Below, piece by piece: positions 1-64,000 of a stretch of DNA of 64,000 nt. The notes beneath the pieces were generated by a model. It was not told the DNA's origin. It saw only the letters and a program-made list of their open reading frames with translations, and did no database searches. The stretch lies in NCBI GenBank assembly GCA_035361425.1, contig DAOSCP010000002.1, positions 65,410-129,409 on the forward strand, read 5' to 3'. The translations under genes were made by a program, and so were the position numbers. The stretch's first letter is position 1. The number at the start of each line of letters is the position of its first letter. The DNA is from Ignavibacteriales bacterium. GTDB taxonomy: Bacteria > Bacteroidota > Ignavibacteria > Ignavibacteriales > DAOSCP01.

Positions 1-1
1 T

Positions 2-559
2 ATTTTAGGTTGTCTTGATACTCCTACAAAGGGGCGTTATATATTAAATGATACAGATGTTAGTGTTATGAATGATAATCAACTTGCAAAAATTAGAAAT
101 AAAGAAATTGGTTTTGTATTTCAAACATTTAATTTGTTGGCTAGATCTACAGCACTTCATAATGTTGAATTGCCTTTAATTTATGCAGGGTTAGATAAGG
201 AAACTAGAATTGAAAAAGCTAAAAAGGCACTAGAATCTGTAGGATTATCTGAAAGAATGAATCATAAGCCAAATGAATTATCCGGAGGGCAAAGACAAAG
301 AGTGGCTATTGCTAGAGCACTTGTTACTAATCCATCTATTATACTGGCAGATGAACCAACAGGAAATTTAGATTCCAAATCTGGTGAAGAAATAATGTCT
401 ATTTTTTATCAATTGCACAAAGCTGGTAATACAATTATTGTTGTTACTCACGAAGAAGATGTTGCAAGGCACGCAGAAAAAATTATTCGTATTCGGGATG
501 GTAAAATTGAAAAAATTGAAAACGTTTATAACAGAATTATTCCAAAATCGGCGATGTGA
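2..559 (+). CDS. ABC transporter ATP-binding protein, MacB/LolD type (5' end cut by window edge)
   Basis: The frame is open from base 2 ([17 protein letters not shown]...). It has a Q-loop (FVFQTFNLL), ABC signature [15 protein letters not shown], Walker [12 protein letters not shown] and H-loop VVTHE. Stop codon at 557-559. Confidence 0.9.
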
Positions 560-561
560 TT

Positions 562-1794
562 ATGAAACGCTATATATTTGAAATTAAAGAAAGTTTTATA
601 ATAGCTATACAATCAATATTGGCTAATAAAGTTCGAACATTTTTGGCAACTTTAGGCATTGTAATTGGCGTAACTTCCGTTGTGACTATGACAACAGCTA
701 TTAAAGGAATTGATACATCTTTTAATGAGGGTATAAGTTCCTTAGGTTCTGATAACTTATATATTGATAAATTTGCGTGGTTTACTAATGAAGATTTTTT
801 TAAGATCAGAAATAGACCAAATATAACTATTGAGCAAGTATATAGATACAAAGAATTAGCGCAACTTCCTATTGCTGTATCTCCTGAATCTAGAGTTTTT
901 ACTACGGTAGAGTTTAATAACAATAATACGCAAGTATTTCTAACCGGTGGCGATAAAGATTACTTAAAAACAACAAATTTTACTTTTGCACAGGGAAGAT
1001 TTTACAATGAAATTGAGGCTGAGGCTGGACGACCTGTTGCTGTTTTAGGTTACGAAATTGCAGAAAATCTTTTTAATAAAATAAATCCTATCGGAAAATA
1101 TATAAACATTAATGGAATTAAATTTAAAGTAATTGGTGTATTGAACAAACAGGGAAGTTTTATTCTTGGTGCTTTTAATCCAGATAAAATTGTTTACACT
1201 CCAATAAAAAATATATTCAAATATTTTTCTGATAGAAAATATAAAACTATTACAATAGTTGTTCGGGCAAAGAATACTGCATTATTAAATGATACTTATG
1301 ATGAAGCTATTTCCGTTATGCGTCAGGTTAGAGGTCTTAAATATGATGAGGAGGATAATTTTACAGTAAATAAACAAGATGGACTACAAGAACAATATAA
1401 TAAAACTGTCGGTATTATTCAAATTGCAGGGCTAATTATTACTGGTCTTTCGTTATTTGTTGGTGCTATAGGAATTATGAATATTATGTTTGTTAGTGTT
1501 AAAGAAAGGACACAGGAAATTGGAATAAGAAAAGCATTAGGAGCAACCAAAACTATGATAATGAGACAGTTTTTAATAGAGGCGTCTTTAATTTGTTTGC
1601 TTGGTGGAGTGATTGGGTTAATTTTAGCAATTATACTTAGTTTAATCATAAGGCAATTTTTGCCGACATCAATTCAATTTGGTGCTTTTATAGTTGCAAT
1701 TTCAATTTCTTTAATAACAGGAATTATATCCGGTATGGCGCCTGCTTATCAAGCTTCTAAACTTGATCCTGTTGATTCTTTAAGATATGAATAA
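562..1794 (+). CDS. ABC transporter permease, MacB-like (periplasmic domain + FtsX-type TM bundle)
   Basis: N-terminal TM (VRTFLATLGIVIGVTSVV), a ~250-aa extracytoplasmic insert and C-terminal TMs with GIRKALGATK and a terminal DPVDSLRYE. It abuts the ATPase gene. The ORF track starts at GTG 556; ATG 562 seems more likely. Confidence 0.85.
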   Translation: MKRYIFEIKESFIIAIQSILANKVRTFLATLGIVIGVTSVVTMTTAIKGIDTSFNEGISSLGSDNLYIDKFAWFTNEDFFKIRNRPNITIEQVYRYKELAQLPIAVSPESRVFTTVEFNNNNTQVFLTGGDKDYLKTTNFTFAQGRFYNEIEAEAGRPVAVLGYEIAENLFNKINPIGKYININGIKFKVIGVLNKQGSFILGAFNPDKIVYTPIKNIFKYFSDRKYKTITIVVRAKNTALLNDTYDEAISVMRQVRGLKYDEEDNFTVNKQDGLQEQYNKTVGIIQIAGLIITGLSLFVGAIGIMNIMFVSVKERTQEIGIRKALGATKTMIMRQFLIEASLICLLGGVIGLILAIILSLIIRQFLPTSIQFGAFIVAISISLITGIISGMAPAYQASKLDPVDSLRYE

Positions 1795-1806
1795 TCGGGA
1801 ATAATT

Positions 1807-3033
1807 ATGATCTGGGAAATATTAAAAATGGCATATATCACATTAGTAACCAATAAATTAAGATCCTTTTTAACAATTTTGGGTATTATTGTTGGTATAT
1901 TTTCGATTGTGGCTACATCAACAGTTGTTTCGATGTTACAAAATGGTATCGAAGAGGGAGTATCACAACTTGGTAAAAATACTTTTCAAATACAGAAATT
2001 TCCAGCAGTGCAAACAGGCGGACCTGACTCAAGAGCAAAATACCGCAACAGAAAAAATATCACTTACAGAGATTATTTGATATTGAAAGAAAAACTTTCG
2101 GGCGCTAAATATGTCGGCGCTGAAATGTGGACTTTTGGTAAAGTGATTAAGTTTAACAATAAAGAGACCAATCCAAATGTTAGTTTAGCAGGTATCACTC
2201 CCGAAGCTTTCCCTAATAATAAATGGAATGCAGATATAGGAAGACCTTTAACAGAAAACGATCTACAACACAGATATTACTATTGTGTGATAGGTAAAGA
2301 TATTGTAGATAAATTATTCGGTAGTATCAATCCTATTGGGCAATATATTAGAATTGATAAAGGAAAATTTCAAGTTGTTGGAGTTCTTGAAAAGCAAGGG
2401 CAATTATTTGGGCAATCGAGAGATAATTTTATTTTAATTCCGTTGACAACTTATCAAACTCTTTATTCAAATGATGAGCAATCTGTTAATATCACTGTTA
2501 TGACTGAAAAAGATAATTATCAAAAAGTGGTAGATGATGCAATTGGTATTATGAGAACTATTCGTAAAGTGGAGCCGGGCAAAGAAAATGATTTCGATAT
2601 TTTTAGTAATGAATCTGTTATGGAGCAGGTGAATAATATCACTAAATATGTTAGGATTGGCGCAATTGTTATCTCGTTTATATCACTTTTAGCGGCGGGC
2701 GTTGGAATTATGAATATCATGCTGGTATCTGTTACTGAAAGAACCAAAGAAATTGGAATAAGAAAATCTATTGGAGCTACAAAAAATAATATATTGGTGC
2801 AGTTTTTAGTTGAAGCTATTATGTTGTGCCTTGTTGGAGGAATTGTTGGAATTTTAATAGGTTATTTTTTAGGAACATATTTAGGCTCATTTTTAGGAGT
2901 TTCTCCTATTATTCCTTATGATACTATTATACTTGGGATAACAGTTTGCATAATGGTCGGTTTGATTTTCGGAACATATCCTGCTTACAAAGCGGCAAAC
3001 TTAGATCCAGTTGAGGCGTTAAGGTATGAATAA
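1807..3033 (+). CDS. ABC transporter permease, MacB-like (second paralogue)
   Basis: Same architecture as the previous gene: [28 protein letters not shown], and a C-terminal DPVEALRYE. Confidence 0.85.
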
Positions 3034-3468
3034 TTAGCAAAAAAGATATAATTGTATAACTTATAATAAGTTATAAATCATTATTTTGCCACTTAAATTA
3101 TCAAGAATATCTTTTAATTTATTGATTTATTTGAATTCCCATCTTTGAGAATAAAGTATCAAGAAATACCTTTCTTGTTTATATAATCGAGTATTGATAT
3201 AGTGATAATTAGGAGTTTAATTTTAACAAAATAATCATTCCTTGATGAATAATAATTTTTTTTCTTACATTTGTATTGGGAAAAAAGATATTATTTTGTG
3301 TTTGCTATATACGAAAATAGAAGAAAAGAAATTAAAGTAGTGTGGGGAGGAGTTGGATTTTTGCCAATATTTATAATTACCTTTATCTATAAATAAGTGA
3401 AATAATATCTTTAAAAAATAATTTTTCTTTTTGAACACTATAGAAAAGGATAATAAGAGGTTTTAACA

Positions 3469-6032
3469 ATGATTAGAACAGAAACAAAACAATTTCAATA
3501 TGAAATTCAAAGCTACCAGGTGTTTACAGGGGTGTTAATATTTCAGCAATTAGACATTTTATTGGAACCTCGCATTTATCTGTTTTAATAATTACGCCAA
3601 GTTCCTTCAATCATAAAGGGTATATTTTGAACTGCCCATTAGATACAGAAGTTTATACACCAAGTCTTTTTGACTATGATCAAAATCTTCCAAAGACTTA
3701 TTTGGAATCTTTAAAACGCCTTAATCCTATTGTTATAATGGATGAACCTCACCGCTTTGATGGTGATGCTTTTAAAAAATATTTCAAAGGTTTTGATAAT
3801 TATTATTTGCGATTTGGTGCAACATTTCCCAATAAGAAAGATAGTTTGACTTTATCCAATGTAGTTTATGTTTTAGATAGTATTTCGTCTTTCCGTCAAA
3901 GTTTGGTTAAGAAAATTGTAGTTTATACACAAGATATAGTTGAAAATGCAGATACACTTGTTGCTATTGAAAATAGAAAAGGTATTGTAAATACACTTAC
4001 CAATGGTATTGTTGTAAGACGTGAATTGGGTGTTGGTTCAATTTCCAATGGAAAAAGCATTATGAAAATAACTAAAGACTCTATTGTTTTTTTAGTAGAT
4101 GATACTATTGAAAAGATTGATTATTCCTTGTCCGATGAATCCTTGCGGGCAATGATTAAAGAAACAATTAAAATTCATTTTGAAAAAGAAAAAGAATTAT
4201 TTGATAAGGGAATCAAAGCACTTACTTTGTTCTTTATGCAAAATGATATTAGTCTTTACAGAGGAGAAAACCCTAAAATAAAGAATATATTTGAAGAGGA
4301 ATATATTAGTAAGCGAAATGAGATTATAAATCAGCTTGACCCAAATTCGGAATATTACAAATACTTGCTAAATGATTTTGATAATGATGGAAATCTACAA
4401 GTTCATAGAGGATATTTTTCTGGTGATAAAGGTGACGCAGATGGAAAATAAAAGAAGGTGTTGACGAAATTCTAAAAGACAAAAAGAAATTGCTTTCATT
4501 TGAAAGTCCAACACGTTTTATTTTCTCTATATGGGCATTACTGTAAGGTTAGGACAATCCGAATGTTTTCACAATATGTAAACTTTCCAACCAGGGTAGT
4601 AAAATATTCAAATTGCAACAAATTGGACGAGGGTTACGCATTTGCGTAAATCAAAACTTACAGCGACAAACTCTTAAAAATTTAAATGACGACCAGGAAA
4701 CATTTTGGAAAATCAATAACCTTGATGTAGTTGTTTCCAATAAAGATCAAGGTTTTGTTGAGGCAACTCAAAATGAAATTCTTAGCAACTCATTCTTGAT
4801 TTCTGAAACATTTACCGAACAAGAACTCATTAAGATACTCAAAGAAAAATCGGGTTTTGATGATAACACTATCGATACTTTGGTGGAAGATGTTCTTAAA
4901 GGCAAACAATTGATAATTAGAAAAGCCATTGTTGATGGTCAAAGAATTTTTGAAAAGTCTCCCGATTTTGCCAAACTTCTTAAAGAACAAAACTTGCCCG
5001 AAGAACAGGTCAAAGTGATTGAAAACATATTTGCAACCGATACAAGCACTTATGTTCATAAAGCAGAATGGAAAAAAGAAAGTTTTTATTAAGTCAACGT
5101 ACTTGCAAGAGTTTCAAAACCTTTGGAATGCTATCAATAAAAATGCTTTCTATGTTTTAGAAAAACTCTCAAATGAACAGGAAAACCAATTAATTCAAAA
5201 TATAAAAAACGAAATTGAAAAGCTAAATATTGAAGAAATTTTGTTACATACTACTCGTGCAGAATTAAATCTAAATAAAATTGGTGAGCAAGGAGCAATA
5301 ACAGAAAAATTAACAGGCACTGTTTCCTATAAAAGCAAAGTTGATTATCTGGAATTTGTTCGCACTTTGTCCAACAACACCAAAACTCCATTTTCATTTG
5401 TAGTTAAGTTTTTCAATGCTTTAAGCAATGATTTTAAAACTAAAATTCTTAGTAACAATCCCGAACAGGCACAAAGAGAAATTACTGAAATAATCAACAA
5501 AAACTTAATTACAATGCTTAAAGTAAGCATTAAGTACGACGGCTTAAATGGAACAGGTTTGCCAAATGTTTTTAAAAACCGAAAACGGAAAAACCTATTT
5601 AGATACGAGAAGCACAGGCAAATTTTAAAAAGATATTGACCACGACTTTTCATTAAAAAACAAATGGGTATTTGAAGATGTTATTGAATATGATAGTGAT
5701 ATCGAATTAGAAATTGTGGAGCAAGACCCCGATATTGACAATATTGAAATTTTTGCTAAATTTCCATGCTTGAAAATCAAAACACCTTTGGGTGATTATA
5801 TAACCCAGATTTTTGCTATGCGATTAAAAGCACCCAAGGTAATAAAATATTATTGGTAGTAGAAGCCAAAGGTTATAATATGTCAACAGAAATACCTGAA
5901 AATAAAAAAGCTAAGATTGATTTTGAAAAAAAATAATTTGAAGCATTAAAAGAATACTACAAAAACCAAAACATTAAAATAACATTTAAAGAGCGTATAA
6001 ATAAAACTCAATTAGCAACTTTGATAAAATAG
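3469..6032 (+). pseudogene. res: Type III restriction endonuclease Res subunit (SF2 helicase + PD-(D/E)xK), multiply disrupted
   Basis: Collinear fragments lie in different frames. 3627-4451 carries DEAH-like motif II (VIMDEPHRF). 4613-5092 carries helicase motif VI (QQIGRGLRI). 5019-5639 is another fragment. A further frame at ~5799-5935 reads YNPDFCYAIK...LLVVEAKGY, the Res endonuclease motif. A tail fragment follows an A-run at ~5928-5936 and reads ...ERINKTQLATLIK*. I did not see the Walker A region between 3469 and 3627. Confidence 0.65.
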
Positions 6033-6042
6033 GCAAAAAACG

Positions 6043-7951
6043 ATGAATAAACAAGATTTTATAAACGCAGGTTTTTCAGTTGTTGATGGACAAAACAACG
6101 AAAGTAAATTATTGAAATTTATTAAAGAAAACTATCCAAGTGTTATTAAAGATAATGAAATTAACTTACAAGAACTTAAAGCCGTTTTAGGGTTACCAGT
6201 TGATGAAAAAGTTAACGGTTATGGACTTAATTTTGTCGGCCGTAATGTTGCCCGTGCAAAATATGCTCTAAAGACACAAAAAGAGCTAAAGCTCAACACA
6301 GCAATGAGCAAAAATATTGACACTACGCAAAATTTGGTATTAAAAGGCGATAACTTAGATTGTTTGAAAATCTTTAAAAGTTATTACAGTGGTAAAATTA
6401 AATGTATTTACATAGACCCACCTTATAATACCGATAGTGATGAATTTGTCTATCCCGATAAGTTTGATCGTGAAGAAGCGGAAGTTTTAGGGCTTACTAA
6501 TTCAAGCGAGGATGATTTTGCCCGTATGGAATTTAGCTTTAAAACCAAAAAGAGCCACAATGGTTGGCTTTCATTTATGTATACTCGCTTGCTTTTAGCA
6601 AGAGATTTATTTAGTGATGAAGGAGTTATTTTTATTAGTATTGATGATAACGAGCAGGCTAACTTGAAGTTACTTTGTGATGAAATTTTTGGAGGAGAAT
6701 TTTATAGGTATTATTTGCGTTGTAAATAACTTTAAGGGGCGATCAGATGATAAGTTTATTGCAACAGCTAATGAATTTTTACTTGTTTATGAAAAGAATT
6801 CAAAATTATATGAAATGGGAAGTTTTTCCACTTACATATGAAAAACTTAAAGAATACGATCAAGAAGATAAATGGGAAAAATATAAAGAAGTAGGTTTTA
6901 GAAAACTGGCAAGGGATGGAGACGAAAAAACCGTCCAAATATGTTTTATCCAATATATTTTAATGAAAAGACAGGAGAAATTTCTTTAAATCGCAAAAGC
7001 AAAGATGATATAGAAATATTGCCACTTAAAAGCGATGGCCAAGAAGGTAGATGGAGGTGGGGGAAAGAAGAATTTTTAAAAAGGAAGAATAGGAATATAG
7101 TAATTAGAAAAGTAAAAACAGGCAAATGGCAGGTTTTTACTAAAATGCGACTTAATGAAAATGGGGAAGAGAGAAAATTATTATCTAAATCTATTTGGAT
7201 AAGCCCTAACTATGACACAGCAAAAGGAGGAATGATAATTAATCAACTGTTTGGAAAAGATTTATTTGATAATCCTAAACCTGTAGAATTTATATCTGAC
7301 ATCTTCCGCATTTCTATTACTAAGAATTCTTTTATTCTCGATTTCTTCGCCGGATCCGGTACCCAGGGGACGCAGTTATGTAACTCAATGCTGAAGACGG
7401 TGGTAACCGTAAATTTATTTTATGCAGATTGATGAGCCAAGTAATGAAGATAAACCAGCTCCCCAGTTTTGTTTAGAAAACAATTTGACACCAGTAATTT
7501 CCAGTATAACTATTGAAAGGTTAAAACGAGCAGGCGAAAAATTAAAAAAGAAATTGAAGAACAAAATACCTAAAACGGAATGTTTGAAGAAAACAAAAAG
7601 CAAGTTCCCGATATTGGCTTTAAAGTATTTGATTTAGTTGATACCCCAAAATTAGAATTAGAAGAAGATGGACAAATAAAATTTCCTGAACTTACTAACG
7701 GTAACTTAAGCCGTATTTACAATATGATATTCAACGTTGGGTTAGATGAACCTACCCAGGTACCCGATGAAGTAAAGAAAGATTGCATTTACAAAATCGG
7801 CAACAATTATTACCCAATCAACAGCGAACAAATTAGCAAAGAAGAATTTACCTAGTGTATTAAAAATGGCAAATTATTTATAGATGGCTGGACAGCCAGC
7901 TTAAACGCTACTTTACAGTTCTACAAAGAGGATGTGAAGATTGTATTTTAA
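6043..7951 (+). pseudogene. mod: Type III (beta-class N6-adenine) DNA methyltransferase Mod subunit, multiply disrupted
   Basis: At least five collinear fragments (6043-6729, 6747-6989, 6941-7432, 7422-7637, 7580-7855) plus a C-terminal piece to 7951 (GKLFIDGWTASLN...). Motif IV DPPYNT is at ~6418-6435. AdoMet motif I DFFAGSGT is at ~7343-7366 and is followed by a frameshift and an apparent nonsense codon (AVM*LNAEDGGNRKFIL). Confidence 0.7.
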
Positions 7952-8490
7952 AAATTGCGAATTATTTTGGTAATATGCAAAATTTAAGTTTATAATAAAG
8001 TGTATAAATGAACAGTTAGATATTTCTTTAGTAATACTGAGAGCAATTTCATCAACATTAAAATTGTTTACAAACAATTAGAATTCGTTTAGCCAAGAGA
8101 ATCCTAAAAATATAAAAAAAATTGAAAATACATTTAACGCAGTTAAATTTATGCGTTTGCATGGATATTATTTAAACAAGAAGTTATCTAACTAGATAAA
8201 AAGAGCAAAACTTTGAATACTCTAGAAAATGCAATAAACAAGGTCTTTAGCTTATCCCGTATACAAACACGCTATTAAGTAAAACAAGATTAAAATTCCG
8301 TTTATTCAAAATATTTTGTTAAATCATCCAGTTTTCATTATTAGTTAAATACGAAATTTGAGTATTCTGTTTACTTTTCATAATTTTCTCCCTTTATCTT
8401 GTTCTAAAATAATAAAATTTATTATATTTCTTAAATTAAAACTTAATCATTAAATTTGTATTGTAAAATTAATAGATTTGGGAATTTTGA

Positions 8491-11400
8491 ATGCAGTTAG
8501 TTGATCAAGAATTTGCTGTTTTTATTTACAACGAAATTTATAGCTTATATACCAAAAATGAATTAACTACCAAAGATAGAATATTAAGATATCGTTCATT
8601 ATTAGAAGATATTTACAAAGAAATTGTCAAAAATGATAAATTTGTTAATCTAGTTGATTTAAATGCAAGAATAATTTATGTTTCGAAGGAATATAATATT
8701 AGTAAAGAAATTATAAATTTAGCTTATAAACTAAAAAGAATTTCTACTCGTGCAGCTTATGATCAATCTTTTCGACCAAATCAAAATGACGAAAAAGTTT
8801 GTTTATCTGTAATTTCAAACATTATAAAGCACATTTCCAGAATAGAAATACCAGAAGAAATATCTAATTTAATTAACGGTATTGATATTAAAATTTATGA
8901 TGAATATTCTACAAGAGATATTAAAAGTGAAAAATTTGATATTTTCGGTATAGTGCAAAACATTGATATTAGTCCGATGGAAACTGAGAAATTTATCATC
9001 TTAAAGTTATATACAGAAGAATTTGACCTAATTACTCTTAGAGTTTACAAAAATGATGATAATCTAATATATTGCGATCTTACTGAAATTGTGTATATGT
9101 TAAATTTATATGATAAATTATTCATTACCAATGCTATTGTTGTAAATAAAGAGCTTAAAGAATTCAAGACAGATAAAAAATCTATCATTGTTGTAAATCC
9201 TGATTATTTAATTGATGTTAAAGATATCGCTGAGTGTAGGCAGAATTCTTTTAATAACAATTCTAATGGCAGTATTAAAAAATGGTATGTTGATAATCAT
9301 TATTATTATTTTTTGAAACGCTTTAATGTTTCAAAAACAAACGAAAGTATGTTGTTGGGTAATGTTATCAATCAAGTTCTGGATGATATAGTAATTAAAT
9401 TTGCTGAAAATAAAGTTTATGAAAGAAAAGAAGTGCTGGAATCATTAAAAACTGCAATACAATATAATGCAATTGGTTTTTTAAGTATTGTTGATGATAA
9501 TGGTGAATACAATAATTCAAAAGTTAAGGAGATTTATGATTCAATTTATGAACAGCTGGATACATTATTTCATGTAATAAATGAATTCAAAGGAGGAAGT
9601 TTTTTAATCGAACCAACTTATATATCAAATAAATATGGTATTATTGGGCGATTAGATTTACAGATAGATTTTGAAGGTAACAGAAAAGATATAATTGAGT
9701 TAAAATCGTCGAAAAATTTTCCCCAAAATGGTTATACTTTGTATCATAATCATGAGGCACAAACATATTGTTATCACTTGCTGTTAAAATCTGCTTTTCC
9801 AAATAGAGAAGGGGAAAATTATATACTTTATTCAAGGGCAAATAAAGACCAAAATCCGCTTAGATACCTTTCAACTGCTGATAGATATGTTCAAATCCAG
9901 GATATGATGATGTTACGAAATAAGATTGTATATAATGAATTGAAAATTTCTCGGGGCGATTTTTCAATATTTGATGAAATATTAAACAATGAAGAAATTA
10001 ATTTTCCAGTATACTTTAAAGAGTTTTTTAAGGAATTCAAAGAAAATTTAAAGAATTTAAGTCAATTAGAAAATAAATATTTTTTTGAATATATCAGATT
10101 TATTTACAATGAGTTAAAAATATCAAAAATAGGTAATAATGATAGTTTTATCAAAAACAATGGTTTTGCAAGTTTATGGCTAGATTCTTTGCAAGATAAA
10201 ATGAATAATTATAATGTTTTAACTAAATTACAATTAGAAAATATAAACGAAGAGTTCCACATTAAGCTAAAACTTGATGGTAACTTATTTGATAATAATG
10301 CAAATATCACATCATTTAGAGAAGGTGATATAGTTCTTTTTTATCCTATGAAGGATGACAATACGGTTGAACCGCTATCCCAACAAATACTAAAAGGTTA
10401 TGTGCTGCAAATCTCTGTTGATTATGTTGTAATAAGTCTTTACAATAAACAGGTATCAAAAGAATACTTTACAAAATATAAGTTGTGGTGTATAGAAAAA
10501 GATTTCAGGGATATGAGTTATCGTCAGATGTTGCAAAATTTATATGAATTTATTAAATCTCCTGGACGAGTAAAAAATTTGGTATTTGGGCTTGAAAAAC
10601 CAATGTTTGAAGATAATATTGAGATGTTGCCAAATCAACTTGATAAGTATCAAAACAAAAATATTGAAAATGCATTAAAAGCAAAAGATTATTATCTGAT
10701 ACAGGGTCCTCCCGGCACAGGTAAAACATCTACTGTGTTAGTTGAAATTGTTAAAAATCTTACATTTGGGCAAAAAGATATTTTAATTCTTGCCTTTACT
10801 AATAGAGCAGTGGATGAAATTATATCAAAGTTAGTTGCAAATAACATAAATTGCATAAGAATTGGCCGAGGGGATGAAAATTATCATTTCGAAAATATCA
10901 TCAAAAATAACAAATTAAATGAATTGTATCGTATAGTAAAATCTACAAAAGTAATTGTATCGACGGTGCAAAGTTTTCTTGTAAATCTTGATTTGGTAAG
11001 CATAAAAAATTTTGGCACACTAATAATTGATGAAGCTTCCCAAATACTTGAACCGCAAATTGTTGGCATCTTAAAATATTTTGATAAATGGATTTTTATA
11101 GGAGATGAAAATCAATTACCTGCTGTTGTTCAACAAGAAGAAAATGATTTGAGGTGTAAAAGTAAAATCTTGCAGGGAATATCTTTAAATAGCTTTGGCG
11201 AATCACTTTTTTATCGATTAAAACTTAATGCAATTAATAAAGGTTGGAGTGAATGTTATGGAATGCTTCAAAATCATTATCGTATGCACGATGACATAGC
11301 TAAATTTATTTCAAAAAAATTTTATGGAAACTTATTGGTTGCCGCAACTGAAAAGCAAAAAGAAGCAATCAATAAAGAAATATTTATTGATCATAAATTA

Positions 11401-11904
11401 AAATGTTGTTTTGAAAATAGCCGGATAGTTTTTATTCCATCTATCATTGACAAAACTGCTAAAATAAATGATAATGAAGCCTATACGGTTGTTAAACTCA
11501 TTGAGTATATTGGTCAATGCTACGGTGAACAATTTGTCCCGGAGGAAACAGTTGGCGTGATAACTCCTTTTAGAGCACAAATTGTAAATATCAGGAATAG
11601 ACTTTCTAAAAAGTATCAAGCAATTACAATAGATACTATTGAAAGATATCAAGGAAGCGAAAGGGATATTATAATATTATCTTTTGCAGTAAATAATATC
11701 TCGCAATTAAAACGATTACAAATGATAAACGACTTAGGCGTAGATAGAAAATTGAATGTTGCATTATCAAGAGCAAAAAAACATTTAATTATCACCGGCG
11801 TTGAGGATGTTTTAACCAAAATTCCAATTTATAATGATTTAATCGAGCATATTAAAAATAATAAAGGATATATTGATTATTTCAATAAATTGATTTTAGA
11901 ATAA
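8491..11904 (+). CDS. Nuclease-helicase: RecB/Cas4-like PD-(D/E)xK domain fused to an SF1 Dna2/Upf1-family helicase (Dna2-like / Nhi-like)
   Basis: Intact 1137-aa ORF. Nuclease core: GRLDLQIDF...DIIELKSSK followed by a QxxxY-type EAQTYCYHLL (~9640-9790). Helicase motifs: I GPPGTGKTS (~10707), II LIIDEASQ, III GDENQLPAV, then YRMH, ITPFRAQ, YQGSERDIIILS and LNVALSRAKKHLIITG. I do not recognise the N-terminal ~380 aa. Confidence 0.8.
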   Translation: MQLVDQEFAVFIYNEIYSLYTKNELTTKDRILRYRSLLEDIYKEIVKNDKFVNLVDLNARIIYVSKEYNISKEIINLAYKLKRISTRAAYDQSFRPNQNDEKVCLSVISNIIKHISRIEIPEEISNLINGIDIKIYDEYSTRDIKSEKFDIFGIVQNIDISPMETEKFIILKLYTEEFDLITLRVYKNDDNLIYCDLTEIVYMLNLYDKLFITNAIVVNKELKEFKTDKKSIIVVNPDYLIDVKDIAECRQNSFNNNSNGSIKKWYVDNHYYYFLKRFNVSKTNESMLLGNVINQVLDDIVIKFAENKVYERKEVLESLKTAIQYNAIGFLSIVDDNGEYNNSKVKEIYDSIYEQLDTLFHVINEFKGGSFLIEPTYISNKYGIIGRLDLQIDFEGNRKDIIELKSSKNFPQNGYTLYHNHEAQTYCYHLLLKSAFPNREGENYILYSRANKDQNPLRYLSTADRYVQIQDMMMLRNKIVYNELKISRGDFSIFDEILNNEEINFPVYFKEFFKEFKENLKNLSQLENKYFFEYIRFIYNELKISKIGNNDSFIKNNGFASLWLDSLQDKMNNYNVLTKLQLENINEEFHIKLKLDGNLFDNNANITSFREGDIVLFYPMKDDNTVEPLSQQILKGYVLQISVDYVVISLYNKQVSKEYFTKYKLWCIEKDFRDMSYRQMLQNLYEFIKSPGRVKNLVFGLEKPMFEDNIEMLPNQLDKYQNKNIENALKAKDYYLIQGPPGTGKTSTVLVEIVKNLTFGQKDILILAFTNRAVDEIISKLVANNINCIRIGRGDENYHFENIIKNNKLNELYRIVKSTKVIVSTVQSFLVNLDLVSIKNFGTLIIDEASQILEPQIVGILKYFDKWIFIGDENQLPAVVQQEENDLRCKSKILQGISLNSFGESLFYRLKLNAINKGWSECYGMLQNHYRMHDDIAKFISKKFYGNLLVAATEKQKEAINKEIFIDHKLKCCFENSRIVFIPSIIDKTAKINDNEAYTVVKLIEYIGQCYGEQFVPEETVGVITPFRAQIVNIRNRLSKKYQAITIDTIERYQGSERDIIILSFAVNNISQLKRLQMINDLGVDRKLNVALSRAKKHLIITGVEDVLTKIPIYNDLIEHIKNNKGYIDYFNKLILE

Positions 11905-12061
11905 GTGCTGGAAAGTTATTTTTCAAGAAAAAAATATTGTCAAAGAATACTTTTTGCAAATATTACAATTTGATGAAAATCGATAATTTTGTATATTAGT
12001 TAGTAAATATTCAAGTTTAATATTAAATTAAAATACAAGGAAATATAGTGAGGAGTTTCCA

Positions 12062-13651
12062 ATGAGGCGATTTTCAAGTTATGGTCCTGTTGATAAAGAT
12101 ATCCATTATTATGTGCCAAGAACAGAATTATTGAACAAGATAAAGAGATATTTAATAGGCGAGGTAGAAGAAAAAGGAGGCCATTATGTAACTATATGGG
12201 CGCCAAGGCAAACGGGTAAAACCTGGTTATTACTTCAAATTTATTGGGAATTGAAAAATATTGAAAAATATTTCTGTGCAAAAATAGATTTACAGCATTT
12301 GAAGAAAGAAAGAGATACAATATATTGTATAAATTCAATAATCGATAAAATAAATGATATTACTGGGTTAAATTTAAATCGAGTAGCTAATTTAGCAGAG
12401 TTTCAGGAGGTATTCAGAAAAGAAAAAACAAATAGACCACTAATTCTAATACTAGATGAGTTTGATTCATTAGAAGAAGAAGTAATAAATGATTTAGTGA
12501 GTGTATTTAGAAATATATATTTAAATCGCAAGAGTGATTTGAAATCATCCTTTGAAAAAGATTACATGTTACACGGTTTAGCATTGATAGGTATAAGAAG
12601 TGCATTGGGAATAGAAAATCCGAGTGGGTCACCGTTTAATGTGCAAAAGAGTATTCATATACCGAATTTGACAAGAGAAGAAGTGTATGAAATGTATAGG
12701 TGGTATGAGCGGGAGAGTGGTCAAAAAGTAGGAGATGAAGTAATAGAACGAATTTATCACGCAACACAGGGGCAACCTGGGCTGGTAAGTTGGTTTGGAG
12801 AGCTATTGACAGATGAATACACTTTACCAAAAGAAGAACCTATAACAATGAAACATTTTAATTTCGTTTATAGTGAAGCATTAAGCATTCAACCAAATAA
12901 TAATATAATAAATTTGATAAGTAAAGCACAAAATCCAGAATATCGTCCATTTGTGTTATCAATGTTTAAGACAGATGAAAAAGTAACATTTGAATTAGAA
13001 GATCCAATATGCAGTTATTTATATATGAATGGGATAATAGGATATGAAAGGATAGGAGAACAAAAATATGCAAAATTTAGTTGTCAATTTGTACAAGAAA
13101 AACTATTTAGACGCTTTTCAAGGGAATTATTTTTTAATATTGGGAAGTTGTTGGTAGATCCATTTATAGAAATCGAAGAAATAGTAAATGAAAAAGGGAT
13201 AAATGTAGCCAAAATGATAGCATTATATGGAGAATACTTTAAGGCCAATAGGAATTGGATATTAGAAAGAGCAGAAAGAAGAAGTGACGGGAGAATTTAT
13301 GAAGCAATATATCATTTTAATTTATTTGCGTGGCTTCAGGAGTTTTTGAAAAGAAAAAGAGTTTATGTACAGCCAGAATTTCCAACAGGGAATGGAAAAA
13401 TAGATATATTATTATTTCATCCAAATAAAATTTATGGTTTAGAATTAAAAAGTTTTATGGATATATCGGAACTAAAAATATCCATTCAGCAAGCCGGAAG
13501 ATATGGTAGAAGTTTAGGATTAGAAGAAATATATTTAGTTGAGTTTATAGAAATAACAGTTCCAGAGCGCATAAAGAAAGAATATGAACAGCCGAAATTT
13601 GTGCAAGGAAGTAATATAAATGTAAAGGTTATTTTTGTAGAGGTAGTATAA
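12062..13651 (+). CDS. P-loop (AAA/STAND-like) ATPase with C-terminal PD-(D/E)xK nuclease-like domain
   Basis: Walker A APRQTGKTWLL and Walker B LILILDEFD. The C-terminal region reads EFPTGNGKIDILLF...IYGLELK, a D...E-x-K pattern. GAGGAG lies upstream of the ATG. Confidence 0.7.
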   Translation: MRRFSSYGPVDKDIHYYVPRTELLNKIKRYLIGEVEEKGGHYVTIWAPRQTGKTWLLLQIYWELKNIEKYFCAKIDLQHLKKERDTIYCINSIIDKINDITGLNLNRVANLAEFQEVFRKEKTNRPLILILDEFDSLEEEVINDLVSVFRNIYLNRKSDLKSSFEKDYMLHGLALIGIRSALGIENPSGSPFNVQKSIHIPNLTREEVYEMYRWYERESGQKVGDEVIERIYHATQGQPGLVSWFGELLTDEYTLPKEEPITMKHFNFVYSEALSIQPNNNIINLISKAQNPEYRPFVLSMFKTDEKVTFELEDPICSYLYMNGIIGYERIGEQKYAKFSCQFVQEKLFRRFSRELFFNIGKLLVDPFIEIEEIVNEKGINVAKMIALYGEYFKANRNWILERAERRSDGRIYEAIYHFNLFAWLQEFLKRKRVYVQPEFPTGNGKIDILLFHPNKIYGLELKSFMDISELKISIQQAGRYGRSLGLEEIYLVEFIEITVPERIKKEYEQPKFVQGSNINVKVIFVEVV

Positions 13652-13778
13652 GTTAGTAAGTTAATTTGGAAAATTATGGACAAATATATGTGGTTTAACA
13701 AATATTTTATTTTTCATTGTCATTATATGTATAAAGATTTCCTTCTATGAATCTGTCCATGTCTTTCAAATAATATCT

Positions 13779-13982
13779 TTATCTAATTTTGCCCTGGCTT
13801 TTTGCAATAGGACAAATAAAAACTTTTATGAGCTTTTGTTTTTTGTATTTTTGGATTGTTTGTGGCGAATATCCAAGTAGTTTTGCTGCTTGTTGAAGAG
13901 TGAGCAATATTCTTTCCACTATATTCCTATAAATTTTTTTAATAAATAAATTTTTGTTATAAAAATTAAAAAATATATTCAA
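13779..13982 (-). CDS. Small helix-turn-helix protein (excisionase/MerR-like HTH), uncertain
   Basis: A 67-aa ORF containing LTLQQAAKLLGYSPQTIQKYKKQKLI, a typical Xis/HTH_17-like pattern. It sits next to a tRNA gene. It is short, AT-rich and has no obvious RBS. Confidence 0.3.
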   Translation of the reverse strand: MNIFFNFYNKNLFIKKIYRNIVERILLTLQQAAKLLGYSPQTIQKYKKQKLIKVFICPIAKSQGKIR

Positions 13983-14263
13983 TTTTTATCATCATTTTGA
14001 TTTATAAAAAAAAGAATATTAAAGTTTTAAAATAAAAATATTCATATAATATTAATATTAGAAAAACTAAAATTTCACATTAGATTAACATAATGTGCGT
14101 GTATAATGTGATAACATCTGTAATATCATGACTATAAAAATTACAAAACATCATTTTTTATAAAATATGGGAGATTTATAAAAAGTTTGATAATAATATT
14201 ACAAATGTAATTGGGGGAGATAATAAAAAAGGCTTTTGAAATGTATTCTAAAGCATTTTTTTG

Positions 14264-14336
14264 TGCAACTTGGGGGACTCGAACCCCCGACCCACTGATT
14301 AAGAGTCAGTTGCTCTACCAACTGAGCTAAAGTTGC
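14264..14336 (-). tRNA. tRNA-Lys (anticodon CUU)
   Basis: The reverse complement folds as a 73-nt cloverleaf. Acceptor GCAACTT/AAGTTGC, D stem GCTC/GAGC, anticodon stem ACTGA/TCAGT with loop CTCTTAA, T stem GGGGG/CCCCC with loop TTCGAGT, discriminator A. CCA is not encoded. Confidence 0.92.
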
Positions 14337-14382
14337 GTTACAAAAATAAAAAAATATCTTAAAAATTCCAAATTTTCAATAA

Positions 14383-14410
14383 AAAAAGGCACTTTTTAGT
14401 GCCTTTTTTA
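14383..14410 (-). terminator. Rho-independent (bidirectional-looking) terminator downstream of wecB
   Basis: Hairpin AAAAAGGCAC-TTTTTA-GTGCCTTTTT flanked by an A-run and a T-run, 18 nt past the wecB stop codon. Confidence 0.55.
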
Positions 14411-14427
14411 TGAATTTATTTCAAATT

Positions 14428-15540
14428 TTATAAATTTTCCTCAATTATCTTAAATATCCTTTCGCAGGCTTTACCATCGCCATATGGATTAATTGCTCTA
14501 GCCATTTTTTCATATTCTTCAGTATTATCAAGTAAAAACGAGGCTTCTTTTATGATTTTTTCAACATCGGTGCCTACCAATTTTACAGTTCCTGCATCAA
14601 CTGCTTCTGGTCTTTCGGTATTTTCTCGCATTACCAATACTGGTTTACCTAAACTTGGTGCTTCTTCCTGAACGCCGCCAGAATCTGTTAATATAATGTG
14701 TGCTCTTAACATTAATTTAATGAAAGGTAAATATGTTTGTGGTTCAATTAGTATAATATTAGGAGTGTTTCCTAATATTTCATAAACTGGTTTTTGGACA
14801 TTTGGGTTTAAATGAACAGGATAAATGAAATAATGGTCTTTATATTTATCAGCTAAAGATTTAATTGCTTTGCAGATATTCTGGAAACCTTCGCCAAAAT
14901 TTTCTCTTCTATGGCCAGTTATTAGCACTACTTTGTTGTTTCCATTTAGAATTTCATCTGGTAAGCCATCAATATGGGTAATTTTGCTAGCTTTATCTTT
15001 AACTAAAAAAAGTGCATCAATAACAGTGTTACCAGTTATATAAATGGAAGATTTTTCTACTCCTTCTTTTACAAGATTATCATATGATTTTTGTGTTGGT
15101 GCTAGATGATAATCTGCAAGTTTGGATGTTAAAACTCTGTTAATTTCTTCCGGGAAAGGAGAAAATTTGTTGTTAGTTCTAAGTCCAGCTTCGACATGTG
15201 CTATTTTTATTTTATGATAAAATGCTACTAATGACGCAGCAAATACAGTTGTTGTATCTCCTTGTACAAAAATTAGATCTGGTTTATTGTTAATAAAATA
15301 TTCATCAAGAGCACTAATTGCATTAGATGTTAATAAAGATAGAGATTGATTTGGTTTCATTAAATTCAAATCAACATCTGGTTTGATATCAAAAATTTCA
15401 AGAACTTGATCAAGCATTTGTCTATGTTGTGCAGTAACACAAACTTCTATTTTATGAGAAGATTTTTCTTTAAAGTATAAAATTAACGGGGCCAATTTAA
15501 TAGCTTCTGGTCGAGTACCGAATATAAAACTAAGTTTCAT
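14428..15540 (-). CDS. wecB: UDP-N-acetylglucosamine 2-epimerase (non-hydrolysing)
   Basis: FGTRPEAIKLAP, VQGDTTT, HVEAGLRT, and DSGGVQEEAPSLGKPVLVMRENTERPE. Length is 370 aa. Confidence 0.9.
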   Translation of the reverse strand: MKLSFIFGTRPEAIKLAPLILYFKEKSSHKIEVCVTAQHRQMLDQVLEIFDIKPDVDLNLMKPNQSLSLLTSNAISALDEYFINNKPDLIFVQGDTTTVFAASLVAFYHKIKIAHVEAGLRTNNKFSPFPEEINRVLTSKLADYHLAPTQKSYDNLVKEGVEKSSIYITGNTVIDALFLVKDKASKITHIDGLPDEILNGNNKVVLITGHRRENFGEGFQNICKAIKSLADKYKDHYFIYPVHLNPNVQKPVYEILGNTPNIILIEPQTYLPFIKLMLRAHIILTDSGGVQEEAPSLGKPVLVMRENTERPEAVDAGTVKLVGTDVEKIIKEASFLLDNTEEYEKMARAINPYGDGKACERIFKIIEENL

Positions 15541-15543
15541 AGA

Positions 15544-16716
15544 TTATCCTATTTTATTAAAAAATTCTTTTATTTTTTCAACTACATAAAAAATTTCCTC
15601 ATTTTTAAGACCTGGATAAATTGGTAACGCAAGTGTTTGTTTTGCAAGTAAGTTTGAAACTTGAAAATTATTATCACTTAAATTCAAATATTCGAAACAT
15701 TTTTGTTTATGCAATGGAAGAGGGTAATAAATTTCAGTTCCTATGCCATTATCAGCAAGGAAAGATTTTAATTCATCTCTTTTATTTTCAATTCTAATTA
15801 CATACTGGTTGTATGTGTGGGTGTATTTAATATTATTTTTATTATGAAAATCCAATGGAAGAATAACTTTGTTATTTTCACTAAAATTAATATCATTTGC
15901 TATAGATAATTTATTATCTATAAATAATTTTGTATAAAGGTTAGCAATTCTGTTTCTTTCATCAAGCCATCCATTAACGCCTTTTAATTTAATATTTAAG
16001 ATGCAAGCCTGCAGAGCATCTAATCTAAAATTGCCAGAAATTAAATCGTGATAGTATCTTCTATCGGAACCGTGAACTCTTAACATGAGTAATTTTTTGT
16101 AGAGTTGTTCATCATTTGTAGTAACCATGCCACCATCTCCAAAACCACCTAAATTTTTGCTTGGGTAGAATGAAAAAGCACCAATATGACCTATCGTACC
16201 AAGAAATCTACTATTAGAATCTTTTGCCCCAAAAGCTTGGGCAACATCTTCTATCACATACAAATTATTTTCTTTTGCTATTTCCATAATTGCATCAATA
16301 TTAGCAGTTTGACCGTATAAATGTACAGGTATAATTGCTTTTGTTTTTGGGGTGATTTTCTTTTTGATATCTTCAATCGAAATGTTGAAATCGTGAATAT
16401 CAATATCTACAAAAACTGGTACAGCTCCAATTCGTGAAATACCATTTGCTGTTGCTATAAAAGTATAATCTGGAACAATTACTTCGTCGCCAGGTTTAAT
16501 ATCTAAGGCCATCAAAGCTATTAACAAAGCATCTGTTCCAGATGTAACTCCTATTGCATATTTTACATTTAAGTAATTTTGAATATTTTGTTCGAATTCA
16601 CTAACATATTTACCAAGTATAAATTGGTGACTTTCAAGCACTTCTAAAACTTTATTATCAATTTCTTCTTTAAATTGATAATACTGAGGTTTCAGATTAA
16701 GAAATTGAACATTCAT
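15544..16716 (-). CDS. DegT/DnrJ/EryC1/StrS-family PLP-dependent sugar aminotransferase
   Basis: GVTSGTDAL, PVHLYGQ, and SFYPSKNLG (the PLP-lysine motif). It lies 3 nt upstream of wecB in the same operon. Confidence 0.9.
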   Translation of the reverse strand: MNVQFLNLKPQYYQFKEEIDNKVLEVLESHQFILGKYVSEFEQNIQNYLNVKYAIGVTSGTDALLIALMALDIKPGDEVIVPDYTFIATANGISRIGAVPVFVDIDIHDFNISIEDIKKKITPKTKAIIPVHLYGQTANIDAIMEIAKENNLYVIEDVAQAFGAKDSNSRFLGTIGHIGAFSFYPSKNLGGFGDGGMVTTNDEQLYKKLLMLRVHGSDRRYYHDLISGNFRLDALQACILNIKLKGVNGWLDERNRIANLYTKLFIDNKLSIANDINFSENNKVILPLDFHNKNNIKYTHTYNQYVIRIENKRDELKSFLADNGIGTEIYYPLPLHKQKCFEYLNLSDNNFQVSNLLAKQTLALPIYPGLKNEEIFYVVEKIKEFFNKIG

Positions 16717-16964
16717 TTTTTATCCTATTTTTTATTATTATGTTTTACAAAATTAGCAATTATTTTAATAATAAAAAAATATTATAGCTTTACAACTAGA
16801 AAGCTTAAATTTGAAAAACATATACAATAAATATATAAAAATATATTAATAAAATTTAAATAATGGAGATTAATATGAATGAGAAAAAATTAAAAAATTT
16901 GAAAAAAAGTAATTTTTTATTATATTTATCATAAAATTTTATAAAACTGAAATGGTAATGCTTT

Positions 16965-18650
16965 ATGGTTATTAAAGAAATTCAGCAAATTGAGAATTCC
17001 ATTAACGAAATAATTAATTTATCTGAAAAAATCTTTGTTAATTTTACTGAAATTATACAAAGATTAGTTAATGATATTAAGGAATTTTTATTAAATGTTT
17101 CAACATTACAAGAACAATTCGGTTCTCAAAATTATCCAGTAATACTATCACAATTAAATGAAAATTTTTCTCGTGTAATAACCTTTTATGAACAATTAAA
17201 TACTTCATCAAATCAAGATACTGAAAATATTAAATTTATATCAGAAGAAATTAGAAAGACCGGAGATTTACTTATTCAATTCAAATCTATTGTTAAATCA
17301 TTAAAAATGTTAGGCATTGCTACCAGAATTGAAAGTTCAAGGTTAACAGACGAAAGCGGTGGTTTTAATGCATTGGCCGATAATGTTGAAAGTTTATCCA
17401 CTTATATAGAACAAAAATCACAAAATATATTAGAAAAAACTAAGCATTTAGGGGAAATATTTACCAGTTCTTTGAGTATTATTAGTCAAACTATTAAAAA
17501 TAATAACGAAACAATTGAGAATATAAAAAACCAAAAACTTATCATCACTAAAGAAATTAATACTGCTATTTCTGAAGATCAAAGGGATTTTGAAGAACTT
17601 AATCACTTATATAGTCAATTGAAGAATAAAATTAATCAAATTGTTGTTCATATTCAGTTTCAAGATATTACTAAACAAAGATTTGAGCATATCATTCATT
17701 CTTTACAAGATATTAAAAGTGAAGAAAATTATACTCAGGTTTACAAAACCATTGAATTACAGTTAGAACAATTATATGACATTCAACAAATAATTGAGAA
17801 AGCGTTCAATTCAGTCTTAGAAGAATTGAAAAATATTTATAATTTAATCGAAAATATCTTTAAAATTCTTGATAATTTTGAAACTGTTGATGATAATGAG
17901 CCAGACAAAAAAAATATATTTGAATATATTAAAGAAATTGTTAATCAAGTCAATCAAGCTTTTTCTAAAGGATCTGAAGAGAGTAGAGAACTCAGTTACA
18001 TTATTACAAATATTATTGAAAATATAAATGAATTAAACAAATTTATTCAACAAATAGAAGATACAGGTGAAGAAATTGAATTGATTGCATTAAATGCACG
18101 AGTAAAAGCTGCAAGAGTTGGAAGCAATGGTGCTTCATTGGGTGTTATTTCCGAAGAAGTACAAAAACTCTCAGTTGATGCTAGAAACAGAATCAATATA
18201 GTTTCTCAAATATTACAAGATGTTAACAATACAACAGAAACATTAAAAGAAATTGTTAGTGAAGCCGCTCTGCAGGAAAACATGGCGATAATAATGAATA
18301 TTCTAAATGAAATCAGTAATAATATTCAATCAATTGAAAGCATTAAAACTGTTTTTGATGAAAATTTAAAATACAATAAAAAAATGTTAAGTAATATTTA
18401 TCTTTTTTTGAAACAACAACTAATTGGCTATAATAAACATATCGAAATTAAAACAAAAATATCATCTCTTATATCAATTCTTAATAATTTTATGAATAGT
18501 ATTTCTAATCAAATAAATCCTTCTGAAAAAGTTGAGCTAGATAGACATTTGAAAAAATATACCATGCACACAGAAAGAAAAATATTCGGAAAAGTCACTG
18601 GAGAAAAAATAGCTGAAAATGATTTAGATAGTAATATAGAATTATTCTAA
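16965..18650 (+). CDS. Soluble MCP-like coiled-coil protein with a divergent signalling-tip motif
   Basis: 561 aa with no hydrophobic TM segment visible. It contains EEIELIALNARVKAARVGSNGASLGVISEEVQKLSVDARN, which resembles but departs from the canonical MCP hairpin (compare [34 protein letters not shown] in the MCP at 21750). It is the first gene of the che cluster. Confidence 0.6.
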   Translation: MVIKEIQQIENSINEIINLSEKIFVNFTEIIQRLVNDIKEFLLNVSTLQEQFGSQNYPVILSQLNENFSRVITFYEQLNTSSNQDTENIKFISEEIRKTGDLLIQFKSIVKSLKMLGIATRIESSRLTDESGGFNALADNVESLSTYIEQKSQNILEKTKHLGEIFTSSLSIISQTIKNNNETIENIKNQKLIITKEINTAISEDQRDFEELNHLYSQLKNKINQIVVHIQFQDITKQRFEHIIHSLQDIKSEENYTQVYKTIELQLEQLYDIQQIIEKAFNSVLEELKNIYNLIENIFKILDNFETVDDNEPDKKNIFEYIKEIVNQVNQAFSKGSEESRELSYIITNIIENINELNKFIQQIEDTGEEIELIALNARVKAARVGSNGASLGVISEEVQKLSVDARNRINIVSQILQDVNNTTETLKEIVSEAALQENMAIIMNILNEISNNIQSIESIKTVFDENLKYNKKMLSNIYLFLKQQLIGYNKHIEIKTKISSLISILNNFMNSISNQINPSEKVELDRHLKKYTMHTERKIFGKVTGEKIAENDLDSNIELF

Positions 18651-18676
18651 GTAATTTTATTAAAATTGGGGGTTTT

Positions 18677-18979
18677 ATGTTTGATATAAATCATATTAAT
18701 TCAAATAAAAATCTTATTATTACTATTACTGGTGATGTATCAATATATTTTATACAGGAAATTAAGCAAAAACTTCCCAATCCTACCACAACTACAATAT
18801 TAGATTTACAAAATGTTTCTAACTATGATTTTTCTTTTCTTCAGCTTATTGCTTATTATATAAAAATTCTTCAAAATTTAGGTTGCAATTACACTATAAA
18901 ATCAAATAAAAAATTGAAAATAGATTTTAATAAATTATTTCCTGAATTAGAAAATATTGAAGAGGTTGGCGATGAGTAA
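18677..18979 (+). CDS. STAS-domain protein (anti-sigma-factor-antagonist-like)
   Basis: 100 aa with the pattern LIITITGDVSIYFIQEIKQKL...ILDLQNVSNYDFSFLQLIAYY. A GGGGG RBS lies upstream. Confidence 0.5.
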   Translation: MFDINHINSNKNLIITITGDVSIYFIQEIKQKLPNPTTTTILDLQNVSNYDFSFLQLIAYYIKILQNLGCNYTIKSNKKLKIDFNKLFPELENIEEVGDE

Positions 18980-19322
18980 AAAGATTTTATCCGTTGATGA
19001 TTCAGTAAGCATTAGGCAAATGGTATCATTTACTTTATCCGAAGCAGGTTTTCAAGTTGATGTTGCCAAGGATGGCATTGAAGCGTTAGAAAAAGCTAAA
19101 GCCGATAAATATGATTTGTTTCTTACCGATTTAAATATGCCTAATATGGATGGTATAACACTTATCAAAAAATTAAGAAGTGATCCTAAATATAAATTTA
19201 CTCCTATTTTGATGCTTACAACCGAATCCCAAGAAACTAAAAAAATGGAAGGTAAAGCAGCCGGTGCCACAGGCTGGATTGTAAAACCTTTTACCCCAGA
19301 GCAATTAATCGCTGTTATTTAA
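18972..19322 (+). CDS. cheY: Chemotaxis response regulator CheY
   Basis: ILSVDDS, DLFLTDLNMPNMDG, LMLTTE and GWIVKPF. The ATG at 18972 is preceded by GAGG; the ORF track's upstream start at 18957 is less likely. Confidence 0.9.
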   Translation: MSKKILSVDDSVSIRQMVSFTLSEAGFQVDVAKDGIEALEKAKADKYDLFLTDLNMPNMDGITLIKKLRSDPKYKFTPILMLTTESQETKKMEGKAAGATGWIVKPFTPEQLIAVI

Positions 19323-19353
19323 AAAGTTCTTCCATAATATAAGGGAAGATGTT

Positions 19354-21456
19354 ATGAACGATAATTTAAAATCTCTTTTTTTTGAAGAAGCAAAAGAACT
19401 ATTATCTGAACTTGAGAGTGTATTATTGCAGCTCGAAAAAAACAGTGAAGATAATGAACTTATTGACAGGGCTTTTAGAGCTTTACATACTTTAAAAGGC
19501 TCGGGTGGAATGTTTGGCTTTAATGAAATTTCTATGTTTGTCCATAAAATTGAAGCTGTTTACGATAAGATTAGATCAAAAGAACTTAGCATTAACCAGG
19601 ATATCATAAGAGATACTTTAAGATCTCTTGATATTATAACATATATGCTTGAAGTTCCTACCGAAAAACACTCCCAGGATATTGCAGATGCTGTTTTGGA
19701 TATTACTACTAAATTTAATTCGTATTGTAATCTTGCTGAAGAAAAATCAATTGAAGAACAAGTTACTAAACCGGTACAAGTTGAAAAAGAAAAAACATAC
19801 AAAATTAAATTCAAGCCTAATGATTATTTGATGTTGCATGGGCATAATATATTATCTTTAATCAACGAGATAGTTGCATTAGGAAAAACAATTGTTGTTA
19901 CGAAATTTCACACAATTCCTGATTTTGATGAATATAACCCAGAATTATTATATACTGAATGGTTAATTTTATTAAGCACAGATGCTGCTATTGATGTAAT
20001 TAAAGATATTTTTATATTTGTTGAATCTGATGCAGAGTTAAGAATAAAGAAATTATCAGATGAAAATTTATTAAACAATGATTTGATTATTCAAGTCTTA
20101 ACACAACATTTGCTGGAAAATAATGATATTACAGCAAAAGATATTGAAAAAATCAATCAACAGTTGAATATTAGTATATCCGAAAATAAAGAACTTAAAG
20201 AAAAAATTATTGCTGAAAAAAAAGTTGATTTATCTAAATCGATTGAACAAAAAGTAAGTAGTATAAGAGTTCCTGCAGAGAAATTAGATCATCTTGTTAA
20301 TATTGTTGGTGAATTGGTAACTATGCAGGCAAGAATTAACCAAATTTCTCAAACATTACAAAATAGTGAATTAACAAGTATTTCAGAAGAAGCAGAAAGG
20401 CTAATTTGGGATTTACGTGATATAGCAATGAATATTAGAATGTTGCCTATAGGAGCAACTTTTTCAAGATTCAAGAGGTTAGTATTTGATCTTTCAAAAG
20501 ATTTGGGTAAAGAGGTTGAACTTGTTTTAGAAGGTGAAGAAACTGAGCTTGATAAAACTGTTATTGAAAAGTTAAATGATCCTTTATTACATTTAATAAG
20601 AAATAGTATTGACCATGGAATTGAATTACCTGAAGAAAGAGAAAGTAAGGGTAAACCAAGAAAAGGTTTGATAAAACTTTCTGCTAAACAAATGGGCAAT
20701 GAGGTTATAATAGAAGTCTTTGATGATGGGAAAGGATTAAATAAAAATAAAATTCTTAATACAGCTTTAGAAAAAGGCTTAATACAATCTTCAAGTGAAT
20801 TAACTGAAAATGAAATATATCAGCTTATTTTTTTACCAGGTTTTTCAACAGCAGAAAAAGTTACGAATGTTTCCGGAAGAGGTGTTGGAATGGATGTTGT
20901 AAAAACATCTATTGAACAATTACGAGGTAGTGTAAAAATTGATAGTATTGAGGGCGAAGGAACTAAAATTCAAATAATTCTTCCTTTAACACTTGCTATA
21001 ATTGATGGTTTGTTGGTAAAAATTTCAGATGACATTTATGTAATTCCACTATCAAACGTTGAAGAATGTATTGAACTAACCAAAGAAGACATAGAAAAGT
21101 TTAATAATAAAAATATTGTAAATGTTAGAGGAGAATTAATACCATATATAAGATTAAGTGAGTTTTTGGGATATTGCTATCAGCGGCTTGATATTGAGCA
21201 AGTAGTGATTCTAAGATTGGGCGAAAATAGAATAGGTTTATGTGTAGATTATGTGATAGGTGACCACCAAACAGTAATAAAAACATTGAGCAAAATATAT
21301 AAAAATGTTCAAGGAATTAGTGGTGCTACTATATTAGGTGATGGAAGCATAGCACTAATACTTGATGTTAATAAAATTTTTGCTATCGTTGAAAAAGAAG
21401 AAGCTGAAAGAATTGAAGAATTAAATAAAATAAACTTTAATCAGGAGGAATTATGA
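19354..21456 (+). CDS. cheA: Chemotaxis histidine kinase CheA
   Basis: Hpt motif HTLKGSGGMFG, N-box DPLLHLIRNSIDHGIE, G1 FDDGKGLN, G2 SGRGVGMDVV and a C-terminal CheW-like domain. Its stop overlaps the next start (ATGA). Confidence 0.95.
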   Translation: MNDNLKSLFFEEAKELLSELESVLLQLEKNSEDNELIDRAFRALHTLKGSGGMFGFNEISMFVHKIEAVYDKIRSKELSINQDIIRDTLRSLDIITYMLEVPTEKHSQDIADAVLDITTKFNSYCNLAEEKSIEEQVTKPVQVEKEKTYKIKFKPNDYLMLHGHNILSLINEIVALGKTIVVTKFHTIPDFDEYNPELLYTEWLILLSTDAAIDVIKDIFIFVESDAELRIKKLSDENLLNNDLIIQVLTQHLLENNDITAKDIEKINQQLNISISENKELKEKIIAEKKVDLSKSIEQKVSSIRVPAEKLDHLVNIVGELVTMQARINQISQTLQNSELTSISEEAERLIWDLRDIAMNIRMLPIGATFSRFKRLVFDLSKDLGKEVELVLEGEETELDKTVIEKLNDPLLHLIRNSIDHGIELPEERESKGKPRKGLIKLSAKQMGNEVIIEVFDDGKGLNKNKILNTALEKGLIQSSSELTENEIYQLIFLPGFSTAEKVTNVSGRGVGMDVVKTSIEQLRGSVKIDSIEGEGTKIQIILPLTLAIIDGLLVKISDDIYVIPLSNVEECIELTKEDIEKFNNKNIVNVRGELIPYIRLSEFLGYCYQRLDIEQVVILRLGENRIGLCVDYVIGDHQTVIKTLSKIYKNVQGISGATILGDGSIALILDVNKIFAIVEKEEAERIEELNKINFNQEEL

Positions 21457-21710
21457 ACTGGTTTAAGAATTTAAAAATTCTTAGCAAGCTTTTAATATCT
21501 TTTGTTATTATTGCTTTAATAAGTGTAGCAATAGGCTATATTGGTATTTCGAATATTAAATATTTACAGGAAAAAGATAAGTTTATGTATGATAATCCGG
21601 TATTAGCAATGCGTTATTTAGGGGAAGCTAATATAAGATTACAACAAGCAAGAGTTAATGTTTTTCTTGAAATATTAGCCAATACACCTGATAAAATTGC
21701 TGAATTTTAA
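21453..21710 (+). CDS. Methyl-accepting chemotaxis protein, N-terminal fragment (TM1 + start of the 4-helix-bundle sensor), ended by an in-frame TAA
   Basis: TM1 is LLISFVIIALISVAIGYIGI. It is in the same reading frame as 21750-23858. The 13 codons between them ([13 protein letters not shown]) read through cleanly. Confidence 0.7.
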   Translation: MNWFKNLKILSKLLISFVIIALISVAIGYIGISNIKYLQEKDKFMYDNPVLAMRYLGEANIRLQQARVNVFLEILANTPDKIAEF

Positions 21711-21749
21711 AAAATAAGAGAGGGACATACTGCAGTAATTGGTGAAGTT

Positions 21750-23858
21750 ATGAAAGAATATGAAAAGACTATATTTTCAGATGAAGAAAGAGAACTATTA
21801 AATCGTTTCCTTGCAGTTAGAGCTAATTATTTAAATATGATTGAAAATTCCGAAAAATTAGCTGCAGAAAATAAAGATGAAGAAGCATTTAATTTATTCA
21901 ACACAGGTGAAGGTTTAAAAGTTTATCATGATTATAGAGATAGATTGAAGGATATGTATGATTGGAATGTTAAACTTGCAGAAAAATTAGTAAATGAAAA
22001 CCACGATACTGCTGAAAAAGCAACAACTGAAATGTTAATATTTATAATAGTTGGATTTTTACTCTCAATTATATTAGGTATTGTAATTGCTAATATGATA
22101 AGTAAACCAATAAATAAATTAACTGAAATAGCAGCAAAACTTTCTAAAGGAAATGTTAATGTAAATATTGAAATTGATTCCCATGATGAAGTAGGCCAGC
22201 TTAACCAGGCTTTTGATGTTATGGTTAATAATATTAAAGAGCAGGTTACAGCAGCTGAAAAAATTGCCGAAGGTAATATGAATGTTAAAATTACACCTAA
22301 ATCTGATCAAGATGTATTAAATTATGCATTGCTAAATGTTTATAACAATATCAAAAATCTTATTGAAGAATTAGATGTTTTAGCTGATAGTGCTGTTAAT
22401 GGAAAATTGGATAAAAGAGGAGATGCTAATAAATTTAAAGGAGCATACAAAGAAATAGTTCAAGGAATTAATAATACATTAGACTCCATAATAGGTCCAT
22501 TAAATGTAGCAGCAGAATATGTAGATAGAATAAGTAAAGGGGATATACCACCAAAGATAACCGATCACTACAATGGAGATTTTAATGAAATAAAGAATAA
22601 TTTGAATCAATGTATAGATGCTGTAAATTTGCTAATTTCGGATAGTAAAATGTTGGCAAAAGCAGCAGTTGAAGGAAAATTAGATACAAGAGCAGATGCA
22701 AGTAAACATTTCGGAGATTTTAGAGCTATTGTAGAAGGTGTAAATAATACATTAGACGCCATAATAGGTCCATTAAATGTAGCAGCAGAATATGTAGATA
22801 GAATAAGTAAAGGGGATATACCACCAAAGATAACCGATCACTACAATGGAGATTTTAATGAAATAAAGAATAATTTGAATCAATTAATAGATGCAATGGA
22901 TTATGTAGGCGAAATTGCTGAAGAAATTAGAAAAGGTAACTTAAATATTAAAGTAAATGTAAGATCTAAACATGATAAGTTGTTAATATCAATGAAAAAC
23001 ATGGTTGAAGCACTTTCTGATATAATTGCAAAATTACAACAAGTAGCAATAGATGTTACAGAAGGAAGTAAAGTACTTAATCAAAAAGCCGAAGATATTG
23101 CAAATGGTTCCAATAAACAAGCTGCAGCAGCAGAAGAAGCTTCCGCTTCGGTTGAAGAAATGAGTTCAAATATTAAAAGTAGTGCACATAATGCAGCAGA
23201 AACTGAAAAAATAGCTATTGAAGCTGCTAAAAAAGCCAAAGAAAGTGGTAGTGCTGTTGTAGAAACAGTTCAAGCTATGAAAGATATTGCAAGCAAAATT
23301 TCGATAATAGAAGAAATTGCACGTCAAACCAATCTACTTGCACTTAATGCGGCAATTGAAGCTGCCCGAGCTGGTGAACATGGAAAAGGGTTTGCAGTAG
23401 TTGCAGCAGAAGTTAGAAAATTAGCAGAAAGAAGTCAAGCAGCAGCAGCAGAAATTAATAATCTTTCAAATACAAGTGTTAAAATTGCAGAAAGTGCTGG
23501 TGATATGTTACAAAAATTAGTACCTGAAATTGAACATACTGCACAATTAGTTCAAGAAATAAGTGCTTCAAGTAATGAACAAGCTGTTGGTGCTGAACAA
23601 ATTAATAAAGCAATTCAACAATTGGATCAAGTTATTCAAAAAAATGCAGCTACTTCAGAAGAATTAGCAACAACATCAAGCGAACTTTCACAACAAGCGA
23701 AAATTTTAACTAATAATATTTCTTATTTCAAAATTTCACAAAATTTATTAAATCAAAATAAAAAGAATTTTAATTTAAGCTCGGGTGATAATGTTACATT
23801 AAAAACCAATAATTCGGACGATGACTATTCGGATGATGATTTTGAAAGATTATCTTGA
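21750..23858 (+). CDS. Methyl-accepting chemotaxis protein (remainder: sensor, TM2, HAMP/repeat region, signalling domain)
   Basis: TM2 [23 protein letters not shown] and a HAMP domain ([16 protein letters not shown]...[16 protein letters not shown]). Two copies of [46 protein letters not shown]. Canonical tip: [39 protein letters not shown]. Confidence 0.85.
22470..22883 (+). repeat. Intragenic tandem duplication in the MCP gene (period 273 nt / 91 aa) with a near-identical 141-nt core
   Basis: 22470-22610 and 22743-22883 differ at only about one position by eye (tcc vs gcc). The flanking parts of each 91-aa unit ([22 protein letters not shown] vs [22 protein letters not shown]) are clearly more diverged. 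Confidence 0.85.
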
Positions 23859-23878
23859 TTAAATCAAGCGAGGTTACT

Positions 23879-24391
23879 ATGAGTGTATCAACAATAAATG
23901 AAACAAGGCAATATCTAACATTTGAGTTAGATAAAGAAATTTTTGCAATAGATGTATCACAAGTTAAAGAAGTTCTTGATTTTACTAAAATAACAAAAAT
24001 ACCAAGGACACCCGACTTTATGTTGGGTGTCATAAACCTTCGTGGTAGTGTTGTTCCTGTGATTGATATAAGAAAAAAATTCGGAATGAATATATCTGAA
24101 ATTACAATTAATACTTGTATTATTGTACTTGAGATAGAATATGAAAATGAATTATTAACAATTGGTGCTATTGCAGATTCTGTAAAAGAAGTATTTGAAC
24201 TAGAACCTAAAGATATAGAGCCAGCTCCCAAAATTGGTACTAAGATGAATATAGAATTTATTAAAGGCATGGGTAAAAGAAATGATGATTTTGTTATTAT
24301 TCTTGATATAAATAAAATATTTACACAAAATGAACTAGAATTTATTAATGAAAAAACACAGGAAAATGAAATTATTGAAGAAAATACTTGA
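23879..24391 (+). CDS. cheW: Chemotaxis coupling protein CheW
   Basis: YLTFELDKEIFAIDVSQVKEVL and GVINLRGSVVPVIDIRKKFG. ATG 23879 is preceded by GAGG; the ORF track's start at TTG 23855 is less likely. Confidence 0.9.
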   Translation: MSVSTINETRQYLTFELDKEIFAIDVSQVKEVLDFTKITKIPRTPDFMLGVINLRGSVVPVIDIRKKFGMNISEITINTCIIVLEIEYENELLTIGAIADSVKEVFELEPKDIEPAPKIGTKMNIEFIKGMGKRNDDFVIILDINKIFTQNELEFINEKTQENEIIEENT

Positions 24392-24443
24392 GAAATAAAA
24401 AATAATTCTTAATTTTATATATTCTAATTAAAAATATTTTGTA

Positions 24444-26408
24444 ATGGATGTTAAAATACTAAATATTGAAATTGTAAAAATTATTGCTGATGCAATAAAA
24501 GATTATGTTATAATTTTTGATAAGGATTTGAATATTTTATTCTCTAATAAAATATTCAAAGAAGATTTTTCTTGTAGCTCATTAACAAATGTAAAAGAAA
24601 TTATTAAAAACAATGATTTTATTATAAGAGTTACACATTATATAGAAGATAATGTTAATTATGATTGTTTTACTGCAAAAGTTGATGGTGAAGATCTTTA
24701 TAATCAAATAATTGAATTTAAATTTATAAAATTTGAAGAAAGTTTTGTGTTAATTGGTAATAATAAAACAGCTTTCATAGAATTATTAAACGATTATAAA
24801 AAAGCAAAAGAAAATGAAGAACAAGCAAAAAAAGCACAAATTGAATTTTTAAGTAATCTCAGTCATGAGATAAGAACACCTATGAACGGTGTTATAGGTA
24901 TGGCGGATTTATTATCAGAAACAGATTTAGATGATGAACAATTAGAATATGTAAATTTAATAAAAAAATCTTCAAAAAGTTTGATGATGCTTCTTAATTC
25001 TTTATTTGATGTATCTAAGTATGAAAAAGATGAAATTGAAATACTAAATGAAAGTTTTGAATTTACGGAATTAATAGAAAGTTGTGTAAAATCTGTTACT
25101 AGTTTAGTACAAGCTAAGAATTTAAAATTTAATTATGAAATTGATAAATCAATCCCTGATTATGTTTGTGGAGATTTTAATAAATTAAGACAAGTTCTTT
25201 CTAATATTTTACATAATGCAGTAAAGTTTACTAATCAAGGTAGTATAAATTTTATAGTAAAAAAAGAAGCATCGCGTATTAATATAAGTGGTGAAGAATA
25301 TATTAAACTTTTATTTATTGTTGCAGATACAGGAATAGGTATTAGGGATGATATTAAAGATAAAGTTTATGATAGGTTTTTTCAGGGCGATTTAGTTATG
25401 TTTAAAAATTATAGCGGTATAGGGCTTGGTTTAACAATTGCTAAACAAATAGTCGATTTAATGAATGGAGAGATTTGGTTTGAAAGTACAGTTGGCAAAG
25501 GTACAACATTTTATGTTTCTTTGGAAGTTGAAGCAGTTACTAATAAAACAAAAGCTAATGAATATGATAGAATAGTTTCCAGTATTCACAAATCTTCTCA
25601 AGTTGAGCAATTAGTTGATTTAAATATTTATTCTAATATAGAGGCAAAAACCAGTCAATATCATATTTTAATAGTGGATGATAATAAATTGAACCAACAA
25701 GTTATATCATCAATTTTAGAAAAATATTCATTTACTTATAAAATTGTTAATAATGGCATAGAAGCACTTGAGGAATTAAGAAATAATAAATATGATTTAG
25801 TTTTTCTTGATATAATGATGCCAGTGATGGATGGAGTTGAAACAACAAATATAATAAGAAGTGGGCAATATAGTGAAATAGATCCAAATATTAAAATTAT
25901 AGCCCTAACAGCTTTAACACAAAAAGAGATAGACAAAAGGTTTACTGACCTTAAAATTGATGGGCTATTGACAAAACCTTTTCATAAAAATGATATCTTA
26001 AAAATATTGAAAGATAATTTGAATTTTATTTCGAAAGTTGAGGAAAGTGAAGAAGAATTTTTAAATGAAGAAATTTTTGCTTATAAAGAAGTGCTGGATA
26101 GAATTGGTGATGATACTCAATTATTAAAAACAATTTATAAGACTTTTACACAAGATGTTTTCAAGTATCTTTTTGCTTTAACTGATGCTATTGAACGTAA
26201 TGATTACGATAGTGTTAAATTGCCATTGCATACTATGAAATCTCTGTGTTCTAATATAGGGGCAAATAAGCTAACAAAAATAATTCTTATAATGGAAGCA
26301 CTTTTAGATGATAGGATTTATAATAAATTTAATGAATATCTTGAAGTATTAAAAACAGAAATTAAAGCATTCATTAATTATGCTGAAAATATAATTAATA
26401 ATATATAA
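24444..26408 (+). CDS. Cytoplasmic hybrid sensor histidine kinase (PAS-like N-terminus, HisKA, HATPase, REC, Hpt)
   Basis: H-box [16 protein letters not shown]-box LHNAVKFT, G1 DTGIGI, G2 GIGLGL. REC: [27 protein letters not shown]-terminal Hpt: [14 protein letters not shown] see no TM segment. Confidence 0.9.
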
Positions 26409-26418
26409 AAGGTGATAT

Positions 26419-26817
26419 ATGCTATTTTTAATAGCCGAAGATGACTTATCATCACGCTTAATTTTACAACAGATGTTATCACCTTATGGTGAATCTCATA
26501 TCGCTGTAAATGGAAAAGAAGCAGTAGAATTATTCAAAAATTCTTTAGAAGGAAATCAACCTTATGATGCCATTTTTCTTGATATAATGATGCCAATAAT
26601 GGATGGGAATAAGGCTCTTAAAGAAATTAGAAGAATTGAAAAAGAAAAGTTTGGAGTTGGTTATAAACAAGTTTATATAATGATGGTAACAGCTTTAAAT
26701 ACACCAAAAGAAGTAATAGAATCGTTTTATGAAGGAGGTTGTTCTTCTTATGTTGTTAAGCCAATTGATAGAAGAAAAATTATAGGAAAATTAAGAGAGG
26801 ATAAGATAGTGAAATAA
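26419..26817 (+). CDS. Single-domain response regulator (REC only)
   Basis: LIAEDD, DAIFLDIMMPIMDG and YVVKPI. AGGTGA RBS upstream. Confidence 0.85.
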   Translation: MLFLIAEDDLSSRLILQQMLSPYGESHIAVNGKEAVELFKNSLEGNQPYDAIFLDIMMPIMDGNKALKEIRRIEKEKFGVGYKQVYIMMVTALNTPKEVIESFYEGGCSSYVVKPIDRRKIIGKLREDKIVK

Positions 26818-26819
26818 TT

Positions 26820-28385
26820 ATGCTTAGAAAAAAAAACTTTGAAATTAAAATCAAAGATATAAAATGGTTTTTACCTACAGTATATCTCCTTTCAACCTTT
26901 ATTTTGTTGATTATATTTGAAAAATCAATTGATAGATTATTCGGTGAATTTTTTAGAGATATTATATCTTTTGTTATATCTGAAAACGAAGAAATATTAG
27001 TTAATAACCTTGCAAACAATGGAGAAATTGTTCCCGCAATTATAGCAATTGCTTTGACTGTTATTGCAATTGTTGTTGAGTTAGTTGCAAATAAATACTC
27101 ACCTAAAATTGTTGACTTGTTTATAGATGATAGGAAAAATAATTTAATAATAGGTTTTTTTGTTATAGCTTCTCTTAATCAACTTTATGTTTCCAATTCA
27201 ATATCCACTATACATAATAATTATTTTAGTATTTTCGTTTCGATTTTGATGGTAATGTTGGCTGTTATTTTAATAATACCTTATTTCGGTTATGTCTTTA
27301 CGTTTTTGCATCCAACTCATTTTATATTATTAATTAAAGAGAGGGCTATAAGATCTTTTAGGGATATTAATAAAACAAATTATATGGAGAAAAAAAATGA
27401 ATTTCATTATTATATAGATTTTTTAGGTGATATTGCTATAAATTCGTCTGAACAGAGTGATAGGTTTACAACCTTAGAGTGTATTAATTCATTAACTGAT
27501 ATATTAATTAATTATCAATCATATAAAAAATTATTACCAAATCATTGGTATTTAATATCACCAATTGAGAAAAACGATCCTGATTTTACTGACTTATCTC
27601 CTTTTGTTATGCAAAACATTGAAAAGAATAAAAATTGGTTAGAACGCAAGGTATTTAAATTATATGAGCTTTTATTCAGTAATACACATACAACACAAAA
27701 AGATATTGCTTCTGGTATATTAAGTAATCTTCAAAAGTTTGCAAAAGTATGTATTGAAAATAAAAATTTAGTTATATTAGATACAATAATGACAATGTTA
27801 AATACACTATTAAGAATTTCGCTTAATGCACATTTCCCAAGATCTGCTTTCAATATACTTGAGCACTATAGAGTTATTGGTGAATATTTAATTGTACATT
27901 ATCCACAAAAAATTGAAGAGCTTGCTAAATACATAAAATACTATGCACAAGAATCTAATAAACTTGGTGTTTATTTTATTATGGAAACAGCTGCCCACGA
28001 TTTATATATGTTGAATAAAGTTGCTTATGAGTATAATATCCCAAATATTAATAAATTACTAGATATTTTCTTATCTCTTGATGAACAAGTTGAAGAAGGT
28101 AGAGAAAAAGAAGAGCAAAGGTTAATTGGTGTTAGAATTGCTCAAACAAAGTTAGCGGCTTTTTATTTATTTAATAATAGGTCTGATTTAGCAGATAGGA
28201 TCTATAAAGATATGAAAACTGAACCTTTATCAAGAATTGAAAAAATTAAATTATTAATTCTTGCTACTACCGATCATGAATATTATGAATTTACTGGCCG
28301 GGGAATTAATTTCTATTTTATTGAAGAAGATTATAAACCCTACTTAATGGAATTCTTTACATGGTTTGAATTTAATTATGATTAA
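26820..28385 (+). CDS. Multi-pass membrane protein, DUF2254-like (tentative)
   Basis: Several N-terminal TM helices. The segment LTVIAIVVELVANKYSPKIVDLFIDD resembles the DUF2254 'S-x-x-x-SPR' region. A large soluble C-terminal part follows. The family assignment is from memory only. Confidence 0.4.
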   Translation: MLRKKNFEIKIKDIKWFLPTVYLLSTFILLIIFEKSIDRLFGEFFRDIISFVISENEEILVNNLANNGEIVPAIIAIALTVIAIVVELVANKYSPKIVDLFIDDRKNNLIIGFFVIASLNQLYVSNSISTIHNNYFSIFVSILMVMLAVILIIPYFGYVFTFLHPTHFILLIKERAIRSFRDINKTNYMEKKNEFHYYIDFLGDIAINSSEQSDRFTTLECINSLTDILINYQSYKKLLPNHWYLISPIEKNDPDFTDLSPFVMQNIEKNKNWLERKVFKLYELLFSNTHTTQKDIASGILSNLQKFAKVCIENKNLVILDTIMTMLNTLLRISLNAHFPRSAFNILEHYRVIGEYLIVHYPQKIEELAKYIKYYAQESNKLGVYFIMETAAHDLYMLNKVAYEYNIPNINKLLDIFLSLDEQVEEGREKEEQRLIGVRIAQTKLAAFYLFNNRSDLADRIYKDMKTEPLSRIEKIKLLILATTDHEYYEFTGRGINFYFIEEDYKPYLMEFFTWFEFNYD

Positions 28386-28396
28386 AAGAGGAACTA

Positions 28397-29380
28397 ATGA
28401 AATTAAATGAACTAAATATTTTGATAAATAATGAGAATAAATTTATAAATGATATTAAATATCAATTAAGTAAAGTTATAGTTGGTCAAGAAGATATAAT
28501 TAATAAAGTTATCATTGCAATTTTATCCAACGGGCATGTTTTATTGGAAGGTGTGCCTGGTTTGGCTAAAACTCTTTTATTAAAATCAATTGCAAATTTG
28601 TTTAATTCTTCTTTCCAAAGAATTCAATTTACACCCGATTTATTGCCAGCAGATCTTACAGGAACAATGATTTATGATCATAATAATGGCAGATTTACTA
28701 CAAAGAAAGGACCAATTTTTGCTAATTTTGTTTTAGCCGATGAAATAAATAGAGCTCCAGCTAAAGTGCAAAGTGCTTTGTTGGAAGCAATGCAAGAAAG
28801 ACAAGTTACAATAGGTGATTTTACATATCAATTGCCAGAACCTTTTTTTGTTATGGCAACTCAAAATCCTATTGAACAGGAGGGCACCTATAAATTACCA
28901 GAAGCTCAACTCGATAGATTTTTATTTTTAATAAAAATTTCTTATCCAACCAAGGAACAAGAAAAAATTATCCTTAAAAATTATAGTTCAAATTTTTCTC
29001 CAATATTTGATATTAAAATTGACTTAAAAAATATAATGTATGCAAAAAAAATTATAAGAGAAATTTATCTTGATCCTAAAATTGAAGATTTTATAGTTGA
29101 TATTGTTGAAGCTACTAGATATCCAGAAAAGTATGATTTAGTAGATCTAAAAAAATATATCGAATATGGAGTTTCTCCAAGAGCGTCTATTAATTTAGCA
29201 TTATCATCTAAAGCTGTAGCATTTATTAATAGTAGGGGATATGTGATACCAGAAGATATTATTTATATTTATAAAGAAATTATGTCACATCGTATTGGGC
29301 TTTCCTACGAAGCTGATCTTGATAATGTTTCTGCTGATGATATTATATCACGAATTTTAAGAAAAGTTTATGTCCCATAA
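28397..29380 (+). CDS. MoxR-family AAA+ ATPase
   Basis: Walker A EGVPGLAKT and Walker B VLADEINRA, then ATQNPIEQEGTYKLPEAQLDRF. Length is 327 aa. Confidence 0.9.
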   Translation: MKLNELNILINNENKFINDIKYQLSKVIVGQEDIINKVIIAILSNGHVLLEGVPGLAKTLLLKSIANLFNSSFQRIQFTPDLLPADLTGTMIYDHNNGRFTTKKGPIFANFVLADEINRAPAKVQSALLEAMQERQVTIGDFTYQLPEPFFVMATQNPIEQEGTYKLPEAQLDRFLFLIKISYPTKEQEKIILKNYSSNFSPIFDIKIDLKNIMYAKKIIREIYLDPKIEDFIVDIVEATRYPEKYDLVDLKKYIEYGVSPRASINLALSSKAVAFINSRGYVIPEDIIYIYKEIMSHRIGLSYEADLDNVSADDIISRILRKVYVP

Positions 29381-30239
29381 TGATACAAAACTTAAGAACC
29401 ATATCAAAAAAATAAAAATTTTTACCAAAAAAAAAATTTCTAGCGATTTAATTGGCGAATTTAAATCTATTTATAAAGGAATTGGGCTTGAGTTTACCGA
29501 AATTAAAGAATATCAATATGGTGACAATATCAAAGATATTGATTGGAATATTACAGCAAGATTTAATAAACCTTATATAAAAAAGTATGTTGAGGATAGA
29601 AATAGAAATATTTATTTTGCTATAGATATCAGTTCTTCTGTAGCACTTAGCAATAAAAATTTTGATAATTTTAATTTAACTTCTGATATTTTATCAATTT
29701 TGTTATATTCAGCCCTTATCAACGGTGATAATGTATCAATGGTATTATTTTCTGATGGAATTAAATCTATCATACAAAATAGACGAGGTATTCAAAATTT
29801 TAATAAGTTATTATCATTTTTCTTAAGCTACCAGAATCAATATTATCAAAAGACTGATTTAGCAAAATCTCTCTTAATGCTTTCTCGAGTTATAAAAAAA
29901 AGATCGATTATCTTTCTTATATCTGATTTTTTAGGCAATGATTATGAAAAACCCCTATTTCTATTAGCAAAAAAGCACGAAGTATATCCAATTGTTGTAT
30001 CAGCGTATAGTAATATTCAAAACAAAATTGGTATTGTTGAATTTACCGATGTGGAAACAAATAAGAATTTTACAATTGATTTATCAAGTATAAACAAAAT
30101 AAATTATAATACATCGTATATATTTGAAAAATTTAATCAGATTTTTAATCAAAAAAAGATTAAACCAATATTTATTAATCAAAATGATAATGTTATTGAA
30201 AGATTTTTAGAATATTTCCGTTCTATTCAAAAAAAATAA
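29370..30239 (+). CDS. DUF58 (vWA-like) protein, MoxR partner
   Basis: EYQYGDNIKDIDWNITAR signature. It overlaps the moxR stop by 11 nt. Confidence 0.8.
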   Translation: MSHNDTKLKNHIKKIKIFTKKKISSDLIGEFKSIYKGIGLEFTEIKEYQYGDNIKDIDWNITARFNKPYIKKYVEDRNRNIYFAIDISSSVALSNKNFDNFNLTSDILSILLYSALINGDNVSMVLFSDGIKSIIQNRRGIQNFNKLLSFFLSYQNQYYQKTDLAKSLLMLSRVIKKRSIIFLISDFLGNDYEKPLFLLAKKHEVYPIVVSAYSNIQNKIGIVEFTDVETNKNFTIDLSSINKINYNTSYIFEKFNQIFNQKKIKPIFINQNDNVIERFLEYFRSIQKK

Positions 30240-30253
30240 TTGTATGTTATCAG

Positions 30254-31084
30254 ATGAAAAATTTATTGATAATAATTATTATCTCTTGTAATTTATTCGC
30301 GCAAACTGAAGTAATTTTGCCTAAAAATGAATATTTAATTGGAGATAAGATTGAGTTTTATATTCAAAGACCGAATATATTATACGATAAAATTGTTATT
30401 GTCTGTGATACGACACTGATAGCTAATGTTAATTATCGTTCTTTAAATGATAAAATTGCAATAAATTTTGGAATTTTTAAACCAGGCAAATATCAATTAA
30501 CTTTTCAAATACAGTATATTTATAATAATAAAATAATTTATTTTAATAATTACAAACTGCCTGAAATAAAAATATTTCCTATAAAAGTTGACACTAATTT
30601 TAATATAAAAGATATTAAAAATCCAGATTTTAATTTTATGGATATAATTATGTTAATTTTTATAACATTAACTATTGTTATTATAATTATACTTTTTATC
30701 AAAATTAAAAATAACAAAAATAAAGCGAAATATAGAAGTTTGAAATCATATTATCACATTGCTGTTGAAGAGATAACTAAGTTACAAAAACAAAAATACA
30801 ATGAAAACAATTATAAAATATATTATCAAAGATTTGTTGATATCATTAGAGAATATATTCAAAATCAATTAGATATCAAAGCTTTAAATATGACATCTTA
30901 TGAAATAATTGATGAAGTAAATCAAAAATTGGGTGATCAAACAATTACTTCATATTTAAATGAGTTTTTTCAATACTCAAATGAAATAAGGTATGGTAAT
31001 CAAATCCCAAATGATGATGTAAAAACAAAATTATTTATTTTGGCAGGCTATATTTTAGATATAATCAATAAAAAACACAAATGA
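30254..31084 (+). CDS. Membrane protein: signal peptide + ~115-aa extracytoplasmic domain + TM + DUF4381-like cytoplasmic tail (tentative)
   Basis: Signal peptide ...CNLFA|QTEV and central TM IIMLIFITLTIVIIIILFI. The tail YYQRFVDIIREYIQNQLDIKALNMTSYEI matches my recollection of DUF4381. It occupies the position DUF4381 has in Bat-type operons. Confidence 0.45.
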   Translation: MKNLLIIIIISCNLFAQTEVILPKNEYLIGDKIEFYIQRPNILYDKIVIVCDTTLIANVNYRSLNDKIAINFGIFKPGKYQLTFQIQYIYNNKIIYFNNYKLPEIKIFPIKVDTNFNIKDIKNPDFNFMDIIMLIFITLTIVIIIILFIKIKNNKNKAKYRSLKSYYHIAVEEITKLQKQKYNENNYKIYYQRFVDIIREYIQNQLDIKALNMTSYEIIDEVNQKLGDQTITSYLNEFFQYSNEIRYGNQIPNDDVKTKLFILAGYILDIINKKHK

Positions 31085-32067
31085 AAGTAGGTTTTTTAAT
31101 TCCAGAGTTTTTATTGTTAGTTCCCGTAATTTTAATATTAGTTTTTATTTTATATAAATTCAAGAAAAAAATAAAAATTTTTGTTCCATCACAAGAATTG
31201 TTTAATGCAGAAAAACAAACTTTTAAGTTAAAAATCCAAAAGCTACCATTAATTTTTGGTATTATAAGTTTTATTTTACTTGTAATTGGATTATCGAGGC
31301 CTTATAAAACAATATCAAAGGATAAAAAAGTTATTGATATATGTGTTGTTCTGGATAATTCATATACAATGATATCTTATCTTGATTATAAACCTAACAG
31401 ACTTGAAGCAACAAAAAATATTATTAAAAATCTAATAAATGAAATCCAGGATGCAAGATTTGGGCTAGTTGTTTTTGGTAGTAATTCGTTTGAATTAGTC
31501 CCAATTACATTCGATAAAAATATTTTGTATTATCAAATAGAAAGATTAGATGAAAATACATTTTATCCACAATTTTATGAAGCTACAGCAATAGGTGATG
31601 GATTACATCAAGCAATTTTATCATTAAGCAAAAATGATGATATTAAAGAGAAAATAATAATTTTAGCAACAGACGGAGATAATAATGCAGGAGAATATGA
31701 CCCTGTTGAAGTATCACAAATAGCCAATAAAAAAGGTATTAGAATTTACACAATTTCTATAGGGAAAAAAGGATTTGTAGAAAATAAAGATCCATTTTCT
31801 AATAGAATTGTTGTTACTTATACTAATGTTGATGAAAACTTATTAAAATTAATTTCTAATAATTCTAAAGGGAAATTTTATAGTGCGGAAAATGAAAATG
31901 AATTAAAGGAAATTTTAAAAGATATATATATGCTTGAAAGATCTAAAGTTAAAGATGTTGATGAAAGTAATATAGAAGAATTAAAAGCGCCTTTTATTTT
32001 TTGTAGTTTTATATTTTTTATAATTTCATTATTAGTTAGGTCTTTATTTATAGTGAAAATTCAATGA
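31081..32067 (+). CDS. vWA-domain membrane protein, BatA-like
   Basis: Two N-terminal TMs, a vWA domain (VVLDNSYTM ... LATDGDNNAG ... IYTISIG) and a C-terminal TM. Its ATGA start overlaps the preceding gene. Confidence 0.8.
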   Translation: MKVGFLIPEFLLLVPVILILVFILYKFKKKIKIFVPSQELFNAEKQTFKLKIQKLPLIFGIISFILLVIGLSRPYKTISKDKKVIDICVVLDNSYTMISYLDYKPNRLEATKNIIKNLINEIQDARFGLVVFGSNSFELVPITFDKNILYYQIERLDENTFYPQFYEATAIGDGLHQAILSLSKNDDIKEKIIILATDGDNNAGEYDPVEVSQIANKKGIRIYTISIGKKGFVENKDPFSNRIVVTYTNVDENLLKLISNNSKGKFYSAENENELKEILKDIYMLERSKVKDVDESNIEELKAPFIFCSFIFFIISLLVRSLFIVKIQ

Positions 32068-32981
32068 ATTATATTTTAATCATAACATATTTAGTTTTAA
32101 TTGTTACATTGATTTTTGGTTTTATAAAAAGGAAAAATCTCTCAAATTTATTATTAGAAAGTTATCAGGTAAGAAAATTTTTGAAAAATGAAATAATATT
32201 ACTAGCATCAGTTGTAGGATTATTATTTATATATTATCAAAAATTAGTGGTTTATAATTATTTTAATGAATTTGAAAATACAAAAGCAAATGGCAATTAT
32301 AGAGAAATATATATAGCTATTGATATTTCTCAAAGTATGAGTGCTAAAGATATAAAGCCAGATAGATTTACTGCTGCAAAGAATAAAGCTACTGAAATAT
32401 TGAACCATATTGAAAATTCAAAAGTAGGAATTATACTTTTTAGTGAAAATTCATCATTAATATTTCCTTTAACATATGATAAAAATTTAATCAGGAATTA
32501 TTTGAGAAATTTATCTAGTTATGTAATTACCGATTTGGGAACGAATTTTAATAATTTGTTGAATATAAAAAATTATGGTTTTAGTGAGTATGCCGATAAA
32601 AATATAATAATATTATCCGATGGTGAAAATAATGCAGATGAGATTAATTATAATCTATTGGATGAATTTAAAAAAAATAATATAAAAATATATACAATAG
32701 GTGTTGGAACAGAATCTGGAGCTGAGGTTTATAGCAGAGAAACAGATTTTAAAGATATACTTAAACAGAATAATAAAAAGGTGACAAGCGTATTAGATAA
32801 AAAAATATTGGAAAAAATGTCACAACTTACATATGCTAAATATTTTGATATTAGTGATGAATTTAATATATTTGAAAGTAAAAATTATAAACATATTAAT
32901 AGTAATCAACAAAATTCGAAGTTTACTTTCTTTGAGCTTTTATTAATAGTTTTGTTTGTAATATATTTAACGAAAATATAG
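32064..32981 (+). CDS. vWA-domain membrane protein, BatB-like
   Basis: MIDAS motif AIDISQSMSAKD, then LSDGENNAD and IYTIGVGT. TMs at both the N- and C-termini. It overlaps the preceding gene. Confidence 0.75.
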   Translation: MNYILIITYLVLIVTLIFGFIKRKNLSNLLLESYQVRKFLKNEIILLASVVGLLFIYYQKLVVYNYFNEFENTKANGNYREIYIAIDISQSMSAKDIKPDRFTAAKNKATEILNHIENSKVGIILFSENSSLIFPLTYDKNLIRNYLRNLSSYVITDLGTNFNNLLNIKNYGFSEYADKNIIILSDGENNADEINYNLLDEFKKNNIKIYTIGVGTESGAEVYSRETDFKDILKQNNKKVTSVLDKKILEKMSQLTYAKYFDISDEFNIFESKNYKHINSNQQNSKFTFFELLLIVLFVIYLTKI

Positions 32982-32994
32982 TACGGGAGTATTA

Positions 32995-35031
32995 ATGAAA
33001 AATTTAAAGTTTTGTATAATAAGTTTATTTATTTTATTTATTTCAAATAACTTAATATTCACAAAGGATTATTATAGTAACAAAGAATTAGGTGCAGTAG
33101 TCAATGGTAATACAACAACTTTTAGATTATTTGCTCCTAATGCGAAAAAAGTTGTATTAAATTTATTCAAAAAGGTTGATGATACAAAATCAATTAAATA
33201 TGAATTAACAAAAGATGAAAATGGTGTTTGGGAAATAGATTTAAAACAAAATTATAGTAAATGGTATTATACTTATCAAGTTTATCATAAAGAAGAAGAT
33301 TTTAAAAATGAAAATATAGTGCATTGTGTAGATCCCTATGCTAAAGCTGTTGCTTCATATACAACTTATATGATGCCAAGAAAGGGAATTGTTTATAATG
33401 AGAAATATGATTGGGGAAATGATACTTGGCTTAATTATAAGTGGCACGAGTTAATAATTTATGAAATGCATGTAAGAGATATAACGGCTCACTCTTCAAG
33501 TGGTGTAAGGCAAGCTGGTACTTACATGGGGCTTTTTGAAAATGCAACAGGTGGTATAAATTATATTAAAGAACTTGGAGTAAATGCAGTTGAGTTGTTG
33601 CCGTCAATGGAATTTGCAAATATTGAAGTTCCTTATAAAAAAGAATTTAATGGTTATTATAATACATGGAATCCGTATGAGAGGAATCATTGGGGCTATA
33701 TGACATCAAACTTTTTTGCTCCTGCTGCATATTATGCTGAAAATTGGAAAGAATTGAAGTGGAATGTATGGATGGGAAAAGATGGTTTGCAAGTGAAAAA
33801 GTTTAAGGATATGGTAAAAAATTTCCATAGAAATGGAATTGCTGTTATTATGGATGTTGTATTTAATCATCTTTCAGAATTTGAATTAGGAAACTTAAAA
33901 CAAATTGATAAAGAGTATTATTTTAGATTGAATGATGATGGAAGTTTTAAAGCTGAAAGTGGATGCGGTAATGATTTAAAAACAGAAAATTTTATGGTTA
34001 GAAGGCTAATTGTAGAAAGTATTTTATATTGGATGAAAGAATATCATATCGATGGTTTTAGATTCGATTTAGCAAAATTAATTGATTGGGAGACCTGTGA
34101 AGAGATTATAAGAAAAGCAAGAGAAATAAATCCAAATGTTGTAATTATTGCAGAACCGTGGGGTGGAGGTTACGATATAAAAGGATTTTCTGAAAGAGGT
34201 TGGGCTGCCTGGAATGATCAAATAAGAAATGGTATCAAAGGACAAAATCCACATGATGGTTTAGGTTGGATATTTGGGAAATGGTTTGGAAATAACAATA
34301 AGATTCGTATTATAAGTTATTTAAGGGGTACAACTACTAATTATGAACATGGATTATATCAACAACCTTACCATAGTGTAAATTATTTAGAATCACATGA
34401 TGATTATACTCTCGGAGATTTTATAAGAATAGGTTTAAAAAAATATGATGAAAGGAAAATTATAACTAATGTTGAAGATTTTATTAAATTATCGCCTGAA
34501 GAATTAAAAATTCATAAATTAGCTTCAATGTTTTTGTTTATGTCTAATGGTATAGTAATGATTCATTCGGGGCAAGAATATGCAAGAAGCAAAGTAGTTC
34601 CATATTTTTTAAATGTTAAAGATCCTGAAAGGGGTAAAATTGATCATAATAGTTATAATAAAGACAATGAAACTAATTACATAAATTATAATCATGCAAA
34701 AATAAATAAAGAACTTTTTGATTTTTATAAAAATATGATAAAATTACGAAAAGAAATAAAATCTTTTCAATTTTGTTATGATGATGATATAGAGTTTTTT
34801 GAAACGGGGGATGAGTTTAGTTTAGCATTTTTAGTTAGAGAAAATAGTGATTATTATTTTGTTGTTTTAAATTCTAATTCTAACAAGAAAAGTAATATAG
34901 AAAACCCATTAGGTAGAAAAATGCAAATATTGATTTCAACTAACAAAGAAGAACTAACTAAAGAAATAAATGAAAAAGATACAATAACAATTGAAGAGTT
35001 GACTGGTAAAATTTATAAAATAACAAACTAA
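32995..35031 (+). CDS. Secreted GH13 debranching enzyme (type I pullulanase-like, CBM48 + catalytic domain)
   Basis: GH13 conserved regions: I VIMDVVFNH, II DGFRFDLAKL, III IIAEPWG, IV YLESHDD. It has an N-terminal signal peptide, and the ELIIYEMHVRD motif is typical of pullulanases. Confidence 0.85.
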   Translation: MKNLKFCIISLFILFISNNLIFTKDYYSNKELGAVVNGNTTTFRLFAPNAKKVVLNLFKKVDDTKSIKYELTKDENGVWEIDLKQNYSKWYYTYQVYHKEEDFKNENIVHCVDPYAKAVASYTTYMMPRKGIVYNEKYDWGNDTWLNYKWHELIIYEMHVRDITAHSSSGVRQAGTYMGLFENATGGINYIKELGVNAVELLPSMEFANIEVPYKKEFNGYYNTWNPYERNHWGYMTSNFFAPAAYYAENWKELKWNVWMGKDGLQVKKFKDMVKNFHRNGIAVIMDVVFNHLSEFELGNLKQIDKEYYFRLNDDGSFKAESGCGNDLKTENFMVRRLIVESILYWMKEYHIDGFRFDLAKLIDWETCEEIIRKAREINPNVVIIAEPWGGGYDIKGFSERGWAAWNDQIRNGIKGQNPHDGLGWIFGKWFGNNNKIRIISYLRGTTTNYEHGLYQQPYHSVNYLESHDDYTLGDFIRIGLKKYDERKIITNVEDFIKLSPEELKIHKLASMFLFMSNGIVMIHSGQEYARSKVVPYFLNVKDPERGKIDHNSYNKDNETNYINYNHAKINKELFDFYKNMIKLRKEIKSFQFCYDDDIEFFETGDEFSLAFLVRENSDYYFVVLNSNSNKKSNIENPLGRKMQILISTNKEELTKEINEKDTITIEELTGKIYKITN

Positions 35032-35043
35032 TAGGAGCTAACA

Positions 35044-35559
35044 ATGACAGAAAACAAACCAAACCAACCAAAGACAGCTTTTGGAAGATTTATGGTTCAT
35101 TATTTTATTCCAAATTTTGCTAATAATGTTCAAGGTCTAGTTTATTTTGGTGCGGCATTTCTTGTAATTATTATTGGTTTAAGAGGTTTAGGAACTGTAG
35201 CTGGAAAGATATCTATTGTACCTAAATTTTTATTAGCGTATGATGCTGAATTAGAAGGTATGGCTATATCTCCAAATTGGGTAATGGTTGCTTTATTTAT
35301 TGAATTTTTCCTACTTTTATTAATGGCAATAACAGTATTTTTTACACCCGAAGAACCACATTTACATGCAGATCATAATCAACATAAATCAACTTCAGAA
35401 AAAACAATAACTGTTGATGAAGAGTTTGAACAAATAGCTGAAAAAGTAAGAGAAAAAATTAGAATGGTAGCACAAGAAGAATTGCAATTAATGGATGCTT
35501 ATTTAGAAAAAGTTCATAAACAACATGCAGAAACATTACAGAAATTAACACAAAAATAA
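35044..35559 (+). CDS. Small two-TM inner-membrane protein with an intramembrane Glu and a coiled-coil tail; GldL/PorL-like (hypothesis)
   Basis: The ORF itself is solid (AGGAG RBS, 171 aa). TM1 is LVYFGAAFLVIIIGLRGLG. TM2 is VMVALFIEFFLLLLMAITVFF followed by TPEEP, echoing my recollection of GldL (GMGAAVVIVGALFK..., TM2 with a conserved Glu ending ...FEP). The confidence value refers to the family call, not to the existence of the gene. Confidence 0.35.
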   Translation: MTENKPNQPKTAFGRFMVHYFIPNFANNVQGLVYFGAAFLVIIIGLRGLGTVAGKISIVPKFLLAYDAELEGMAISPNWVMVALFIEFFLLLLMAITVFFTPEEPHLHADHNQHKSTSEKTITVDEEFEQIAEKVREKIRMVAQEELQLMDAYLEKVHKQHAETLQKLTQK

Positions 35560-35575
35560 GTACAAGGGAAAAAAA

Positions 35576-36166
35576 ATGGCTAAAGCAAATGTGTATTTTG
35601 TTATGTATCTTGTACTACTTTCTGAATTGATAACTATAATAACAGAAAGGGATATATTAACAAAACATGAAATAAAAGTAAAAAAGAAACTTATTGAAAG
35701 TATCGGAAATTCTTATAAGAATCCGGTATTTGTGAATGCACAGCAGGGAGTAACCTGGGTTATTGGGTCTGAAACTCCTGCTGATGTAATAATTAATAAT
35801 GTTGGTTTAGTTTCCGATCAAGAAAAGAAAAATGTTAAATATACTGTAGATGTTGATGGAAATGCACCAGCTGGTTGGCAAGGTCCATTAACTAATAATG
35901 AAAAAAAAGGAAATTTTGAGTTAGTTTTTATTCCTCAAAAGGGAGATGCGGAATTCAAAGGTAATTTTACATCAGAAGGTAAGTATAAGTTTAAGGTAAC
36001 TATGGAAGTAGAGAGAGTGCTTCCAGATTATTTAATAGGAAAAACCAAAACCGAATTAGAAAAAATAGTTGCGGATAAAAAGTTCCAAAAAGCAACCACT
36101 ACTTTTTCGGTTGATGTCTTCAAGAAAAATACAGGAGTTCAAAAGCAAGGAGCTATTTTTTACTAA
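35576..36166 (+). CDS. Bitopic membrane protein (N-terminal TM + one beta-rich domain); truncated GldM/PorM-like (hypothesis)
   Basis: 196 aa. The N-terminus NVYFVMYLVLLSELITIITERD resembles the GldM TM region (...MINLMYLVF...). The rest looks like a single Ig-like domain, whereas GldM has ~500 aa. The confidence value refers to the family call. Confidence 0.3.
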   Translation: MAKANVYFVMYLVLLSELITIITERDILTKHEIKVKKKLIESIGNSYKNPVFVNAQQGVTWVIGSETPADVIINNVGLVSDQEKKNVKYTVDVDGNAPAGWQGPLTNNEKKGNFELVFIPQKGDAEFKGNFTSEGKYKFKVTMEVERVLPDYLIGKTKTELEKIVADKKFQKATTTFSVDVFKKNTGVQKQGAIFY

Positions 36167-36175
36167 TAAAAAAAT

Positions 36176-36210
36176 AAAAAAGCTCTCATTAAACAAGAGA
36201 GCTTTTTTTA
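36176..36210 (+). terminator. Rho-independent terminator
   Basis: AAAAAGCTCTC-ATTAAACAA-GAGAGCTTTTTTT, starting 10 nt after the stop codon at 36164-36166. A ~160-nt AT-rich gap follows. Confidence 0.75.
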
Positions 36211-36369
36211 ATTATTAAAATATAAGATTGTATAAACAATATAAATAATTAGTCAATTGTGATTAATTAGATTTAAATTATTTAATAAAAAATAATAAAA
36301 ATATAATTTATTGCTATTGTTATTATAAATTAAAAGTTGCACATTTGAACAAAAAAACAGGAGATATTT

Positions 36370-37473
36370 ATGATACGAAAAATATTATCAATGTTATTTA
36401 TAACTTTTTTTGTTCTTTATGGTCAATCTGATAAAATAAAAGAAACAATCAGAACAGTGACAAATTTAAATATTACATTACCAAGTGAAGGTGCAGAAAT
36501 AGCTGGTAACCAGCTTAGTGTAATTAAATATGAAATCGAGTTATTAGATGAAAATTTCAAACCATTAAAGAAAAATGATTTTGGTGAATTTAAAATTATT
36601 AGAAAACCTGATGACCAAGAATTTAAAAAATTAACTCAAGGTGGTAGAGGTACAATAGTATTTGGATATATTAAAGCAAAATTTTATAAACCAGGTAATT
36701 ATATTATTAAAACAAGTTATAGTGGAAAAGGTGAAATAGGAGTTGCATCTGTTGATAGATATTATAAAGTAATTGTTAATTATCCAACTTTTGCATCTGC
36801 TAAAACATTGGATTCAATTTATTACATTGGTGAAAAAGGATTGTTTAGTATTGCAGTAAATGAATTTAATGATGCTTCTTTATATAGTTATAAAGTATAT
36901 GAAATTGATAAGAATGGCACAAAAATTGAATTATTTTCAGATAATAAACCACTAGTTGATTTAGGAAAAATAATTCAACTTAATTATTTGAATAAGACTA
37001 TACAAATTGAAGGATTTTACGATAATAGAGTATATGAATTTTACGATATTGATGGTCAAATAAAAAAATCAGTTTGGCAAACAGAAATATTACCCATAGA
37101 TGCACTTGTGGAATTTAATAACTGGGCTGCAAGTGATGAGGAGTATTGTGTACTGGATGTTGCTACTAATACTTTATTTAATCCATTGACATTCTATTAT
37201 TTATACGCACAGAGCAAAGATGTAAATTTTATAGCTCTTACTCCAGAATGTAATGATTTAGTAGTTGAAGCAACACCTAATAATTTTTTAGCTGGTGAGC
37301 CTGAAGTTTCTCAAAGCGGTGCATTTTTATCAATAAGGTTAAATATTAATCCAAAATTTGTAACAGGTATAGGTAGCCAAAGAGCACAATTAGTTTCATT
37401 AAATTTTAATTTTAGAACTCAGTTTGGGGAAGTAAGTAGAACATATAAAGCAAAGGTTTTTAAGTCTAAATAA
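36370..37473 (+). CDS. Secreted hypothetical protein (signal peptide; beta-rich)
   Basis: AGGAG RBS and signal peptide MIRKILSMLFITFFVLYG|QSDK. I recognise no family. It is the first gene after the terminator and promoter gap. Confidence 0.6.
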   Translation: MIRKILSMLFITFFVLYGQSDKIKETIRTVTNLNITLPSEGAEIAGNQLSVIKYEIELLDENFKPLKKNDFGEFKIIRKPDDQEFKKLTQGGRGTIVFGYIKAKFYKPGNYIIKTSYSGKGEIGVASVDRYYKVIVNYPTFASAKTLDSIYYIGEKGLFSIAVNEFNDASLYSYKVYEIDKNGTKIELFSDNKPLVDLGKIIQLNYLNKTIQIEGFYDNRVYEFYDIDGQIKKSVWQTEILPIDALVEFNNWAASDEEYCVLDVATNTLFNPLTFYYLYAQSKDVNFIALTPECNDLVVEATPNNFLAGEPEVSQSGAFLSIRLNINPKFVTGIGSQRAQLVSLNFNFRTQFGEVSRTYKAKVFKSK

Positions 37474-37474
37474 T

Positions 37475-39130
37475 ATGAAAAATATCATTAAATACATAGT
37501 TTTAGTAATTATTTTTAATAGTTTATATGGTCAAGGTAATAATATTGATTACCTTGACTTAATGAATTTTAAATTTATTAATGAGTATAGAAAAGAAATC
37601 AATTATTTAAATGTGTATTTTGTTGAATTTAAAGATACTTTAGCAGGAATAAAATATCTTGCAAGAGAGGATGGTTCTAGACTAATCTTAAAAAAATCTA
37701 AAGATACTGTAAAAACATACCAGATATATTATATAAAAAATGGTGTAGGATTAGAGCCGATTACTCCAATTTATATATCAATGTTTGCGACATATCAAGC
37801 ACCAAAAACAGGACAAAGTCGTCAACTTATTGGTTCTGCAAAAAAAACAGAACGAGCAAAAGTAGATACTTTTATAGTGTATAATCCTAATGACTTTTTA
37901 TATCTTAAGAATTCTAGTAATAAGACAAATAAAGATAATTATAGTGTAATTCTTAATTATATTAATGAACAAATAAATCCTTCAAAATTATTAAAAAAAG
38001 GTGCACCTCAGAAAAAAGAAAAGCAATTATTAAATCTTCCATTAAATTATAGTAATAATATGATGTTTCAAGCATATGTATCGCCTGATAATGCTGATCA
38101 ATTAAATAATATTATTACTAATGGATATCATAAACTAATTAGTTATGATAGAATTACAACAAATTTGCAGGCAAATAATGAAGAAAATCAAGAAATAGAT
38201 ACTGCAAATGTTTCTTCGAGTAATGAATGGTTAGATTTCTTTAAAATAGTATATTCAGATTTATCATTTTCAAAACAAACTATTTGTATTAATGGTATAA
38301 GTAATTTATTTAGTTTGGGAATAGCAAAAGTGGGATTTGAAAGTAGTTTTGATGATAGAGTTTTAAGTTATCTACCTATGGAAGCACCATATCATCATTA
38401 TGGCGTTAATATGTTTTTTAATATGACGGGCAATTTAGAAGATGTGCAAAAAAGTTTTTTTGGTAATGTTAGGTTATTAATAAGGCATAGATATAATTCT
38501 GCAAATAATTTCTATTGGTTACCAATATTTGAAGTTAAACAACCAAAATTGAATGTAAATACAGGTTTTACAGTTGAAGGAGAATTCAGCAAAGGGTTTA
38601 TATCAAATATAATGAAAAATTTGCCGGTATTTACATTTTATTATTCAGTTGGTGCATCTAAAATGCCAAAACCTTATTACCAAATTTATGATACCGGTTC
38701 TGTATTTCCAAGATATTATTACAATAGAAATCAGTGGGAATATGGAATGTCGTTTTTCTGGAATACAACTCAAAGCTCACATTATAGATTGGATTTAGGT
38801 GTTGGAGGTTACGATATATATAAATTTGAATATTTCCTTGATACAACTGATATACCTGTTATTTTGAGTACTTCAAGTAGAAAAAATTTTGTACAACCTT
38901 ATATAGCATTAACATATGATGCAATTCCTAATAAAGCAATATTGGGATACAAATTTAAATATTTTGATAGTAGGTTTTCAGTTAAATTATGGACAAGATT
39001 ATTTGAATTATTGGGTTCTGATGTTAGAATAGAAGCTTATATAATAACAAAACCTTTCTACAGAAGTATTTATCAATGGGAAAGTCCAGGTGGATCATTT
39101 GTACAATTAAGGTATAGATATGCATTTTAA
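37475..39130 (+). CDS. Putative outer-membrane beta-barrel protein (hypothetical)
   Basis: Signal peptide ...FNSLYG|QGNN. The sequence is rich in Y/F/N/G with alternating hydrophobicity. The C-terminus ...VQLRYRYAF ends in Phe, the OMP/BAM signature. It starts 1 nt after the previous stop. Confidence 0.5.
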   Translation: MKNIIKYIVLVIIFNSLYGQGNNIDYLDLMNFKFINEYRKEINYLNVYFVEFKDTLAGIKYLAREDGSRLILKKSKDTVKTYQIYYIKNGVGLEPITPIYISMFATYQAPKTGQSRQLIGSAKKTERAKVDTFIVYNPNDFLYLKNSSNKTNKDNYSVILNYINEQINPSKLLKKGAPQKKEKQLLNLPLNYSNNMMFQAYVSPDNADQLNNIITNGYHKLISYDRITTNLQANNEENQEIDTANVSSSNEWLDFFKIVYSDLSFSKQTICINGISNLFSLGIAKVGFESSFDDRVLSYLPMEAPYHHYGVNMFFNMTGNLEDVQKSFFGNVRLLIRHRYNSANNFYWLPIFEVKQPKLNVNTGFTVEGEFSKGFISNIMKNLPVFTFYYSVGASKMPKPYYQIYDTGSVFPRYYYNRNQWEYGMSFFWNTTQSSHYRLDLGVGGYDIYKFEYFLDTTDIPVILSTSSRKNFVQPYIALTYDAIPNKAILGYKFKYFDSRFSVKLWTRLFELLGSDVRIEAYIITKPFYRSIYQWESPGGSFVQLRYRYAF

Positions 39131-40562
39131 GTTCTACATATTAAAGAGTTATCTTATTTTATTATTATTGTTTGATTTTGCTTATTCGCAAAGTGATTAT
39201 GAAAAACAAGCTATTTATAAAAGAATTTATGAAAATTTAGAGTATAGAACGGATGGTTTTAATGATTTGAAAAAGCAATGGTATCTTAATGAACCTATGA
39301 TTATAAGACAGATTTATAATAACTTAGTTTTAAATGGATTTTTATTACATAACGGACATCCAATAACAAATGAAGATACATTAAAACTTTTTTCTAATAA
39401 ATTTTATAATTCAAGGGTTTTGGTAAAATTACGTCAAAGATATTATGATGATGAAATAGAAAGAATGGAATTTATATTAGAAAATGAAAACCCAGGAATA
39501 GATACTGCTAGATTTATCGATCCTATTAAAGACTGGGTTTTAGTTAGAGAGGCAGTTGGGGATTCTTTATATGAGGTATTAAAAAAGAAAAAATATACTT
39601 ACACAAATTTAACAAAGGATTATTTTCAACATTATAATTTATACTTTTACGATTTGTATTTTTCGGCAATTAATCCATCGTTAATGTTTTGGGCAAGTAC
39701 GTCTGAGGCAAATACTCAATTTGATAGTGAAAGTCCATTTAATAAGTTTAATAGAGCAGATAAATATACGATGTCTTTTTTTGGGAAATGGGGAGTAGAT
39801 CAACTTTCTAAACCTGGGTGGTATTTTTCCGATTATATAGTAGGGTTAAAAATCCTTCATTTGGATATGTTGGTTAATGATCCTGATGATTTTGAATATG
39901 GGCTATATTTAGGCTTTAATTTCGGTGTAAAAGATGTTTTAGTTGAAAATTCATCATTTTTTAAACCTCGTAGAATTGATAGTAAAACCAGTAATATGTA
40001 CATAAAGGCTGCATTTAATCCTTTTACATTGCTTGGTTACGATTGGAGATATTTTAATTTAGGAGTTGAATCTTTCTATAATATAAAGGATAAACCTGTA
40101 ACTGAAGATGATATTAAAATATTACAAGAAACAGGTGCAGATTATATTTATTCACATACAATTAAAAACTTTACCACAATATATGCACAGCAAAAATATT
40201 TAACGGATGTTCTTGGTTTAGGTTATTTATTTTTAGGTATGGGGATAACATTCCATAATTATTCTTTACTGACAGCTACTGTTGATGATTCTGAATTTCA
40301 AGTTTTTGAAAATACTAAATATACAGTTCCAAGTTTTGAAATAGGATTGACTAAAAGTGGGGGGCTAATTTATAGTGAAACAATTTTTCAGTTGAATTAT
40401 AATAGTAAAGCTAAATTTGGTTTTTGGGGTATAAAATTACATATGCTAATTAGAAATAGTATTGGGTTTGATATTAAATATTTTAAGGGTTTTAGAAATG
40501 TTCCAGGTTGGCACCAAGATTCGTATTTTGTTATTAGTCCAATCATCAGGATCAATTTTTAG
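39120..40562 (+). CDS. Putative outer-membrane beta-barrel protein (hypothetical, second)
   Basis: Signal peptide ...LFDFAYS|QSDY and C-terminus ...SPIIRINF, with a terminal Phe. It overlaps the previous gene by 11 nt and ends 8 nt before the giant ORF. Confidence 0.5.
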   Translation: MHFKFYILKSYLILLLLFDFAYSQSDYEKQAIYKRIYENLEYRTDGFNDLKKQWYLNEPMIIRQIYNNLVLNGFLLHNGHPITNEDTLKLFSNKFYNSRVLVKLRQRYYDDEIERMEFILENENPGIDTARFIDPIKDWVLVREAVGDSLYEVLKKKKYTYTNLTKDYFQHYNLYFYDLYFSAINPSLMFWASTSEANTQFDSESPFNKFNRADKYTMSFFGKWGVDQLSKPGWYFSDYIVGLKILHLDMLVNDPDDFEYGLYLGFNFGVKDVLVENSSFFKPRRIDSKTSNMYIKAAFNPFTLLGYDWRYFNLGVESFYNIKDKPVTEDDIKILQETGADYIYSHTIKNFTTIYAQQKYLTDVLGLGYLFLGMGITFHNYSLLTATVDDSEFQVFENTKYTVPSFEIGLTKSGGLIYSETIFQLNYNSKAKFGFWGIKLHMLIRNSIGFDIKYFKGFRNVPGWHQDSYFVISPIIRINF

Positions 40563-40570
40563 GGGTAGTT

Positions 40571-43500
40571 ATGTTAACAAATTATAAACAATTTTGGGTA
40601 TATTTATTATTTATATTGTTTGTAAGTAGTACAAATGTTTACTCACAAACAATATCAATATCAAGTCCAGTTGCAAATGATACATTAAATTATGGAAGTA
40701 GCAAAACAATTACCTGGAATTGGACGGGTGCAAATGGTACTGCTAAAATAGAATATTCAACAAATAGTGGTACAAGTTGGATAAATATAAATTCCAATGT
40801 TACTAACAATAACGGTAGCAATACATATAATTGGAGTGTTCCTAACAATCCTTCCAATAATTGTAGAATAAGAATCACTAGTATTGATTATCCTGCAATA
40901 TCGCAAACCTCTGGTTTGTTTGTAATTAGAAGTTTGGTATTGTTATCACCATCATCTGGAAATCATATCCAAGCAGGAAAGACTTTTAATATTCAATGGA
41001 CAAGTTCGTATGTATCATCACTGAGATTAGAATATTCAACTGATAATGGTAATAATTGGAATTTGATACAAACTGGAGTAAATCCAACAGCTTCACCATA
41101 TGTATGGAATGTTCCGGATATAGTTTCAGATCAGGCGATAGTAAGAGTAAGCGACGCAACAAAGTCAATAACAAATACAAATTGTATTAAATCCCAAAGT
41201 GGAAGTTTTTATATTTGTAAATTAAGATTATTAGCACCTAATGGTGGTGAATTTTTATTTTCCAATTCAAATTATAATATACAATGGACCGCATCTAATA
41301 ATGTTTCTTTTGTAAATTTGGAGTATTCAACAGATAACGGTGGCAATTGGTATACTATTGCAAATAATTTGTCAGCATCAAGTGGGTCATATACATGGAT
41401 GGTAACAAATAATACATCAAATAATCAAGCATTAATAAGAGTATCAGATGCGAGTTATCCAAATTATGTTAATGATATTTCAGATAATAATTTTACAATT
41501 GGTAGATTACTAGTAACATCACCAAATGGAGGATTAGCCGCTGGATATTTGTCTGGTAGTACAATAACAATTACATGGTCTTCACAAAATATTTCTTTGG
41601 TAAATATTTATTATACTATTGATGGAACTTCTTATACTCCCATTGTTACAAATTATGATGCTACAAATGGCTTTTATAATTGGACTATTCCAGCTGGAAT
41701 TAATACAAATAAATTTAAAATAAAAATTGAAGATGCAAGTAATTCATCAAGATATGATGAGTCTGATTATTACTCTGTTATAAGCACAATTTCATTGAGT
41801 TCTATCTCAGCTAATATCCAAACAGGGAAAACCATAACATTAAATTGGGCAGCTGGTTCTTATTTATCCAATGTTAATATTTCATATTCAACAGATAATG
41901 GTAATTCATTCCCATACACAATAGCAACTAATATAAGTGCATCAACCGGTACTTATAATTGGGTAGTGCCGTCAGGAATTACAGGAGATAATTGTAAAAT
42001 TAAAATAACGTCAACACAATATCCTGATATTTATGCAATTAGTAATACATTTAAAATTGCAGAGTTGAATTTAACTTATCCCTTAGGAACAGATGGTTGG
42101 ATAGCAGGGGGTACTTATACTATAATGTGGAACAAATCGACAAATGTGGCAAATGTAAAAGTATATATATCTACTAATAATGGTAATACATGGGGTTCAC
42201 CACTTACAACGACATCATCCAATAGTTATGTATATACTGTTAATTCCGGCTTTGATTTTAATCAGTTTAAGGTAAAAGTTGAAGATGCTACTACAACAGA
42301 TATTTATTCTGAGACACCAATAGGATTTAAAGTCGGAAAGATAAATATTCTAAGTCCATCAACATCTGGAGAAGTATGGAATAGTGGAACGGTTAAAACA
42401 ATTTCATGGACCGCTACTACATTTATAAATATTGTTAGGCTTGAATATTCAACAAACGGTGGATTAGATTGGACTTTTATAGCAAATGTTGGAGCTACAG
42501 TTGGTAGTTATAATTGGACAGTTCCAAGTGTTTCATCCAATAACTGTGTTATAAGAATAAGTGACTCAGATGTGCCGACAATATTTGCTACATCTAATAC
42601 ATTTTCGATAGGAAATCTTATTGTAACATATCCAGACGGTGGAGAAGGATTAAATGCAAATTCTAATGTGAATATTCAATGGACGGCAAACGGAATAGCA
42701 AATGTTAATATTTATTATAGTTTAAATAATGGTGCAAATTGGATTAAAATTGCTTCAAATATTAATGCAGCAAGTGGAAGTTATACGTGGCTATTACCTG
42801 ATGTTGTTTCATCGCAATGCTTAGTTAGAGTAAGCGACGCTAATGATACCACTTATTATGATAATAGCAATGGAGCTTTTCGAATTGGTAAAATTTCTAT
42901 TATTCAACCAACAACGAATAAAATAAATCAAGGTAGTGTATATACTATTAAATGGAACGCAACATCCAATATTTCAAATGTTAATATATACTATTCAGAA
43001 AATAATGGTGCAAGCTGGAATTTAATTCAGAATAATGTTAATGCATCTTTAGGGCAGTATAATTGGAATGTACCATTTACAACAACAAGCCAAGGTAAAA
43101 TCAGAATTGAAGATGCACAAACAAATTCGCTAATTACTGCTACAAATAGTGGTAATTTTTCCATTTCATATATTACAGTAAATACTCCTAATGGAGGAGA
43201 AAATTGGTTTTCTACAAGTACACAAAATATTACGTGGACATCGAGTGCTGATGTAAGTAATGTTAAAATTTATGTATCGACTGATGGTGTTACATTTGGT
43301 TCAACGCCAATTTACAACGGACCAAATACAGGTAGTTATTCATGGGTTGTAGATGGAAATTATATTTCTACTACTGCAAGAATAAAAATTGTTGATGCAA
43401 GTGCTTCTAATGTATCTGACTCTTCTAATAATGTTTTTACAATAACACCACTACAATTAACAGCTCCCAACAATCCAATCACTTTGTATCAAGGGCAAAG

Positions 43501-46500
43501 TTATAATATCACATATGATTATGATGCAACAAAAGTAAGTAGCGTCAAAATTGAATTCTCATCTACTGGAGGTAATAGCTGGACCAATATTGTTGCTTCT
43601 ATACCAGCAACAGGAGTTTATAATTGGACAGTTCCAGCTGTTACGACAAATAATGGTTTAATACGTATTACTTCAAATGATAATCCAGCATTTTATGATG
43701 TAAGTGATAATACATTTTCAATTAATACAATATCATTGACCAGTCCTAACGGTAACGAAAATTGGATGGCAGGAACAACGAAAAATATTACTTGGGTTAA
43801 TATTCCAGGAGTAAGTGCATTAAATTTGTATTATTCTTTAGATGGGGGTAATAGCTGGAGATTATTTAAAACAGGAATAAATGCTGGTGCACAAACATAC
43901 AGCTGGGTTGTTCCTGATTCAGCATCAAATATGGTTAGAATAAAAATTGCAGCTTCTGATAATCCTGCAATATCAGATATAAGTGATAATAATTTTACGA
44001 TAAGTTCATTAACATTATTATCACCTTTAGGTGGTGAAAAACTATTAGCAGGACAACAACATTATATTACATGGGATGCACAATATATTCAAAGTGTAAA
44101 AATAGAATTAACTACAAATGGTGGATCAACCTGGATATCTCCAGAAATAGCAACCGGTGTACCAGGAGCTAATGGTACTTATTTGTGGACTATACCAAAT
44201 AATCCAACAACACAAGCAAGAATTAGAATAACAAGTGATAATCCCAATGACAATACTATTACGAAAACTTCACCTGCTAATTTTACAATAAGTAGGTTAC
44301 AAATAACAAATCCTATTTCTACTACTGCATTTCAGGAAGGGCAAACTGCCACCATTCAATGGACTGCGGATAATATTGATTTTGTTAATATAGATATTAG
44401 TACAAATGGTGGTATAGAGTGGAATAACATTGCAACAGGTTATCCAGCATTAGGAGGAAGCTATAACTGGACAGTTCCAATAAATTATTCATCAAATAAT
44501 TGCATTATAAGGATATATGATCAATCAAATTTTGTAAGAATTGCAACATCGCAAACATTTAATATATCTAAGCTAAATATAACATCACCTACCACAAGTG
44601 ATAAATGGTTTATAGGAAGCACTAAAAAAATACAATGGCAAAGTACCAATGTTAGCTTAGTTAATATTTTATATAGTACAGATGGTGGTGCTACCTGGCC
44701 AATTACAATTGCTTCCAATTATCCAGCAAACGCTGGCTATTATGATTGGCAGGTATCAGGATTAGTAACAACACAGGGTAGAATTAGAATAGTTAGTGTT
44801 GATAAACCTTCGATAACTGCTACAACTGGAAATTTCCAAACTTCAAGTTTAAATATTACACAACCAGCAGGAAATGAAAGCTGGCAAGTTGGGACAAATA
44901 AGAGTATAAATTGGACTTATGGGAATATAACAAGTGTTTATTTATATTATTCTACTGACGGAAGTAATTGGTTACAAATTGGTGCTGGTCCAATTAATGC
45001 TGCATTGCAAACTTATAATTGGACTATTCCAGATATATCAAGCAATACCGTAAGAATTAAAATTGCGGATGCAGCTGATACTTCAAGAAACGCTGTATCT
45101 AATCCATTTAAAATTGGCAAAATTACAGTTTTATATCCTAATGGTAATGAGATTCTTCAATCTGGCAAAACAATTAATATAACCTGGAATAATTATTCAA
45201 GTATATCTAATGTTAAAATAGAATATTCAACAAATGCTGGAGGTTCTTGGAATACGATAGTAAATTCTGTCCAGGCAAATTTAGGAGCATATCCATGGGT
45301 GATACCAAACACAACTGGAAACTCTTATAGAATAAGAATATCAGATGCAGATTCTCCAAGTCCAACAGAATTCATTAATGACATTTCCGATAACAATTTT
45401 ACAGTAAAGAGAATAGATCTAATTTCACCTGTAAGCGGAGAATATTTCCAAATAGGAAAGACCAAACAAATATCATGGAATGTTGGTAATATTGCAACAT
45501 TAAGAATTGATTTATCAACAAATGGTGGCTCCGATTTCTTTAATATAGCTGAAATATCTGGAGCAAATACAAGTTATAATTTAAAACTAACTAATCCAGC
45601 ATATGTATCAACAGCTTGTTATTTAAGAATTTATGATAAAGATAATCCTACAATTGTTTCAGAATTATCAAGTCCATTTACAATCAAAAGACTTGATTTA
45701 ATTTCACCTAATGGAGGTGAGATAAAACAAGCAGGTGTTGTAGATACAATAAAATGGCAAGCAAGTGGAGTAAGTAATATTACTTTACAATATTCAACAG
45801 ATGGGGGATTAAATTTCTCCAATTCTATAGTTAATAATCATCCAGCTAATTTGGGTTATTATTATTGGACAATTCCAAGTAATTTATATGGAAATAATAT
45901 AAAAGTAAGAATTGTTGATTATGATGTTTCCAGTATTTCTGATACAAGTGACAATAATTTTTCAATATCACAATTAGCAATTACTCAACCTACATCAACA
46001 TCTAAATTCAATGTCGGTTTGCCTTTGATAGTTAATTGGAGTGCTAATAATTTAACTCAAATTAATATAGATTTATCTACTGATGGCGGTCTATCCTATC
46101 CTTATAATATAGTAAGTAATTATAATGCAACTTTAAATACTTGTACTTGGGTAATTCCATTAACTTTAACACCATCAAGCAACTGTGTTATCAAGATTAC
46201 AGATGCTAATAATCCTACAACATATATTTTAAGTCAACAATTTTCTATAGCTAAACTTAAAATTTTAGTTCCAAATGATGGTACTCAAAATTGGCAAACA
46301 GTTACTCAACAAACAATAACCTGGCAAGCCTCGTCAAATGTATCAAATATTAGAATTGAATATACTTCAAATAATGGAGTTTCATGGAATACAATTATAA
46401 ATTCCGTACCAGCTACTACTGGTAATTATTTGTGGACAATACCAAATACAGCTGCTTCTAATTTAGTTAAAATTCGAATAACGGATGTTTCCAATAATAA

Positions 46501-49500
46501 TGTAATAGACTCAAGTGATAATAATTTTAATATAAGAAGATTAGATTTAACATCGCCAAATGGTGGGGAAAGCTTTGCTGCTGGTTCATCTCAACAGATT
46601 AGTTGGATAGCTAATAACGTTAATAATGTAAAAATAGAATATCAAACTTCAAATGGTGGTACTTGGACTCATATAGCTACTGTGCCAGCAAATTCTTCTC
46701 CATATACATGGACTGTTCCTGCAACAACATCTAGTGAATATAGAATTAGAATCTCAGACGCAACTTATTCTACTATACAATCTCAAAGTGCAAATACATT
46801 TAAAGTAGGTCAAATAACTGTTACAAGACCAAATACTGCTGAAACATTTCAGGTGGGAAAAACACTTCCTATTAGATGGAATGCATCTTCGAATATTAAT
46901 TTTGTAAATATTGCATTTTCTACAGATAATGGTACTACCTGGTATTATATAGCTAATAATGTTTCTGCAAGTGCAGGTGCATATAATTGGACAATATTGA
47001 ATAAACCTTCAAATAATTGTTTGATAAGAATTACTGATGCAAGTACAGATACAACTGTTAGTGGACATATTAGAGATATAAGTGATGTAGCATTTTCTGT
47101 CAAATACCTAAAGCTCAACATTCCAAATGGTGGTGAAACCTGGAAAATTGGTAGTAATCAAAATATAACATGGGAAACAAGTTCGAATATTTCAAATATT
47201 CATATTTACTTATCAACGAATAGTGGTAATAGTTGGGGTATTACATTAGGCAATAATGTTGGTGCAGGTGCTGGTTCATTTTTGTGGAGTAATATAGGAA
47301 ATTATCCATATTCAACTTGTAAAGTAAAAATTATTGATGCATCAAACAATTCAATTTCTGATAGTAGTGATAATGCTTTCAAGATAGGTAATATTTCTAT
47401 AATTGAACCTGTAGCACTTGCTAATTACAAAACAAACTCACCAATGGTTATTAAATGGACAAGTACATCTAATATTAATACTGTAAATATATATTATTCA
47501 GCAGATGGTGTTAGCTGGAACCAACAAATAGCTTCTAATTTACCAAGCACTACTGGCACTAATGAATTTACCTGGGTTACTCCTTTAACAGCAACAAATA
47601 CAGCAAAAATAAAAATTGTTGATGCGGAAAGTGGTTCAACTATTGAAGAAATATCTTCAACATTTAGAATTACTGACCTAAATATAATATCACCTGTATC
47701 AACTGATAAATGGCAAGTTGGGACATCTAAAAATATAATTTGGAGTGGACAGGGTGTTTCAAATGTAAATATATCTATACTCGATAATAGTAATATTTCG
47801 TACTCTATTGCAACAAATACAAATTTAACAACTTATAACTGGTCTATACCAGATATACCATTTTTCCAAGCACCGTCTTATCGTATTGTTGTAACAGATG
47901 CTTCAAACCCAGATAATTCTGATACAAGTGAAATATTTACAATATGTAAAGTAAAAGTAGATTCACCTAATGGAGGTGAAAATATTTATGCCGGCTCAAC
48001 ATATACAATAAATTGGACTACATATAATGTTACAAATGTAAAGATTGAATATTCCAGCAATAATGGTACTTCGTGGAATACAATAGTTGGAAATATAGCT
48101 TCAAATAATGGAAGTAATTCATATAATTGGCTTGTTCCAAATGATACATCATCAAATTACCGAATTAGAGTGAGTGATTTTTCAAACTCAACAATAAATG
48201 ATATCTCTGATAATAGATTTACAGTTTCAAAAATTACAGTTTTATCACCAAATGGTGGTGAAAATTGGCAAATTGGAACAACCAAAACTATTACATGGCG
48301 TTCAAATGGAATTTCTCAAGTAAATATCTATTTAAATTACGGAGCAGGTAATTTTACAATTGCAACTAATGTTTCATCTGTTGGCGGAAGTGGTTCATAT
48401 AATTGGGCAATCCCAGATAATCCATTATTATATACAACAAACGCAAAAATTATTATATCAAGTAGTACAGATCCAACTAAAGCTGATACAAGTGATAATG
48501 TATTTACAATTAGTAAGTTAGTAGTTATTTCACCAAATGGTAGTGAAAATTGGTTTAAAAATTCTATAAGCACTATAAGTTGGGAAAGTAGAAATATAAG
48601 CTCTGTAAAAATTGAATATAGCACCGATAATGGTATAAATTGGAAAAATATTGCAACAGTTACAAGCGTAAACGGTATAAATAATTATAATTGGTTAGTA
48701 CCTGCTGATACTTCACTGAATTGTATAGTAAGAATATCAAATGCTACAAATTCTACAATTTATGATGTATCGGATAATAAATTTAATATATTGGGATTAT
48801 TCATTACACAACCTATTGCAAATGCAAAATGGCGTAATGGATTATTAAAAACAATTTCATGGCGTGCAAATTATTCAACAAATGTCAACATATATATATT
48901 AACACCTACAGGTAAAAGTTTAATAGCAAGTAATGTTACAGGTAATAGTTGGGGTGGTAATTATACATGGTCTATATTAGATTCAAATAAATATTATACT
49001 AATAGCAATAGAATAATAATTGAAGATTTTGGAGATCCTTCAAGGTGTGATACAACTAATTATTCATTTTCAATTTCTAAACTTCAAATTACAACACCAA
49101 ATACAAATGTAAATTGGTTTGCTGGAAGTAGTAAGATTATAAGTTGGGTATCTCAAAATATTAGTAATGTTGTAATCGAATATTCTTCAAATAATGGCGG
49201 AAGTTGGAGTACAATAACAACTACAACATCAAATAATGGTACTAATAATTATTCATGGACTGTTCCTTCTACAGCAAGTTCACAATGTTTAATAAGAATT
49301 AAAGATGTAGCAGATGGTAATTTACTATCAGATACATCAAACACAACATTTACAATATCAAATTTACAATTGTTGTCGCCATTAAGCAATGCTAGATGGC
49401 AAATGGGAAAAGTAAACACAATTCAGTGGACTGCAAGTAATATAGCCAATGTAAAAATTGAATATTATGATATTGCAACAGCTAATTGGTTGACGATTGC

Positions 49501-52500
49501 AACAGTTTCAGCTTCGTCTGGTGCTTATAACTGGTTGATACCAGCTTTAGGATTAACTCCAAGCGATCAATATAAAATAAGAATATCTGCTGCTGACGAT
49601 CCAACAAAAATGGTTGAATCTGGATTATTTACAATTGGAAATGTACAACTTTCAAACTTTAATGGTGGTGAAGTTGTTCAGGCTGGAAAAGTTGTAACAA
49701 TAAATTGGACAAAAACAAGTTTTGTTAACACTGTTAATTTAAAATATACTACAAATAATGGCACAGATTGGAATACAATTGCGAGTGGTATATCTATAAC
49801 ATCTTATAATTGGAATATACCTAATATTTCATCTAATAATGTTAAAATTTTAGTTGAAGATGCTGTAGCAAATTCACTAATTAAAGATACATCTGATGCA
49901 GTATTTACTATTGCAAGATTAGTTGTAAATGTTCCTAATAATGGTGAAGTTTATCGTGAAGGTACTAAGATAAATATAACCTGGACAGCACAAAATACTA
50001 ATAATTTACGATTAGAATATTCAATTGACCACAGTAATTCATGGAATATAATAGCAAATTCTGTTAATCCAGCTTCTGGTTCATATACATGGACACTTCC
50101 ATACGGCCTTGTTAGTAAATATTTAACAATTAAAGCTTATGATGTTTCTTATCCAACAATAATGGATACAACAGATAATAAAGTTACCGTTGCAAAATTG
50201 TTAATTACAAATCCTGCTGGTGGGGAAACATGGGTTGCTAATGATACTAAGTCGATTTCATGGAATAGTCAATACATACCAGCTTCTACATATACAATCG
50301 AGTATACTACAGATAACGGTGTCAATTGGCAAACAATTGTAACAAATGTTCCGACATCAAATAATAATTATAATTGGGTATTACCATCAACTGCTTTATC
50401 TAATGTAAAAATAAGAATCAGACATAATGATAACTCTAATTTATCTGACACTCTTGATGGAACATTTACAATTGTAGCACCTAAGATTACAGTTACTCAA
50501 CCAAATGGTGGAGAAATTTTACTTAAGGATCAACCATACACAATACAATATACTCGAACACCAGATATTACAAATGTTAATATTTATTCAAGATTAGAAG
50601 GTAAAAAAGGCTGGAGATTATTAGCTGGCAATACTACAGCATTATCTTATAATTGGACTCCAGATACAGCTGGTAACTATAAAATAATAATTGTTGATTT
50701 TAATAATCCTAATGTTGTAGGTGATTCATCAGATGCATTTTGTACTGTTAAACATATACAGGTTACACAGCCTGCAGGTGGTGAAATTTGGCAAGCTGGC
50801 AAACCTTATCAAATAAAATGGGTTACTTCAAATAATATAAATACTGTTCGAATAGAATACTCTACAAATGCAGGTGGTAGCTGGCTACCTATAACTTCAA
50901 GTATTCCAGCAGCTGATCAACAATATAATTGGACAATACCTTATGCATTAGATGGAAAACAAGTTCATATTAAAGTTAGTGATGAATTAGCTAGTTCTGT
51001 TATATATGATATTTCTGATGGTTTTGCTACGATTTCTAATTTGCAAGTTGTATATCCCAATAGTAATACTGACGGTTTAGTAGAAGGTAAATCCTATAAT
51101 ATACAGTGGACTAATTCACCTTCAATTACAAACATTGATATATACTATACAGCAGATGGTGGACCACTTCAAACAATACAGGCAAATGTTCCTGCAGCGG
51201 GAGGACAATATAATTGGACTGTTCCAGTAATTAATTCAGATAATGTGAAGATTGTAATAAAAGATGCATCAAATCCGTTGATTGTTGATAGTTCCGATAA
51301 TGCTTTCAAAGTAGCTTCATTGATGGTTGTTACACCGAATGGAGGAGAAGATTTTAGAATAGGTAGAAATGCAACAATAACATGGTCTAATTCTTCCAAT
51401 ATTTCTGCAGTTAATATTTATTATTCGTTGAATAATGGTACAACCTGGTTTATTGCTGGAGTAAATGTTCCTTCAACAAATTCTGTTAACAATTATACAT
51501 GGAAAGTTCCAAATGTTTTAAGTACTACCAATGCATTAATTAAAATTATTGATGCATCAAATTCTAATATTGAAGATATAGGTGATGCAAACTTTACTAT
51601 AAGTAATCTTGTTGTAACATCTCCTAATGGAGGTGAAAGAATATCTGCAGGTAAAAAATATAATATTACATGGATAGCACAAAATGTTACAACAAACTTA
51701 AGAATTCAATATACACTCAATGGCACTAATTGGCAAGATATAGCAACCGTTCCAGGTACAACAACAAATTATGAATGGAATGTAGCTGCTGATACATCAA
51801 CAGTTAATGCAAAAATAAGGATAATGGATCCTACATTAACAGAGGGTGATACAAGTGATGCTAATTTTACAATTGGCTACATTAAAATATTAAATCCTAT
51901 TGCAGGGAATGTATATCAAACAAATAGAAATATTCAAATTTACTGGCAAGATTCTCCAAATATTGGTAGTGTAAATATCAAGTATCAAGTTGGTACATCT
52001 GTACCTGTAACAATTGTAAGTAATTACGCTTCTCCAACTAATTTATATAATTGGACTGTACCGTTAGATTTAGCACATAATAATCTTAACTTAATAATTT
52101 CTGATATTAACGCAGATGTAACTTTAGCAGATACGATAAAAATCAACACTGTAAAATTACAGTTAACTTCCTTAAATGGTGGGCAAAAAATATTAGCTAA
52201 TAAAGTAACACCTATAACATGGGCAAGTTCAAATTTAACTGGTACAATAAAAATTGAATTATCAACCGATGATGGCTTTAACTGGATAGCTATTCCTGGT
52301 GCAAGTAATGTTTCCGCAGCTGATGGAGTATTTAATTGGTTAGTCAATAATATTACTACCGGGCAAAATAGAATTAGAATTATTAGCAATAATGATAATT
52401 CTATAAGAGACTCTAGTGCATCATTCTTTATTATATCAAGATTGAAAGTAACTGATCCAACATCAATTGCAAATTATAAAGCCGGGACAACTCAAAATCT

Positions 52501-55500
52501 TAAATGGGATAATAGCAGCAATATTGGAAATATAAATATTTATTTTAGTTCCAATAATGGTTCTACCTGGACTAATTTATTTAACAATGTTTCAACAACC
52601 GGGCAAAATAAAAACTGGGTTGTTCCTTATACAACATCAAATCAATGCAGAATTAGAATAGAGGATGCACAATATCCGACAAATGCAGATACTTCTGAAG
52701 CTTTCAGTGTTTATACACCGACTATCACAGTTACAGCACCTAATTTACCAAGCAGAATATTAGTAGGTAAAACTTATAATATTACCTGGAATAGTCAGTT
52801 TGTTACTAACTTTAAAATTGAACTATCAACAAACGGTGGTGTTGATTGGAATCCTATTGTTTTATCTACAACAGGGAATAATTATAATTGGACAATACCA
52901 CAACCTTTCGATACTGTTACATCAAATAATTGTTTAATTAAAATTTCAGATGCAAGTGATAATTCAATATTCGATGTTTCTGATAATCCATTTACAATTT
53001 CATCCTTGAAATTTATTTCTCCTGTAGGCGGTGAAATTGTTCAAGTTGGAAAACATTTTACAATTAGGTGGAATAGCTCACAAATTGATAGAGTAAGAAT
53101 AGATTATTTTGATGGTACATCTTGGACACAAATTATTAATAATATTAGTGCTTCAACAGGTAATTATGTGTGGACTGTCCCAAATATATTTTCATCTGCT
53201 ATTAAATTCCGTTTATATGATGCTGATAATTTATCAAACTATATTGAAAGTAATACAATTTCTACTGCTGATATTGCTGTAATTTATCCTGTAGGTGGTG
53301 AGGTAATACAAACTGGTCAAACAGTTAAAATAAAATGGAATTATCAAAATATTTCAAATGTAAAACTTGAGTATTCATTAGAAAATGGTGCTGAAGGAAC
53401 ATGGAATACAATTGTCAATAGTGTTCCTGCAACTACTGGCTCAACGGGTTATAACTGGACTATTGATACTTCCTTATCTTCAAGGGATTGCCTAATTAGA
53501 ATTTCGGAAGTTGGTAATAGTAATGTTTTTGCAACAAGTTACAGCACATTTAAAATTGGTAATATCGTAGTATTATCACCAAATGGCGGCGAAGTATTTA
53601 AGTCTGGTCAATCATATACTATAAGATGGTATAATAAACCATCAACATCTTCTGTTAAGTTATATTATTCAACAAATAATGGTACAAACTGGAATTTAAT
53701 TACAACAACAACAACGCAGCCTTATGGAGGAAGTTTTGACTGGGTACCATCAATATCTAATTCAAGCCCGAATATGTTAATTAAAGTTGTTGATTCAGAA
53801 GGTGATATAAAAGATTCATCTGATGCAACATTTATCTATAATAATTTAAGGATAGTATCTCCTAATAATGGTGAAATTTTCAGACAAGGAACACCTGTTA
53901 ATATTCAATGGACAAGTAACCTAAATCCAGTAACACTAGAATACAGTACTGATAATGGCCTAAATTGGAATTTAATCGTAAGTGGTAAGAATGGAACAAC
54001 ACATACATGGGTTACACCTACAAACTTGCTTTCAAACAATATAATTATTAAAGTAAAAGATGATAACAATAATCTTATTAATGATACAACTGATAACAGA
54101 ATAAAAGTAATAGAATTTAAGATAACTCAACCTAATGGTTTAGAAACATGGGTTGGTAATAGTGTACAAAAAATCAAAGTTTTACATAAGTTATTACCAT
54201 CAAGTTTAATAAATTTATATTACACTACTAATAATGGTACAAATTGGAATACAATTGCAACAAATATTTCTGCAAATGGAGATAGTACTATTTATAATTG
54301 GTTAGTACCGAAAATATCTTCTAATAATGTAAAAGTAAAAATTGTTGACGCAACAAGAAGTAATATTGCAGATACATCAGATAATGTATTTACAATTACA
54401 AATCCACAAGTAACAGTAATTTCGCCTAACGGTGGTGAAGTATTACCTATAAATAAACCTACAACAATTACATGGACGAAATCTGTAGATGTGGCAAATG
54501 TTAATGTGTACACAAGGTTAGAAAATAAAAGATGGTATAGACCAATTGTATCAGGCTTTGGAGGCACTTCTATATCATGGACACCTGATACAGCAGGCAA
54601 TTATAGAATTATTGTTTGTGATGCTGCTAATCCATCATCTGTAATAGATTCATCAGATGCTTTTGTAAGTGTTTATAAATTAAATATCACATCTCCTAAT
54701 GGCGGCGAAAATTGGATAGAAGGTAAGAGATATAATATAACCTGGAATGCATCAATTAACTTAACAAATGTAAATATAGATTATTCAACAAATGGCGGTT
54801 CGAATTGGATTTCTCTTGTTAATAATATTCCTGCTTCATCTGGTTCATATAGTTGGTTAATTCCTTCAGGTATTACAGGTACAAATACAAAAATTAGAGT
54901 AAGAAGTTCAAATTATGGAAATATAATTAAAGATTCATCCGCAAATTCATTTACAATACATAAGATTAGATTATTAAGTCCAAATTTAGCATCTGATGGT
55001 TTTGTAATTGGAAAACAAATGAATATTAGTTGGGATGTTTCTAACTCAACAATACCAAATATAAAAATTAGTTATCTAACACCACAAACAAGTGGAATTA
55101 TATCTGGTAGTTTTGCAACAACGACAAATTCAGGTTATTTTAGTGTTCCTAATGTATCATCTGATAGTGTTAAAATTATAATTTCAGATGTTCTAAATCC
55201 TAATATTGCAGATACAAGTGATAATTATTTCAAAATTGCACAATTGGTTGTAACATCACCTGTTGGTGGAGAAAATTGGCAAATAAATAGAAGAAGACTA
55301 ATTACATGGAATAATTCATCAAATGTCAATTTTATAAATTTAGAGTACACATTAAATGGTATAACATGGTTTACTATAGCTAATAATGTAAATGCATCTT
55401 TAGGTAGTTATAATTGGTTGGTACCTGATGTTTTAAGTTCAACCAATGCTCTGGTAAGAATAACAGATAATAATAATGTAAATATTAAAGATACATCAGA

Positions 55501-58500
55501 TAATGTATTTGCTATTTTTAGGTTTGATATCACAAGTCCAAATGGTGGAGTAAAAATAGCTGCAGGAAAGAAATATAATATAACATGGAATGCTCAAAAT
55601 GTTTCGTTACCAATGCAATTACAATATACTTTTGATGGTAATAATTGGAATAACATAGCTGGTGTAAATTCTACTGATCAATCATATTTATGGGATGTAC
55701 CAGCAGATACATCAACATCCAATTTAAAAATTAGAATAATTGATGAAATGTCATCATTTGGTGATACATCTGATGCAGCAAATTCAATTGCTTATTCAAA
55801 GATACTTAATCCTGTTTTAACTTCAAATTGGCAAACAGGCAAGGCTTATCCAATTAGATTGCAACTTTCACCAAATGTTAATTTTATAAACTTATTATAT
55901 AGAATTGGCAATAATACACCTGTAAGTATTGCTAACAATATTGAAAGAACTAGCGAATATCAATGGTCAGTTCCTTTAACCTTAGTTTCAAACGATATAA
56001 GAATAATAGTACAAGACGCAAATGCAACAACTACTATTGCTGATACATCAAACATTTTCAATACAAGAAGATTGAATTTAACATCATTTACTGGTGGTGA
56101 AAAAGTAATAGCTGGCAAAACTTATAAAATTACCTGGATAGCTCAAAATCTTGGAAATATTAAAATTGAGTTTTCAAAAGATGGTGGATTAAATTGGGCA
56201 ACAGTAACAGGTGGCGGTAATATTAATTCAGCACTTGGTGAATTTGATTGGGTAGTAAATAACGAAGTAGGCTCACAAAATAAAATAAGACTTGTTAGTT
56301 TAGATTATGGAAATGTCCGAGATTCAAGTGCTACAAACTTTACAATTTCAGAACTCAAAATTACTAATCCAACAGCTGCAAGTAATTTTAAGGGTGGTAC
56401 AACACAAACAATAAGTTGGACAAGTAGTATAGATATAAACAAAGTAAATATTTATTACTCAACAAATAATGGAACAAATTGGATTGTAATAAAATCAAAT
56501 CATGATTATGTAGGGACTTCAGCAAATTATAACTGGATAGTTCCAAATGTTACATCTTCGCAATGTAAAGTTAAAATTGAAGATGCTCAAAATCCAGGTA
56601 ATTATGATACAAGTGCTACATTTAGTATCTATACACCAACAATTACTGTTTTAACACCAAATACTAATATTAGATTACTGGCTACTAAAACATATGCAAT
56701 AACATGGTCAAAGCAATATGTCAATAATGTTAAGTTGGAATATTCAACTAATGGTGGTTCAAGCTGGAAATTAATAGCATCACCACTGGCAGGAACATCT
56801 TATAATTGGACAATACCAAATGATACAACAAATAACGCAAAAATAAAAATTACAGATTTAAGCGATACTACAATTTATGATATGAGCGATGTATCGTTTA
56901 CAATTTCATCAATAAACTTTGTAAGTCCATTAGGCGGTGAAATTGTACAAATTAATAAACCATTTAACATTAGATGGAGATCCGCATATATTGATAAAGT
57001 TAGAATAGATTATACATTAGATGGTACTAATTGGATACAAATTATAAACAATTATGATGCAAATGTAGGTAGTTATGCTTGGAATGTAACTAATTACTCC
57101 ACAACACTTAAATTTAGAATTTATGATGCAGTTAATACTAATAACTTTATAGAAAGCAACAGTATAACATCGGCTAATCTTGTAATTACGCAACCTATAG
57201 GTGGGGAAATTTATCAAAGTGGTAATAATATTAAGATTAAATGGACATCACAAAATATCTCAAATGTAAAACTTGAGTATTCATTAGAAAATGGTGCTGA
57301 AGGAACATGGAATACAATAGTTAACAGTGTTTCTGCAGCTGTTGGTACTACAGGTTATGACTGGTTAGTTGATACTTCAATTTCTACAAGAAGATGTTTA
57401 ATAAGAATTTCTGAAGTTGATAATCCAAATGTAAATGCTACTAATAATTCAGTATTTAAAATAGGTAATATTGTTGTTCTTTCTCCTAATGGCAATGAAG
57501 TAAGACAAAACCAACAAGCCGATACAATTAGATGGTATAATAAACCATCAACATCTTCTGTTAAATTGTATTATTCAACTAATAATGGCGGTAACTGGAC
57601 ATTAATTACAACTGTATCTACAAATCCATATGGTGGTAGTTATATCTGGACACCAAATATATCAAATCCAACAACTAATATGCTCATAAAAGTTGAGGAT
57701 GCTGAAGGAGTTATTAAAGATTCATCTAATACTACTTATACAATGGTTAATCTTGTTTTGGTTTCTCCAAATGGTGGTAATTATTGGCAAGCAGGAACAA
57801 TTCAAAAAATCAAATGGAATGCAACTAACTTAGGAAATATAAGCATTAGATATACAACTAATGACGGTGTAAATTGGAATAATGTTGTTTCTAATATTGC
57901 TTCTACACTCGGAGAATATGATTGGGCAATCCCAACTTATATATCATCTAAAGATTGTAGAATTAAATTAATATCTGTTTCTGATTCTAATAGAATTTAT
58001 TCTATTTCTGCTAATAAATTTAAGATTGGCAAAGTTACTTTAACTACATTTACCGGAAATGAAAAAGTAAAAGTTGGAACATCTCATACTATCAGATGGA
58101 CTAGATCATCTAGTATTGATTTTGTAAATCTTTATTACTTCGATGGTTCTAATTGGCAAACTATAGCAACAAATGTTGATGCTTCTCTTAATAAATATGT
58201 ATGGACAATTCCTAATACTCCTACTGTTAATGCAAGAATAAGAATTTCAGATGCAAATTCTAATTTGAATATTAAAGATTCATCAGGAACAACTTTCAGA
58301 ATTAGTAGAATTTATGTATTACAACCAAATGGAAACGAAAATTATAGAGCAGGTTTAGTTTATCCTATAAATTGGAATGTTAGCAGTGATATAACAAACT
58401 TAAAATTAGAATATACTACAGATGATGGTATCAATTGGTATACAATAACAAGTAATACAAATGCTGCTACAGGAACTTATAATTGGAGAGTACCAGATAC

Positions 58501-61500
58501 TGCATCAACAGGGTATAGAATTAGAATAAGTGATGTTACATTTTCATCTGAAATAGCTGATACATCCGATAATATTTTTACAGTTAAAAGATTAAATTTA
58601 ATTACACCAGATGCATCTACCAATTGGTTAGCAAATACAACTCAGCAAATTAAATGGAATACTGTAGGCGTTTCTCAGATTATTTTGCAATATACAACAA
58701 ATAATGGCAGCACATGGAATAATATTACAACAAATCCTATTAGTGCAAGCACAGGACAATATAATTGGCTAACACCAAATATTTCATCAACTAATGTTAA
58801 AGTAAGAATATATGACTATTCTGTGCCAAATATATCAGATACTTCTGCTTCATTTACTATTTATAAACCTGTTATTTCACTCAATTCACCAAATGGTGGT
58901 GAAAGTTGGGCTGTCGGTTCTACTAAAAATATTACCTGGAATTCTGCATATGTAACAAGATTAAAAATTGAATATTCAACAGATGGTGGGCAGAATTACA
59001 TCTTAATAAACGATAATGTTAATCCAACAACAGGTATATTTAATTGGGTTGTACCTAATACGCCTACAAAATTTGCAAAAATTAGATTAACAGATTATAA
59101 TAATTCTGGAGTTATCGATACATCAGATTCATACTTCAGAATTAAAACACTACAATTAGTAAAACCTAACGGCGCTGAGTATTATCAAGTATTACGTACA
59201 AAACCAATTCAATGGAATGCAGGTGGCATAGACAACATTAGAATCGATTATTCAACTAATAATGGAGCTAATTGGTCTAATTTAACAACAATAAATGCTG
59301 AAAGTGGTATTTATAACTGGAATATCACACCAGCTTTTGCTACAACTAATAATTATAAGATAAGAATTACAGATATTGATGATATATCAATTACCGATGA
59401 ATCCGATAATACATTTAGTGTAAGAAACCTTAGATTGCTAAAACCTGTAGGTAACGAAGCTTATATGTATGATAGTTTAGTTAATATACAATGGACTGCT
59501 AGTGTCAATATACAAAATGTAAAATTACAATATAGAATTTCTGATGCTTCAAGTTGGGTAGATATTACGGGAGCATCTGCTAATTTAGGTGTTTATAATT
59601 CATGGAAAGCGCCTTTATCAGCTTCTAATTTCTATAAAGTTAGAATAATTGATTCTGTATCAAATGAAGTTTATGATTCAACTGCAGCATATTTCAAAGT
59701 AGGTAATATAAATATTACAACTAATTTAACTGGCACTTCAATACAAGTTGGGAAAGAATTAACTATAAATTGGACAAACACAAATAACATTAATACAGTT
59801 AAAATTGAGCTTTCAACTAATGGTGGCTCAGGTTGGTCAACATTAACATCGAATTATGTAACAGGTGCAAATGGTGGTTCATATACATTTACAGTACCAA
59901 ATAATGTTACTAATAATGCAATAATCAAAGTAAGTGATCAAAATAATAGTAATATTTATTCTCAAACTGCTTCATTTACAATTAATAATTTAACTATTAC
60001 AAAACCAATAACGCCTGAAAGCTGGAAAGTAGCTTCCACACAACAAATTAAATGGACAAGTTATAACATATCTAATGTAAATATATATATTTCAACAAAC
60101 AATGGAGCAAATTGGTTATTAATTGATAATAATGTAACTTCAAACAATGGAAACAATGTTTATAATTGGGTTGTTGCAAATTATGCTTCAAATCAATGTT
60201 TAATTAAAATCACTGATGCTGTTGATGAAAATATAGCTAGCACTATTTCACCAAATAACTTTAAAATTGGTGATATTTCTGTTACTTCTCCAACAGCTGG
60301 TGCTAAGTGGCAAGCTGGAATAAATAAGCGAATCCAGTGGACTAATACAACAAATATAACAAATGTAAATATTGAGTATTCATTAAATGGAACAACCTGG
60401 TTACCAATTGCAACTAATATCCCTGCAAGTACTGGATATTACGATTGGAAAGTTGTGGATAATCCATCAACTACAGTTCAAATTAGAGTTACAGATGCAC
60501 AGGGCATAAATATTAATTCTGTATCTCCTGTATTTACGATTGTTAAAATTAAAATGGATTATCCAAATGGTAATGAATTTATTGCTGCTAATTCAAATGT
60601 AATTGTTAAATGGCAAAGTAGTAATATAGTTAATGTATCATTAGATTATTCAACTAATGGCGGTTCAAATTGGTATCCATTAGCTTCCAATCAACCTGCT
60701 GGTATGTTACAAGTAAACTGGACAGTACCTAATTTGTTAACAACTGCTAACAATTGCTTAATTAGAATATATGATAGAAGCGATCCTACTATAGTTGATA
60801 CAACCGATAATCCATTTACTATTGTTGTTCCCAAAATTACAGTATTGAAACCTGATAATTCATCTTATTGGCAAGCAGGAAAAATCAAGAAAATACAATG
60901 GACATCTGAATTTATTAACGATGTTAAGATTGAATTTTCTTCAAACGATGGTAATAGTTGGGTAACAGTTATTAGTTCAATTCCAGCTAATACTAATGAA
61001 TACAACTGGATGATACCATCAGTACCGTCTGATAAATACAAAATTAGAATTAGTGATGTTAACAATTCTGCTTTATGGGATACAAGTAGAGTATTTACCG
61101 TTTCATTGTTGAATATAGTTAGCCCAAATGGTGGCGAAAATATTAAAGTTGGAACTGTTTTACCAATAGTGTTTAATGCATATTATACAGGTAATGTTAA
61201 AATTCAATATTCTACTAATAATGGTAATACATGGGCCAATGATGTTGTAAGTACATTAGGTATAACTAATGGTTCTAACACATATAATTGGACAGTTCCT
61301 AATATTCCTTATGATAATATTAAATTAAGGATATATGCTATTTCCGATACATCAATTAATGATTATACTGATGGTTCATTTAGAGTAGCAAATATTCAAG
61401 TTGTAGTACCAAATGATTCAGTAATCTGGCAAGCTGGTACAATAAAAACTTTACAATGGATAAAATCTAGCAATATTGGAAATGTCAATATTGATTATTC

Positions 61501-64000
61501 TACTGATAATGGTTTAACCTGGCATATTGTTGCAACAAATACATCGGCAACATCAGGTGTTTGGTTAGTTCCCGAAACTCCAACTGATAAAGCTTTAATT
61601 AGAGTATCAGATGCTACAAATCCATCAATGTATGATGTTTCTGATAAAAACTTTACTATAGCTCAGCTCAAAATTTTAGCTCCAAATGGGGGAGAACGAA
61701 TTAAAGCACTTTCAAATTATACAATTAGGTGGCAAAATGCATTTACAAGTAATAAAGTAATAATTGAATATTCAACTAATAGTGGTAATTCATGGAATTT
61801 AATTACAAATAACGCGAGTGTTTCATCAAAACAATATAATTGGAATGTACCAGATATTATAAGCAATACATTCAGAATTAAAATTAGCGATAGCTTAAAT
61901 ACCTATATTTATGATGTTTCTGATTCTAATTTTACAATCTATAAACCTGAGATAACTTTATTAACATTTAATAGCGGTAAATATCAGGCTGGTAAAACAT
62001 ATCCAATAAGATGGAATAGCCAGAATGTAGCTAATGTAACAATTCAATACTCTTTAAATAATGGTAACAATTGGCATAATATTATAACTAATTATCCAGC
62101 TGTAAATGGTATTTATAATTGGACTATTCCTTCTGATTCTGCTTCTGTTAATGCAAGAATTCGAGTAGTTGATTATTCTGATAATAATTATTATGGAATG
62201 AGTACAAATGCATTTACAATTGCTCAAATTAGGTTATTATCACCTATTGGTGGAGAACAATTACAAATCGATAAATTTAGCGATATTAGATGGTATGCTC
62301 AAAATGTTGCTAATGTAAGAATTGAGTTATCTACAGATAATGGAATAAATTGGCAATCAATTAATAATTTAAGTTCTGTGAATGGAAATAATTTATTTAG
62401 CTGGCGTGTAGAAAATAAACCATCTAACGTTTGTAAGATAAGAGTAAGAGATTTGAACTATCCAGAAATAAAAGATTCAACTGCTGGTATATTTAGAATT
62501 TCAAACGTACAGTTACTATCTCCTAATGGAAATGAAAGATGGCAAGAAAACAAAACATATCGTATAGAATGGGCAGCTTCATCTAATGTAAATAATGTTG
62601 TTTTAGAATATTCAACCAACTCGGGTAATAACTGGAATATCATTCAATCAGTATATCCTGCTAATGTTGGTTATTATAATTGGAATATTCCTTTGAATAC
62701 TAGTTCCAATAAATGTCAAATAAGAATTAAAGATTATGATGCTAATTCTGTATTTGATACTACTGATGCTAAATTTACAATTGTTAATTTAAGACTAATT
62801 ACACCTAATGGTGGCGAAGTATGGCAAGCTAATTCAACTCAAAGAATTAGATGGCAAGCAAATTTAGTTGGAAATATTAAACTTGAATATACTACAAGCT
62901 TTGGTAATAATTGGACAACTATTGTTGATAATTATCCAGTTGATTCTAATTATTTTGATTGGAATATACCATTGGCAGCTCTTTCAGATAATGCTCAAAT
63001 AAGAATATCAGAATATAATAATGCATCAATATTTGATACATGTGATAACAGATTTAAAATCTTTATTCCTGAAGTAAAAGTAATTTCACCAAATGGCAAT
63101 GAAAATCTTTTAGTTGGAAAAACATATCAAATTCTTTGGAATGCAAAATATATAAATAATGTAAAAATTGAATATACTACAGATAATGGCGGAAGCTGGT
63201 CTACAATTGCTACAGTCCCTGCAAGTAATGGTTTATATAATTGGTTGATACCAAATTATCCATCACGAAATGTAAAAATTAAAATTTCTGATGCGAACAA
63301 TCCATTTTTCTTTGATGATTCTGATCAAAGATTTAACATTGTTAATATTATAATTTACTCACCAAATGGTGGAGAAAACTGGCAAGCAAGAACTACAAAA
63401 CAAATAAAATGGAAAACATATTCAATAGATAATATTGCTTTACATTATTCTACTGATAATGGTACAACTTGGTTGCCTATTGGTACAGCCAATGCTTTAT
63501 TAGACACTACTTATTCCTGGATTGTACCGAACATTCCAACACCAGAGGCTCGTATAAGAATTAGAATGGCTAATGATACTACTGTTTTTGTAACTAGTGC
63601 ATCTACTTTCACTATATCTAATATTGAACTTACAAATTTTGTTGGTGGAGAAAGTGCAAAAATAGGAAAAACATATAATATAAGATGGCAAAGCTATTAT
63701 ATTTCTAATGTTAAAATTGAATACTCAACTAATAATGGAGCTTCGTGGACACCAATAGTTAATAGTGTTCCTGCTAATATTGGCTTGTATCCATGGGTAG
63801 TACCAAATATTGTTTCAAATAATTACTTAATTAAAGTATCCAGCACAGCAGATTATACTATAGCAGATTCCTCTAAACTACCATTTAGAGTTGCAAATAT
63901 TACATTGAATAATCCACGCGGTACTGAAGTATGGCAGGTAGGTACTGTTAAAACACTAAGCTGGACTAAAACTAACAATGTCTCAAGAATTAAATTAGAA
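40571..64000 (+). CDS. Giant secreted repeat protein (at least 7,810 aa, 3' end beyond the window): ~84 tandem Ig-like/beta-sandwich-type modules, each with an Asp-box-like motif
   Basis: ATG 40571 is followed by signal peptide MLTNYKQFWVYLLFILFVSSTNVYS|QTIS. My spot translations in the frame (pos mod 3 = 2) at the start, at ~47.10 kb, at ~52.14 kb and over the last codons (...LSWTKTNNVSRIKLE) all stay in the repeat consensus. The ORF track lists no closed + strand ORF anywhere in 40.6-64.0 kb, as expected if this frame never meets a stop in the window. Confidence 0.85.
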   Translation, partial: MLTNYKQFWVYLLFILFVSSTNVYSQTISISSPVANDTLNYGSSKTITWNWTGANGTAKIEYSTNSGTSWININSNVTNNNGSNTYNWSVPNNPSNNCRIRITSIDYPAISQTSGLFVIRSLVLLSPSSGNHIQAGKTFNIQWTSSYVSSLRLEYSTDNGNNWNLIQTGVNPTASPYVWNVPDIVSDQAIVRVSDATKSITNTNCIKSQSGSFYICKLRLLAPNGGEFLFSNSNYNIQWTASNNVSFVNLEYSTDNGGNWYTIANNLSASSGSYTWMVTNNTSNNQALIRVSDASYPNYVNDISDNNFTIGRLLVTSPNGGLAAGYLSGSTITITWSSQNISLVNIYYTIDGTSYTPIVTNYDATNGFYNWTIPAGINTNKFKIKIEDASNSSRYDESDYYSVISTISLSSISANIQTGKTITLNWAAGSYLSNVNISYSTDNGNSFPYTIATNISASTGTYNWVVPSGITGDNCKIKITSTQYPDIYAISNTFKIAELNLTYPLGTDGWIAGGTYTIMWNKSTNVANVKVYISTNNGNTWGSPLTTTSSNSYVYTVNSGFDFNQFKVKVEDATTTDIYSETPIGFKVGKINILSPSTSGEVWNSGTVKTISWTATTFINIVRLEYSTNGGLDWTFIANVGATVGSYNWTVPSVSSNNCVIRISDSDVPTIFATSNTFSIGNLIVTYPDGGEGLNANSNVNIQWTANGIANVNIYYSLNNGANWIKIASNINAASGSYTWLLPDVVSSQCLVRVSDANDTTYYDNSNGAFRIGKISIIQPTTNKINQGSVYTIKWNATSNISNVNIYYSENNGASWNLIQNNVNASLGQYNWNVPFTTTSQGKIRIEDAQTNSLITATNSGNFSISYITVNTPNGGENWFSTSTQNITWTSSADVSNVKIYVSTDGVTFGSTPIYNGPNTGSYSWVVDGNYISTTARIKIVDASASNVSDSSNNVFTITPLQLTAPNNPITLYQGQSYNITYDYDATKVSSVKIEFSSTGGNSWTNIVASIPATGVYNWTVPAVTTNNGLIRITSNDNPAFYDVSDNTFSINTISLTSPNGNENWMAGTTKNITWVNIPGVSALNLYYSLDGGNSWRLFKTGINAGAQTYSWVVPDSASNMVRIKIAASDNPAISDISDNNFTISSLTLLSPLGGEKLLAGQQHYITWDAQYIQSVKIELTTNGGSTWISPEIATGVPGANGTYLWTIPNNPTTQARIRITSDNPNDNTITKTSPANFTISRLQITNPISTTAFQEGQTATIQWTADNIDFVNIDISTNGGIEWNNIATGYPALGGSYNWTVPINYSSNNCIIRIYDQSNFVRIATSQTFNISKLNITSPTTSDKWFIGSTKKIQWQSTNVSLVNILYSTDGGATWPITIASNYPANAGYYDWQVSGLVTTQGRIRIVSVDKPSITATTGNFQTSSLNITQPAGNESWQVGTNKSINWTYGNITSVYLYYSTDGSNWLQIGAGPINAALQTYNWTIPDISSNTVRIKIADAADTSRNAVSNPFKIGKITVLYPNGNEILQSGKTINITWNNYSSISNVKIEYSTNAGGSWNTIVNSVQANLGAYPWVIPNTTGNSYRIRISDADSPSPTEFINDISDNNFTVKRIDLISPVSGEYFQIGKTKQISWNVGNIATLRIDLSTNGGSDFFNIAEISGANTSYNLKLTNPAYVSTACYLRIYDKDNPTIVSELSSPFTIKRLDLISPNGGEIKQAGVVDTIKWQASGVSNITLQYSTDGGLNFSNSIVNNHPANLGYYYWTIPSNLYGNNIKVRIVDYDVSSISDTSDNNFSISQLAITQPTSTSKFNVGLPLIVNWSANNLTQINIDLSTDGGLSYPYNIVSNYNATLNTCTWVIPLTLTPSSNCVIKITDANNPTTYILSQQFSIAKLKILVPNDGTQNWQTVTQQTITWQASSNVSNIRIEYTSNNGVSWNTIINSVPATTGNYLWTIPNTAASNLVKIRITDVSNNNVIDSSDNNFNIRRLDLTSPNGGESFAAGSSQQISWIANNVNNVKIEYQTSNGGTWTHIATVPANSSPYTWTVPATTSSEYRIRISDATYSTIQSQSANTFKVGQITVTRPNTAETFQVGKTLPIRWNASSNINFVNIAFSTDNGTTWYYIANNVSASAGAYNWTILNKPSNNCLIRITDASTDTTVSGHIRDISDVAFSVKYLKLNIPNGGETWKIGSNQNITWETSSNISNIHIYLSTNSGNSWGITLGNNVGAGAGSFLWSNIGNYPYSTCKVKIIDASNNSISDSSDNAFKIGNISIIEPVALANYKTNSPMVIKWTSTSNINTVNIYYSADGVSWNQQIASNLPSTTGTNEFTWVTPLTATNTAKIKIVDAESGSTIEEISSTFRITDLNIISPVSTDKWQVGTSKNIIWSGQGVSNVNISILDNSNISYSIATNTNLTTYNWSIPDIPFFQAPSYRIVVTDASNPDNSDTSEIFTICKVKVDSPNGGENIYAGSTYTINWTTYNVTNVKIEYSSNNGTSWNTIVGNIASNNGSNSYNWLVPNDTSSNYRIRVSDFSNSTINDISDNRFTVSKITVLSPNGGENWQIGTTKTITWRSNGISQVNIYLNYGAGNFTIATNVSSVGGSGSYNWAIPDNPLLYTTNAKIIISSSTDPTKADTSDNVFTISKLVVISPNGSENWFKNSISTISWESRNISSVKIEYSTDNGINWKNIATVTSVNGINNYNWLVPADTSLNCIVRISNATNSTIYDVSDNKFNILGLFITQPIANAKWRNGLLKTISWRANYSTNVNIYILTPTGKSLIASNVTGNSWGGNYTWSILDSNKYYTNSNRIIIEDFGDPSRCDTTNYSFSISKLQITTPNTNVNWFAGSSKIISWVSQNISNVVIEYSSNNGGSWSTITTTTSNNGTNNYSWTVPSTASSQCLIRIKDVADGNLLSDTSNTTFTISNLQLLSPLSNARWQMGKVNTIQWTASNIANVKIEYYDIATANWLTIATVSASSGAYNWLIPALGLTPSDQYKIRISAADDPTKMVESGLFTIGNVQLSNFNGGEVVQAGKVVTINWTKTSFVNTVNLKYTTNNGTDWNTIASGISITSYNWNIPNISSNNVKILVEDAVANSLIKDTSDAVFTIARLVVNVPNNGEVYREGTKINITWTAQNTNNLRLEYSIDHSNSWNIIANSVNPASGSYTWTLPYGLVSKYLTIKAYDVSYPTIMDTTDNKVTVAKLLITNPAGGETWVANDTKSISWNSQYIPASTYTIEYTTDNGVNWQTIVTNVPTSNNNYNWVLPSTALSNVKIRIRHNDNSNLSDTLDGTFTIVAPKITVTQPNGGEILLKDQPYTIQYTRTPDITNVNIYSRLEGKKGWRLLAGNTTALSYNWTPDTAGNYKIIIVDFNNPNVVGDSSDAFCTVKHIQVTQPAGGEIWQAGKPYQIKWVTSNNINTVRIEYSTNAGGSWLPITSSIPAADQQYNWTIPYALDGKQVHIKVSDELASSVIYDISDGFATISNLQVVYPNSNTDGLVEGKSYNIQWTNSPSITNIDIYYTADGGPLQTIQANVPAAGGQYNWTVPVINSDNVKIVIKDASNPLIVDSSDNAFKVASLMVVTPNGGEDFRIGRNATITWSNSSNISAVNIYYSLNNGTTWFIAGVNVPSTNSVNNYTWKVPNVLSTTNALIKIIDASNSNIEDIGDANFTISNLVVTSPNGGERISAGKKYNITWIAQNVTTNLRIQYTLNGTNWQDIATVPGTTTNYEWNVAADTSTVNAKIRIMDPTLTEGDTSDANFTIGYIKILNPIAGNVYQTNRNIQIYWQDSPNIGSVNIKYQVGTSVPVTIVSNYASPTNLYNWTVPLDLAHNNLNLIISDINADVTLADTIKINTVKLQLTSLNGGQKILANKVTPITWASSNLTGTIKIELSTDDGFNWIAIPGASNVSAADGVFNWLVNNITTGQNRIRIISNNDNSIRDSSASFFIISRLKVTDPTSIANYKAGTTQNLKWDNSSNIGNINIYFSSNNGSTWTNLFNNVSTTGQNKNWVVPYTTSNQCRIRIEDAQYPTNADTSEAFSVYTPTITVTAPNLPSRILVGKTYNITWNSQFVTNFKIELSTNGGVDWNPIVLSTTGNNYNWTIPQPFDTVTSNNCLIKISDASDNSIFDVSDNPFTISSLKFISPVGGEIVQVGKHFTIRWNSSQIDRVRIDYFDGTSWTQIINNISASTGNYVWTVPNIFSSAIKFRLYDADNLSNYIESNTISTADIAVIYPVGGEVIQTGQTVKIKWNYQNISNVKLEYSLENGAEGTWNTIVNSVPATTGSTGYNWTIDTSLSSRDCLIRISEVGNSNVFATSYSTFKIGNIVVLSPNGGEVFKSGQSYTIRWYNKPSTSSVKLYYSTNNGTNWNLITTTTTQPYGGSFDWVPSISNSSPNMLIKVVDSEGDIKDSSDATFIYNNLRIVSPNNGEIFRQGTPVNIQWTSNLNPVTLEYSTDNGLNWNLIVSGKNGTTHTWVTPTNLLSNNIIIKVKDDNNNLINDTTDNRIKVIEFKITQPNGLETWVGNSVQKIKVLHKLLPSSLINLYYTTNNGTNWNTIATNISANGDSTIYNWLVPKISSNNVKVKIVDATRSNIADTSDNVFTITNPQVTVISPNGGEVLPINKPTTITWTKSVDVANVNVYTRLENKRWYRPIVSGFGGTSISWTPDTAGNYRIIVCDAANPSSVIDSSDAFVSVYKLNITSPNGGENWIEGKRYNITWNASINLTNVNIDYSTNGGSNWISLVNNIPASSGSYSWLIPSGITGTNTKIRVRSSNYGNIIKDSSANSFTIHKIRLLSPNLASDGFVIGKQMNISWDVSNSTIPNIKISYLTPQTSGIISGSFATTTNSGYFSVPNVSSDSVKIIISDVLNPNIADTSDNYFKIAQLVVTSPVGGENWQINRRRLITWNNSSNVNFINLEYTLNGITWFTIANNVNASLGSYNWLVPDVLSSTNALVRITDNNNVNIKDTSDNVFAIFRFDITSPNGGVKIAAGKKYNITWNAQNVSLPMQLQYTFDGNNWNNIAGVNSTDQSYLWDVPADTSTSNLKIRIIDEMSSFGDTSDAANSIAYSKILNPVLTSNWQTGKAYPIRLQLSPNVNFINLLYRIGNNTPVSIANNIERTSEYQWSVPLTLVSNDIRIIVQDANATTTIADTSNIFNTRRLNLTSFTGGEKVIAGKTYKITWIAQNLGNIKIEFSKDGGLNWATVTGGGNINSALGEFDWVVNNEVGSQNKIRLVSLDYGNVRDSSATNFTISELKITNPTAASNFKGGTTQTISWTSSIDINKVNIYYSTNNGTNWIVIKSNHDYVGTSANYNWIVPNVTSSQCKVKIEDAQNPGNYDTSATFSIYTPTITVLTPNTNIRLLATKTYAITWSKQYVNNVKLEYSTNGGSSWKLIASPLAGTSYNWTIPNDTTNNAKIKITDLSDTTIYDMSDVSFTISSINFVSPLGGEIVQINKPFNIRWRSAYIDKVRIDYTLDGTNWIQIINNYDANVGSYAWNVTNYSTTLKFRIYDAVNTNNFIESNSITSANLVITQPIGGEIYQSGNNIKIKWTSQNISNVKLEYSLENGAEGTWNTIVNSVSAAVGTTGYDWLVDTSISTRRCLIRISEVDNPNVNATNNSVFKIGNIVVLSPNGNEVRQNQQADTIRWYNKPSTSSVKLYYSTNNGGNWTLITTVSTNPYGGSYIWTPNISNPTTNMLIKVEDAEGVIKDSSNTTYTMVNLVLVSPNGGNYWQAGTIQKIKWNATNLGNISIRYTTNDGVNWNNVVSNIASTLGEYDWAIPTYISSKDCRIKLISVSDSNRIYSISANKFKIGKVTLTTFTGNEKVKVGTSHTIRWTRSSSIDFVNLYYFDGSNWQTIATNVDASLNKYVWTIPNTPTVNARIRISDANSNLNIKDSSGTTFRISRIYVLQPNGNENYRAGLVYPINWNVSSDITNLKLEYTTDDGINWYTITSNTNAATGTYNWRVPDTASTGYRIRISDVTFSSEIADTSDNIFTVKRLNLITPDASTNWLANTTQQIKWNTVGVSQIILQYTTNNGSTWNNITTNPISASTGQYNWLTPNISSTNVKVRIYDYSVPNISDTSASFTIYKPVISLNSPNGGESWAVGSTKNITWNSAYVTRLKIEYSTDGGQNYILINDNVNPTTGIFNWVVPNTPTKFAKIRLTDYNNSGVIDTSDSYFRIKTLQLVKPNGAEYYQVLRTKPIQWNAGGIDNIRIDYSTNNGANWSNLTTINAESGIYNWNITPAFATTNNYKIRITDIDDISITDESDNTFSVRNLRLLKPVGNEAYMYDSLVNIQWTASVNIQNVKLQYRISDASSWVDITGASANLGVYNSWKAPLSASNFYKVRIIDSVSNEVYDSTAAYFKVGNINITTNLTGTSIQVGKELTINWTNTNNINTVKIELSTNGGSGWSTLTSNYVTGANGGSYTFTVPNNVTNNAIIKVSDQNNSNIYSQTASFTINNLTITKPITPESWKVASTQQIKWTSYNISNVNIYISTNNGANWLLIDNNVTSNNGNNVYNWVVANYASNQCLIKITDAVDENIASTISPNNFKIGDISVTSPTAGAKWQAGINKRIQWTNTTNITNVNIEYSLNGTTWLPIATNIPASTGYYDWKVVDNPSTTVQIRVTDAQGININSVSPVFTIVKIKMDYPNGNEFIAANSNVIVKWQSSNIVNVSLDYSTNGGSNWYPLASNQPAGMLQVNWTVPNLLTTANNCLIRIYDRSDPTIVDTTDNPFTIVVPKITVLKPDNSSYWQAGKIKKIQWTSEFINDVKIEFSSNDGNSWVTVISSIPANTNEYNWMIPSVPSDKYKIRISDVNNSALWDTSRVFTVSLLNIVSPNGGENIKVGTVLPIVFNAYYTGNVKIQYSTNNGNTWANDVVSTLGITNGSNTYNWTVPNIPYDNIKLRIYAISDTSINDYTDGSFRVANIQVVVPNDSVIWQAGTIKTLQWIKSSNIGNVNIDYSTDNGLTWHIVATNTSATSGVWLVPETPTDKALIRVSDATNPSMYDVSDKNFTIAQLKILAPNGGERIKALSNYTIRWQNAFTSNKVIIEYSTNSGNSWNLITNNASVSSKQYNWNVPDIISNTFRIKISDSLNTYIYDVSDSNFTIYKPEITLLTFNSGKYQAGKTYPIRWNSQNVANVTIQYSLNNGNNWHNIITNYPAVNGIYNWTIPSDSASVNARIRVVDYSDNNYYGMSTNAFTIAQIRLLSPIGGEQLQIDKFSDIRWYAQNVANVRIELSTDNGINWQSINNLSSVNGNNLFSWRVENKPSNVCKIRVRDLNYPEIKDSTAGIFRISNVQLLSPNGNERWQENKTYRIEWAASSNVNNVVLEYSTNSGNNWNIIQSVYPANVGYYNWNIPLNTSSNKCQIRIKDYDANSVFDTTDAKFTIVNLRLITPNGGEVWQANSTQRIRWQANLVGNIKLEYTTSFGNNWTTIVDNYPVDSNYFDWNIPLAALSDNAQIRISEYNNASIFDTCDNRFKIFIPEVKVISPNGNENLLVGKTYQILWNAKYINNVKIEYTTDNGGSWSTIATVPASNGLYNWLIPNYPSRNVKIKISDANNPFFFDDSDQRFNIVNIIIYSPNGGENWQARTTKQIKWKTYSIDNIALHYSTDNGTTWLPIGTANALLDTTYSWIVPNIPTPEARIRIRMANDTTVFVTSASTFTISNIELTNFVGGESAKIGKTYNIRWQSYYISNVKIEYSTNNGASWTPIVNSVPANIGLYPWVVPNIVSNNYLIKVSSTADYTIADSSKLPFRVANITLNNPRGTEVWQVGTVKTLSWTKTNNVSRIKLE
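40640..64000 (+). repeat. Coding tandem repeat array, period ~280 nt (~93 aa), ~84 diverged copies
   Basis: Module consensus read by eye: [LIV]x[LIV]xSPNGGExWxxGxxxxIxWxxxxxxxVxIEYS[TS][DN]xGxxWxxIxxxxxxxxGxYxWxVPxxxSxxCxIR[IV]xDxxxxxxxDxSDxxFxI. I located module starts manually about every 270-290 nt (40640, 40935, 41222, 41510 ... 63625, 63905). Confidence 0.85.

Follow-up and report, generated by a model that had tools for sequence, protein, structure and literature searches.

Among the closest described counterparts of the locus considered here is the gliding and secretion machinery of Bacteroidota, in which the GldL/GldM pair (PorL/PorM; PDB 6YS8, 7SAT-7SAZ) forms the proton-driven rotary motor of the T9SS/gliding apparatus. 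In Flavobacterium johnsoniae, SprF/PorP-like outer-membrane proteins (OMPs) have their genes beside those of SprB and further cargoes with a type B CTD (PMC9143113), and BLAST evidence has been reported for a T9SS in the Ignavibacteriae (PMC5837995). By analogy with the sprC-sprD-sprB-sprF arrangement, an earlier note on the window (the whole 64,000-nucleotide stretch of Ignavibacteriales DNA analysed here) had suggested that three genes upstream of a giant gene, here P1, P2 and P3, encode dedicated components for the giant protein. The present analysis places these genes as the outer half of a conserved cassette, U1-U2-P1-(P2-P3)x1-2, which looks like an undescribed trans-envelope machine, widespread in Ignavibacteriales. 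We give about an even chance to the reading that this cassette spans the envelope as an apparatus for the giant adhesin, a counterpart of GldLM–SprF/SprB by analogy and not by demonstrable homology.

All features described below lie on the forward strand. The coordinates given earlier for P1 (36370..37473, 367 aa), P2 (37475..39130, 551 aa) and P3 (39120..40562, 480 aa) proved exact, as did the spacings of +1, −11 and +8 nt leading to the giant ORF (40571..64000), which extends past the window end. The claimed signal peptides were recovered as N-terminal hydrophobic cores in all three products, and similar cores recur through the families (64/67 P1, 113/116 P2 and 111/118 P3 sequences). The giant protein likewise starts with a signal-peptide-like core, and all four products are taken to be Sec-exported; none of the sequences inspected by eye showed a Cys lipobox. 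The giant, an Ig-like repeat protein carrying Kre9_KNH-like and Reelin-subrepeat-B-like 'SPNGGE...W' repeats, covers 7,810 aa inside the window and reaches 9,120 aa in JGI contigs of 99.98-99.99% identity.

Upstream of P1 lie U1 (35044..35559, 171 aa), the first gene of the cassette, and U2 (35576..36166, 196 aa), always directly 3' of U1 in cassettes. The order U1-U2-P1-P2-P3 is kept in ~64 GTDB species loci and ~50 metagenome loci (U1 itself in 64 and 55, respectively), nearly all of them from Ignavibacteriales, to which the cassette is largely restricted and where it is found, as a single copy, in essentially all sampled species. Median intergenic gaps along the cassette are 30, 31, 19 and 2 nt, and cassette proteins from deeply divergent families are only 26-33% identical. 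Because order and spacing are kept in more than 100 independent loci, the P1-P2-P3 locus is far beyond chance. P2 is always paired with P3, an unrelated protein, and tandem duplication of P2-P3, seen in 44 of 63 loci (~70%), affects them only as a pair; the cassette comprises five to seven genes. In variant cassettes P2/P3 are replaced or missing, which makes U1-U2-P1 the most stable part, and P1 occurs in all cassettes, the variants at L122 and L130 among them. Two claims of the earlier note give way on these grounds: P1-P2-P3 are not by themselves the core of the system, and the functional unit does not start after the terminator, since U1 and U2, upstream of it, belong to the same cassette. 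Additionally, a gene for a DUF2254-family membrane protein is found directly upstream of U1 in ~45 related loci; in the window it lies ~6.6 kb further upstream (26820..28385, 521 aa; Pfam PF10011, E = 3e-13), with a MoxR-DUF58-VWA block and an amylase-family gene inserted, and its membership in the cassette system is uncertain.

The strong terminator previously noted between U2 and P1 (36176..36210) was borne out as an intrinsic-terminator-like hairpin with a 12-bp stem (ΔG −15.1 kcal/mol, z = −5.3; 0 of 200 shuffles folded as stably) and a T-run directly after it; its loop of 9 nt, longer than a simple terminator scan allows (limit of 8), is the sole reason why that scan did not report it. 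Hairpins of differing stem sequence occupy the same gap at loci L005 and L008, none was found in that gap at L003, and the family-wide median of the U2-P1 gap is 31 nt. The terminator splits or attenuates the cassette in the window's clade only, where the P1-P2-P3-giant part would probably be expressed at a level other than that of U1-U2.

The two upstream genes encode an inner-membrane pair. In U1, hydropathy segments place TM helices at ~31-50 and ~79-100, ahead of a cytoplasmic coiled-coil tail, and five residues (R47, E87, A37, G45 and G48) are invariant in 101 of 101 sequences, with Arg47 at the outer end of TMH1 and Glu87 within TMH2. U2 is bitopic, its N-terminal TM helix (~5-23) carrying Y7, F8, Y11, E17 and L18. 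Y7, F8, Y11, L18 and P150 are invariant (99/99; a Y-F..Y motif), and E17 and K/R3 are each kept in 96 of the 99 sequences. After the TM helix come an E-R-D motif and a β-rich periplasmic domain of ~170 aa that is probably Ig-like.

Of the three exported families, P1 is β-rich and probably periplasmic; its C-terminus (...Y.AT.IK, with terminal K/R in 58/67 sequences) lacks an OMP β-signal across the family, and P1 is by this criterion not an OMP. The C-termini reported for the other two products (...RYRYAF and ...IIRINF) are correct and correspond to β-signal-like motifs kept across both families. P2 ends in a conserved OMP-type β-signal, L-R-Y-R-Y-[AG]-[FL] (last residue F in 69, L in 27 and V in 5 of 116 sequences; Y at −5 in 105/116), with an N-terminal ~250 aa of unassigned fold followed by a β-rich C-terminal ~300 aa. 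Nine long strands were modelled at 360-550 by AF2, with a pLDDT of only 31.6, and DCA coevolution gave no signal for P2. It is a probable outer-membrane β-barrel protein, the barrel assignment resting on the β-signal and secondary structure. P3 ends in S-P-[IV]-I-R-I-N-[YF] (last residue Y/F in 114/118, Ile at −3 in 116/118) and consists of an N-terminal α/β domain (~50-156) and a C-terminal β-domain (~170-480). Its AF2 model has a pLDDT of 51.6 overall, with long C-terminal strands whose pLDDT is 55-80; Foldseek returned no significant match for this model, its top weak matches being nearly all outer-membrane barrels. The strongest coevolution ladder in P3 is antiparallel and joins ~172-190 with 468-480, i.e., the first and last strands, and high-scoring ladders were antiparallel in 74 cases vs. 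parallel in 16. Together with the β-signal, the weak AF2 model, the fold matches and this top ladder suggest that P3 forms a closed barrel. The earlier OMP-like claim therefore holds insofar as P2 and P3 look like OMPs by their β-signals, while for P2 the barrel fold is one that we infer.

The suspicion that P1-P3 fall outside the PorP/SprF, PorV, TpsB and autotransporter families was supported by profile searches, which placed them in no other curated family either. Consistent Pfam matches were absent among 58 P1, 67 P2 and 85 P3 members; none of the three matched in NCBIfam or in PDB profile searches. U1 has no Pfam, NCBIfam or PDB relative, and U2 has no PDB relative and only sporadic Ig-like Pfam matches. 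For all five families, searches against Pfam, NCBIfam and PDB sequences gave no match even with 54-85-sequence profiles, and an exhaustive search of 1.84 billion (1.84e9) representative proteins returned only 79 P3 relatives. As judged from these searches, the cassette is built wholly of unannotated protein families.

Such results bear on the possibility, which we consider rather unlikely, that P1-P3 are accessory, anchoring or shuttle parts dedicated to a single, very large cargo of a canonical T9SS, i.e., SprF/PorP-like (and SprC/SprD-like) analogues, the giant using a T9SS CTD via SprA/Sov and U1/U2 being regulatory or incidental. In its favour are the membership of the lineage in the FCB group, the BLAST evidence cited above, PorV and a C25 peptidase in a related MAG, and the position of P3 immediately beside the giant gene. 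Genes for type A CTDs of the T9SS also occur in the fetched loci, and 54 of the giant's 83 long relatives have such a domain. At L003, the place downstream of the cassette is taken by a short giant homologue (673 aa), which carries Por_Secre_tail, the T9SS type A sorting domain (E = 1.7e-8). Against this, 0 of the 85 P3, 67 P2 and 58 P1 sequences match PorP/SprF, PorV or any T9SS model; neither Por_Secre_tail nor CHU_C appears in the precomputed Pfam record of a complete 7,812-aa orthologous giant, whereas unlinked relatives of 2-3 kaa have Por_Secre_tail in theirs; and type A CTD repeat proteins occur without a cassette within one MAG that has the cassette. An inner-membrane pair of its own, with invariant buried charges, would moreover be superfluous for an outer-membrane anchor platform.

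The synteny with giant 'SPNGGE'-repeat genes proposed earlier is frequent but not obligatory, a giant being found at 31 of 57 assessable loci and lacking at 26. The 31 linked giants are directly downstream on the same strand, each with a signal peptide, and all share one repeat type. This adjacency spans Melioribacteraceae and Ignavibacteriaceae, with gaps of 8-60 nt across divergent families, and is kept whether the cassette has one P2-P3 pair or two. Its recurrence between cassettes of such low identity, as well as the short homologue in the same position at L003, argues against the giant being a lineage-specific genomic accident functionally uncoupled from a cassette devoted to general Ignavibacteriales envelope housekeeping, such as a Tol-Pal-like outer-membrane tether or invagination, or lipid/OMP homeostasis. 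That explanation is unlikely in our estimation: homology to TolQRA/TolB/Pal was absent, even though an inner-membrane pair, a periplasmic protein and outer-membrane proteins would fit Tol-Pal logic too, the cassette is single copy and near universal among the sampled species of the order with a giant adjacent in only 31/57, and the conserved upstream neighbour is the DUF2254 gene and no secretion gene. Very improbable is a U1/U2 membrane signalling or anti-sigma-type module beside unrelated surface or periplasmic β-rich proteins P1-P3 (e.g., adhesin-associated and lectin-like), as standalone U1-like proteins in unrelated contexts (L128, L129, L131), the terminator parting U1-U2 from P1-P3 in the window's clade and structure models too poor as proof of barrels are set against five strictly co-linear families in >100 loci, canonical OMP β-signals in P2 and P3, and no DNA-binding, sigma or kinase partner found conserved beside the cassette.

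Under the preferred reading of an apparatus serving the giant, which is presumed to be its client or partner, U1 and U2 would form an ion-conducting, stator-like inner-membrane unit with the same topological logic as GldL and GldM. P1, P2 and P3 would constitute the periplasmic and outer-membrane half of the machinery, in which the U2 periplasmic domain and P1 may reach across the periplasm to an outer-membrane hetero-complex of P2 and P3, and this complex may export, anchor or move the giant adhesin. The sorting domain of the L003 homologue speaks for this reading too, as do the hhalign pairings of U1 with GldL and U2 with GldM given below. Counting against it are the lack of significant homology to GldL or GldM, the small size of U2 relative to GldM, the 26 loci without a giant downstream and the low pLDDT of both barrel models. 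Similar repeat proteins, some with a T9SS CTD and some without one, also occur away from any cassette, and those with T9SS domains do so in genomes that have the cassette.

Compared with T9SS type A cargo (Por_Secre_tail, PF18962), the repeat arrays of the giant are 31-37% identical to many Ignavibacteria/Bacteroidota proteins of 2-3 kaa that end in PF18962, and the L003 homologue has this domain, whereas cassette-linked giants are 3-4 times longer and the sole complete orthologue with a Pfam record (the 7,812-aa protein) shows no such domain there. Tol-Pal, ExbBD-TonB and the Myxococcus Agl-Glt gliding machinery (5:2 stator units with periplasmic and outer-membrane β-barrel partners) likewise combine a multi-TM and a bitopic inner-membrane subunit with buried charges, a periplasmic linker and outer-membrane proteins, Agl-Glt also sharing paired outer-membrane β-barrel paralogues and a surface adhesin. 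However, U1 has only two TM helices where TolQ/ExbB/MotA have 3-4, and the buried acidic residues are Glu in both U1 and U2, in place of the conserved Asp in the single TM helix of TolR/ExbD/MotB; neither group shows homology. As with SprF/SprB, an OMP-like gene adjoins a giant repetitive adhesin gene in an operon-like setting with helper genes (sprC, sprD), but P2/P3 match PF11751/TIGR03519 in 0 of 152 members, lie upstream of the giant gene where SprF-type genes lie downstream, and form an obligate heterologous pair of 460-550 aa with extra N-terminal domains and the inner-membrane pair always present. The sprC-sprD-sprB-sprF comparison remains an analogy. With respect to GldL/GldM, U1 differs in its invariant TMH1 Arg and ~28 aa periplasmic loop, U2 has ~200 aa and one small domain against ~510 aa and four domains in GldM, and P1, P2 and P3 are unrelated to GldK/GldN. 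The alignments by hhalign paired the TMH2-Glu of U1 with that of GldL and the 'MYLV' helix of U2 with the GldM TM helix, and were not significant (P = 0.048 and 0.021; cross-controls 0.13 and 0.09); HMMER profile searches of PDB, which holds 5 GldL and 5+ GldM structures, returned neither family, and neither is among the families listed in per-member Pfam scans of U1 and U2. On these comparisons the cassette is a demonstrable member of none of the known energised trans-envelope systems. It nevertheless resembles GldL in the two TM helices, buried invariant TMH2 Glu and cytoplasmic helical tail of U1, and GldM in the bitopic U2, with its N-terminal TM helix, basic residue near the cytoplasmic helix end and β-rich periplasmic arm. 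The U1 and U2 genes are adjacent as those of GldL and GldM are, with periplasmic and outer-membrane components encoded beside them, and in both cases the host is a bacterium of the FCB group and the system is linked to a giant adhesin with repeats. In the preferred reading the cassette would work like the T9SS/gliding GldLM-to-SprF/SprB axis or other energised trans-envelope systems.

The three signal-peptide genes that precede the giant gene, P1 (36370-37473), P2 (37475-39130) and P3 (39120-40562), all on the forward strand, were found to belong to a larger conserved cassette that also contains two shorter membrane-protein genes, U1 (35044-35559) and U2 (35576-36166). In L003, a distant locus with flanking genes unlike those of the window, five genes stand in a row (151-167, 203, 358, 512-515 and 459 aa), and all five products align with U1, U2, P1, P2 and P3 of the window, the two P3 proteins sharing 33% identity. 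The P3 alignment, run as a pattern against the GTDB species representatives, recovered 67 loci, almost all from Ignavibacteriaceae or Melioribacteraceae and including Melioribacter roseus MAGs, and a scan of metagenomes with the U1 alignment added 56 further loci. Annotation of these loci with HMMs of each of the five families showed U1-U2-P1-P2-P3 in this order in every locus long enough to hold all five genes, with median intergenic gaps of 30, 31, 19 and 2 nt; U1, U2 and P1 each form one cluster, present in 64 non-redundant loci. The earlier note regarded P1-P3 as the core of an accessory system for the giant protein. These three genes do form part of the unit, but the unit comprises five to seven genes, with the two inner-membrane proteins U1 and U2 in its core. 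With about even confidence, the cassette is interpreted here as an envelope-spanning apparatus that in many species is tied to a giant surface adhesin, which would be exported, anchored or moved by it.

Variation between loci was concentrated in P2 and P3: at 44 of 63 loci, a second P2-P3 pair stands in tandem with the first (U1-U2-P1-P2-P3-P2'-P3'). The possibility that P2 and P3 are paralogues of each other was rejected (hhalign probability of 28% over 24 residues). Variant cassettes retain U1-U2-P1 and either carry another OMP-like gene (298 aa) in place of P2/P3 (L122/L123) or have no P2/P3 (L130/L117). Adjoining the L130 cassette on the opposite (reverse) strand is a gene for a 281-aa lipoprotein with an FGE-sulfatase fold (L130 5550-6395), whose best-matching NCBIfam model, GldK/PorK, reached 121 bits where the cutoff is 350; as it was seen at a single locus, this neighbor may be a coincidence. 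Additionally, standalone U1-like proteins of approximately 330 aa were detected (L128 700-1677, L131 1520-2512 and L129 1-837), in which the invariant Arg/Glu pair of U1 is retained and one more TM segment is present at the N-terminus, with no U2, P1, P2 or P3 near their genes; these hint at a wider unannotated membrane-protein family.

Within the window (G+C of approximately 28%), the ORF coordinates first described for P1, P2 and P3 (367, 551 and 480 aa) were matched exactly, and the reported spacings of +1, −11 and +8 nt from P1 through to the giant ORF were correct. Signal-peptide-like N-termini were likewise found in P1, P2, P3 and the giant, the terminal Phe is present in both P2 (RYRYAF) and P3 (IIRINF), and the strong terminator proposed at 36176-36210 was confirmed as a hairpin of −15.1 kcal/mol (z = −5.3, with 0 of 200 shuffles folding as well) followed by a T-run; a generic terminator scan had overlooked it because its loop is 9 nt. 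Located between U2 and P1, the hairpin is restricted to the window clade, being found with differing stem sequences in the window and in the related loci L005 and L008 and being absent from L003. The motif 'ACATTTG' 5' of P1 (36341-36363) is similar to the Bacteroidetes-type −7 promoter box (TAnnTTTG), and the P1 ATG is preceded, at a distance of 6 nt, by a strong AGGAG Shine-Dalgarno-like motif, which together suggest a putative internal promoter after the terminator. The giant ORF starts at 40571 on the forward strand and runs off the window, which ends 3.9 kb ahead of the stop codon; its full product, 9,120 aa, was read from JGI contigs 99.98-99.99% identical to the window, for which the named relatives are Ignavibacteriales MAGs. 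Gln directly follows the predicted signal-peptide cleavage site in P1, P2, P3 and the giant (YG|QS, YG|QG, YS|QS and YS|QT, respectively), and a small residue followed by Gln occupies this site in approximately 85-92% of family members. The Gln in these four proteins agrees with the Bacteroidetes 'Q-rule' (PMC5837995), which is reported not to be valid across the whole FCB group (PMC5837995).

Further upstream, a gene for a DUF2254 membrane protein (26820-28385) was noted, a gene that lies directly 5' of U1 in 45 loci; in the window it is parted from U1 by a MoxR-DUF58-VWA-VWA block and a CBM48/α-amylase-family gene. The former is a Bat-like operon (28397-32981) that, in the window clade only, has been inserted after the DUF2254 gene and ahead of the cassette, and it encodes a MoxR-type AAA ATPase (28397-29380), a DUF58 protein (29370-30239), a 276-aa ORF, and two VWA-domain proteins (31081-32067 and 32064-32981). 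The latter (32995-35031) encodes a 678-aa signal-peptide protein with a CBM48 and an α-amylase catalytic domain of the pullulanase/isoamylase-like type; it ends 12 nt 5' of U1, and a transcript shared with U1-U2 is probable in the window clade; the cassette of other loci does not include it. Directly upstream of the DUF2254 gene lies a chemotaxis-like signaling cluster (16965-26817) consisting of an MCP, a CheA-CheW fusion (Hpt, H-kinase_dim, HATPase, CheW), an MCP with HAMP arrays, a hybrid histidine kinase with receiver and Hpt domains, and a stand-alone receiver. Genes still further upstream encode a 1,137-aa SF1 helicase (AAA_11/AAA_12) and an AAA_35 ATPase on the forward strand (within 8491-13651), and, on the reverse strand, a tRNA-Lys(CTT) (14263-14336) followed by a UDP-GlcNAc 2-epimerase and a DegT-family aminotransferase (within 14263-16716).

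The possible lack of a family for P1-P3 was borne out in Pfam, NCBIfam and the PDB, and it extended to U1 and U2. The five window proteins had no match beyond noise in Pfam or NCBIfam at E <= 1, and per-member Pfam scans (54 U1, 64 U2, 58 P1, 67 P2 and 85 P3 sequences) returned no recurrent family and no GldL, GldM, PorP/SprF, PorV, Omp85 or autotransporter match; profile searches of all PDB sequences with deep alignments of the five families found nothing meaningful. For PorP/SprF (PF11751, TIGR03519), neither window P2 nor P3 matched at E <= 1, and the family was absent at E <= 0.1 among the 85 P3 and 67 P2 members. PorV/LptO (PF19572) matched neither P1, P2, P3 nor any family member, and the same resources recognized a true PorV in L136. 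Omp85/TpsB (POTRA, PF01103/PF03865) and the autotransporter β-domain gave no Pfam or NCBIfam match. Judged by sequence, the cassette falls outside every family against which it was compared. The P3 family is compact with sharp limits: when its profile was run exhaustively with HMMER against 1.84 billion representative proteins, only 79 matched at E <= 1e-3, 72 of them at E <= 1e-10. A literature search found nothing on the cassette genes and only general statements on Por domains or the T9SS in Ignavibacteriae. Overall, these five co-inherited families, spread across much of an order abundant in digesters, sediments and hot springs, are without annotation, solved relative or literature.

The properties of the individual families point to cassette products in both membranes. 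P2 ends in F, L or V in 101 of 116 members with Tyr at −5 in 105 of 116, and P3 ends in Y or F in 114 of 118, with Ile at −3 (116/118) and a hydrophobic residue at −5 (117/118). P2 and P3 combine a predicted Sec signal with C-termini that read as canonical OMP β-signals. The exported, β-rich P1 lacks an OMP signal, its family ending in K/R. AlphaFold2 modeling from 5-sequence MSAs was poor for P2 (pLDDT 31.6) and gave a low-confidence P3 model (overall pLDDT 51.6), in which the N-terminal α/β domain scored pLDDT 65-79 and the long strands of the C-terminal part 55-80. Foldseek searches with this P3 model had no match below E = 0.02, and the weak top matches were almost all outer-membrane barrels (EspP, Pla/OmpT, CdiB, TonB-dependent receptors), those to CdiB and EspP having TM-scores of 0.2-0.36. 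A home-made mean-field DCA was mostly noise (P3, 191 sequences, Meff 119; P2, Meff 81, with no usable signal). The strongest P3 coupling was 178-477, an Asp-Arg pair swapping to Asn-Lys, and the best antiparallel ladder paired residues ~172-190 with the C-terminal strand 468-480 and so linked the first and last strands, as expected if a barrel spanning ~170-480 closed there; antiparallel ladders exceeded the parallel control at a strict threshold (74 vs. 16) and not at a loose one (117 vs. 120). An amphipathic-strand profile was dropped as barrel evidence since it fails to tell barrels from β-sandwiches.

By hydropathy, U1 has two hydrophobic segments (~31-50 and ~79-100), and its residues A37, G45, R47, G48 and E87 are invariant in 101 of 101 sequences, variant and standalone forms included; its C-terminal tail matched only coiled-coil/helical-bundle proteins when a 54-sequence profile was run against the PDB. 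U2 has one N-terminal TM helix in which Y7, F8, Y11 and L18 are invariant (99/99), with E17 and K/R3 each present in 96 of 99, and an E-R-D motif at the membrane exit precedes a β-rich domain of ~170 aa with sporadic Ig-like matches.

The linkage to giant repeat genes was evaluated across 57 loci with room to judge. It had been asked whether homologs of P1-P3 always neighbor such genes: a large same-strand ORF directly follows the last P3 in 31 of the 57, whereas the remaining 26 have unrelated genes there. The 31 ORFs range from 600 to >3,300 aa, mostly truncated by the 10-kb flank, and all carry a signal peptide and the same 'SPNGGE...W' Ig-like repeats. The C-terminus of the giant falls beyond the window and beyond every locus flank. 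A search for homologs of the giant returned only proteins of <=2,911 aa, and an exact 68-mer scan of metagenome contigs for its C-terminus gave 0 matches. The 2,266-aa giant of L019 was rejected as a complete protein because its contig breaks off within a repeat. Repeats related to those of the giant are common among Ignavibacteria and Bacteroidota, and a CTD model developed here, for which 12 positives and 8 negatives of a precomputed Pfam list served as validation, placed a type A T9SS C-terminal sorting domain at the end of 54 of 83 relatives longer than 1,500 aa. Six complete repeat proteins, three with a CTD (P0013, P0014, P0021) and three without (P0017, P0022, P0023), do not lie beside a cassette, and one of the six shares a MAG with a cassette-linked giant. 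In L136, a MAG labeled Bacteroidota with an unlinked giant relative, a C25 peptidase (PorU-like) was found beside the recognized PorV (19740-24874); canonical T9SS attachment-complex genes are thus detectable there by the same tools.

For the cassette-linked giants themselves, the evidence that they are T9SS cargo is mixed. At L003/L004 the giant's position is held by a 673-aa homolog with a canonical Por_Secre_tail (E = 1.7e-8), whereas the record of the 7,812-aa ortholog, the only complete cassette-linked one with a Pfam record, lists no Por_Secre_tail (PF18962/TIGR04183) and no CHU_C or type B CTD (PF13585), the latter being the cargo domain expected beside PorP/SprF genes. The L003/L004 homolog would suit, and the 7,812-aa record would not suggest, a cassette of accessory components dedicated to the canonical T9SS, an explanation we consider unlikely. 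After the L003 homolog stands a gene for a 267-aa signal-peptide protein (L003 13427-14230) with a weak cohesin-domain match (E = 6e-5), and a ~278-aa family occupies this position in 4 loci. Alternatively, the cassette could be a general envelope system, its adjacency to giant genes being incidental; the 26 loci with unrelated genes would fit this and the 31 with a same-strand giant gene would fit it poorly, and it is judged about as unlikely. A signaling module plus unrelated surface proteins, given the single order in which the five families are inherited, is highly improbable.

The preferred interpretation of an envelope-spanning apparatus draws on the co-inheritance, order and spacing of the genes, the TM topology and invariant residues of U1 and U2, the β-signals of P2 and P3, and the frequent giant-gene adjacency. 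In such an apparatus, the products would assemble into one complex: the invariant buried Arg/Glu/Glu of the U1/U2 inner-membrane unit suggest ion-coupled conformational work that would energize it, the U2 domain and P1 would form the periplasmic link, P2 and P3 would act as a hetero-pair in the outer membrane, and the giant would be the client. Such a combination, in which invariant Arg/Glu lie buried in an inner-membrane pair that is accompanied by a periplasmic protein and an obligate OMP-like pair, is the signature of an energized envelope-spanning machine, and physical linkage connects it here with some of the largest genes of the host genomes (up to 9,120 codons). The earlier idea of an accessory system thus stands in its absence of family and its linkage to giant repeat genes, but not in its three-gene extent, U1 and U2 being in the core. 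As a less likely possibility, the cassette may specify a hitherto unrecognized trans-envelope machine of Ignavibacteriota that is complete in itself, in effect a new system for secretion or surface motility that moves and/or exports multi-thousand-residue adhesins without a canonical T9SS. It would then have its own ion-driven stator (U1/U2), possibly an independent or extremely diverged relative of the 5:2 motors, with P1 as periplasmic adaptor and P2-P3 as heteromeric outer-membrane pair, and independence from the T9SS would make it a new route for giant adhesins. Melioribacter roseus is cultured, and MAGs assigned to it (L051, L053) carry the cassette followed by a giant gene, so that a direct experimental test is feasible; additionally, deep MSAs of the cassette families now exist for structure prediction, with about 100 sequences each for U1 and U2, about 70 for P1, about 140 for P2 and about 190 for P3.

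Among known systems, U1 has the GldL-type layout of two TM helices, an invariant protonatable Glu in TMH2 (E87, 101/101) and a cytoplasmic helical C-terminal tail. By eye, U1 also resembles GldL in 'Y.GAA....[KR]' in TMH1 and the Glu in TMH2, and U2 resembles GldM in '(V/L)MYLV' in the TM helix and a basic residue eight positions before Tyr, the K3 (94/99) or R3 (2/99) of U2 having a spacing from the conserved Tyr equivalent to that of the GldM Arg. Homology suspected on this basis was rejected, as four tests gave nothing significant, and therefore it is not claimed. U1 had no NCBIfam or Pfam match to GldL/PorL (TIGR03513), and its 54-sequence profile had no match at E <= 10 in the PDB, which holds five GldL/PorL chains. 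Window U2 had no Pfam or NCBIfam match to GldM/PorM (TIGR03517, PF12081/PF12080) at E <= 1, GldM was absent from the scan of 64 U2 members, and the U2 profile search of the PDB was also without a match; the HMMER profiles for U1/U2 were built both from 4 sequences and from 54/64 sequences. Using five GldL/PorL and several GldM/PorM sequences recovered from the PDB, hhalign against alignments of their N-termini aligned the expected helices, with P = 0.048 (probability 1%) for U1-GldL and P = 0.021 (2%) for U2-GldM from deep profiles (cross-controls, 0.13/0.09) and P = 0.17 and 0.03 from shallow profiles, which is not significant. The likeness is one of topology and chemistry, not demonstrated homology. 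The two systems also differ in reach: GldM has a four-domain periplasmic arm of ~480 aa, whereas the ~170-aa periplasmic part of U2 is too short to span the periplasm alone. If the cassette corresponds, by divergence or by convergence, to the GldLM-SprB gliding/T9SS axis, that biology would extend beyond Bacteroidota, and the cassette would offer a minimal comparison for motor-outer membrane coupling because U2 has ~200 aa vs. ~510 aa in GldM. Overall, the cassette behaves like a variant among the energized trans-envelope systems that serve surface adhesins, with GldLM-SprF/SprB as the closest analogy.

Follow-up and report, generated by a model that had tools for sequence, protein, structure and literature searches.

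The giant open reading frame analyzed here is a real and complete gene, carried by an uncultured bacterium of the Ignavibacteriales (FCB group). By analogy with SprB and GhpA, its product would be a long surface fiber or adhesin that is exported by the T9SS and has an anchoring set of its own, a reading to which we give a probability of roughly 0.6. The first 7,810 of its 9,120 codons fill positions 40571..64000 of the 64-kb stretch of DNA that was analyzed (the window), on the forward strand (+), as do all of the features located below. From the ATG at 40571, which is preceded by an in-frame TAG at 40535, exact translation meets no stop in 7,810 codons up to base 64000, as expected from the initial annotation of a frame with a signal peptide, at least 7,810 codons long and still open at the window end. 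The true length is 9,120 residues, as called on two JGI contigs; the last 1,310 residues, beyond the window, come from a near-identical C-terminal fragment (P0121/L154). The window thus covers the 5' 86% of a 27.4-kb gene, whose product consists of 92 modules followed by a conserved tail (~500 amino acids). Without its signal peptide and sorting domain, this product amounts to ~997 kDa.

Searched with a hidden Markov model derived from its own sequence, the protein shows an unbroken series of 84 modules starting at residue 30. Of these, 83 are complete (modules 1 to 83, contiguous, 40658..63904), and the window end truncates the last (module 84, 63905..64000, with the rest of modules 84 to 92 and the tail lying beyond), in exact agreement with the earlier estimate of ~84 modules of ~93 amino acids. 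The modules are 87 to 100 residues long (~93) and abut without linkers. Their pairwise identity averages 32 to 33%, with a range of 14 to 70%, and the array shows no higher-order signal other than a single old duplication of ~14 modules, in which modules 36 to 47 (50492..53851) correspond to modules 50 to 61 (54416..57757) at an offset of 1,308 residues. At this 14-module lag, identities reach 0.36 to 0.70, versus a background of 0.32. The gene of the sister species, recorded as JGI 3300010327, Ga0116246_10000598, is called at 7,812 amino acids, which equals 9,120 minus the duplication offset of 1,308.

Sequence models and a predicted structure concur in describing the modules as diverged Kre9/KNH-like β-sandwiches with an Asp-box. 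PF10342 (Kre9_KNH) scored 78.4, 71.5, and 28.1 bits on three 1,000-residue segments, all above the cutoff of 24.6, and matched 49 of the 83 single modules at E-values up to 0.01 (best, 4.8e-8). The AlphaFold model of three consecutive modules (22 to 24; pLDDT 96.4, pTM 0.88) is all beta, with 8 to 9 strands per module, and its Foldseek matches are arrays of Ig, Fn3, or macroglobulin domains, including the T9SS fiber GhpA (9flw_A). The Kre9/KNH-like Ig fold proposed at the outset is therefore upheld by the family model in all three segments and by the β-sandwich beads of the prediction. The Asp-box is present in its strict form (S-x-D-x-G-x-x-W) in 15 of the 92 modules and in a loose form ([ST]x[DN]xGxx[WFY]) in 66, and Pfam BNR reached 35.9 bits in one segment (cutoff, 27). 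It is a motif and does not in itself point to a sialidase-type propeller. In a PDB sequence search with module profiles, the reelin alignments span the Asp-box hairpin only, accompanied by a weak Fn3-like match, and a search of the modules against NCBIfam returned no match.

The export signals lie at the two ends of the protein. A Sec signal peptide (residues 1 to 26, 40571..40648), recognized by sequence inspection as MLTNYKQFWVYLLFILFVSSTNVYS followed by QT, shows a basic n-region, a 14-residue hydrophobic core, and a small-x-small motif, with predicted cleavage between VYS and Q. In the reconstructed protein, whose residues past the window end were taken from P0121/L154, the last 80 residues (~9,040 to 9,120) score 46.0 bits with TIGR04183 (cutoff, 23) and 37.9 bits with PF18962 (cutoff, 27). 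The T9SS C-terminal domain that had been anticipated at the true end of the protein is thus found by two models, both above cutoff. On the same residues, the type B model CHU_C (PF13585) reaches 20.9 bits, under its cutoff of 27 and under the type A score, and by these profile scores the sorting domain is of T9SS type A and not type B. The T9SS has been placed in the FCB superphylum, and possible T9SSs have been noted in Ignavibacteriae (PMC11205867; PMC5837995). No gene for SprA/Sov, PorV, PorU, or GldK-N was found within the 64-kb window.

The giant gene lies in a gene cluster, newly found here, that is conserved across Ignavibacteria and, as read from sequence features, comprises two predicted inner-membrane proteins, a secreted protein, one or two pairs of candidate barrels, the giant protein, and a lipoprotein. 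In 15 Melioribacteraceae and Ignavibacteriaceae loci, a giant repeat gene is directly preceded by homologues of the five upstream genes. Gene 1 (35044..35559) would encode a small inner-membrane protein of 171 amino acids and holds the same position in loci L010, L026, and L155. Gene 2 (35576..36166), for a putative bitopic membrane protein of 196 amino acids, is kept in these loci and in L006 and L028. Gene 3 (36370..37473), for a protein of 367 amino acids predicted to be secreted (signal peptide ending at LYG, before Q), is kept in all five and in L095. Gene 1 had no match in Pfam, NCBIfam, or PDB sequences, and genes 2 and 3 had none in the libraries; the profiles of genes 1 and 2 retrieved nothing from Pfam even at E-values up to 10. 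Searches with the upstream genes gave no match in Pfam at E-values up to 0.001 or among the NCBIfam T9SS models at E-values up to 1, and none of their products resembles PorP/SprF, PorV, or another known T9SS part. At 68 to 3033, 37 kb away, the window also holds MacB-type ABC genes, which are unrelated to the giant gene.

Genes 4 and 5 encode the two candidate outer-membrane proteins. Gene 4 (37475..39130; 551 amino acids, 18 aligned homologues) encodes a protein that begins with a signal peptide and ends in a conserved motif (...RYRYG/AF). Its homologues always have a gene 5 partner and a giant repeat gene directly downstream. It had no match in PDB, Pfam, or NCBIfam, and we infer a candidate barrel from the terminal aromatic motif only. 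The product of gene 5 (39120..40562; 480 amino acids, 19 aligned homologues), whose stop codon lies 8 nt before the ATG of the giant gene, has a signal peptide, an N-terminal α/β domain, and a C terminus ending in ...SPIIRINF/Y. Starting at residue 175, its AlphaFold model displays 14 long antiparallel strands, at a pLDDT of only 68 because the alignment is thin (5 to 6 relatives, even with a profile). With this model, Foldseek returned outer-membrane barrels at E-values up to 0.001 (the BamA complex, OmpU, and OmpG), with low TM-scores of 0.2 to 0.47, and nearly all of the lower-ranked matches are outer-membrane proteins as well. The model also contains a β-α-α-β-β arrangement at residues 52 to 120, and BamA and FhaC are among the matches, at a TM-score of ~0.2. 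Omp85/TpsB transporters combine one or more POTRA domains with a 16-stranded barrel, and in Pfam gene 5 gave no match to their families (PF01103/PF03865). The two families do not appear to be paralogues (hhalign probability, 6%), and neither of their profiles retrieved anything significant, or any T9SS component, from PDB sequences. We know of no type A substrates that need dedicated barrel proteins.

On the other side, a lipoprotein gene with a cohesin-like domain lies 3' of the giant gene in every locus that shows the gene's end. Pfam Cohesin recognizes four of the five members of this lipoprotein family (best E-value, 2.6e-5), with the copy in this genome at 18.8 bits versus a cutoff of 24.1, and all six PDB matches of the family profile are cohesins (best E-value, 0.0024). 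A possible partner is found in the tail of the giant protein, which is ordered as a β-sandwich, an Fn3 domain, a dockerin-like segment, a cohesin-like domain, and the sorting domain, the last of these being matched in all five tails of the cluster-linked relatives. In the giant's own tail, the dockerin-like segment remains below the curated cutoffs (Dockerin_1 E-value, 0.2; NF041540, 24.4 bits versus 29). Dockerin_1 matches the tail of one relative at 5.7e-4, and in the relatives calcium loop 1 is canonical (DFNGDNVIDLVD) and loop 2 degenerate. The cohesin-like part of the tail is very weak (E-value of 0.034, in one of five tails), its homology to the cohesin-like domain of the lipoprotein is not significant (E-value, 0.14), and no RTX match was found in the tail.

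Taken with its flanking genes, this architecture suggests how the giant protein could be displayed. The protein would cross the inner membrane via Sec and the outer membrane via the T9SS, guided by its type A sorting domain. The mature product would be a single chain of 92 linker-less β-sandwich beads, which at ~4 nm per bead would form a fiber ~0.35 to 0.4 μm long. The conserved C-terminal tail would be the cell-proximal end, held by the usual type A attachment to lipopolysaccharide, by docking of the dockerin-like segment on the cohesin-like domain of the lipoprotein, or by both, and the two candidate barrels encoded upstream may serve as a dedicated outer-membrane platform. The cluster thus probably anchors the giant protein at the cell surface, where a long-reach, multivalent fiber could act in attachment or spacing in flocs and biofilms. 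A ligand-binding tip domain is absent, module 1 beginning right behind the signal peptide, and the term adhesin is consequently argued from architecture alone. We also propose, tentatively and as a rather unlikely extension, that the seven conserved genes encode a previously undescribed, envelope-spanning fiber apparatus, in which a type A substrate is docked on its own outer-membrane base by a cohesin-dockerin contact and is maybe energized by a new stator-like pair in the inner membrane.

The fiber might instead be shed after T9SS export and serve as a scaffold of the floc or biofilm matrix, with parts of the tail linking fibers to each other and to the lipoprotein. Type A T9SS substrates may be either freed into the medium or attached (PMC12635249). 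The dockerin-like and weak cohesin-like parts of the tail could permit self-association, and the lack of a tip domain would also suit such a role. However, the cohesin assignment in the tail is the very weak one given above, and genes for the lipoprotein and for membrane proteins flank the giant gene in every relative, which argues for a cell-bound assembly. We therefore regard release as unlikely.

The SprB parallel raises the question of whether the fiber is actively moved, genes 1 and 2 forming a proton-driven, stator-like pair whose force is passed on by the periplasmic protein and the barrels, as in a motility adhesin. Two transmembrane helices are predicted for the product of gene 1, the second of them bearing an invariant Glu, along with a coiled coil on the cytoplasmic side. 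In the product of gene 2, an N-terminal helix with an invariant Glu and an ERD motif that is likewise invariant precedes a domain of ~150 residues. This topology resembles that of GldL/GldM or ExbB/ExbD (a Glu in helix 2, and a one-helix partner with invariant acidic residues and a periplasmic domain). The place of the pair upstream of the cluster is kept in distant relatives, and SprB is itself a comparable giant T9SS adhesin (PMC12635249). Yet neither profile resembles GldL/PorL, GldM/PorM, ExbB/D, or MotA/B; PorL (7sat_C) was matched only at an E-value of 0.95, in the coiled coil, and an assignment of the two genes as GldL/GldM-like is unsupported by sequence profiles. Moreover, the periplasmic part of gene 2 (~150 residues) is too short to span the periplasm alone, and the sorting domain is of type A, versus type B in SprB. 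Finally, a terminator-like hairpin (36176..36208), read from the sequence as AAAAAAGCTCTC, a loop of 9 nt, and GAGAGCTTTTTT, separates the pair from the remaining cluster. It lies within the cluster's single long gap between genes (203 nt) and is not listed by our terminator scan, since that scan admits loops of 3 to 8 nt. Promoter and terminator scans of this AT-rich DNA gave no more sites than shuffled sequence. Altogether, a motility function appears quite doubtful.

We hold in similarly low regard the proposal that the 92 modules are weak carbohydrate-binding units, which would hold polymers such as glucans close to the cell, where they would be degraded. It draws on a gene for a secreted GH13/CBM48 enzyme that, in both this organism and the sister species, lies 12 nt 5' of the cluster, and on weak matches of the modules to F5/8 type C (discoidin) domains, in 16 of 83 modules, and to the chitobiase C-terminal domain. 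In distant loci, however, the GH13 gene is unlinked to the cluster, as is a MoxR/VWA operon, and for this reason both were left out of the conserved unit. In addition to the weakness of the discoidin and chitobiase matches and the restriction of the reelin matches to the Asp-box hairpin, no binding site is conserved across the modules beyond the residues of the fold core.

The reality of the gene, on which the proposal of an anchored surface fiber depends, was assessed at several levels. At the 28% G+C of the window, with a stop probability of 0.094 per codon, the stop-free run has a chance of ~1e-335, and each of the other five frames over the same stretch contains 294 to 1,105 stops. Over 21.4 kb, the two JGI contigs show 2 and 4 mismatches to the window, and 10.2 kb of a third assembly (NCBI GCA_035371645.1) show 7. 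All seven of the latter differences are nonsynonymous, which is not significant and gives no support for constraint at the strain scale. A scan of genome and metagenome contigs with the last 300 residues of the window found only relatives at ≤43% identity. DNA repeats in the array are negligible, the longest exact repeat being 59 nt, with only 34 recurring 31-mers. The diverged copies and the agreement between independent assemblies accord with the original remark that an assembly artifact was unlikely.

Comparison with the sister species adds evidence of selection. The orthologue is collinear over 3,329 residues with 11 gap columns, and its identity is 71.5% in register versus 31 to 35% out of register. 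Over this alignment, pN is 0.19, pS is 0.61, and dN/dS is 0.18. The relaxed constraint (dN/dS near 1) that had been named as a sign against the gene is thus not what the orthologue displays. Each of the 34 computable modules among the first of the array gave a dN/dS of 0.06 to 0.33 (module 17 being saturated in dS), and every module examined is under purifying selection. These values resemble those of the neighboring genes versus the same species (gene 2, 0.09; gene 3, 0.22; gene 5, 0.09). That the frame is an assembly artifact or a decaying pseudogene, as a long repeat array known from metagenome assemblies only and the seven nonsynonymous differences could suggest, is scarcely credible, being contradicted by at least three independent assemblies with the same sequence and the same 9,120-residue product, by module copies only ~33% identical with no DNA repeat above 59 nt, by the dN/dS of 0.18 with module order kept in the sister species, and by 27 kb of 28% G+C DNA without a stop.

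Bead arrays of this kind are familiar from giant T1SS (RTX) adhesins whose extender regions are Ig-like, such as LapA, SiiE, and the Marinomonas ice-binding adhesin, in which ~50 to 120 linker-less tandem beads of ~100 residues form a fiber reaching hundreds of nanometers off the outer membrane. Those proteins have no Sec signal peptide and carry C-terminal RTX repeats with a T1SS signal, an N-terminal plug held in TolC, and distal ligand-binding domains. The giant protein shares the bead-array design with them but lacks the T1SS-specific features, having a Sec signal peptide and a T9SS domain instead. The fungal Kre9/Knh1 and Ser-Thr-rich GPI-anchored wall proteins are the founders of PF10342, the same Pfam family as the modules, but they are small GPI-anchored or secreted wall proteins with one N-terminal copy, in contrast to the 92 copies, the Asp-box, and the T9SS export signal of the giant protein.

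Analogues are found in two T9SS fibers, GhpA, of 5,898 residues and 240 nm with a stem of 52 Ig-like repeats, and SprB, of 6,497 residues, the genes of both of which adjoin outer-membrane anchor genes (bioRxiv 10.1101/2024.01.29.577165; PMC12635249). Like the “grappling hook” of Aureispira (GhpA, with GhpB/GhpC), the giant locus has genes for outer-membrane basal proteins, here candidate barrels, beside the fiber gene. GhpA is a surface fiber of hundreds of nanometers, whereas for the giant protein a fiber is deduced from sequence and model. GhpA also has an N-terminal hook domain where the giant has no tip domain, and it forms disulfide-stabilized heptamers and has PorP and PorE homologues as neighbors, whereas the neighbors of the giant gene match no PorP or PorE model. 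The repeat family (Kre9/KNH-like with an Asp-box) and the type A sorting domain differ as well. SprB of Flavobacterium johnsoniae is likewise a huge repetitive T9SS protein, and its gene shares an operon with those of outer-membrane partners (PMC12635249). Its sorting domain, however, is of type B, and the protein is retained by SprF, a carrier of the PorP family that is linked by a disulfide bond to the moving GldK track. The giant locus, by contrast, has no adjacent PorP/SprF homologue, and the C termini of its candidate barrels lack a cysteine pair.

Size by itself is unexceptional. The giant protein is not among the largest bacterial proteins, as had been claimed, because bacterial proteins are predicted up to 85,804 residues (bioRxiv 10.1101/2023.11.21.568195); UniProt, moreover, holds >41,000 proteins of ≥5,000 residues (PMC11573180). 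Nor is the architecture rare, since it recurs in 14,726 cluster representatives, many with lengths of 2,000 to 6,900 residues. In this representative search, the giant protein (9,120 residues) is the longest family member, followed by one of 6,941; a search for homologous proteins returned nothing longer than ~3,500 residues and did not return the giant itself. The relatives come from metagenome-assembled genomes of Ignavibacteria, Omnitrophota, WOR-3, Bacteroidota, and Latescibacterota (at least five phyla) and are annotated as “T9SS type A sorting domain-containing protein” or “Ser-Thr-rich GPI-anchored membrane family protein.” They have the same module (PF10342 and PF21471 matches) and often a PF18962 sorting domain. 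The cluster-linked relatives share with the giant a signal peptide, uninterrupted modules, and the same tail (~510 residues) but differ in module number (46 to 52 versus 92). We found no experimental work on family members in the literature searched, and a full-text search for PF10342 gave fungal papers only, in keeping with the earlier statement that no function is described for such a protein.

Giant T9SS fibers of the SprB and GhpA type serve gliding and prey capture in Bacteroidota. To our knowledge, few of them have been studied, and none beyond that phylum. The Ignavibacteria carry a related yet distinct design, with another repeat fold, a type A sorting domain, and unannotated accessory genes. 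The family is large, with its 14,726 cluster representatives in at least five phyla. The cluster described here offers testable handles on such proteins, namely, the barrel that may hold the fiber, the possible anchoring of a T9SS substrate by a cohesin-dockerin contact, and the relation between module number (46 to 92) and reach.

The giant gene begins with an ATG at 40571 (the closest in-frame stop 5′ of it lies at 40535) and remains open for 7,810 codons, as far as the window's final base. Since the window has a G+C content of 28%, a stop is expected about once every 11 codons; the probability of a stop-free run of this length is ~1e-335, and the remaining five frames of the stretch contain 294 to 1,105 stops. 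By inspection, the N terminus has the form of a Sec-type signal peptide (MLTNYKQFWVYLLFILFVSSTNVYS followed by Q). The giant's own locus did not come up in scans of the genome and metagenome collections; its protein was recovered when the final 1,200 residues of the window served as the query of an exhaustive HMMER search. The top match, the C-terminal fragment P0121 (4,719 aa), aligns with query residues 1 to 1200 through its residues 2210 to 3409, and it therefore represents residues 4,402 to 9,120 of the giant in another assembly, with 7 differences from the window protein over 3,409 shared residues. The contig encoding it (L154, NCBI GCA_035371645.1) supplies the DNA of the 3′ end and the downstream region. 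The giant is also called at 9,120 residues on two JGI contigs (58 and 83 kb), ending within the contig, from which the window differs at 2 and 4 positions across 21.4 kb; the gene at 39120 to 40562 occurs in identical sequence on many public contigs. The complete protein, from an organism recorded as "Ignavibacteriales bacterium" and so placed in the phylum Ignavibacteriota of the FCB group, comprises 92 modules (residues 30 to 8,617) and a 503-residue tail. Once its signal peptide and sorting domain are removed, it has a mass of ~997 kDa and a pI of 6.0; four residue types (Asn, Ser, Thr, and Ile) together account for 44% of the giant.

Mis-assembly is of no concern, since the modules are on average 32 to 33% identical, the longest exact DNA repeat in the gene is 59 nt, and at least three assemblies are concordant. 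The same locus is present in a sister species, in which the candidate barrel protein encoded at 39120 to 40562 is 79 to 80% identical. The two giants are collinear over the 3,329 residues compared, with 71.5% identity in register versus 31 to 35% at whole-module shifts, so each module has kept its individual identity. In the same comparison, the Nei-Gojobori method gives a pN of 0.19, a pS of 0.61, and a dN/dS of 0.18, a ratio that is approximate because synonymous sites are near saturation. Hence, the dN/dS near 1 that the initial annotation proposed as a sign against a genuine gene was not what we found. Per-module values range from 0.06 to 0.33 in each of the 34 computable first modules (dS being saturated in module 17), and neighboring genes fall in the same range. 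Between two assemblies (53774 to 64000 versus L154:63-10289), all 7 nucleotide differences are nonsynonymous and 0 synonymous, which is not significant alone (~1 in 6 under neutrality) and too few to interpret. These data show that the giant gene is genuine, complete, and constrained.

Within the window, a profile derived from the giant's own sequence resolves 84 successive modules from residue 30 (83 whole and 1 truncated at the window end), each of 87 to 100 aa and contiguous without linkers; the first account of this ORF was right down to the module. The Pfam Kre9/KNH-like Ig-like domain (PF10342) exceeds its cutoff score in segments of 1,000 aa and matches 49 of the 83 individual modules. 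Other matches are to reelin subrepeat B, BNR, and the chitobiase C-terminal domain; the reelin alignments are limited to the YSTDNGxxW hairpin, an Asp-box, which in loose form is found in 66 of the 92 modules. For three modules, AlphaFold predicts three β-sandwich beads (pLDDT 96.4, pTM 0.88, from an alignment of 81 three-module windows). With this model, Foldseek retrieved only generic Ig, Fn3, and macroglobulin-domain arrays, including a fragment of the Aureispira T9SS fiber GhpA, and a PDB sequence search with module profiles found no solved structure of a close relative. The sole higher-order signal in the array is a lag of 14 modules: modules 36 to 47 share 36 to 70% identity with modules 50 to 61, with a weaker resemblance from module 33 on. 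The offset of this duplication is 1,308 residues, and the sister giant (L155; JGI 3300010327, Ga0116246_10000598) is called at 7,812 aa, exactly 1,308 shorter; the sister may have lost a copy, or this lineage may have gained one.

The tail belongs to a conserved C-terminal region of ~510 aa common to five cluster-linked giants, composed in order of a β-sandwich, an Fn3 domain (Pfam fn3 in 4 of 5 tails, best E value 4.7e-6), a dockerin-like segment, a weakly cohesin-like domain, and a T9SS type A sorting domain (Pfam, 5/5). The dockerin-like segment has a canonical calcium loop in the relatives and matches Dockerin_1 in one tail (5.7e-4); in this organism it falls below the cutoff. The sorting domain of the giant scores 46 bits with TIGR04183 (cutoff, 23) and 37.9 bits with PF18962 (cutoff, 27), and the type B model CHU_C remains below its cutoff. 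The giant belongs among the T9SS type A substrates and in family PF10342. It differs from the SprB/GhpA class both in lacking a type B sorting domain and in lacking a PorP-family neighbor, and the functional likeness to SprB or GhpA is drawn by analogy.

Beyond the view of the initial annotation lay a conserved cluster of five upstream ORFs (35044 to 40562, forward strand) with no Pfam or NCBIfam match, whose homologs, in the same order, immediately precede a giant repeat gene at 15 further loci, the named ones from Melioribacteraceae, Ignavibacteriaceae, or other Ignavibacteria. They encode a membrane protein that has two helices, the second with an invariant Glu, and a cytoplasmic coiled coil (35044 to 35559), a membrane protein that combines a single helix and invariant acidic residues with a ~150-aa domain (35576 to 36166), a secreted protein of ~360 aa (36370 to 37473), and a candidate barrel pair (37475 to 39130 and 39120 to 40562), mutually unrelated proteins with signal peptides and conserved aromatic C termini (...RYRYGF and ...SPxIRINY/F). 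The cluster unit contains one or two tandem pairs of candidate barrels across loci, and the window carries a single pair; in most of the distant relatives (L006, L010, L026, L028, L091, and L095) the pair is tandemly duplicated 5′ of the giant. A moderate-confidence model of the second protein (pLDDT 68) combines an N-terminal α/β domain with 14 long antiparallel strands, and nearly all of its Foldseek matches are outer-membrane barrels or related outer-membrane proteins, every TM-score being low.

From 36370 to the giant gene, spacings are 1, −11, and 8 nt. A 203-nt gap precedes this group, with a strong terminator-like hairpin (36176 to 36208; flanking A and T runs) right after the 35576 to 36166 gene; its 9-nt loop is outside the range of the terminator scan, from which it is absent. 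This hairpin would split the small membrane genes and the upstream GH13 gene from the rest of the cluster. That gene, encoding a secreted GH13/CBM48 (pullulanase-like) enzyme (32995 to 35031), ends 12 nt 5′ of the first cluster gene, also in the sister species and not in distant relatives; together with the MoxR/DUF58/VWA (BatA-like) operon (28397 to 32981), which is unlinked in other loci, it was rejected as a cluster member. Likewise unlinked elsewhere is the upstream chemotaxis cluster at 16965 to 26817 (two MCPs, a CheA/CheW fusion, a hybrid kinase, and a response regulator). Farther upstream, adjacent ORFs at 6043 to 6729 and 6941 to 7432 match positions 1 to 73 and 121 to 194 of the 221 in Pfam N6_N4_Mtase and are probably a disrupted DNA methyltransferase gene. 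Predicted cleavage exposes an N-terminal Gln in the giant (VYS↓Q, 40646 to 40651) and in three upstream secreted proteins (AYS↓Q, 39186 to 39191; LYG↓Q, 37529 to 37534 and 36424 to 36429), as in the "Q-rule" reported for Bacteroidetes (PMC5837995), here in an Ignavibacteriales genome.

Downstream, a 278-aa lipoprotein (lipobox LFAGC) starts 16 nt after the giant gene and is kept in position in every locus with a visible giant end. It carries a Y_Y_Y Ig-like domain (5/5 family members) and a cohesin-like domain (Pfam Cohesin in 4/5, best 2.6e-5; 18.8 bits versus a cutoff of 24.1 in this organism), and its PDB profile matches are cohesins without exception. The cluster-linked giants share a common plan of signal peptide, unbroken modules, and tail, with 46 to 52 modules versus 92 here.

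The giant begins with a Sec signal and ends with a type A T9SS signal, and between them its 92 β-sandwich beads abut rigidly. Since in the type A route PorV takes the substrate from the translocon before its release or attachment to lipopolysaccharide (PMC12635249), the tail would lie beside the cell, with the N terminus as the distal end. At ~4 nm per bead, the fiber would be 0.35 to 0.4 µm long; the stem of GhpA has 52 Ig-like repeats within a 240-nm fiber (bioRxiv 10.1101/2024.01.29.577165). The tail's dockerin-like segment, with a cohesin-like lipoprotein encoded next to the giant gene, suggests a noncovalent anchor, either additional or alternative. By analogy with SprF, which provides an outer-membrane base for SprB, and with the PorP/PorE homologs proposed as the base of GhpA, the barrel pairs may form a dedicated outer-membrane base. 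We thus favor, at a probability of about 60%, a T9SS-exported, cell-anchored giant surface fiber or adhesin with its own anchoring set, the gene's reality and T9SS export being much firmer than anchoring and adhesion. Alternatively, with release as the outcome of the type A route, the giant could be a shed matrix fiber. It might also be an adhesin that the two small membrane proteins actively move, or a fiber that captures glycans. An artefact is at odds with the concordant assemblies and the constraint.

A search of the family yields 14,726 cluster representatives at an E value of ≤0.001 and 2,371 at ≤1e-30, from Ignavibacteria, Omnitrophota, WOR-3, Bacteroidota, and Latescibacterota. With many of these 2,000 to 6,900 aa long, the architecture is already represented in databases, where it is annotated, for example, as "T9SS type A sorting domain-containing protein"; our literature search found no paper on bacterial members. 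A word-indexed protein search returned nothing longer than ~3,500 aa, though relatives of 4,000 to 6,900 aa exist, and only 5 to 6 relatives of the candidate barrel protein versus >25 copies in the loci compared, so its negatives call for caution. At 9,120 aa, the giant is the longest family member found (runner-up, 6,941 aa). Its initial ranking among the largest bacterial proteins was overstated: predictions reach 85,804 aa (bioRxiv 10.1101/2023.11.21.568195), and UniProt holds >41,000 proteins of ≥5,000 aa (PMC11573180). The novelty, in our view, lies in the accessory cluster, which is conserved yet unannotated, and in a type A substrate being paired with candidate barrels and a cohesin-like lipoprotein of its own.

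What the first reader, a model, noticed from the sequence alone, without database searches (positions are those of the whole stretch)
50478..57750. Higher-order 12-module (~3.4 kb) segmental duplication inside the giant gene
Modules starting at ~50478-53845 are collinear, one for one, with modules at ~54404-57750, an offset of 14 modules. The pairs are much more similar than random module pairs. Two examples: PKITVTQPNGGEIL...YSRLEGKKGWRLL...WTPDTAGNYKIIIVD vs PQVTVISPNGGEVL...YTRLENKRWYRPI...WTPDTAGNYRIIVCD; and LKFISPVGGEIVQVGKHFTIRWNSSQIDRVRIDY vs INFVSPLGGEIVQINKPFNIRWRSAYIDKVRIDY. At nucleotide level there is a 59-nt identical run at 53354-53412 and 57260-57318, an in-frame offset of 3906 nt. 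A second run of ~35 nt is identical around 53626 and 57530 (agatggtataataaaccatcaacatcttctgttaa). So the array grew by block duplication as well as by unit duplication. The identical patches suggest ongoing gene conversion or recombination, which could be a route to length or antigenic variation.
Basis: seen in the sequence. Interest (0 to 1): 0.6.

Follow-up and report, generated by a model that had tools for sequence, protein, structure and literature searches.

The report
Old 14-module duplication in giant gene
A 9,120-residue secreted surface protein of an Ignavibacteriales bacterium, built of 92 bead-like domains, carries an ancient tandem copy of a 14-domain block that still exchanges short DNA patches, and the sister species has lost exactly one such block; this is a clean but ordinary example of how giant repeat proteins change length.

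Summary
The gene (window 40571 to beyond the window end; 9,120 aa in the genome) has 92 Kre9_KNH-like Ig modules and a T9SS sorting tail.

- **Block extent.** In an all-vs-all module matrix the only higher-order diagonal is at offset +14. It covers 14 modules, not 12: 34-47 (49919-53845) against 48-61 (53846-57751). This is an exact tandem duplication with a period of about 3.9 kb.
- **Exact runs.** The 59-nt and 35-nt identical runs are real. They are the two longest exact repeats in the gene.
- **Age.** The duplication is old. Synonymous sites between the blocks are saturated, and trees place it before the split from the sister species.
- **Patches.** The two exact patches are therefore anomalous (none of 5,000 permutations reached them). 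Recent short-tract gene conversion explains them best.
- **Sister species.** Its syntenic orthologue (7,812 aa, three strains) has 78 modules, matching modules 1-42 and 57-92. It lacks exactly one period, and its single block is an A-5'/B-3' chimera. This is the signature of an unequal crossover.
- **Strain level.** No length variation was seen between strains, and nothing supports antigenic variation.

Multi-module duplication is common in related giant proteins and is known from the literature. This is a new member of a known kind.

The parts
40571..64000 (+). Giant gene. It runs off the window and is complete at G000:C2:105980-133342 (9,120 aa). It has a signal-peptide-like N-terminus, 92 Kre9_KNH-like Ig modules, a non-repeat C-terminal region and a T9SS sorting domain.
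   Evidence: Pfam PF10342 scores 78-105 bits. PF18962 tail scores 37.9 bits. The two-module model is all-beta with pLDDT 95.
49919..53845 (+). Block A: modules 34-47 (1,309 aa), the first copy of the 14-module tandem duplication.
53846..57751 (+). Block B: modules 48-61 (1,302 aa), the second copy.
53354..53412 (+). Patch 1, copy in module 46: 59 nt identical to 57260-57318. It encodes SNVKLEYSLENGAEGTWNTI.
57260..57318 (+). Patch 1, copy in module 60.
53624..53658 (+). Patch 2, copy in module 47: 35 nt identical to 57530-57564. It encodes RWYNKPSTSSVK.
57530..57564 (+). Patch 2, copy in module 61.
52390..56301 (+). Approximate stretch with no counterpart in the sister species' orthologue: the end of module 42, modules 43-55, and most of module 56. 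It is one 3,912-nt period at this register.
52382..52400 (+). Position in block A (around aa 3938-3942, ...NRIRII/SNND...) where the sister orthologue switches from A-like to B-like. The matching site in block B is about 56294-56312.
   Evidence: This is amino-acid level only, because the sister's DNA for this part could not be fetched.

Best explanation
The gene encodes a giant beads-on-a-string surface protein exported by the type IX secretion system.

History of the block:
- Long ago a run of 14 consecutive modules (about 3.9 kb) was duplicated in tandem, in register, in the middle of the array. By branch depth this happened about 2 to 2.4 times earlier than the split from the sister species.
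- The most likely mechanism is unequal homologous recombination between modules 14 apart.
- Both copies were kept and then diverged until synonymous sites saturated.

The copies have continued to interact since then:
- In the lineage of this genome, two short tracts (59 and 35 nt, in module pairs 46/60 and 47/61) were recently copied from one block to the other by gene conversion.
- In the sister lineage, an in-register unequal crossover between module 42 of block A and module 56 of block B removed exactly one period. It left a single chimeric block and a protein of 78 modules.

What is shown: the duplication, its extent, its age relative to the species split, the statistical anomaly of the patches, and the 14-module difference with a chimeric block in the orthologue.

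What is inferred: the recombination mechanisms, the direction of the event (loss in the sister rather than gain here), and the role of the protein as an adhesin or fibre.
For: Extent of the duplication:
- Identity matrix and diagonal scan.
- Triplet clades for 12 of 14 positions.

Age of the duplication:
- pS between the blocks is 0.47-0.70, against a background of 0.588 +/- 0.066.
- Orthologues in the sister species have pS 0.60-0.62 and pN 0.19. Block pairs have pN 0.20-0.46.

Concatenated ML trees:
- ((A34-42,S34-42)100,B48-56). Root-to-tip depths from the duplication node are 0.52, 0.52 and 0.51, so block B is not accelerated.
- ((B57-61,S43-47)100,A43-47).

Three-way site patterns:
- Modules 34-42: S=A 243, S=B 61, A=B 65.
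- Modules 43-47: S=B 96, S=A 35, A=B 44.
- Changes on the A branch and the S branch are equal (61 vs 65). This places the duplication at or before the species split.

The orthologue:
- It has 78 modules, collinear with modules 1-42 and 57-92.
- The 7,812-aa length is found in three distinct strain sequences from three contigs.
- Synteny holds on both flanks.
- No loose fragment encoding orthologues of modules 43-56 was found among 5.8 billion proteins.

The patches:
- Permutation test.
- Sharp edges, and both are unique in the genome.
- Module 46 shows an excess of A=B sites over S=A sites (14 vs 5). Modules 43-45 show none (22 vs 25).

Multi-module periodicities are common in related giant proteins: offsets 2, 6, 7 and 10, with runs of up to 27 pairs. 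Multi-domain duplication in the middle of arrays is described as the usual mode of repeat growth (PMC1553488).
Against: - No third species with a collinear orthologue was found, so polarity rests on a three-taxon comparison rooted with paralogous modules.
- The sister's DNA across the junction could not be obtained. The crossover is placed only at amino-acid level.
- Pairs 35/49 and 37/51 are barely above background.
- The patches fold slightly better than their own shuffles (z about -2.7).
Confidence: 0.78

Rival explanations
1. The ancestor had 78 modules, as the sister species does now. The 14-module duplication arose in this genome's lineage just after the split. The 14 internal modules (43-56) then evolved several times faster than their twins.
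For: There is no outgroup. Three-taxon data are formally compatible with this if the duplication happened at 80% or more of the split age and the inner modules ran 2.5-4 times faster. Long-branch attraction could bias the rooted trees.
Against: - Root-to-tip depths in the ML trees are clock-like (0.505 vs 0.52), with no sign of acceleration in block B.
- The accelerated stretch would have to coincide by chance with exactly one 14-module period.
- Block pN is at least the orthologue pN in every pair.
Confidence: 0.08
2. The two identical patches are kept identical by selection on the nucleotide sequence, for example an mRNA hairpin or a binding site. They are not the product of gene conversion.
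For: Both patches fold better than their dinucleotide shuffles (z = -2.73 and -2.74).
Against: - Against all same-length windows of the gene, they sit only at the 9th and 4th percentile of folding energy.
- There is no Rfam match.
- The sequences occur nowhere else in the genome.
- The orthologue has 9 substitutions and a 2-residue indel within the stretches where the two copies have identical protein sequence around the patches, so the stretch is free to change.
- A structure would tolerate compensated changes, yet the two copies show none at all.
Confidence: 0.08
3. This is an assembly artefact. Either the 78-module form arises because assemblers jump across a shared repeat and drop a 3.9-kb loop, or the 92-module form is a chimera.
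For: All sequences come from metagenome assemblies. A second assembly of this species breaks its contig inside module 47, within about 30 nt of the 35-nt patch. The repeats therefore do trouble assemblers.
Against: - Blocks A and B differ at 30-60% of residues, so neither can be a collapsed or invented copy.
- A single path must traverse both blocks.
- The second assembly keeps the same register on both sides of its break, with 13 substitutions and no indels.
- Three different strain sequences give 7,812 aa.
- No orphan fragment encoding the missing 14 modules was found.
Confidence: 0.05

Closest known systems
Multi-domain (super-repeat) tandem duplication in domain-repeat proteins, as surveyed by Bjorklund, Ekman and Elofsson 2006 (PMC1553488), e.g. 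the nebulin seven-domain unit
   Same: Several consecutive homologous domains were duplicated at once, in register, in the middle of the array. The duplication is detected as an off-diagonal in the domain similarity matrix.
   Different: Here the host is a bacterium and there is a single intron-free ORF. The unit is 14 domains, whereas the survey's text mentions up to nine at a time in one example. It is one old duplication rather than a repeated super-repeat.
Repeat-number change and homogenisation by homologous recombination in bacterial surface proteins with tandem repeats (own knowledge: e.g. staphylococcal and streptococcal repeat adhesins)
   Same: In-frame gain or loss of whole repeat units by unequal recombination, and sequence exchange between repeats.
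   Different: Those arrays usually have near-identical repeats and vary between strains. Here the repeats are only about 32% identical, the blocks are saturated at silent sites, and the length difference is fixed between species. It is not seen among the few strains available.
Other giant Kre9_KNH-array T9SS proteins of Ignavibacteriales and of MAGs labelled Bacteroidetes/Bacteroidota, Omnitrophota and others (hits P0004-P0065)
   Same: Same module family and same C-terminal sorting domain. Many show multi-module periodicities at offsets 2, 6, 7 and 10.
   Different: Apart from the sister species, none is collinear with this gene. The 14-module unit is the largest seen in this sample, and it occurs only twice.

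Membership tests
T9SS cargo protein (type A C-terminal sorting domain) | C-terminal Por_Secre_tail domain above the curated cut-off | tested here: met
   PF18962 scores 37.9 bits against a cut-off of 27, at the last 80 residues. The same site is found in the genome scan at C2:133091-133327.
T9SS cargo protein (type A C-terminal sorting domain) | T9SS translocon encoded in the same genome | tested here: met
   SprA (TIGR04189) scores 775 bits on contig C16. The genome has 59 sorting-tail matches. Other T9SS components were not searched.
T9SS cargo protein (type A C-terminal sorting domain) | N-terminal Sec signal peptide | not tested
   The N-terminus MLTNYKQFWVYLLFILFVSSTNVYS/Q looks like a signal peptide by eye. 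No predictor was run.
T9SS cargo protein (type A C-terminal sorting domain) | Secretion and surface attachment demonstrated | not testable with these tools
   This needs an experiment.
Kre9_KNH-like Ig-like domain array (PF10342) | Pfam match above the gathering score and a beta-sandwich fold | tested here: met
   78.4 and 105.5 bits against a cut-off of 24.6. The two-module model has pLDDT 95.2 and is all-beta. The best structural matches are tandem Ig/FN3-like pairs.
Multi-domain tandem (block) duplication | Raised similarity along one fixed off-diagonal, collinear, beyond chance | tested here: met
   At offset 14, modules 34-47 have z up to 6. The top 14 three-pair windows of the whole array all lie on this diagonal.
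Multi-domain tandem (block) duplication | Block length equals the offset (copies abut) | tested here: met
   Modules 34-47 are followed directly by 48-61. Pairs 33/47 and 48/62 are at background.
Multi-domain tandem (block) duplication | Paired modules are each other's closest paralogues in a tree | tested here: met
   Exclusive clades are recovered for 12 of 14 positions. Positions 35 and 37 are unresolved.
Short-tract gene conversion between paralogous repeats | Identity tract longer than expected given flanking divergence and codon usage | tested here: met
   Runs of 59 and 35 nt, against a null longest run of 22.8 +/- 4.6 nt. None of 5,000 permutations reached the observed values.
Short-tract gene conversion between paralogous repeats | Abrupt edges, with ordinary silent-site divergence outside the tract | tested here: met
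   The nucleotide alignment shows this. pS of pairs 46/60 and 47/61 is 0.47 and 0.57.
Short-tract gene conversion between paralogous repeats | Paralogues in one genome closer to each other than to the orthologue of one of them | tested here: inconclusive
   In module 46, A=B sites number 14 and S=A sites 5. In modules 46+47 the counts are 22 and 10 (one-sided p about 0.03). This is amino-acid level only. Donor and recipient were not resolved.
Phase- or antigenic-variation locus | Length or sequence polymorphism between closely related strains | tested here: not met
   Three strains of the sister lineage all have 7,812 aa with no indels. A second assembly of this species is in the same register with 13 substitutions. 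The sample is small, and no read-level data were available.

The most novel reading that the evidence does not exclude
The base-perfect patches are not passive leftovers. They are the only stretches between the two blocks long enough for efficient homologous recombination. Cell populations would therefore carry rare in-frame 78-module and 106-module variants of the surface fibre, with junctions at the patches. Selection would retain this as a length-switching device.
Probability: 0.06. Interest if true: 0.55.

Novelty: new member of a known kind. Interest (0 to 1): 0.3.

Why it matters
Within one gene pair it documents all three steps by which giant bacterial repeat proteins remodel themselves:
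- block duplication;
- short-tract conversion between old copies;
- reciprocal loss of one period in a sister species.

It shows that copies whose silent sites are already saturated can still recombine. It also gives a practical warning. Short exact patches inside diverged repeats break or could mislead short-read assemblies of such genes, so length differences between MAGs need read-level confirmation. It does not reveal a new mechanism or function.

Tried and rejected
- **Sequencing runs.** No read-depth, spanning-read or population check was possible.
- **Sister orthologue DNA.** The look-up of encoding contigs refuses proteins over 5,000 aa. A metagenome-contig scan with the junction peptide confirmed no relative. 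The GTDB representative of the sister species has the gene broken, and its middle part is absent.
- **Outgroup.** Six of the next-ranked giant proteins tested (P0004-P0006, P0010, P0020, P0023) show no collinearity with this gene. A search with modules 43-56 alone found nothing above 36% identity.
- **RNA explanation for the patches.** There is no Rfam hit. Folding is unremarkable against other windows of the gene.
- **Discarded test.** I dropped a test that counted site patterns inside the patches. Within a run where the two copies are identical, the other patterns cannot occur by construction.
- **The repeat finder.** Its output on the whole gene only re-described the module consensus and was not used.
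Full report
**What is there.** The window ends in one very long open frame starting at 40571. In the whole genome it runs to G000:C2:133342 and encodes 9,120 residues without a stop or gap.
- An iterated profile built from one module finds 92 consecutive modules of about 93 residues.
- The modules match Pfam Kre9_KNH (PF10342) well above threshold and carry an Asp-box-like YS.D.G..W motif.
- A two-module AlphaFold model built on an alignment of the gene's own modules is all-beta with pLDDT 95. It resembles tandem Ig/FN3-like pairs.
- The last 80 residues are a T9SS sorting domain. The genome encodes SprA and 59 such tails.
- Named relatives are Ignavibacteriales, Melioribacteraceae or Ignavibacteriaceae MAG proteins called 'T9SS type A sorting domain-containing protein'.
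- The object is therefore a giant beads-on-a-string T9SS surface protein.

**Checking the observation.**
- All-against-all module identity averages 0.322 +/- 0.058. Offset 14 is the only offset with a raised mean.
- Pairs 36/50 to 47/61 score 0.38-0.70. Ten of the 12 are mutual best partners, and the six most similar pairs in the whole array lie here.
- A scan of every diagonal in windows of three pairs puts 14 offset-14 windows at the top and nothing else close.
Pair 34/48 are reciprocal best partners and 35/49 rank 3rd and 5th. In a tree of all 170 modules from this gene and its orthologue, exclusive triplets (A copy, B copy, orthologue) appear for 12 of 14 positions, including 34.
- Pairs 33/47 and 48/62 are at background.
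- The unit is therefore 14 modules and the copies abut: A = 49919-53845 and B = 53846-57751. This is a plain tandem duplication.
- The two exact runs are as stated: 59 nt at 53354/57260 and 35 nt at 53624/57530, both at an offset of 3906 nt. They are the two longest exact repeats in the gene, and the next is 25 nt.

**Age of the duplication.**
- Nei-Gojobori proportions for the 14 pairs give pS 0.47-0.70. Unrelated module pairs give the same (0.588 +/- 0.066). Only pN is lowered, at 0.20-0.46 against 0.47.
- At residues identical in both copies, 61% of codons are identical. The same value is seen between orthologues of the two species.
- The duplication is therefore old enough for silent sites to be saturated.

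**The patches.**
- Against that background the exact runs stand out. I kept the amino-acid alignment fixed and shuffled synonymous codons among identical residues.
- The longest run averages 22.8 +/- 4.6 nt (maximum 47 in 5,000 trials). The second-longest never reaches 35.
- The nucleotide alignment shows third-position differences resuming immediately at the patch edges. Neither patch occurs elsewhere in the genome.
- No Rfam family matches.
- The patches fold better than their own shuffles (z about -2.7). Among all same-length windows of the gene they are only at the 9th and 4th percentile.
- Recent short-tract gene conversion is the best explanation.

**The orthologue.**
- A search of 5.8 billion proteins with the block region returned one collinear relative, P0001 (7,812 aa), and two pieces of a second assembly of this same species.
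- P0001 is 100% identical to the two gene fragments present in the same-genus genome G001. The flanking genes of G001 match the window's on both sides, in order, at 68-81% identity upstream and 72-76% downstream (tblastx).
- P0001 has 78 modules. They match this gene's modules 1-42 and then 57-92, one for one, at 0.56-0.84 identity. The deficit is 1,308 residues, which is exactly one period.
- Two further full-length sequences of 7,812 aa from other contigs differ from P0001 by 46 and 86 substitutions and no indels.
- The second assembly of this species covers residues 1-4373 and 4402-9120 with 13 substitutions and no indels. Its contig break falls inside module 47, close to the 35-nt patch.

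**Direction of the event.**
- A three-way alignment of block A, block B and the orthologue's single block S gives these site counts:

| Modules | S=A | S=B | A=B |
|---|---|---|---|
| 34-42 | 243 | 61 | 65 |
| 43-47 | 35 | 96 | 44 |

- The switch lies at the C-terminal end of module 42/56 (...NRIRII | ..DY..VRDSS). This is about window 52382-52400 in A and 56294-56312 in B.
- S is therefore a chimera of the 5' part of A and the 3' part of B, which is what an in-register unequal crossover leaves behind.
- Changes assigned to the A branch and to the S branch are equal (61 vs 65). The A/B split is therefore not younger than the species split.
- Concatenated ML trees rooted with other runs of modules give ((A,S)100,B) for positions 34-42, with depths of 0.52, 0.52 and 0.51 from the duplication node. 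They give ((B,S)100,A) for positions 43-47.
- The clock-like depths argue against the alternative of a post-split duplication here followed by faster evolution of the inner 14 modules.
- Relative to orthologue depth, the duplication is about 2.0-2.4 times as old as the species split in both halves.
- No third collinear species was found, so this polarity is strongly favoured but not proven.

**Orthologue evidence on conversion.**
- Inside the 27- and 22-residue runs where A and B are identical, S differs at 6 and 3 residues and lacks a 2-residue insertion (ENGAEGTW against DNGITW). These stretches are therefore free to evolve.
- In module 46, A=B sites outnumber S=A sites 14 to 5. In modules 46+47 the counts are 22 to 10. 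In modules 43-45 they are balanced at 22 to 25. This is modest support for exchange between A and B after the species split.
- Donor and recipient cannot be told apart.

**Context.**
- Of 62 other giant proteins of this family, many show multi-module periodicity. Offset 2 is frequent. Offset 7 gives runs of up to 24 pairs, offset 10 a run of 27 pairs and offset 6 a run of 8 pairs.
- Bjorklund et al. 2006 (PMC1553488) concluded that domain repeats usually grow by duplicating several domains at once in the middle of the array.
- The present case is therefore a well-resolved bacterial example of a known process.
- Nothing here points to rapid or antigenic variation, because length is constant among the few strains available.

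**Limits.**
- All sequences are metagenome assemblies.
- The sister's DNA across the junction could not be fetched.

Noticed in passing
window 22392-22894: The MCP gene contains a 273-nt tandem duplication whose copies share a 230-nt stretch at 87% identity. This may be a second case of exchange between old tandem copies in the same genome.
   Followed up: partly
window 53659-53775 (module 47): A second assembly of the same species (P0003 ends at aa 4373, P0002 starts at aa 4402) breaks its contig about 30 nt after the 35-nt exact patch. Short exact patches inside diverged repeats are enough to fragment short-read assemblies of this gene.
   Followed up: partly
G001:C33 end and G001:C18 start (loci L011, L012): In the GTDB representative of the sister species the giant gene is cut at residues 1627 and 6368, and the 14-kb middle is missing from the bin. 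Its true architecture is visible only in other assemblies (P0001, P0096, P0100).
   Followed up: yes
proteins P0023, P0051, P0049, P0048 (relatives from other MAGs): Other giant Kre9_KNH-array proteins have strong, much younger super-repeats. P0023 has period 7 (24 consecutive pairs, mean identity 0.75). P0051 has period 10 (27 pairs, 0.81, some modules 100% identical). P0049 has period 6.
   Followed up: partly
window 40571-64000, every module: Each module carries an Asp-box-like motif (YS.D.G..W). This causes weak sub-threshold matches to the BNR family and, by sequence, to the solved reelin structures. The Pfam Reelin subrepeat-B match is above its gathering cut-off for the whole protein (42-51 bits against 27), but no single stretch passes on its own.
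   Followed up: no
window 28397-32981 and 32995-35031: Upstream lie a MoxR/DUF58/vWA (Bat-like) operon and an alpha-amylase/CBM48 gene. The three genes directly in front of the giant gene (36370-40562) have no Pfam match.
   Followed up: no
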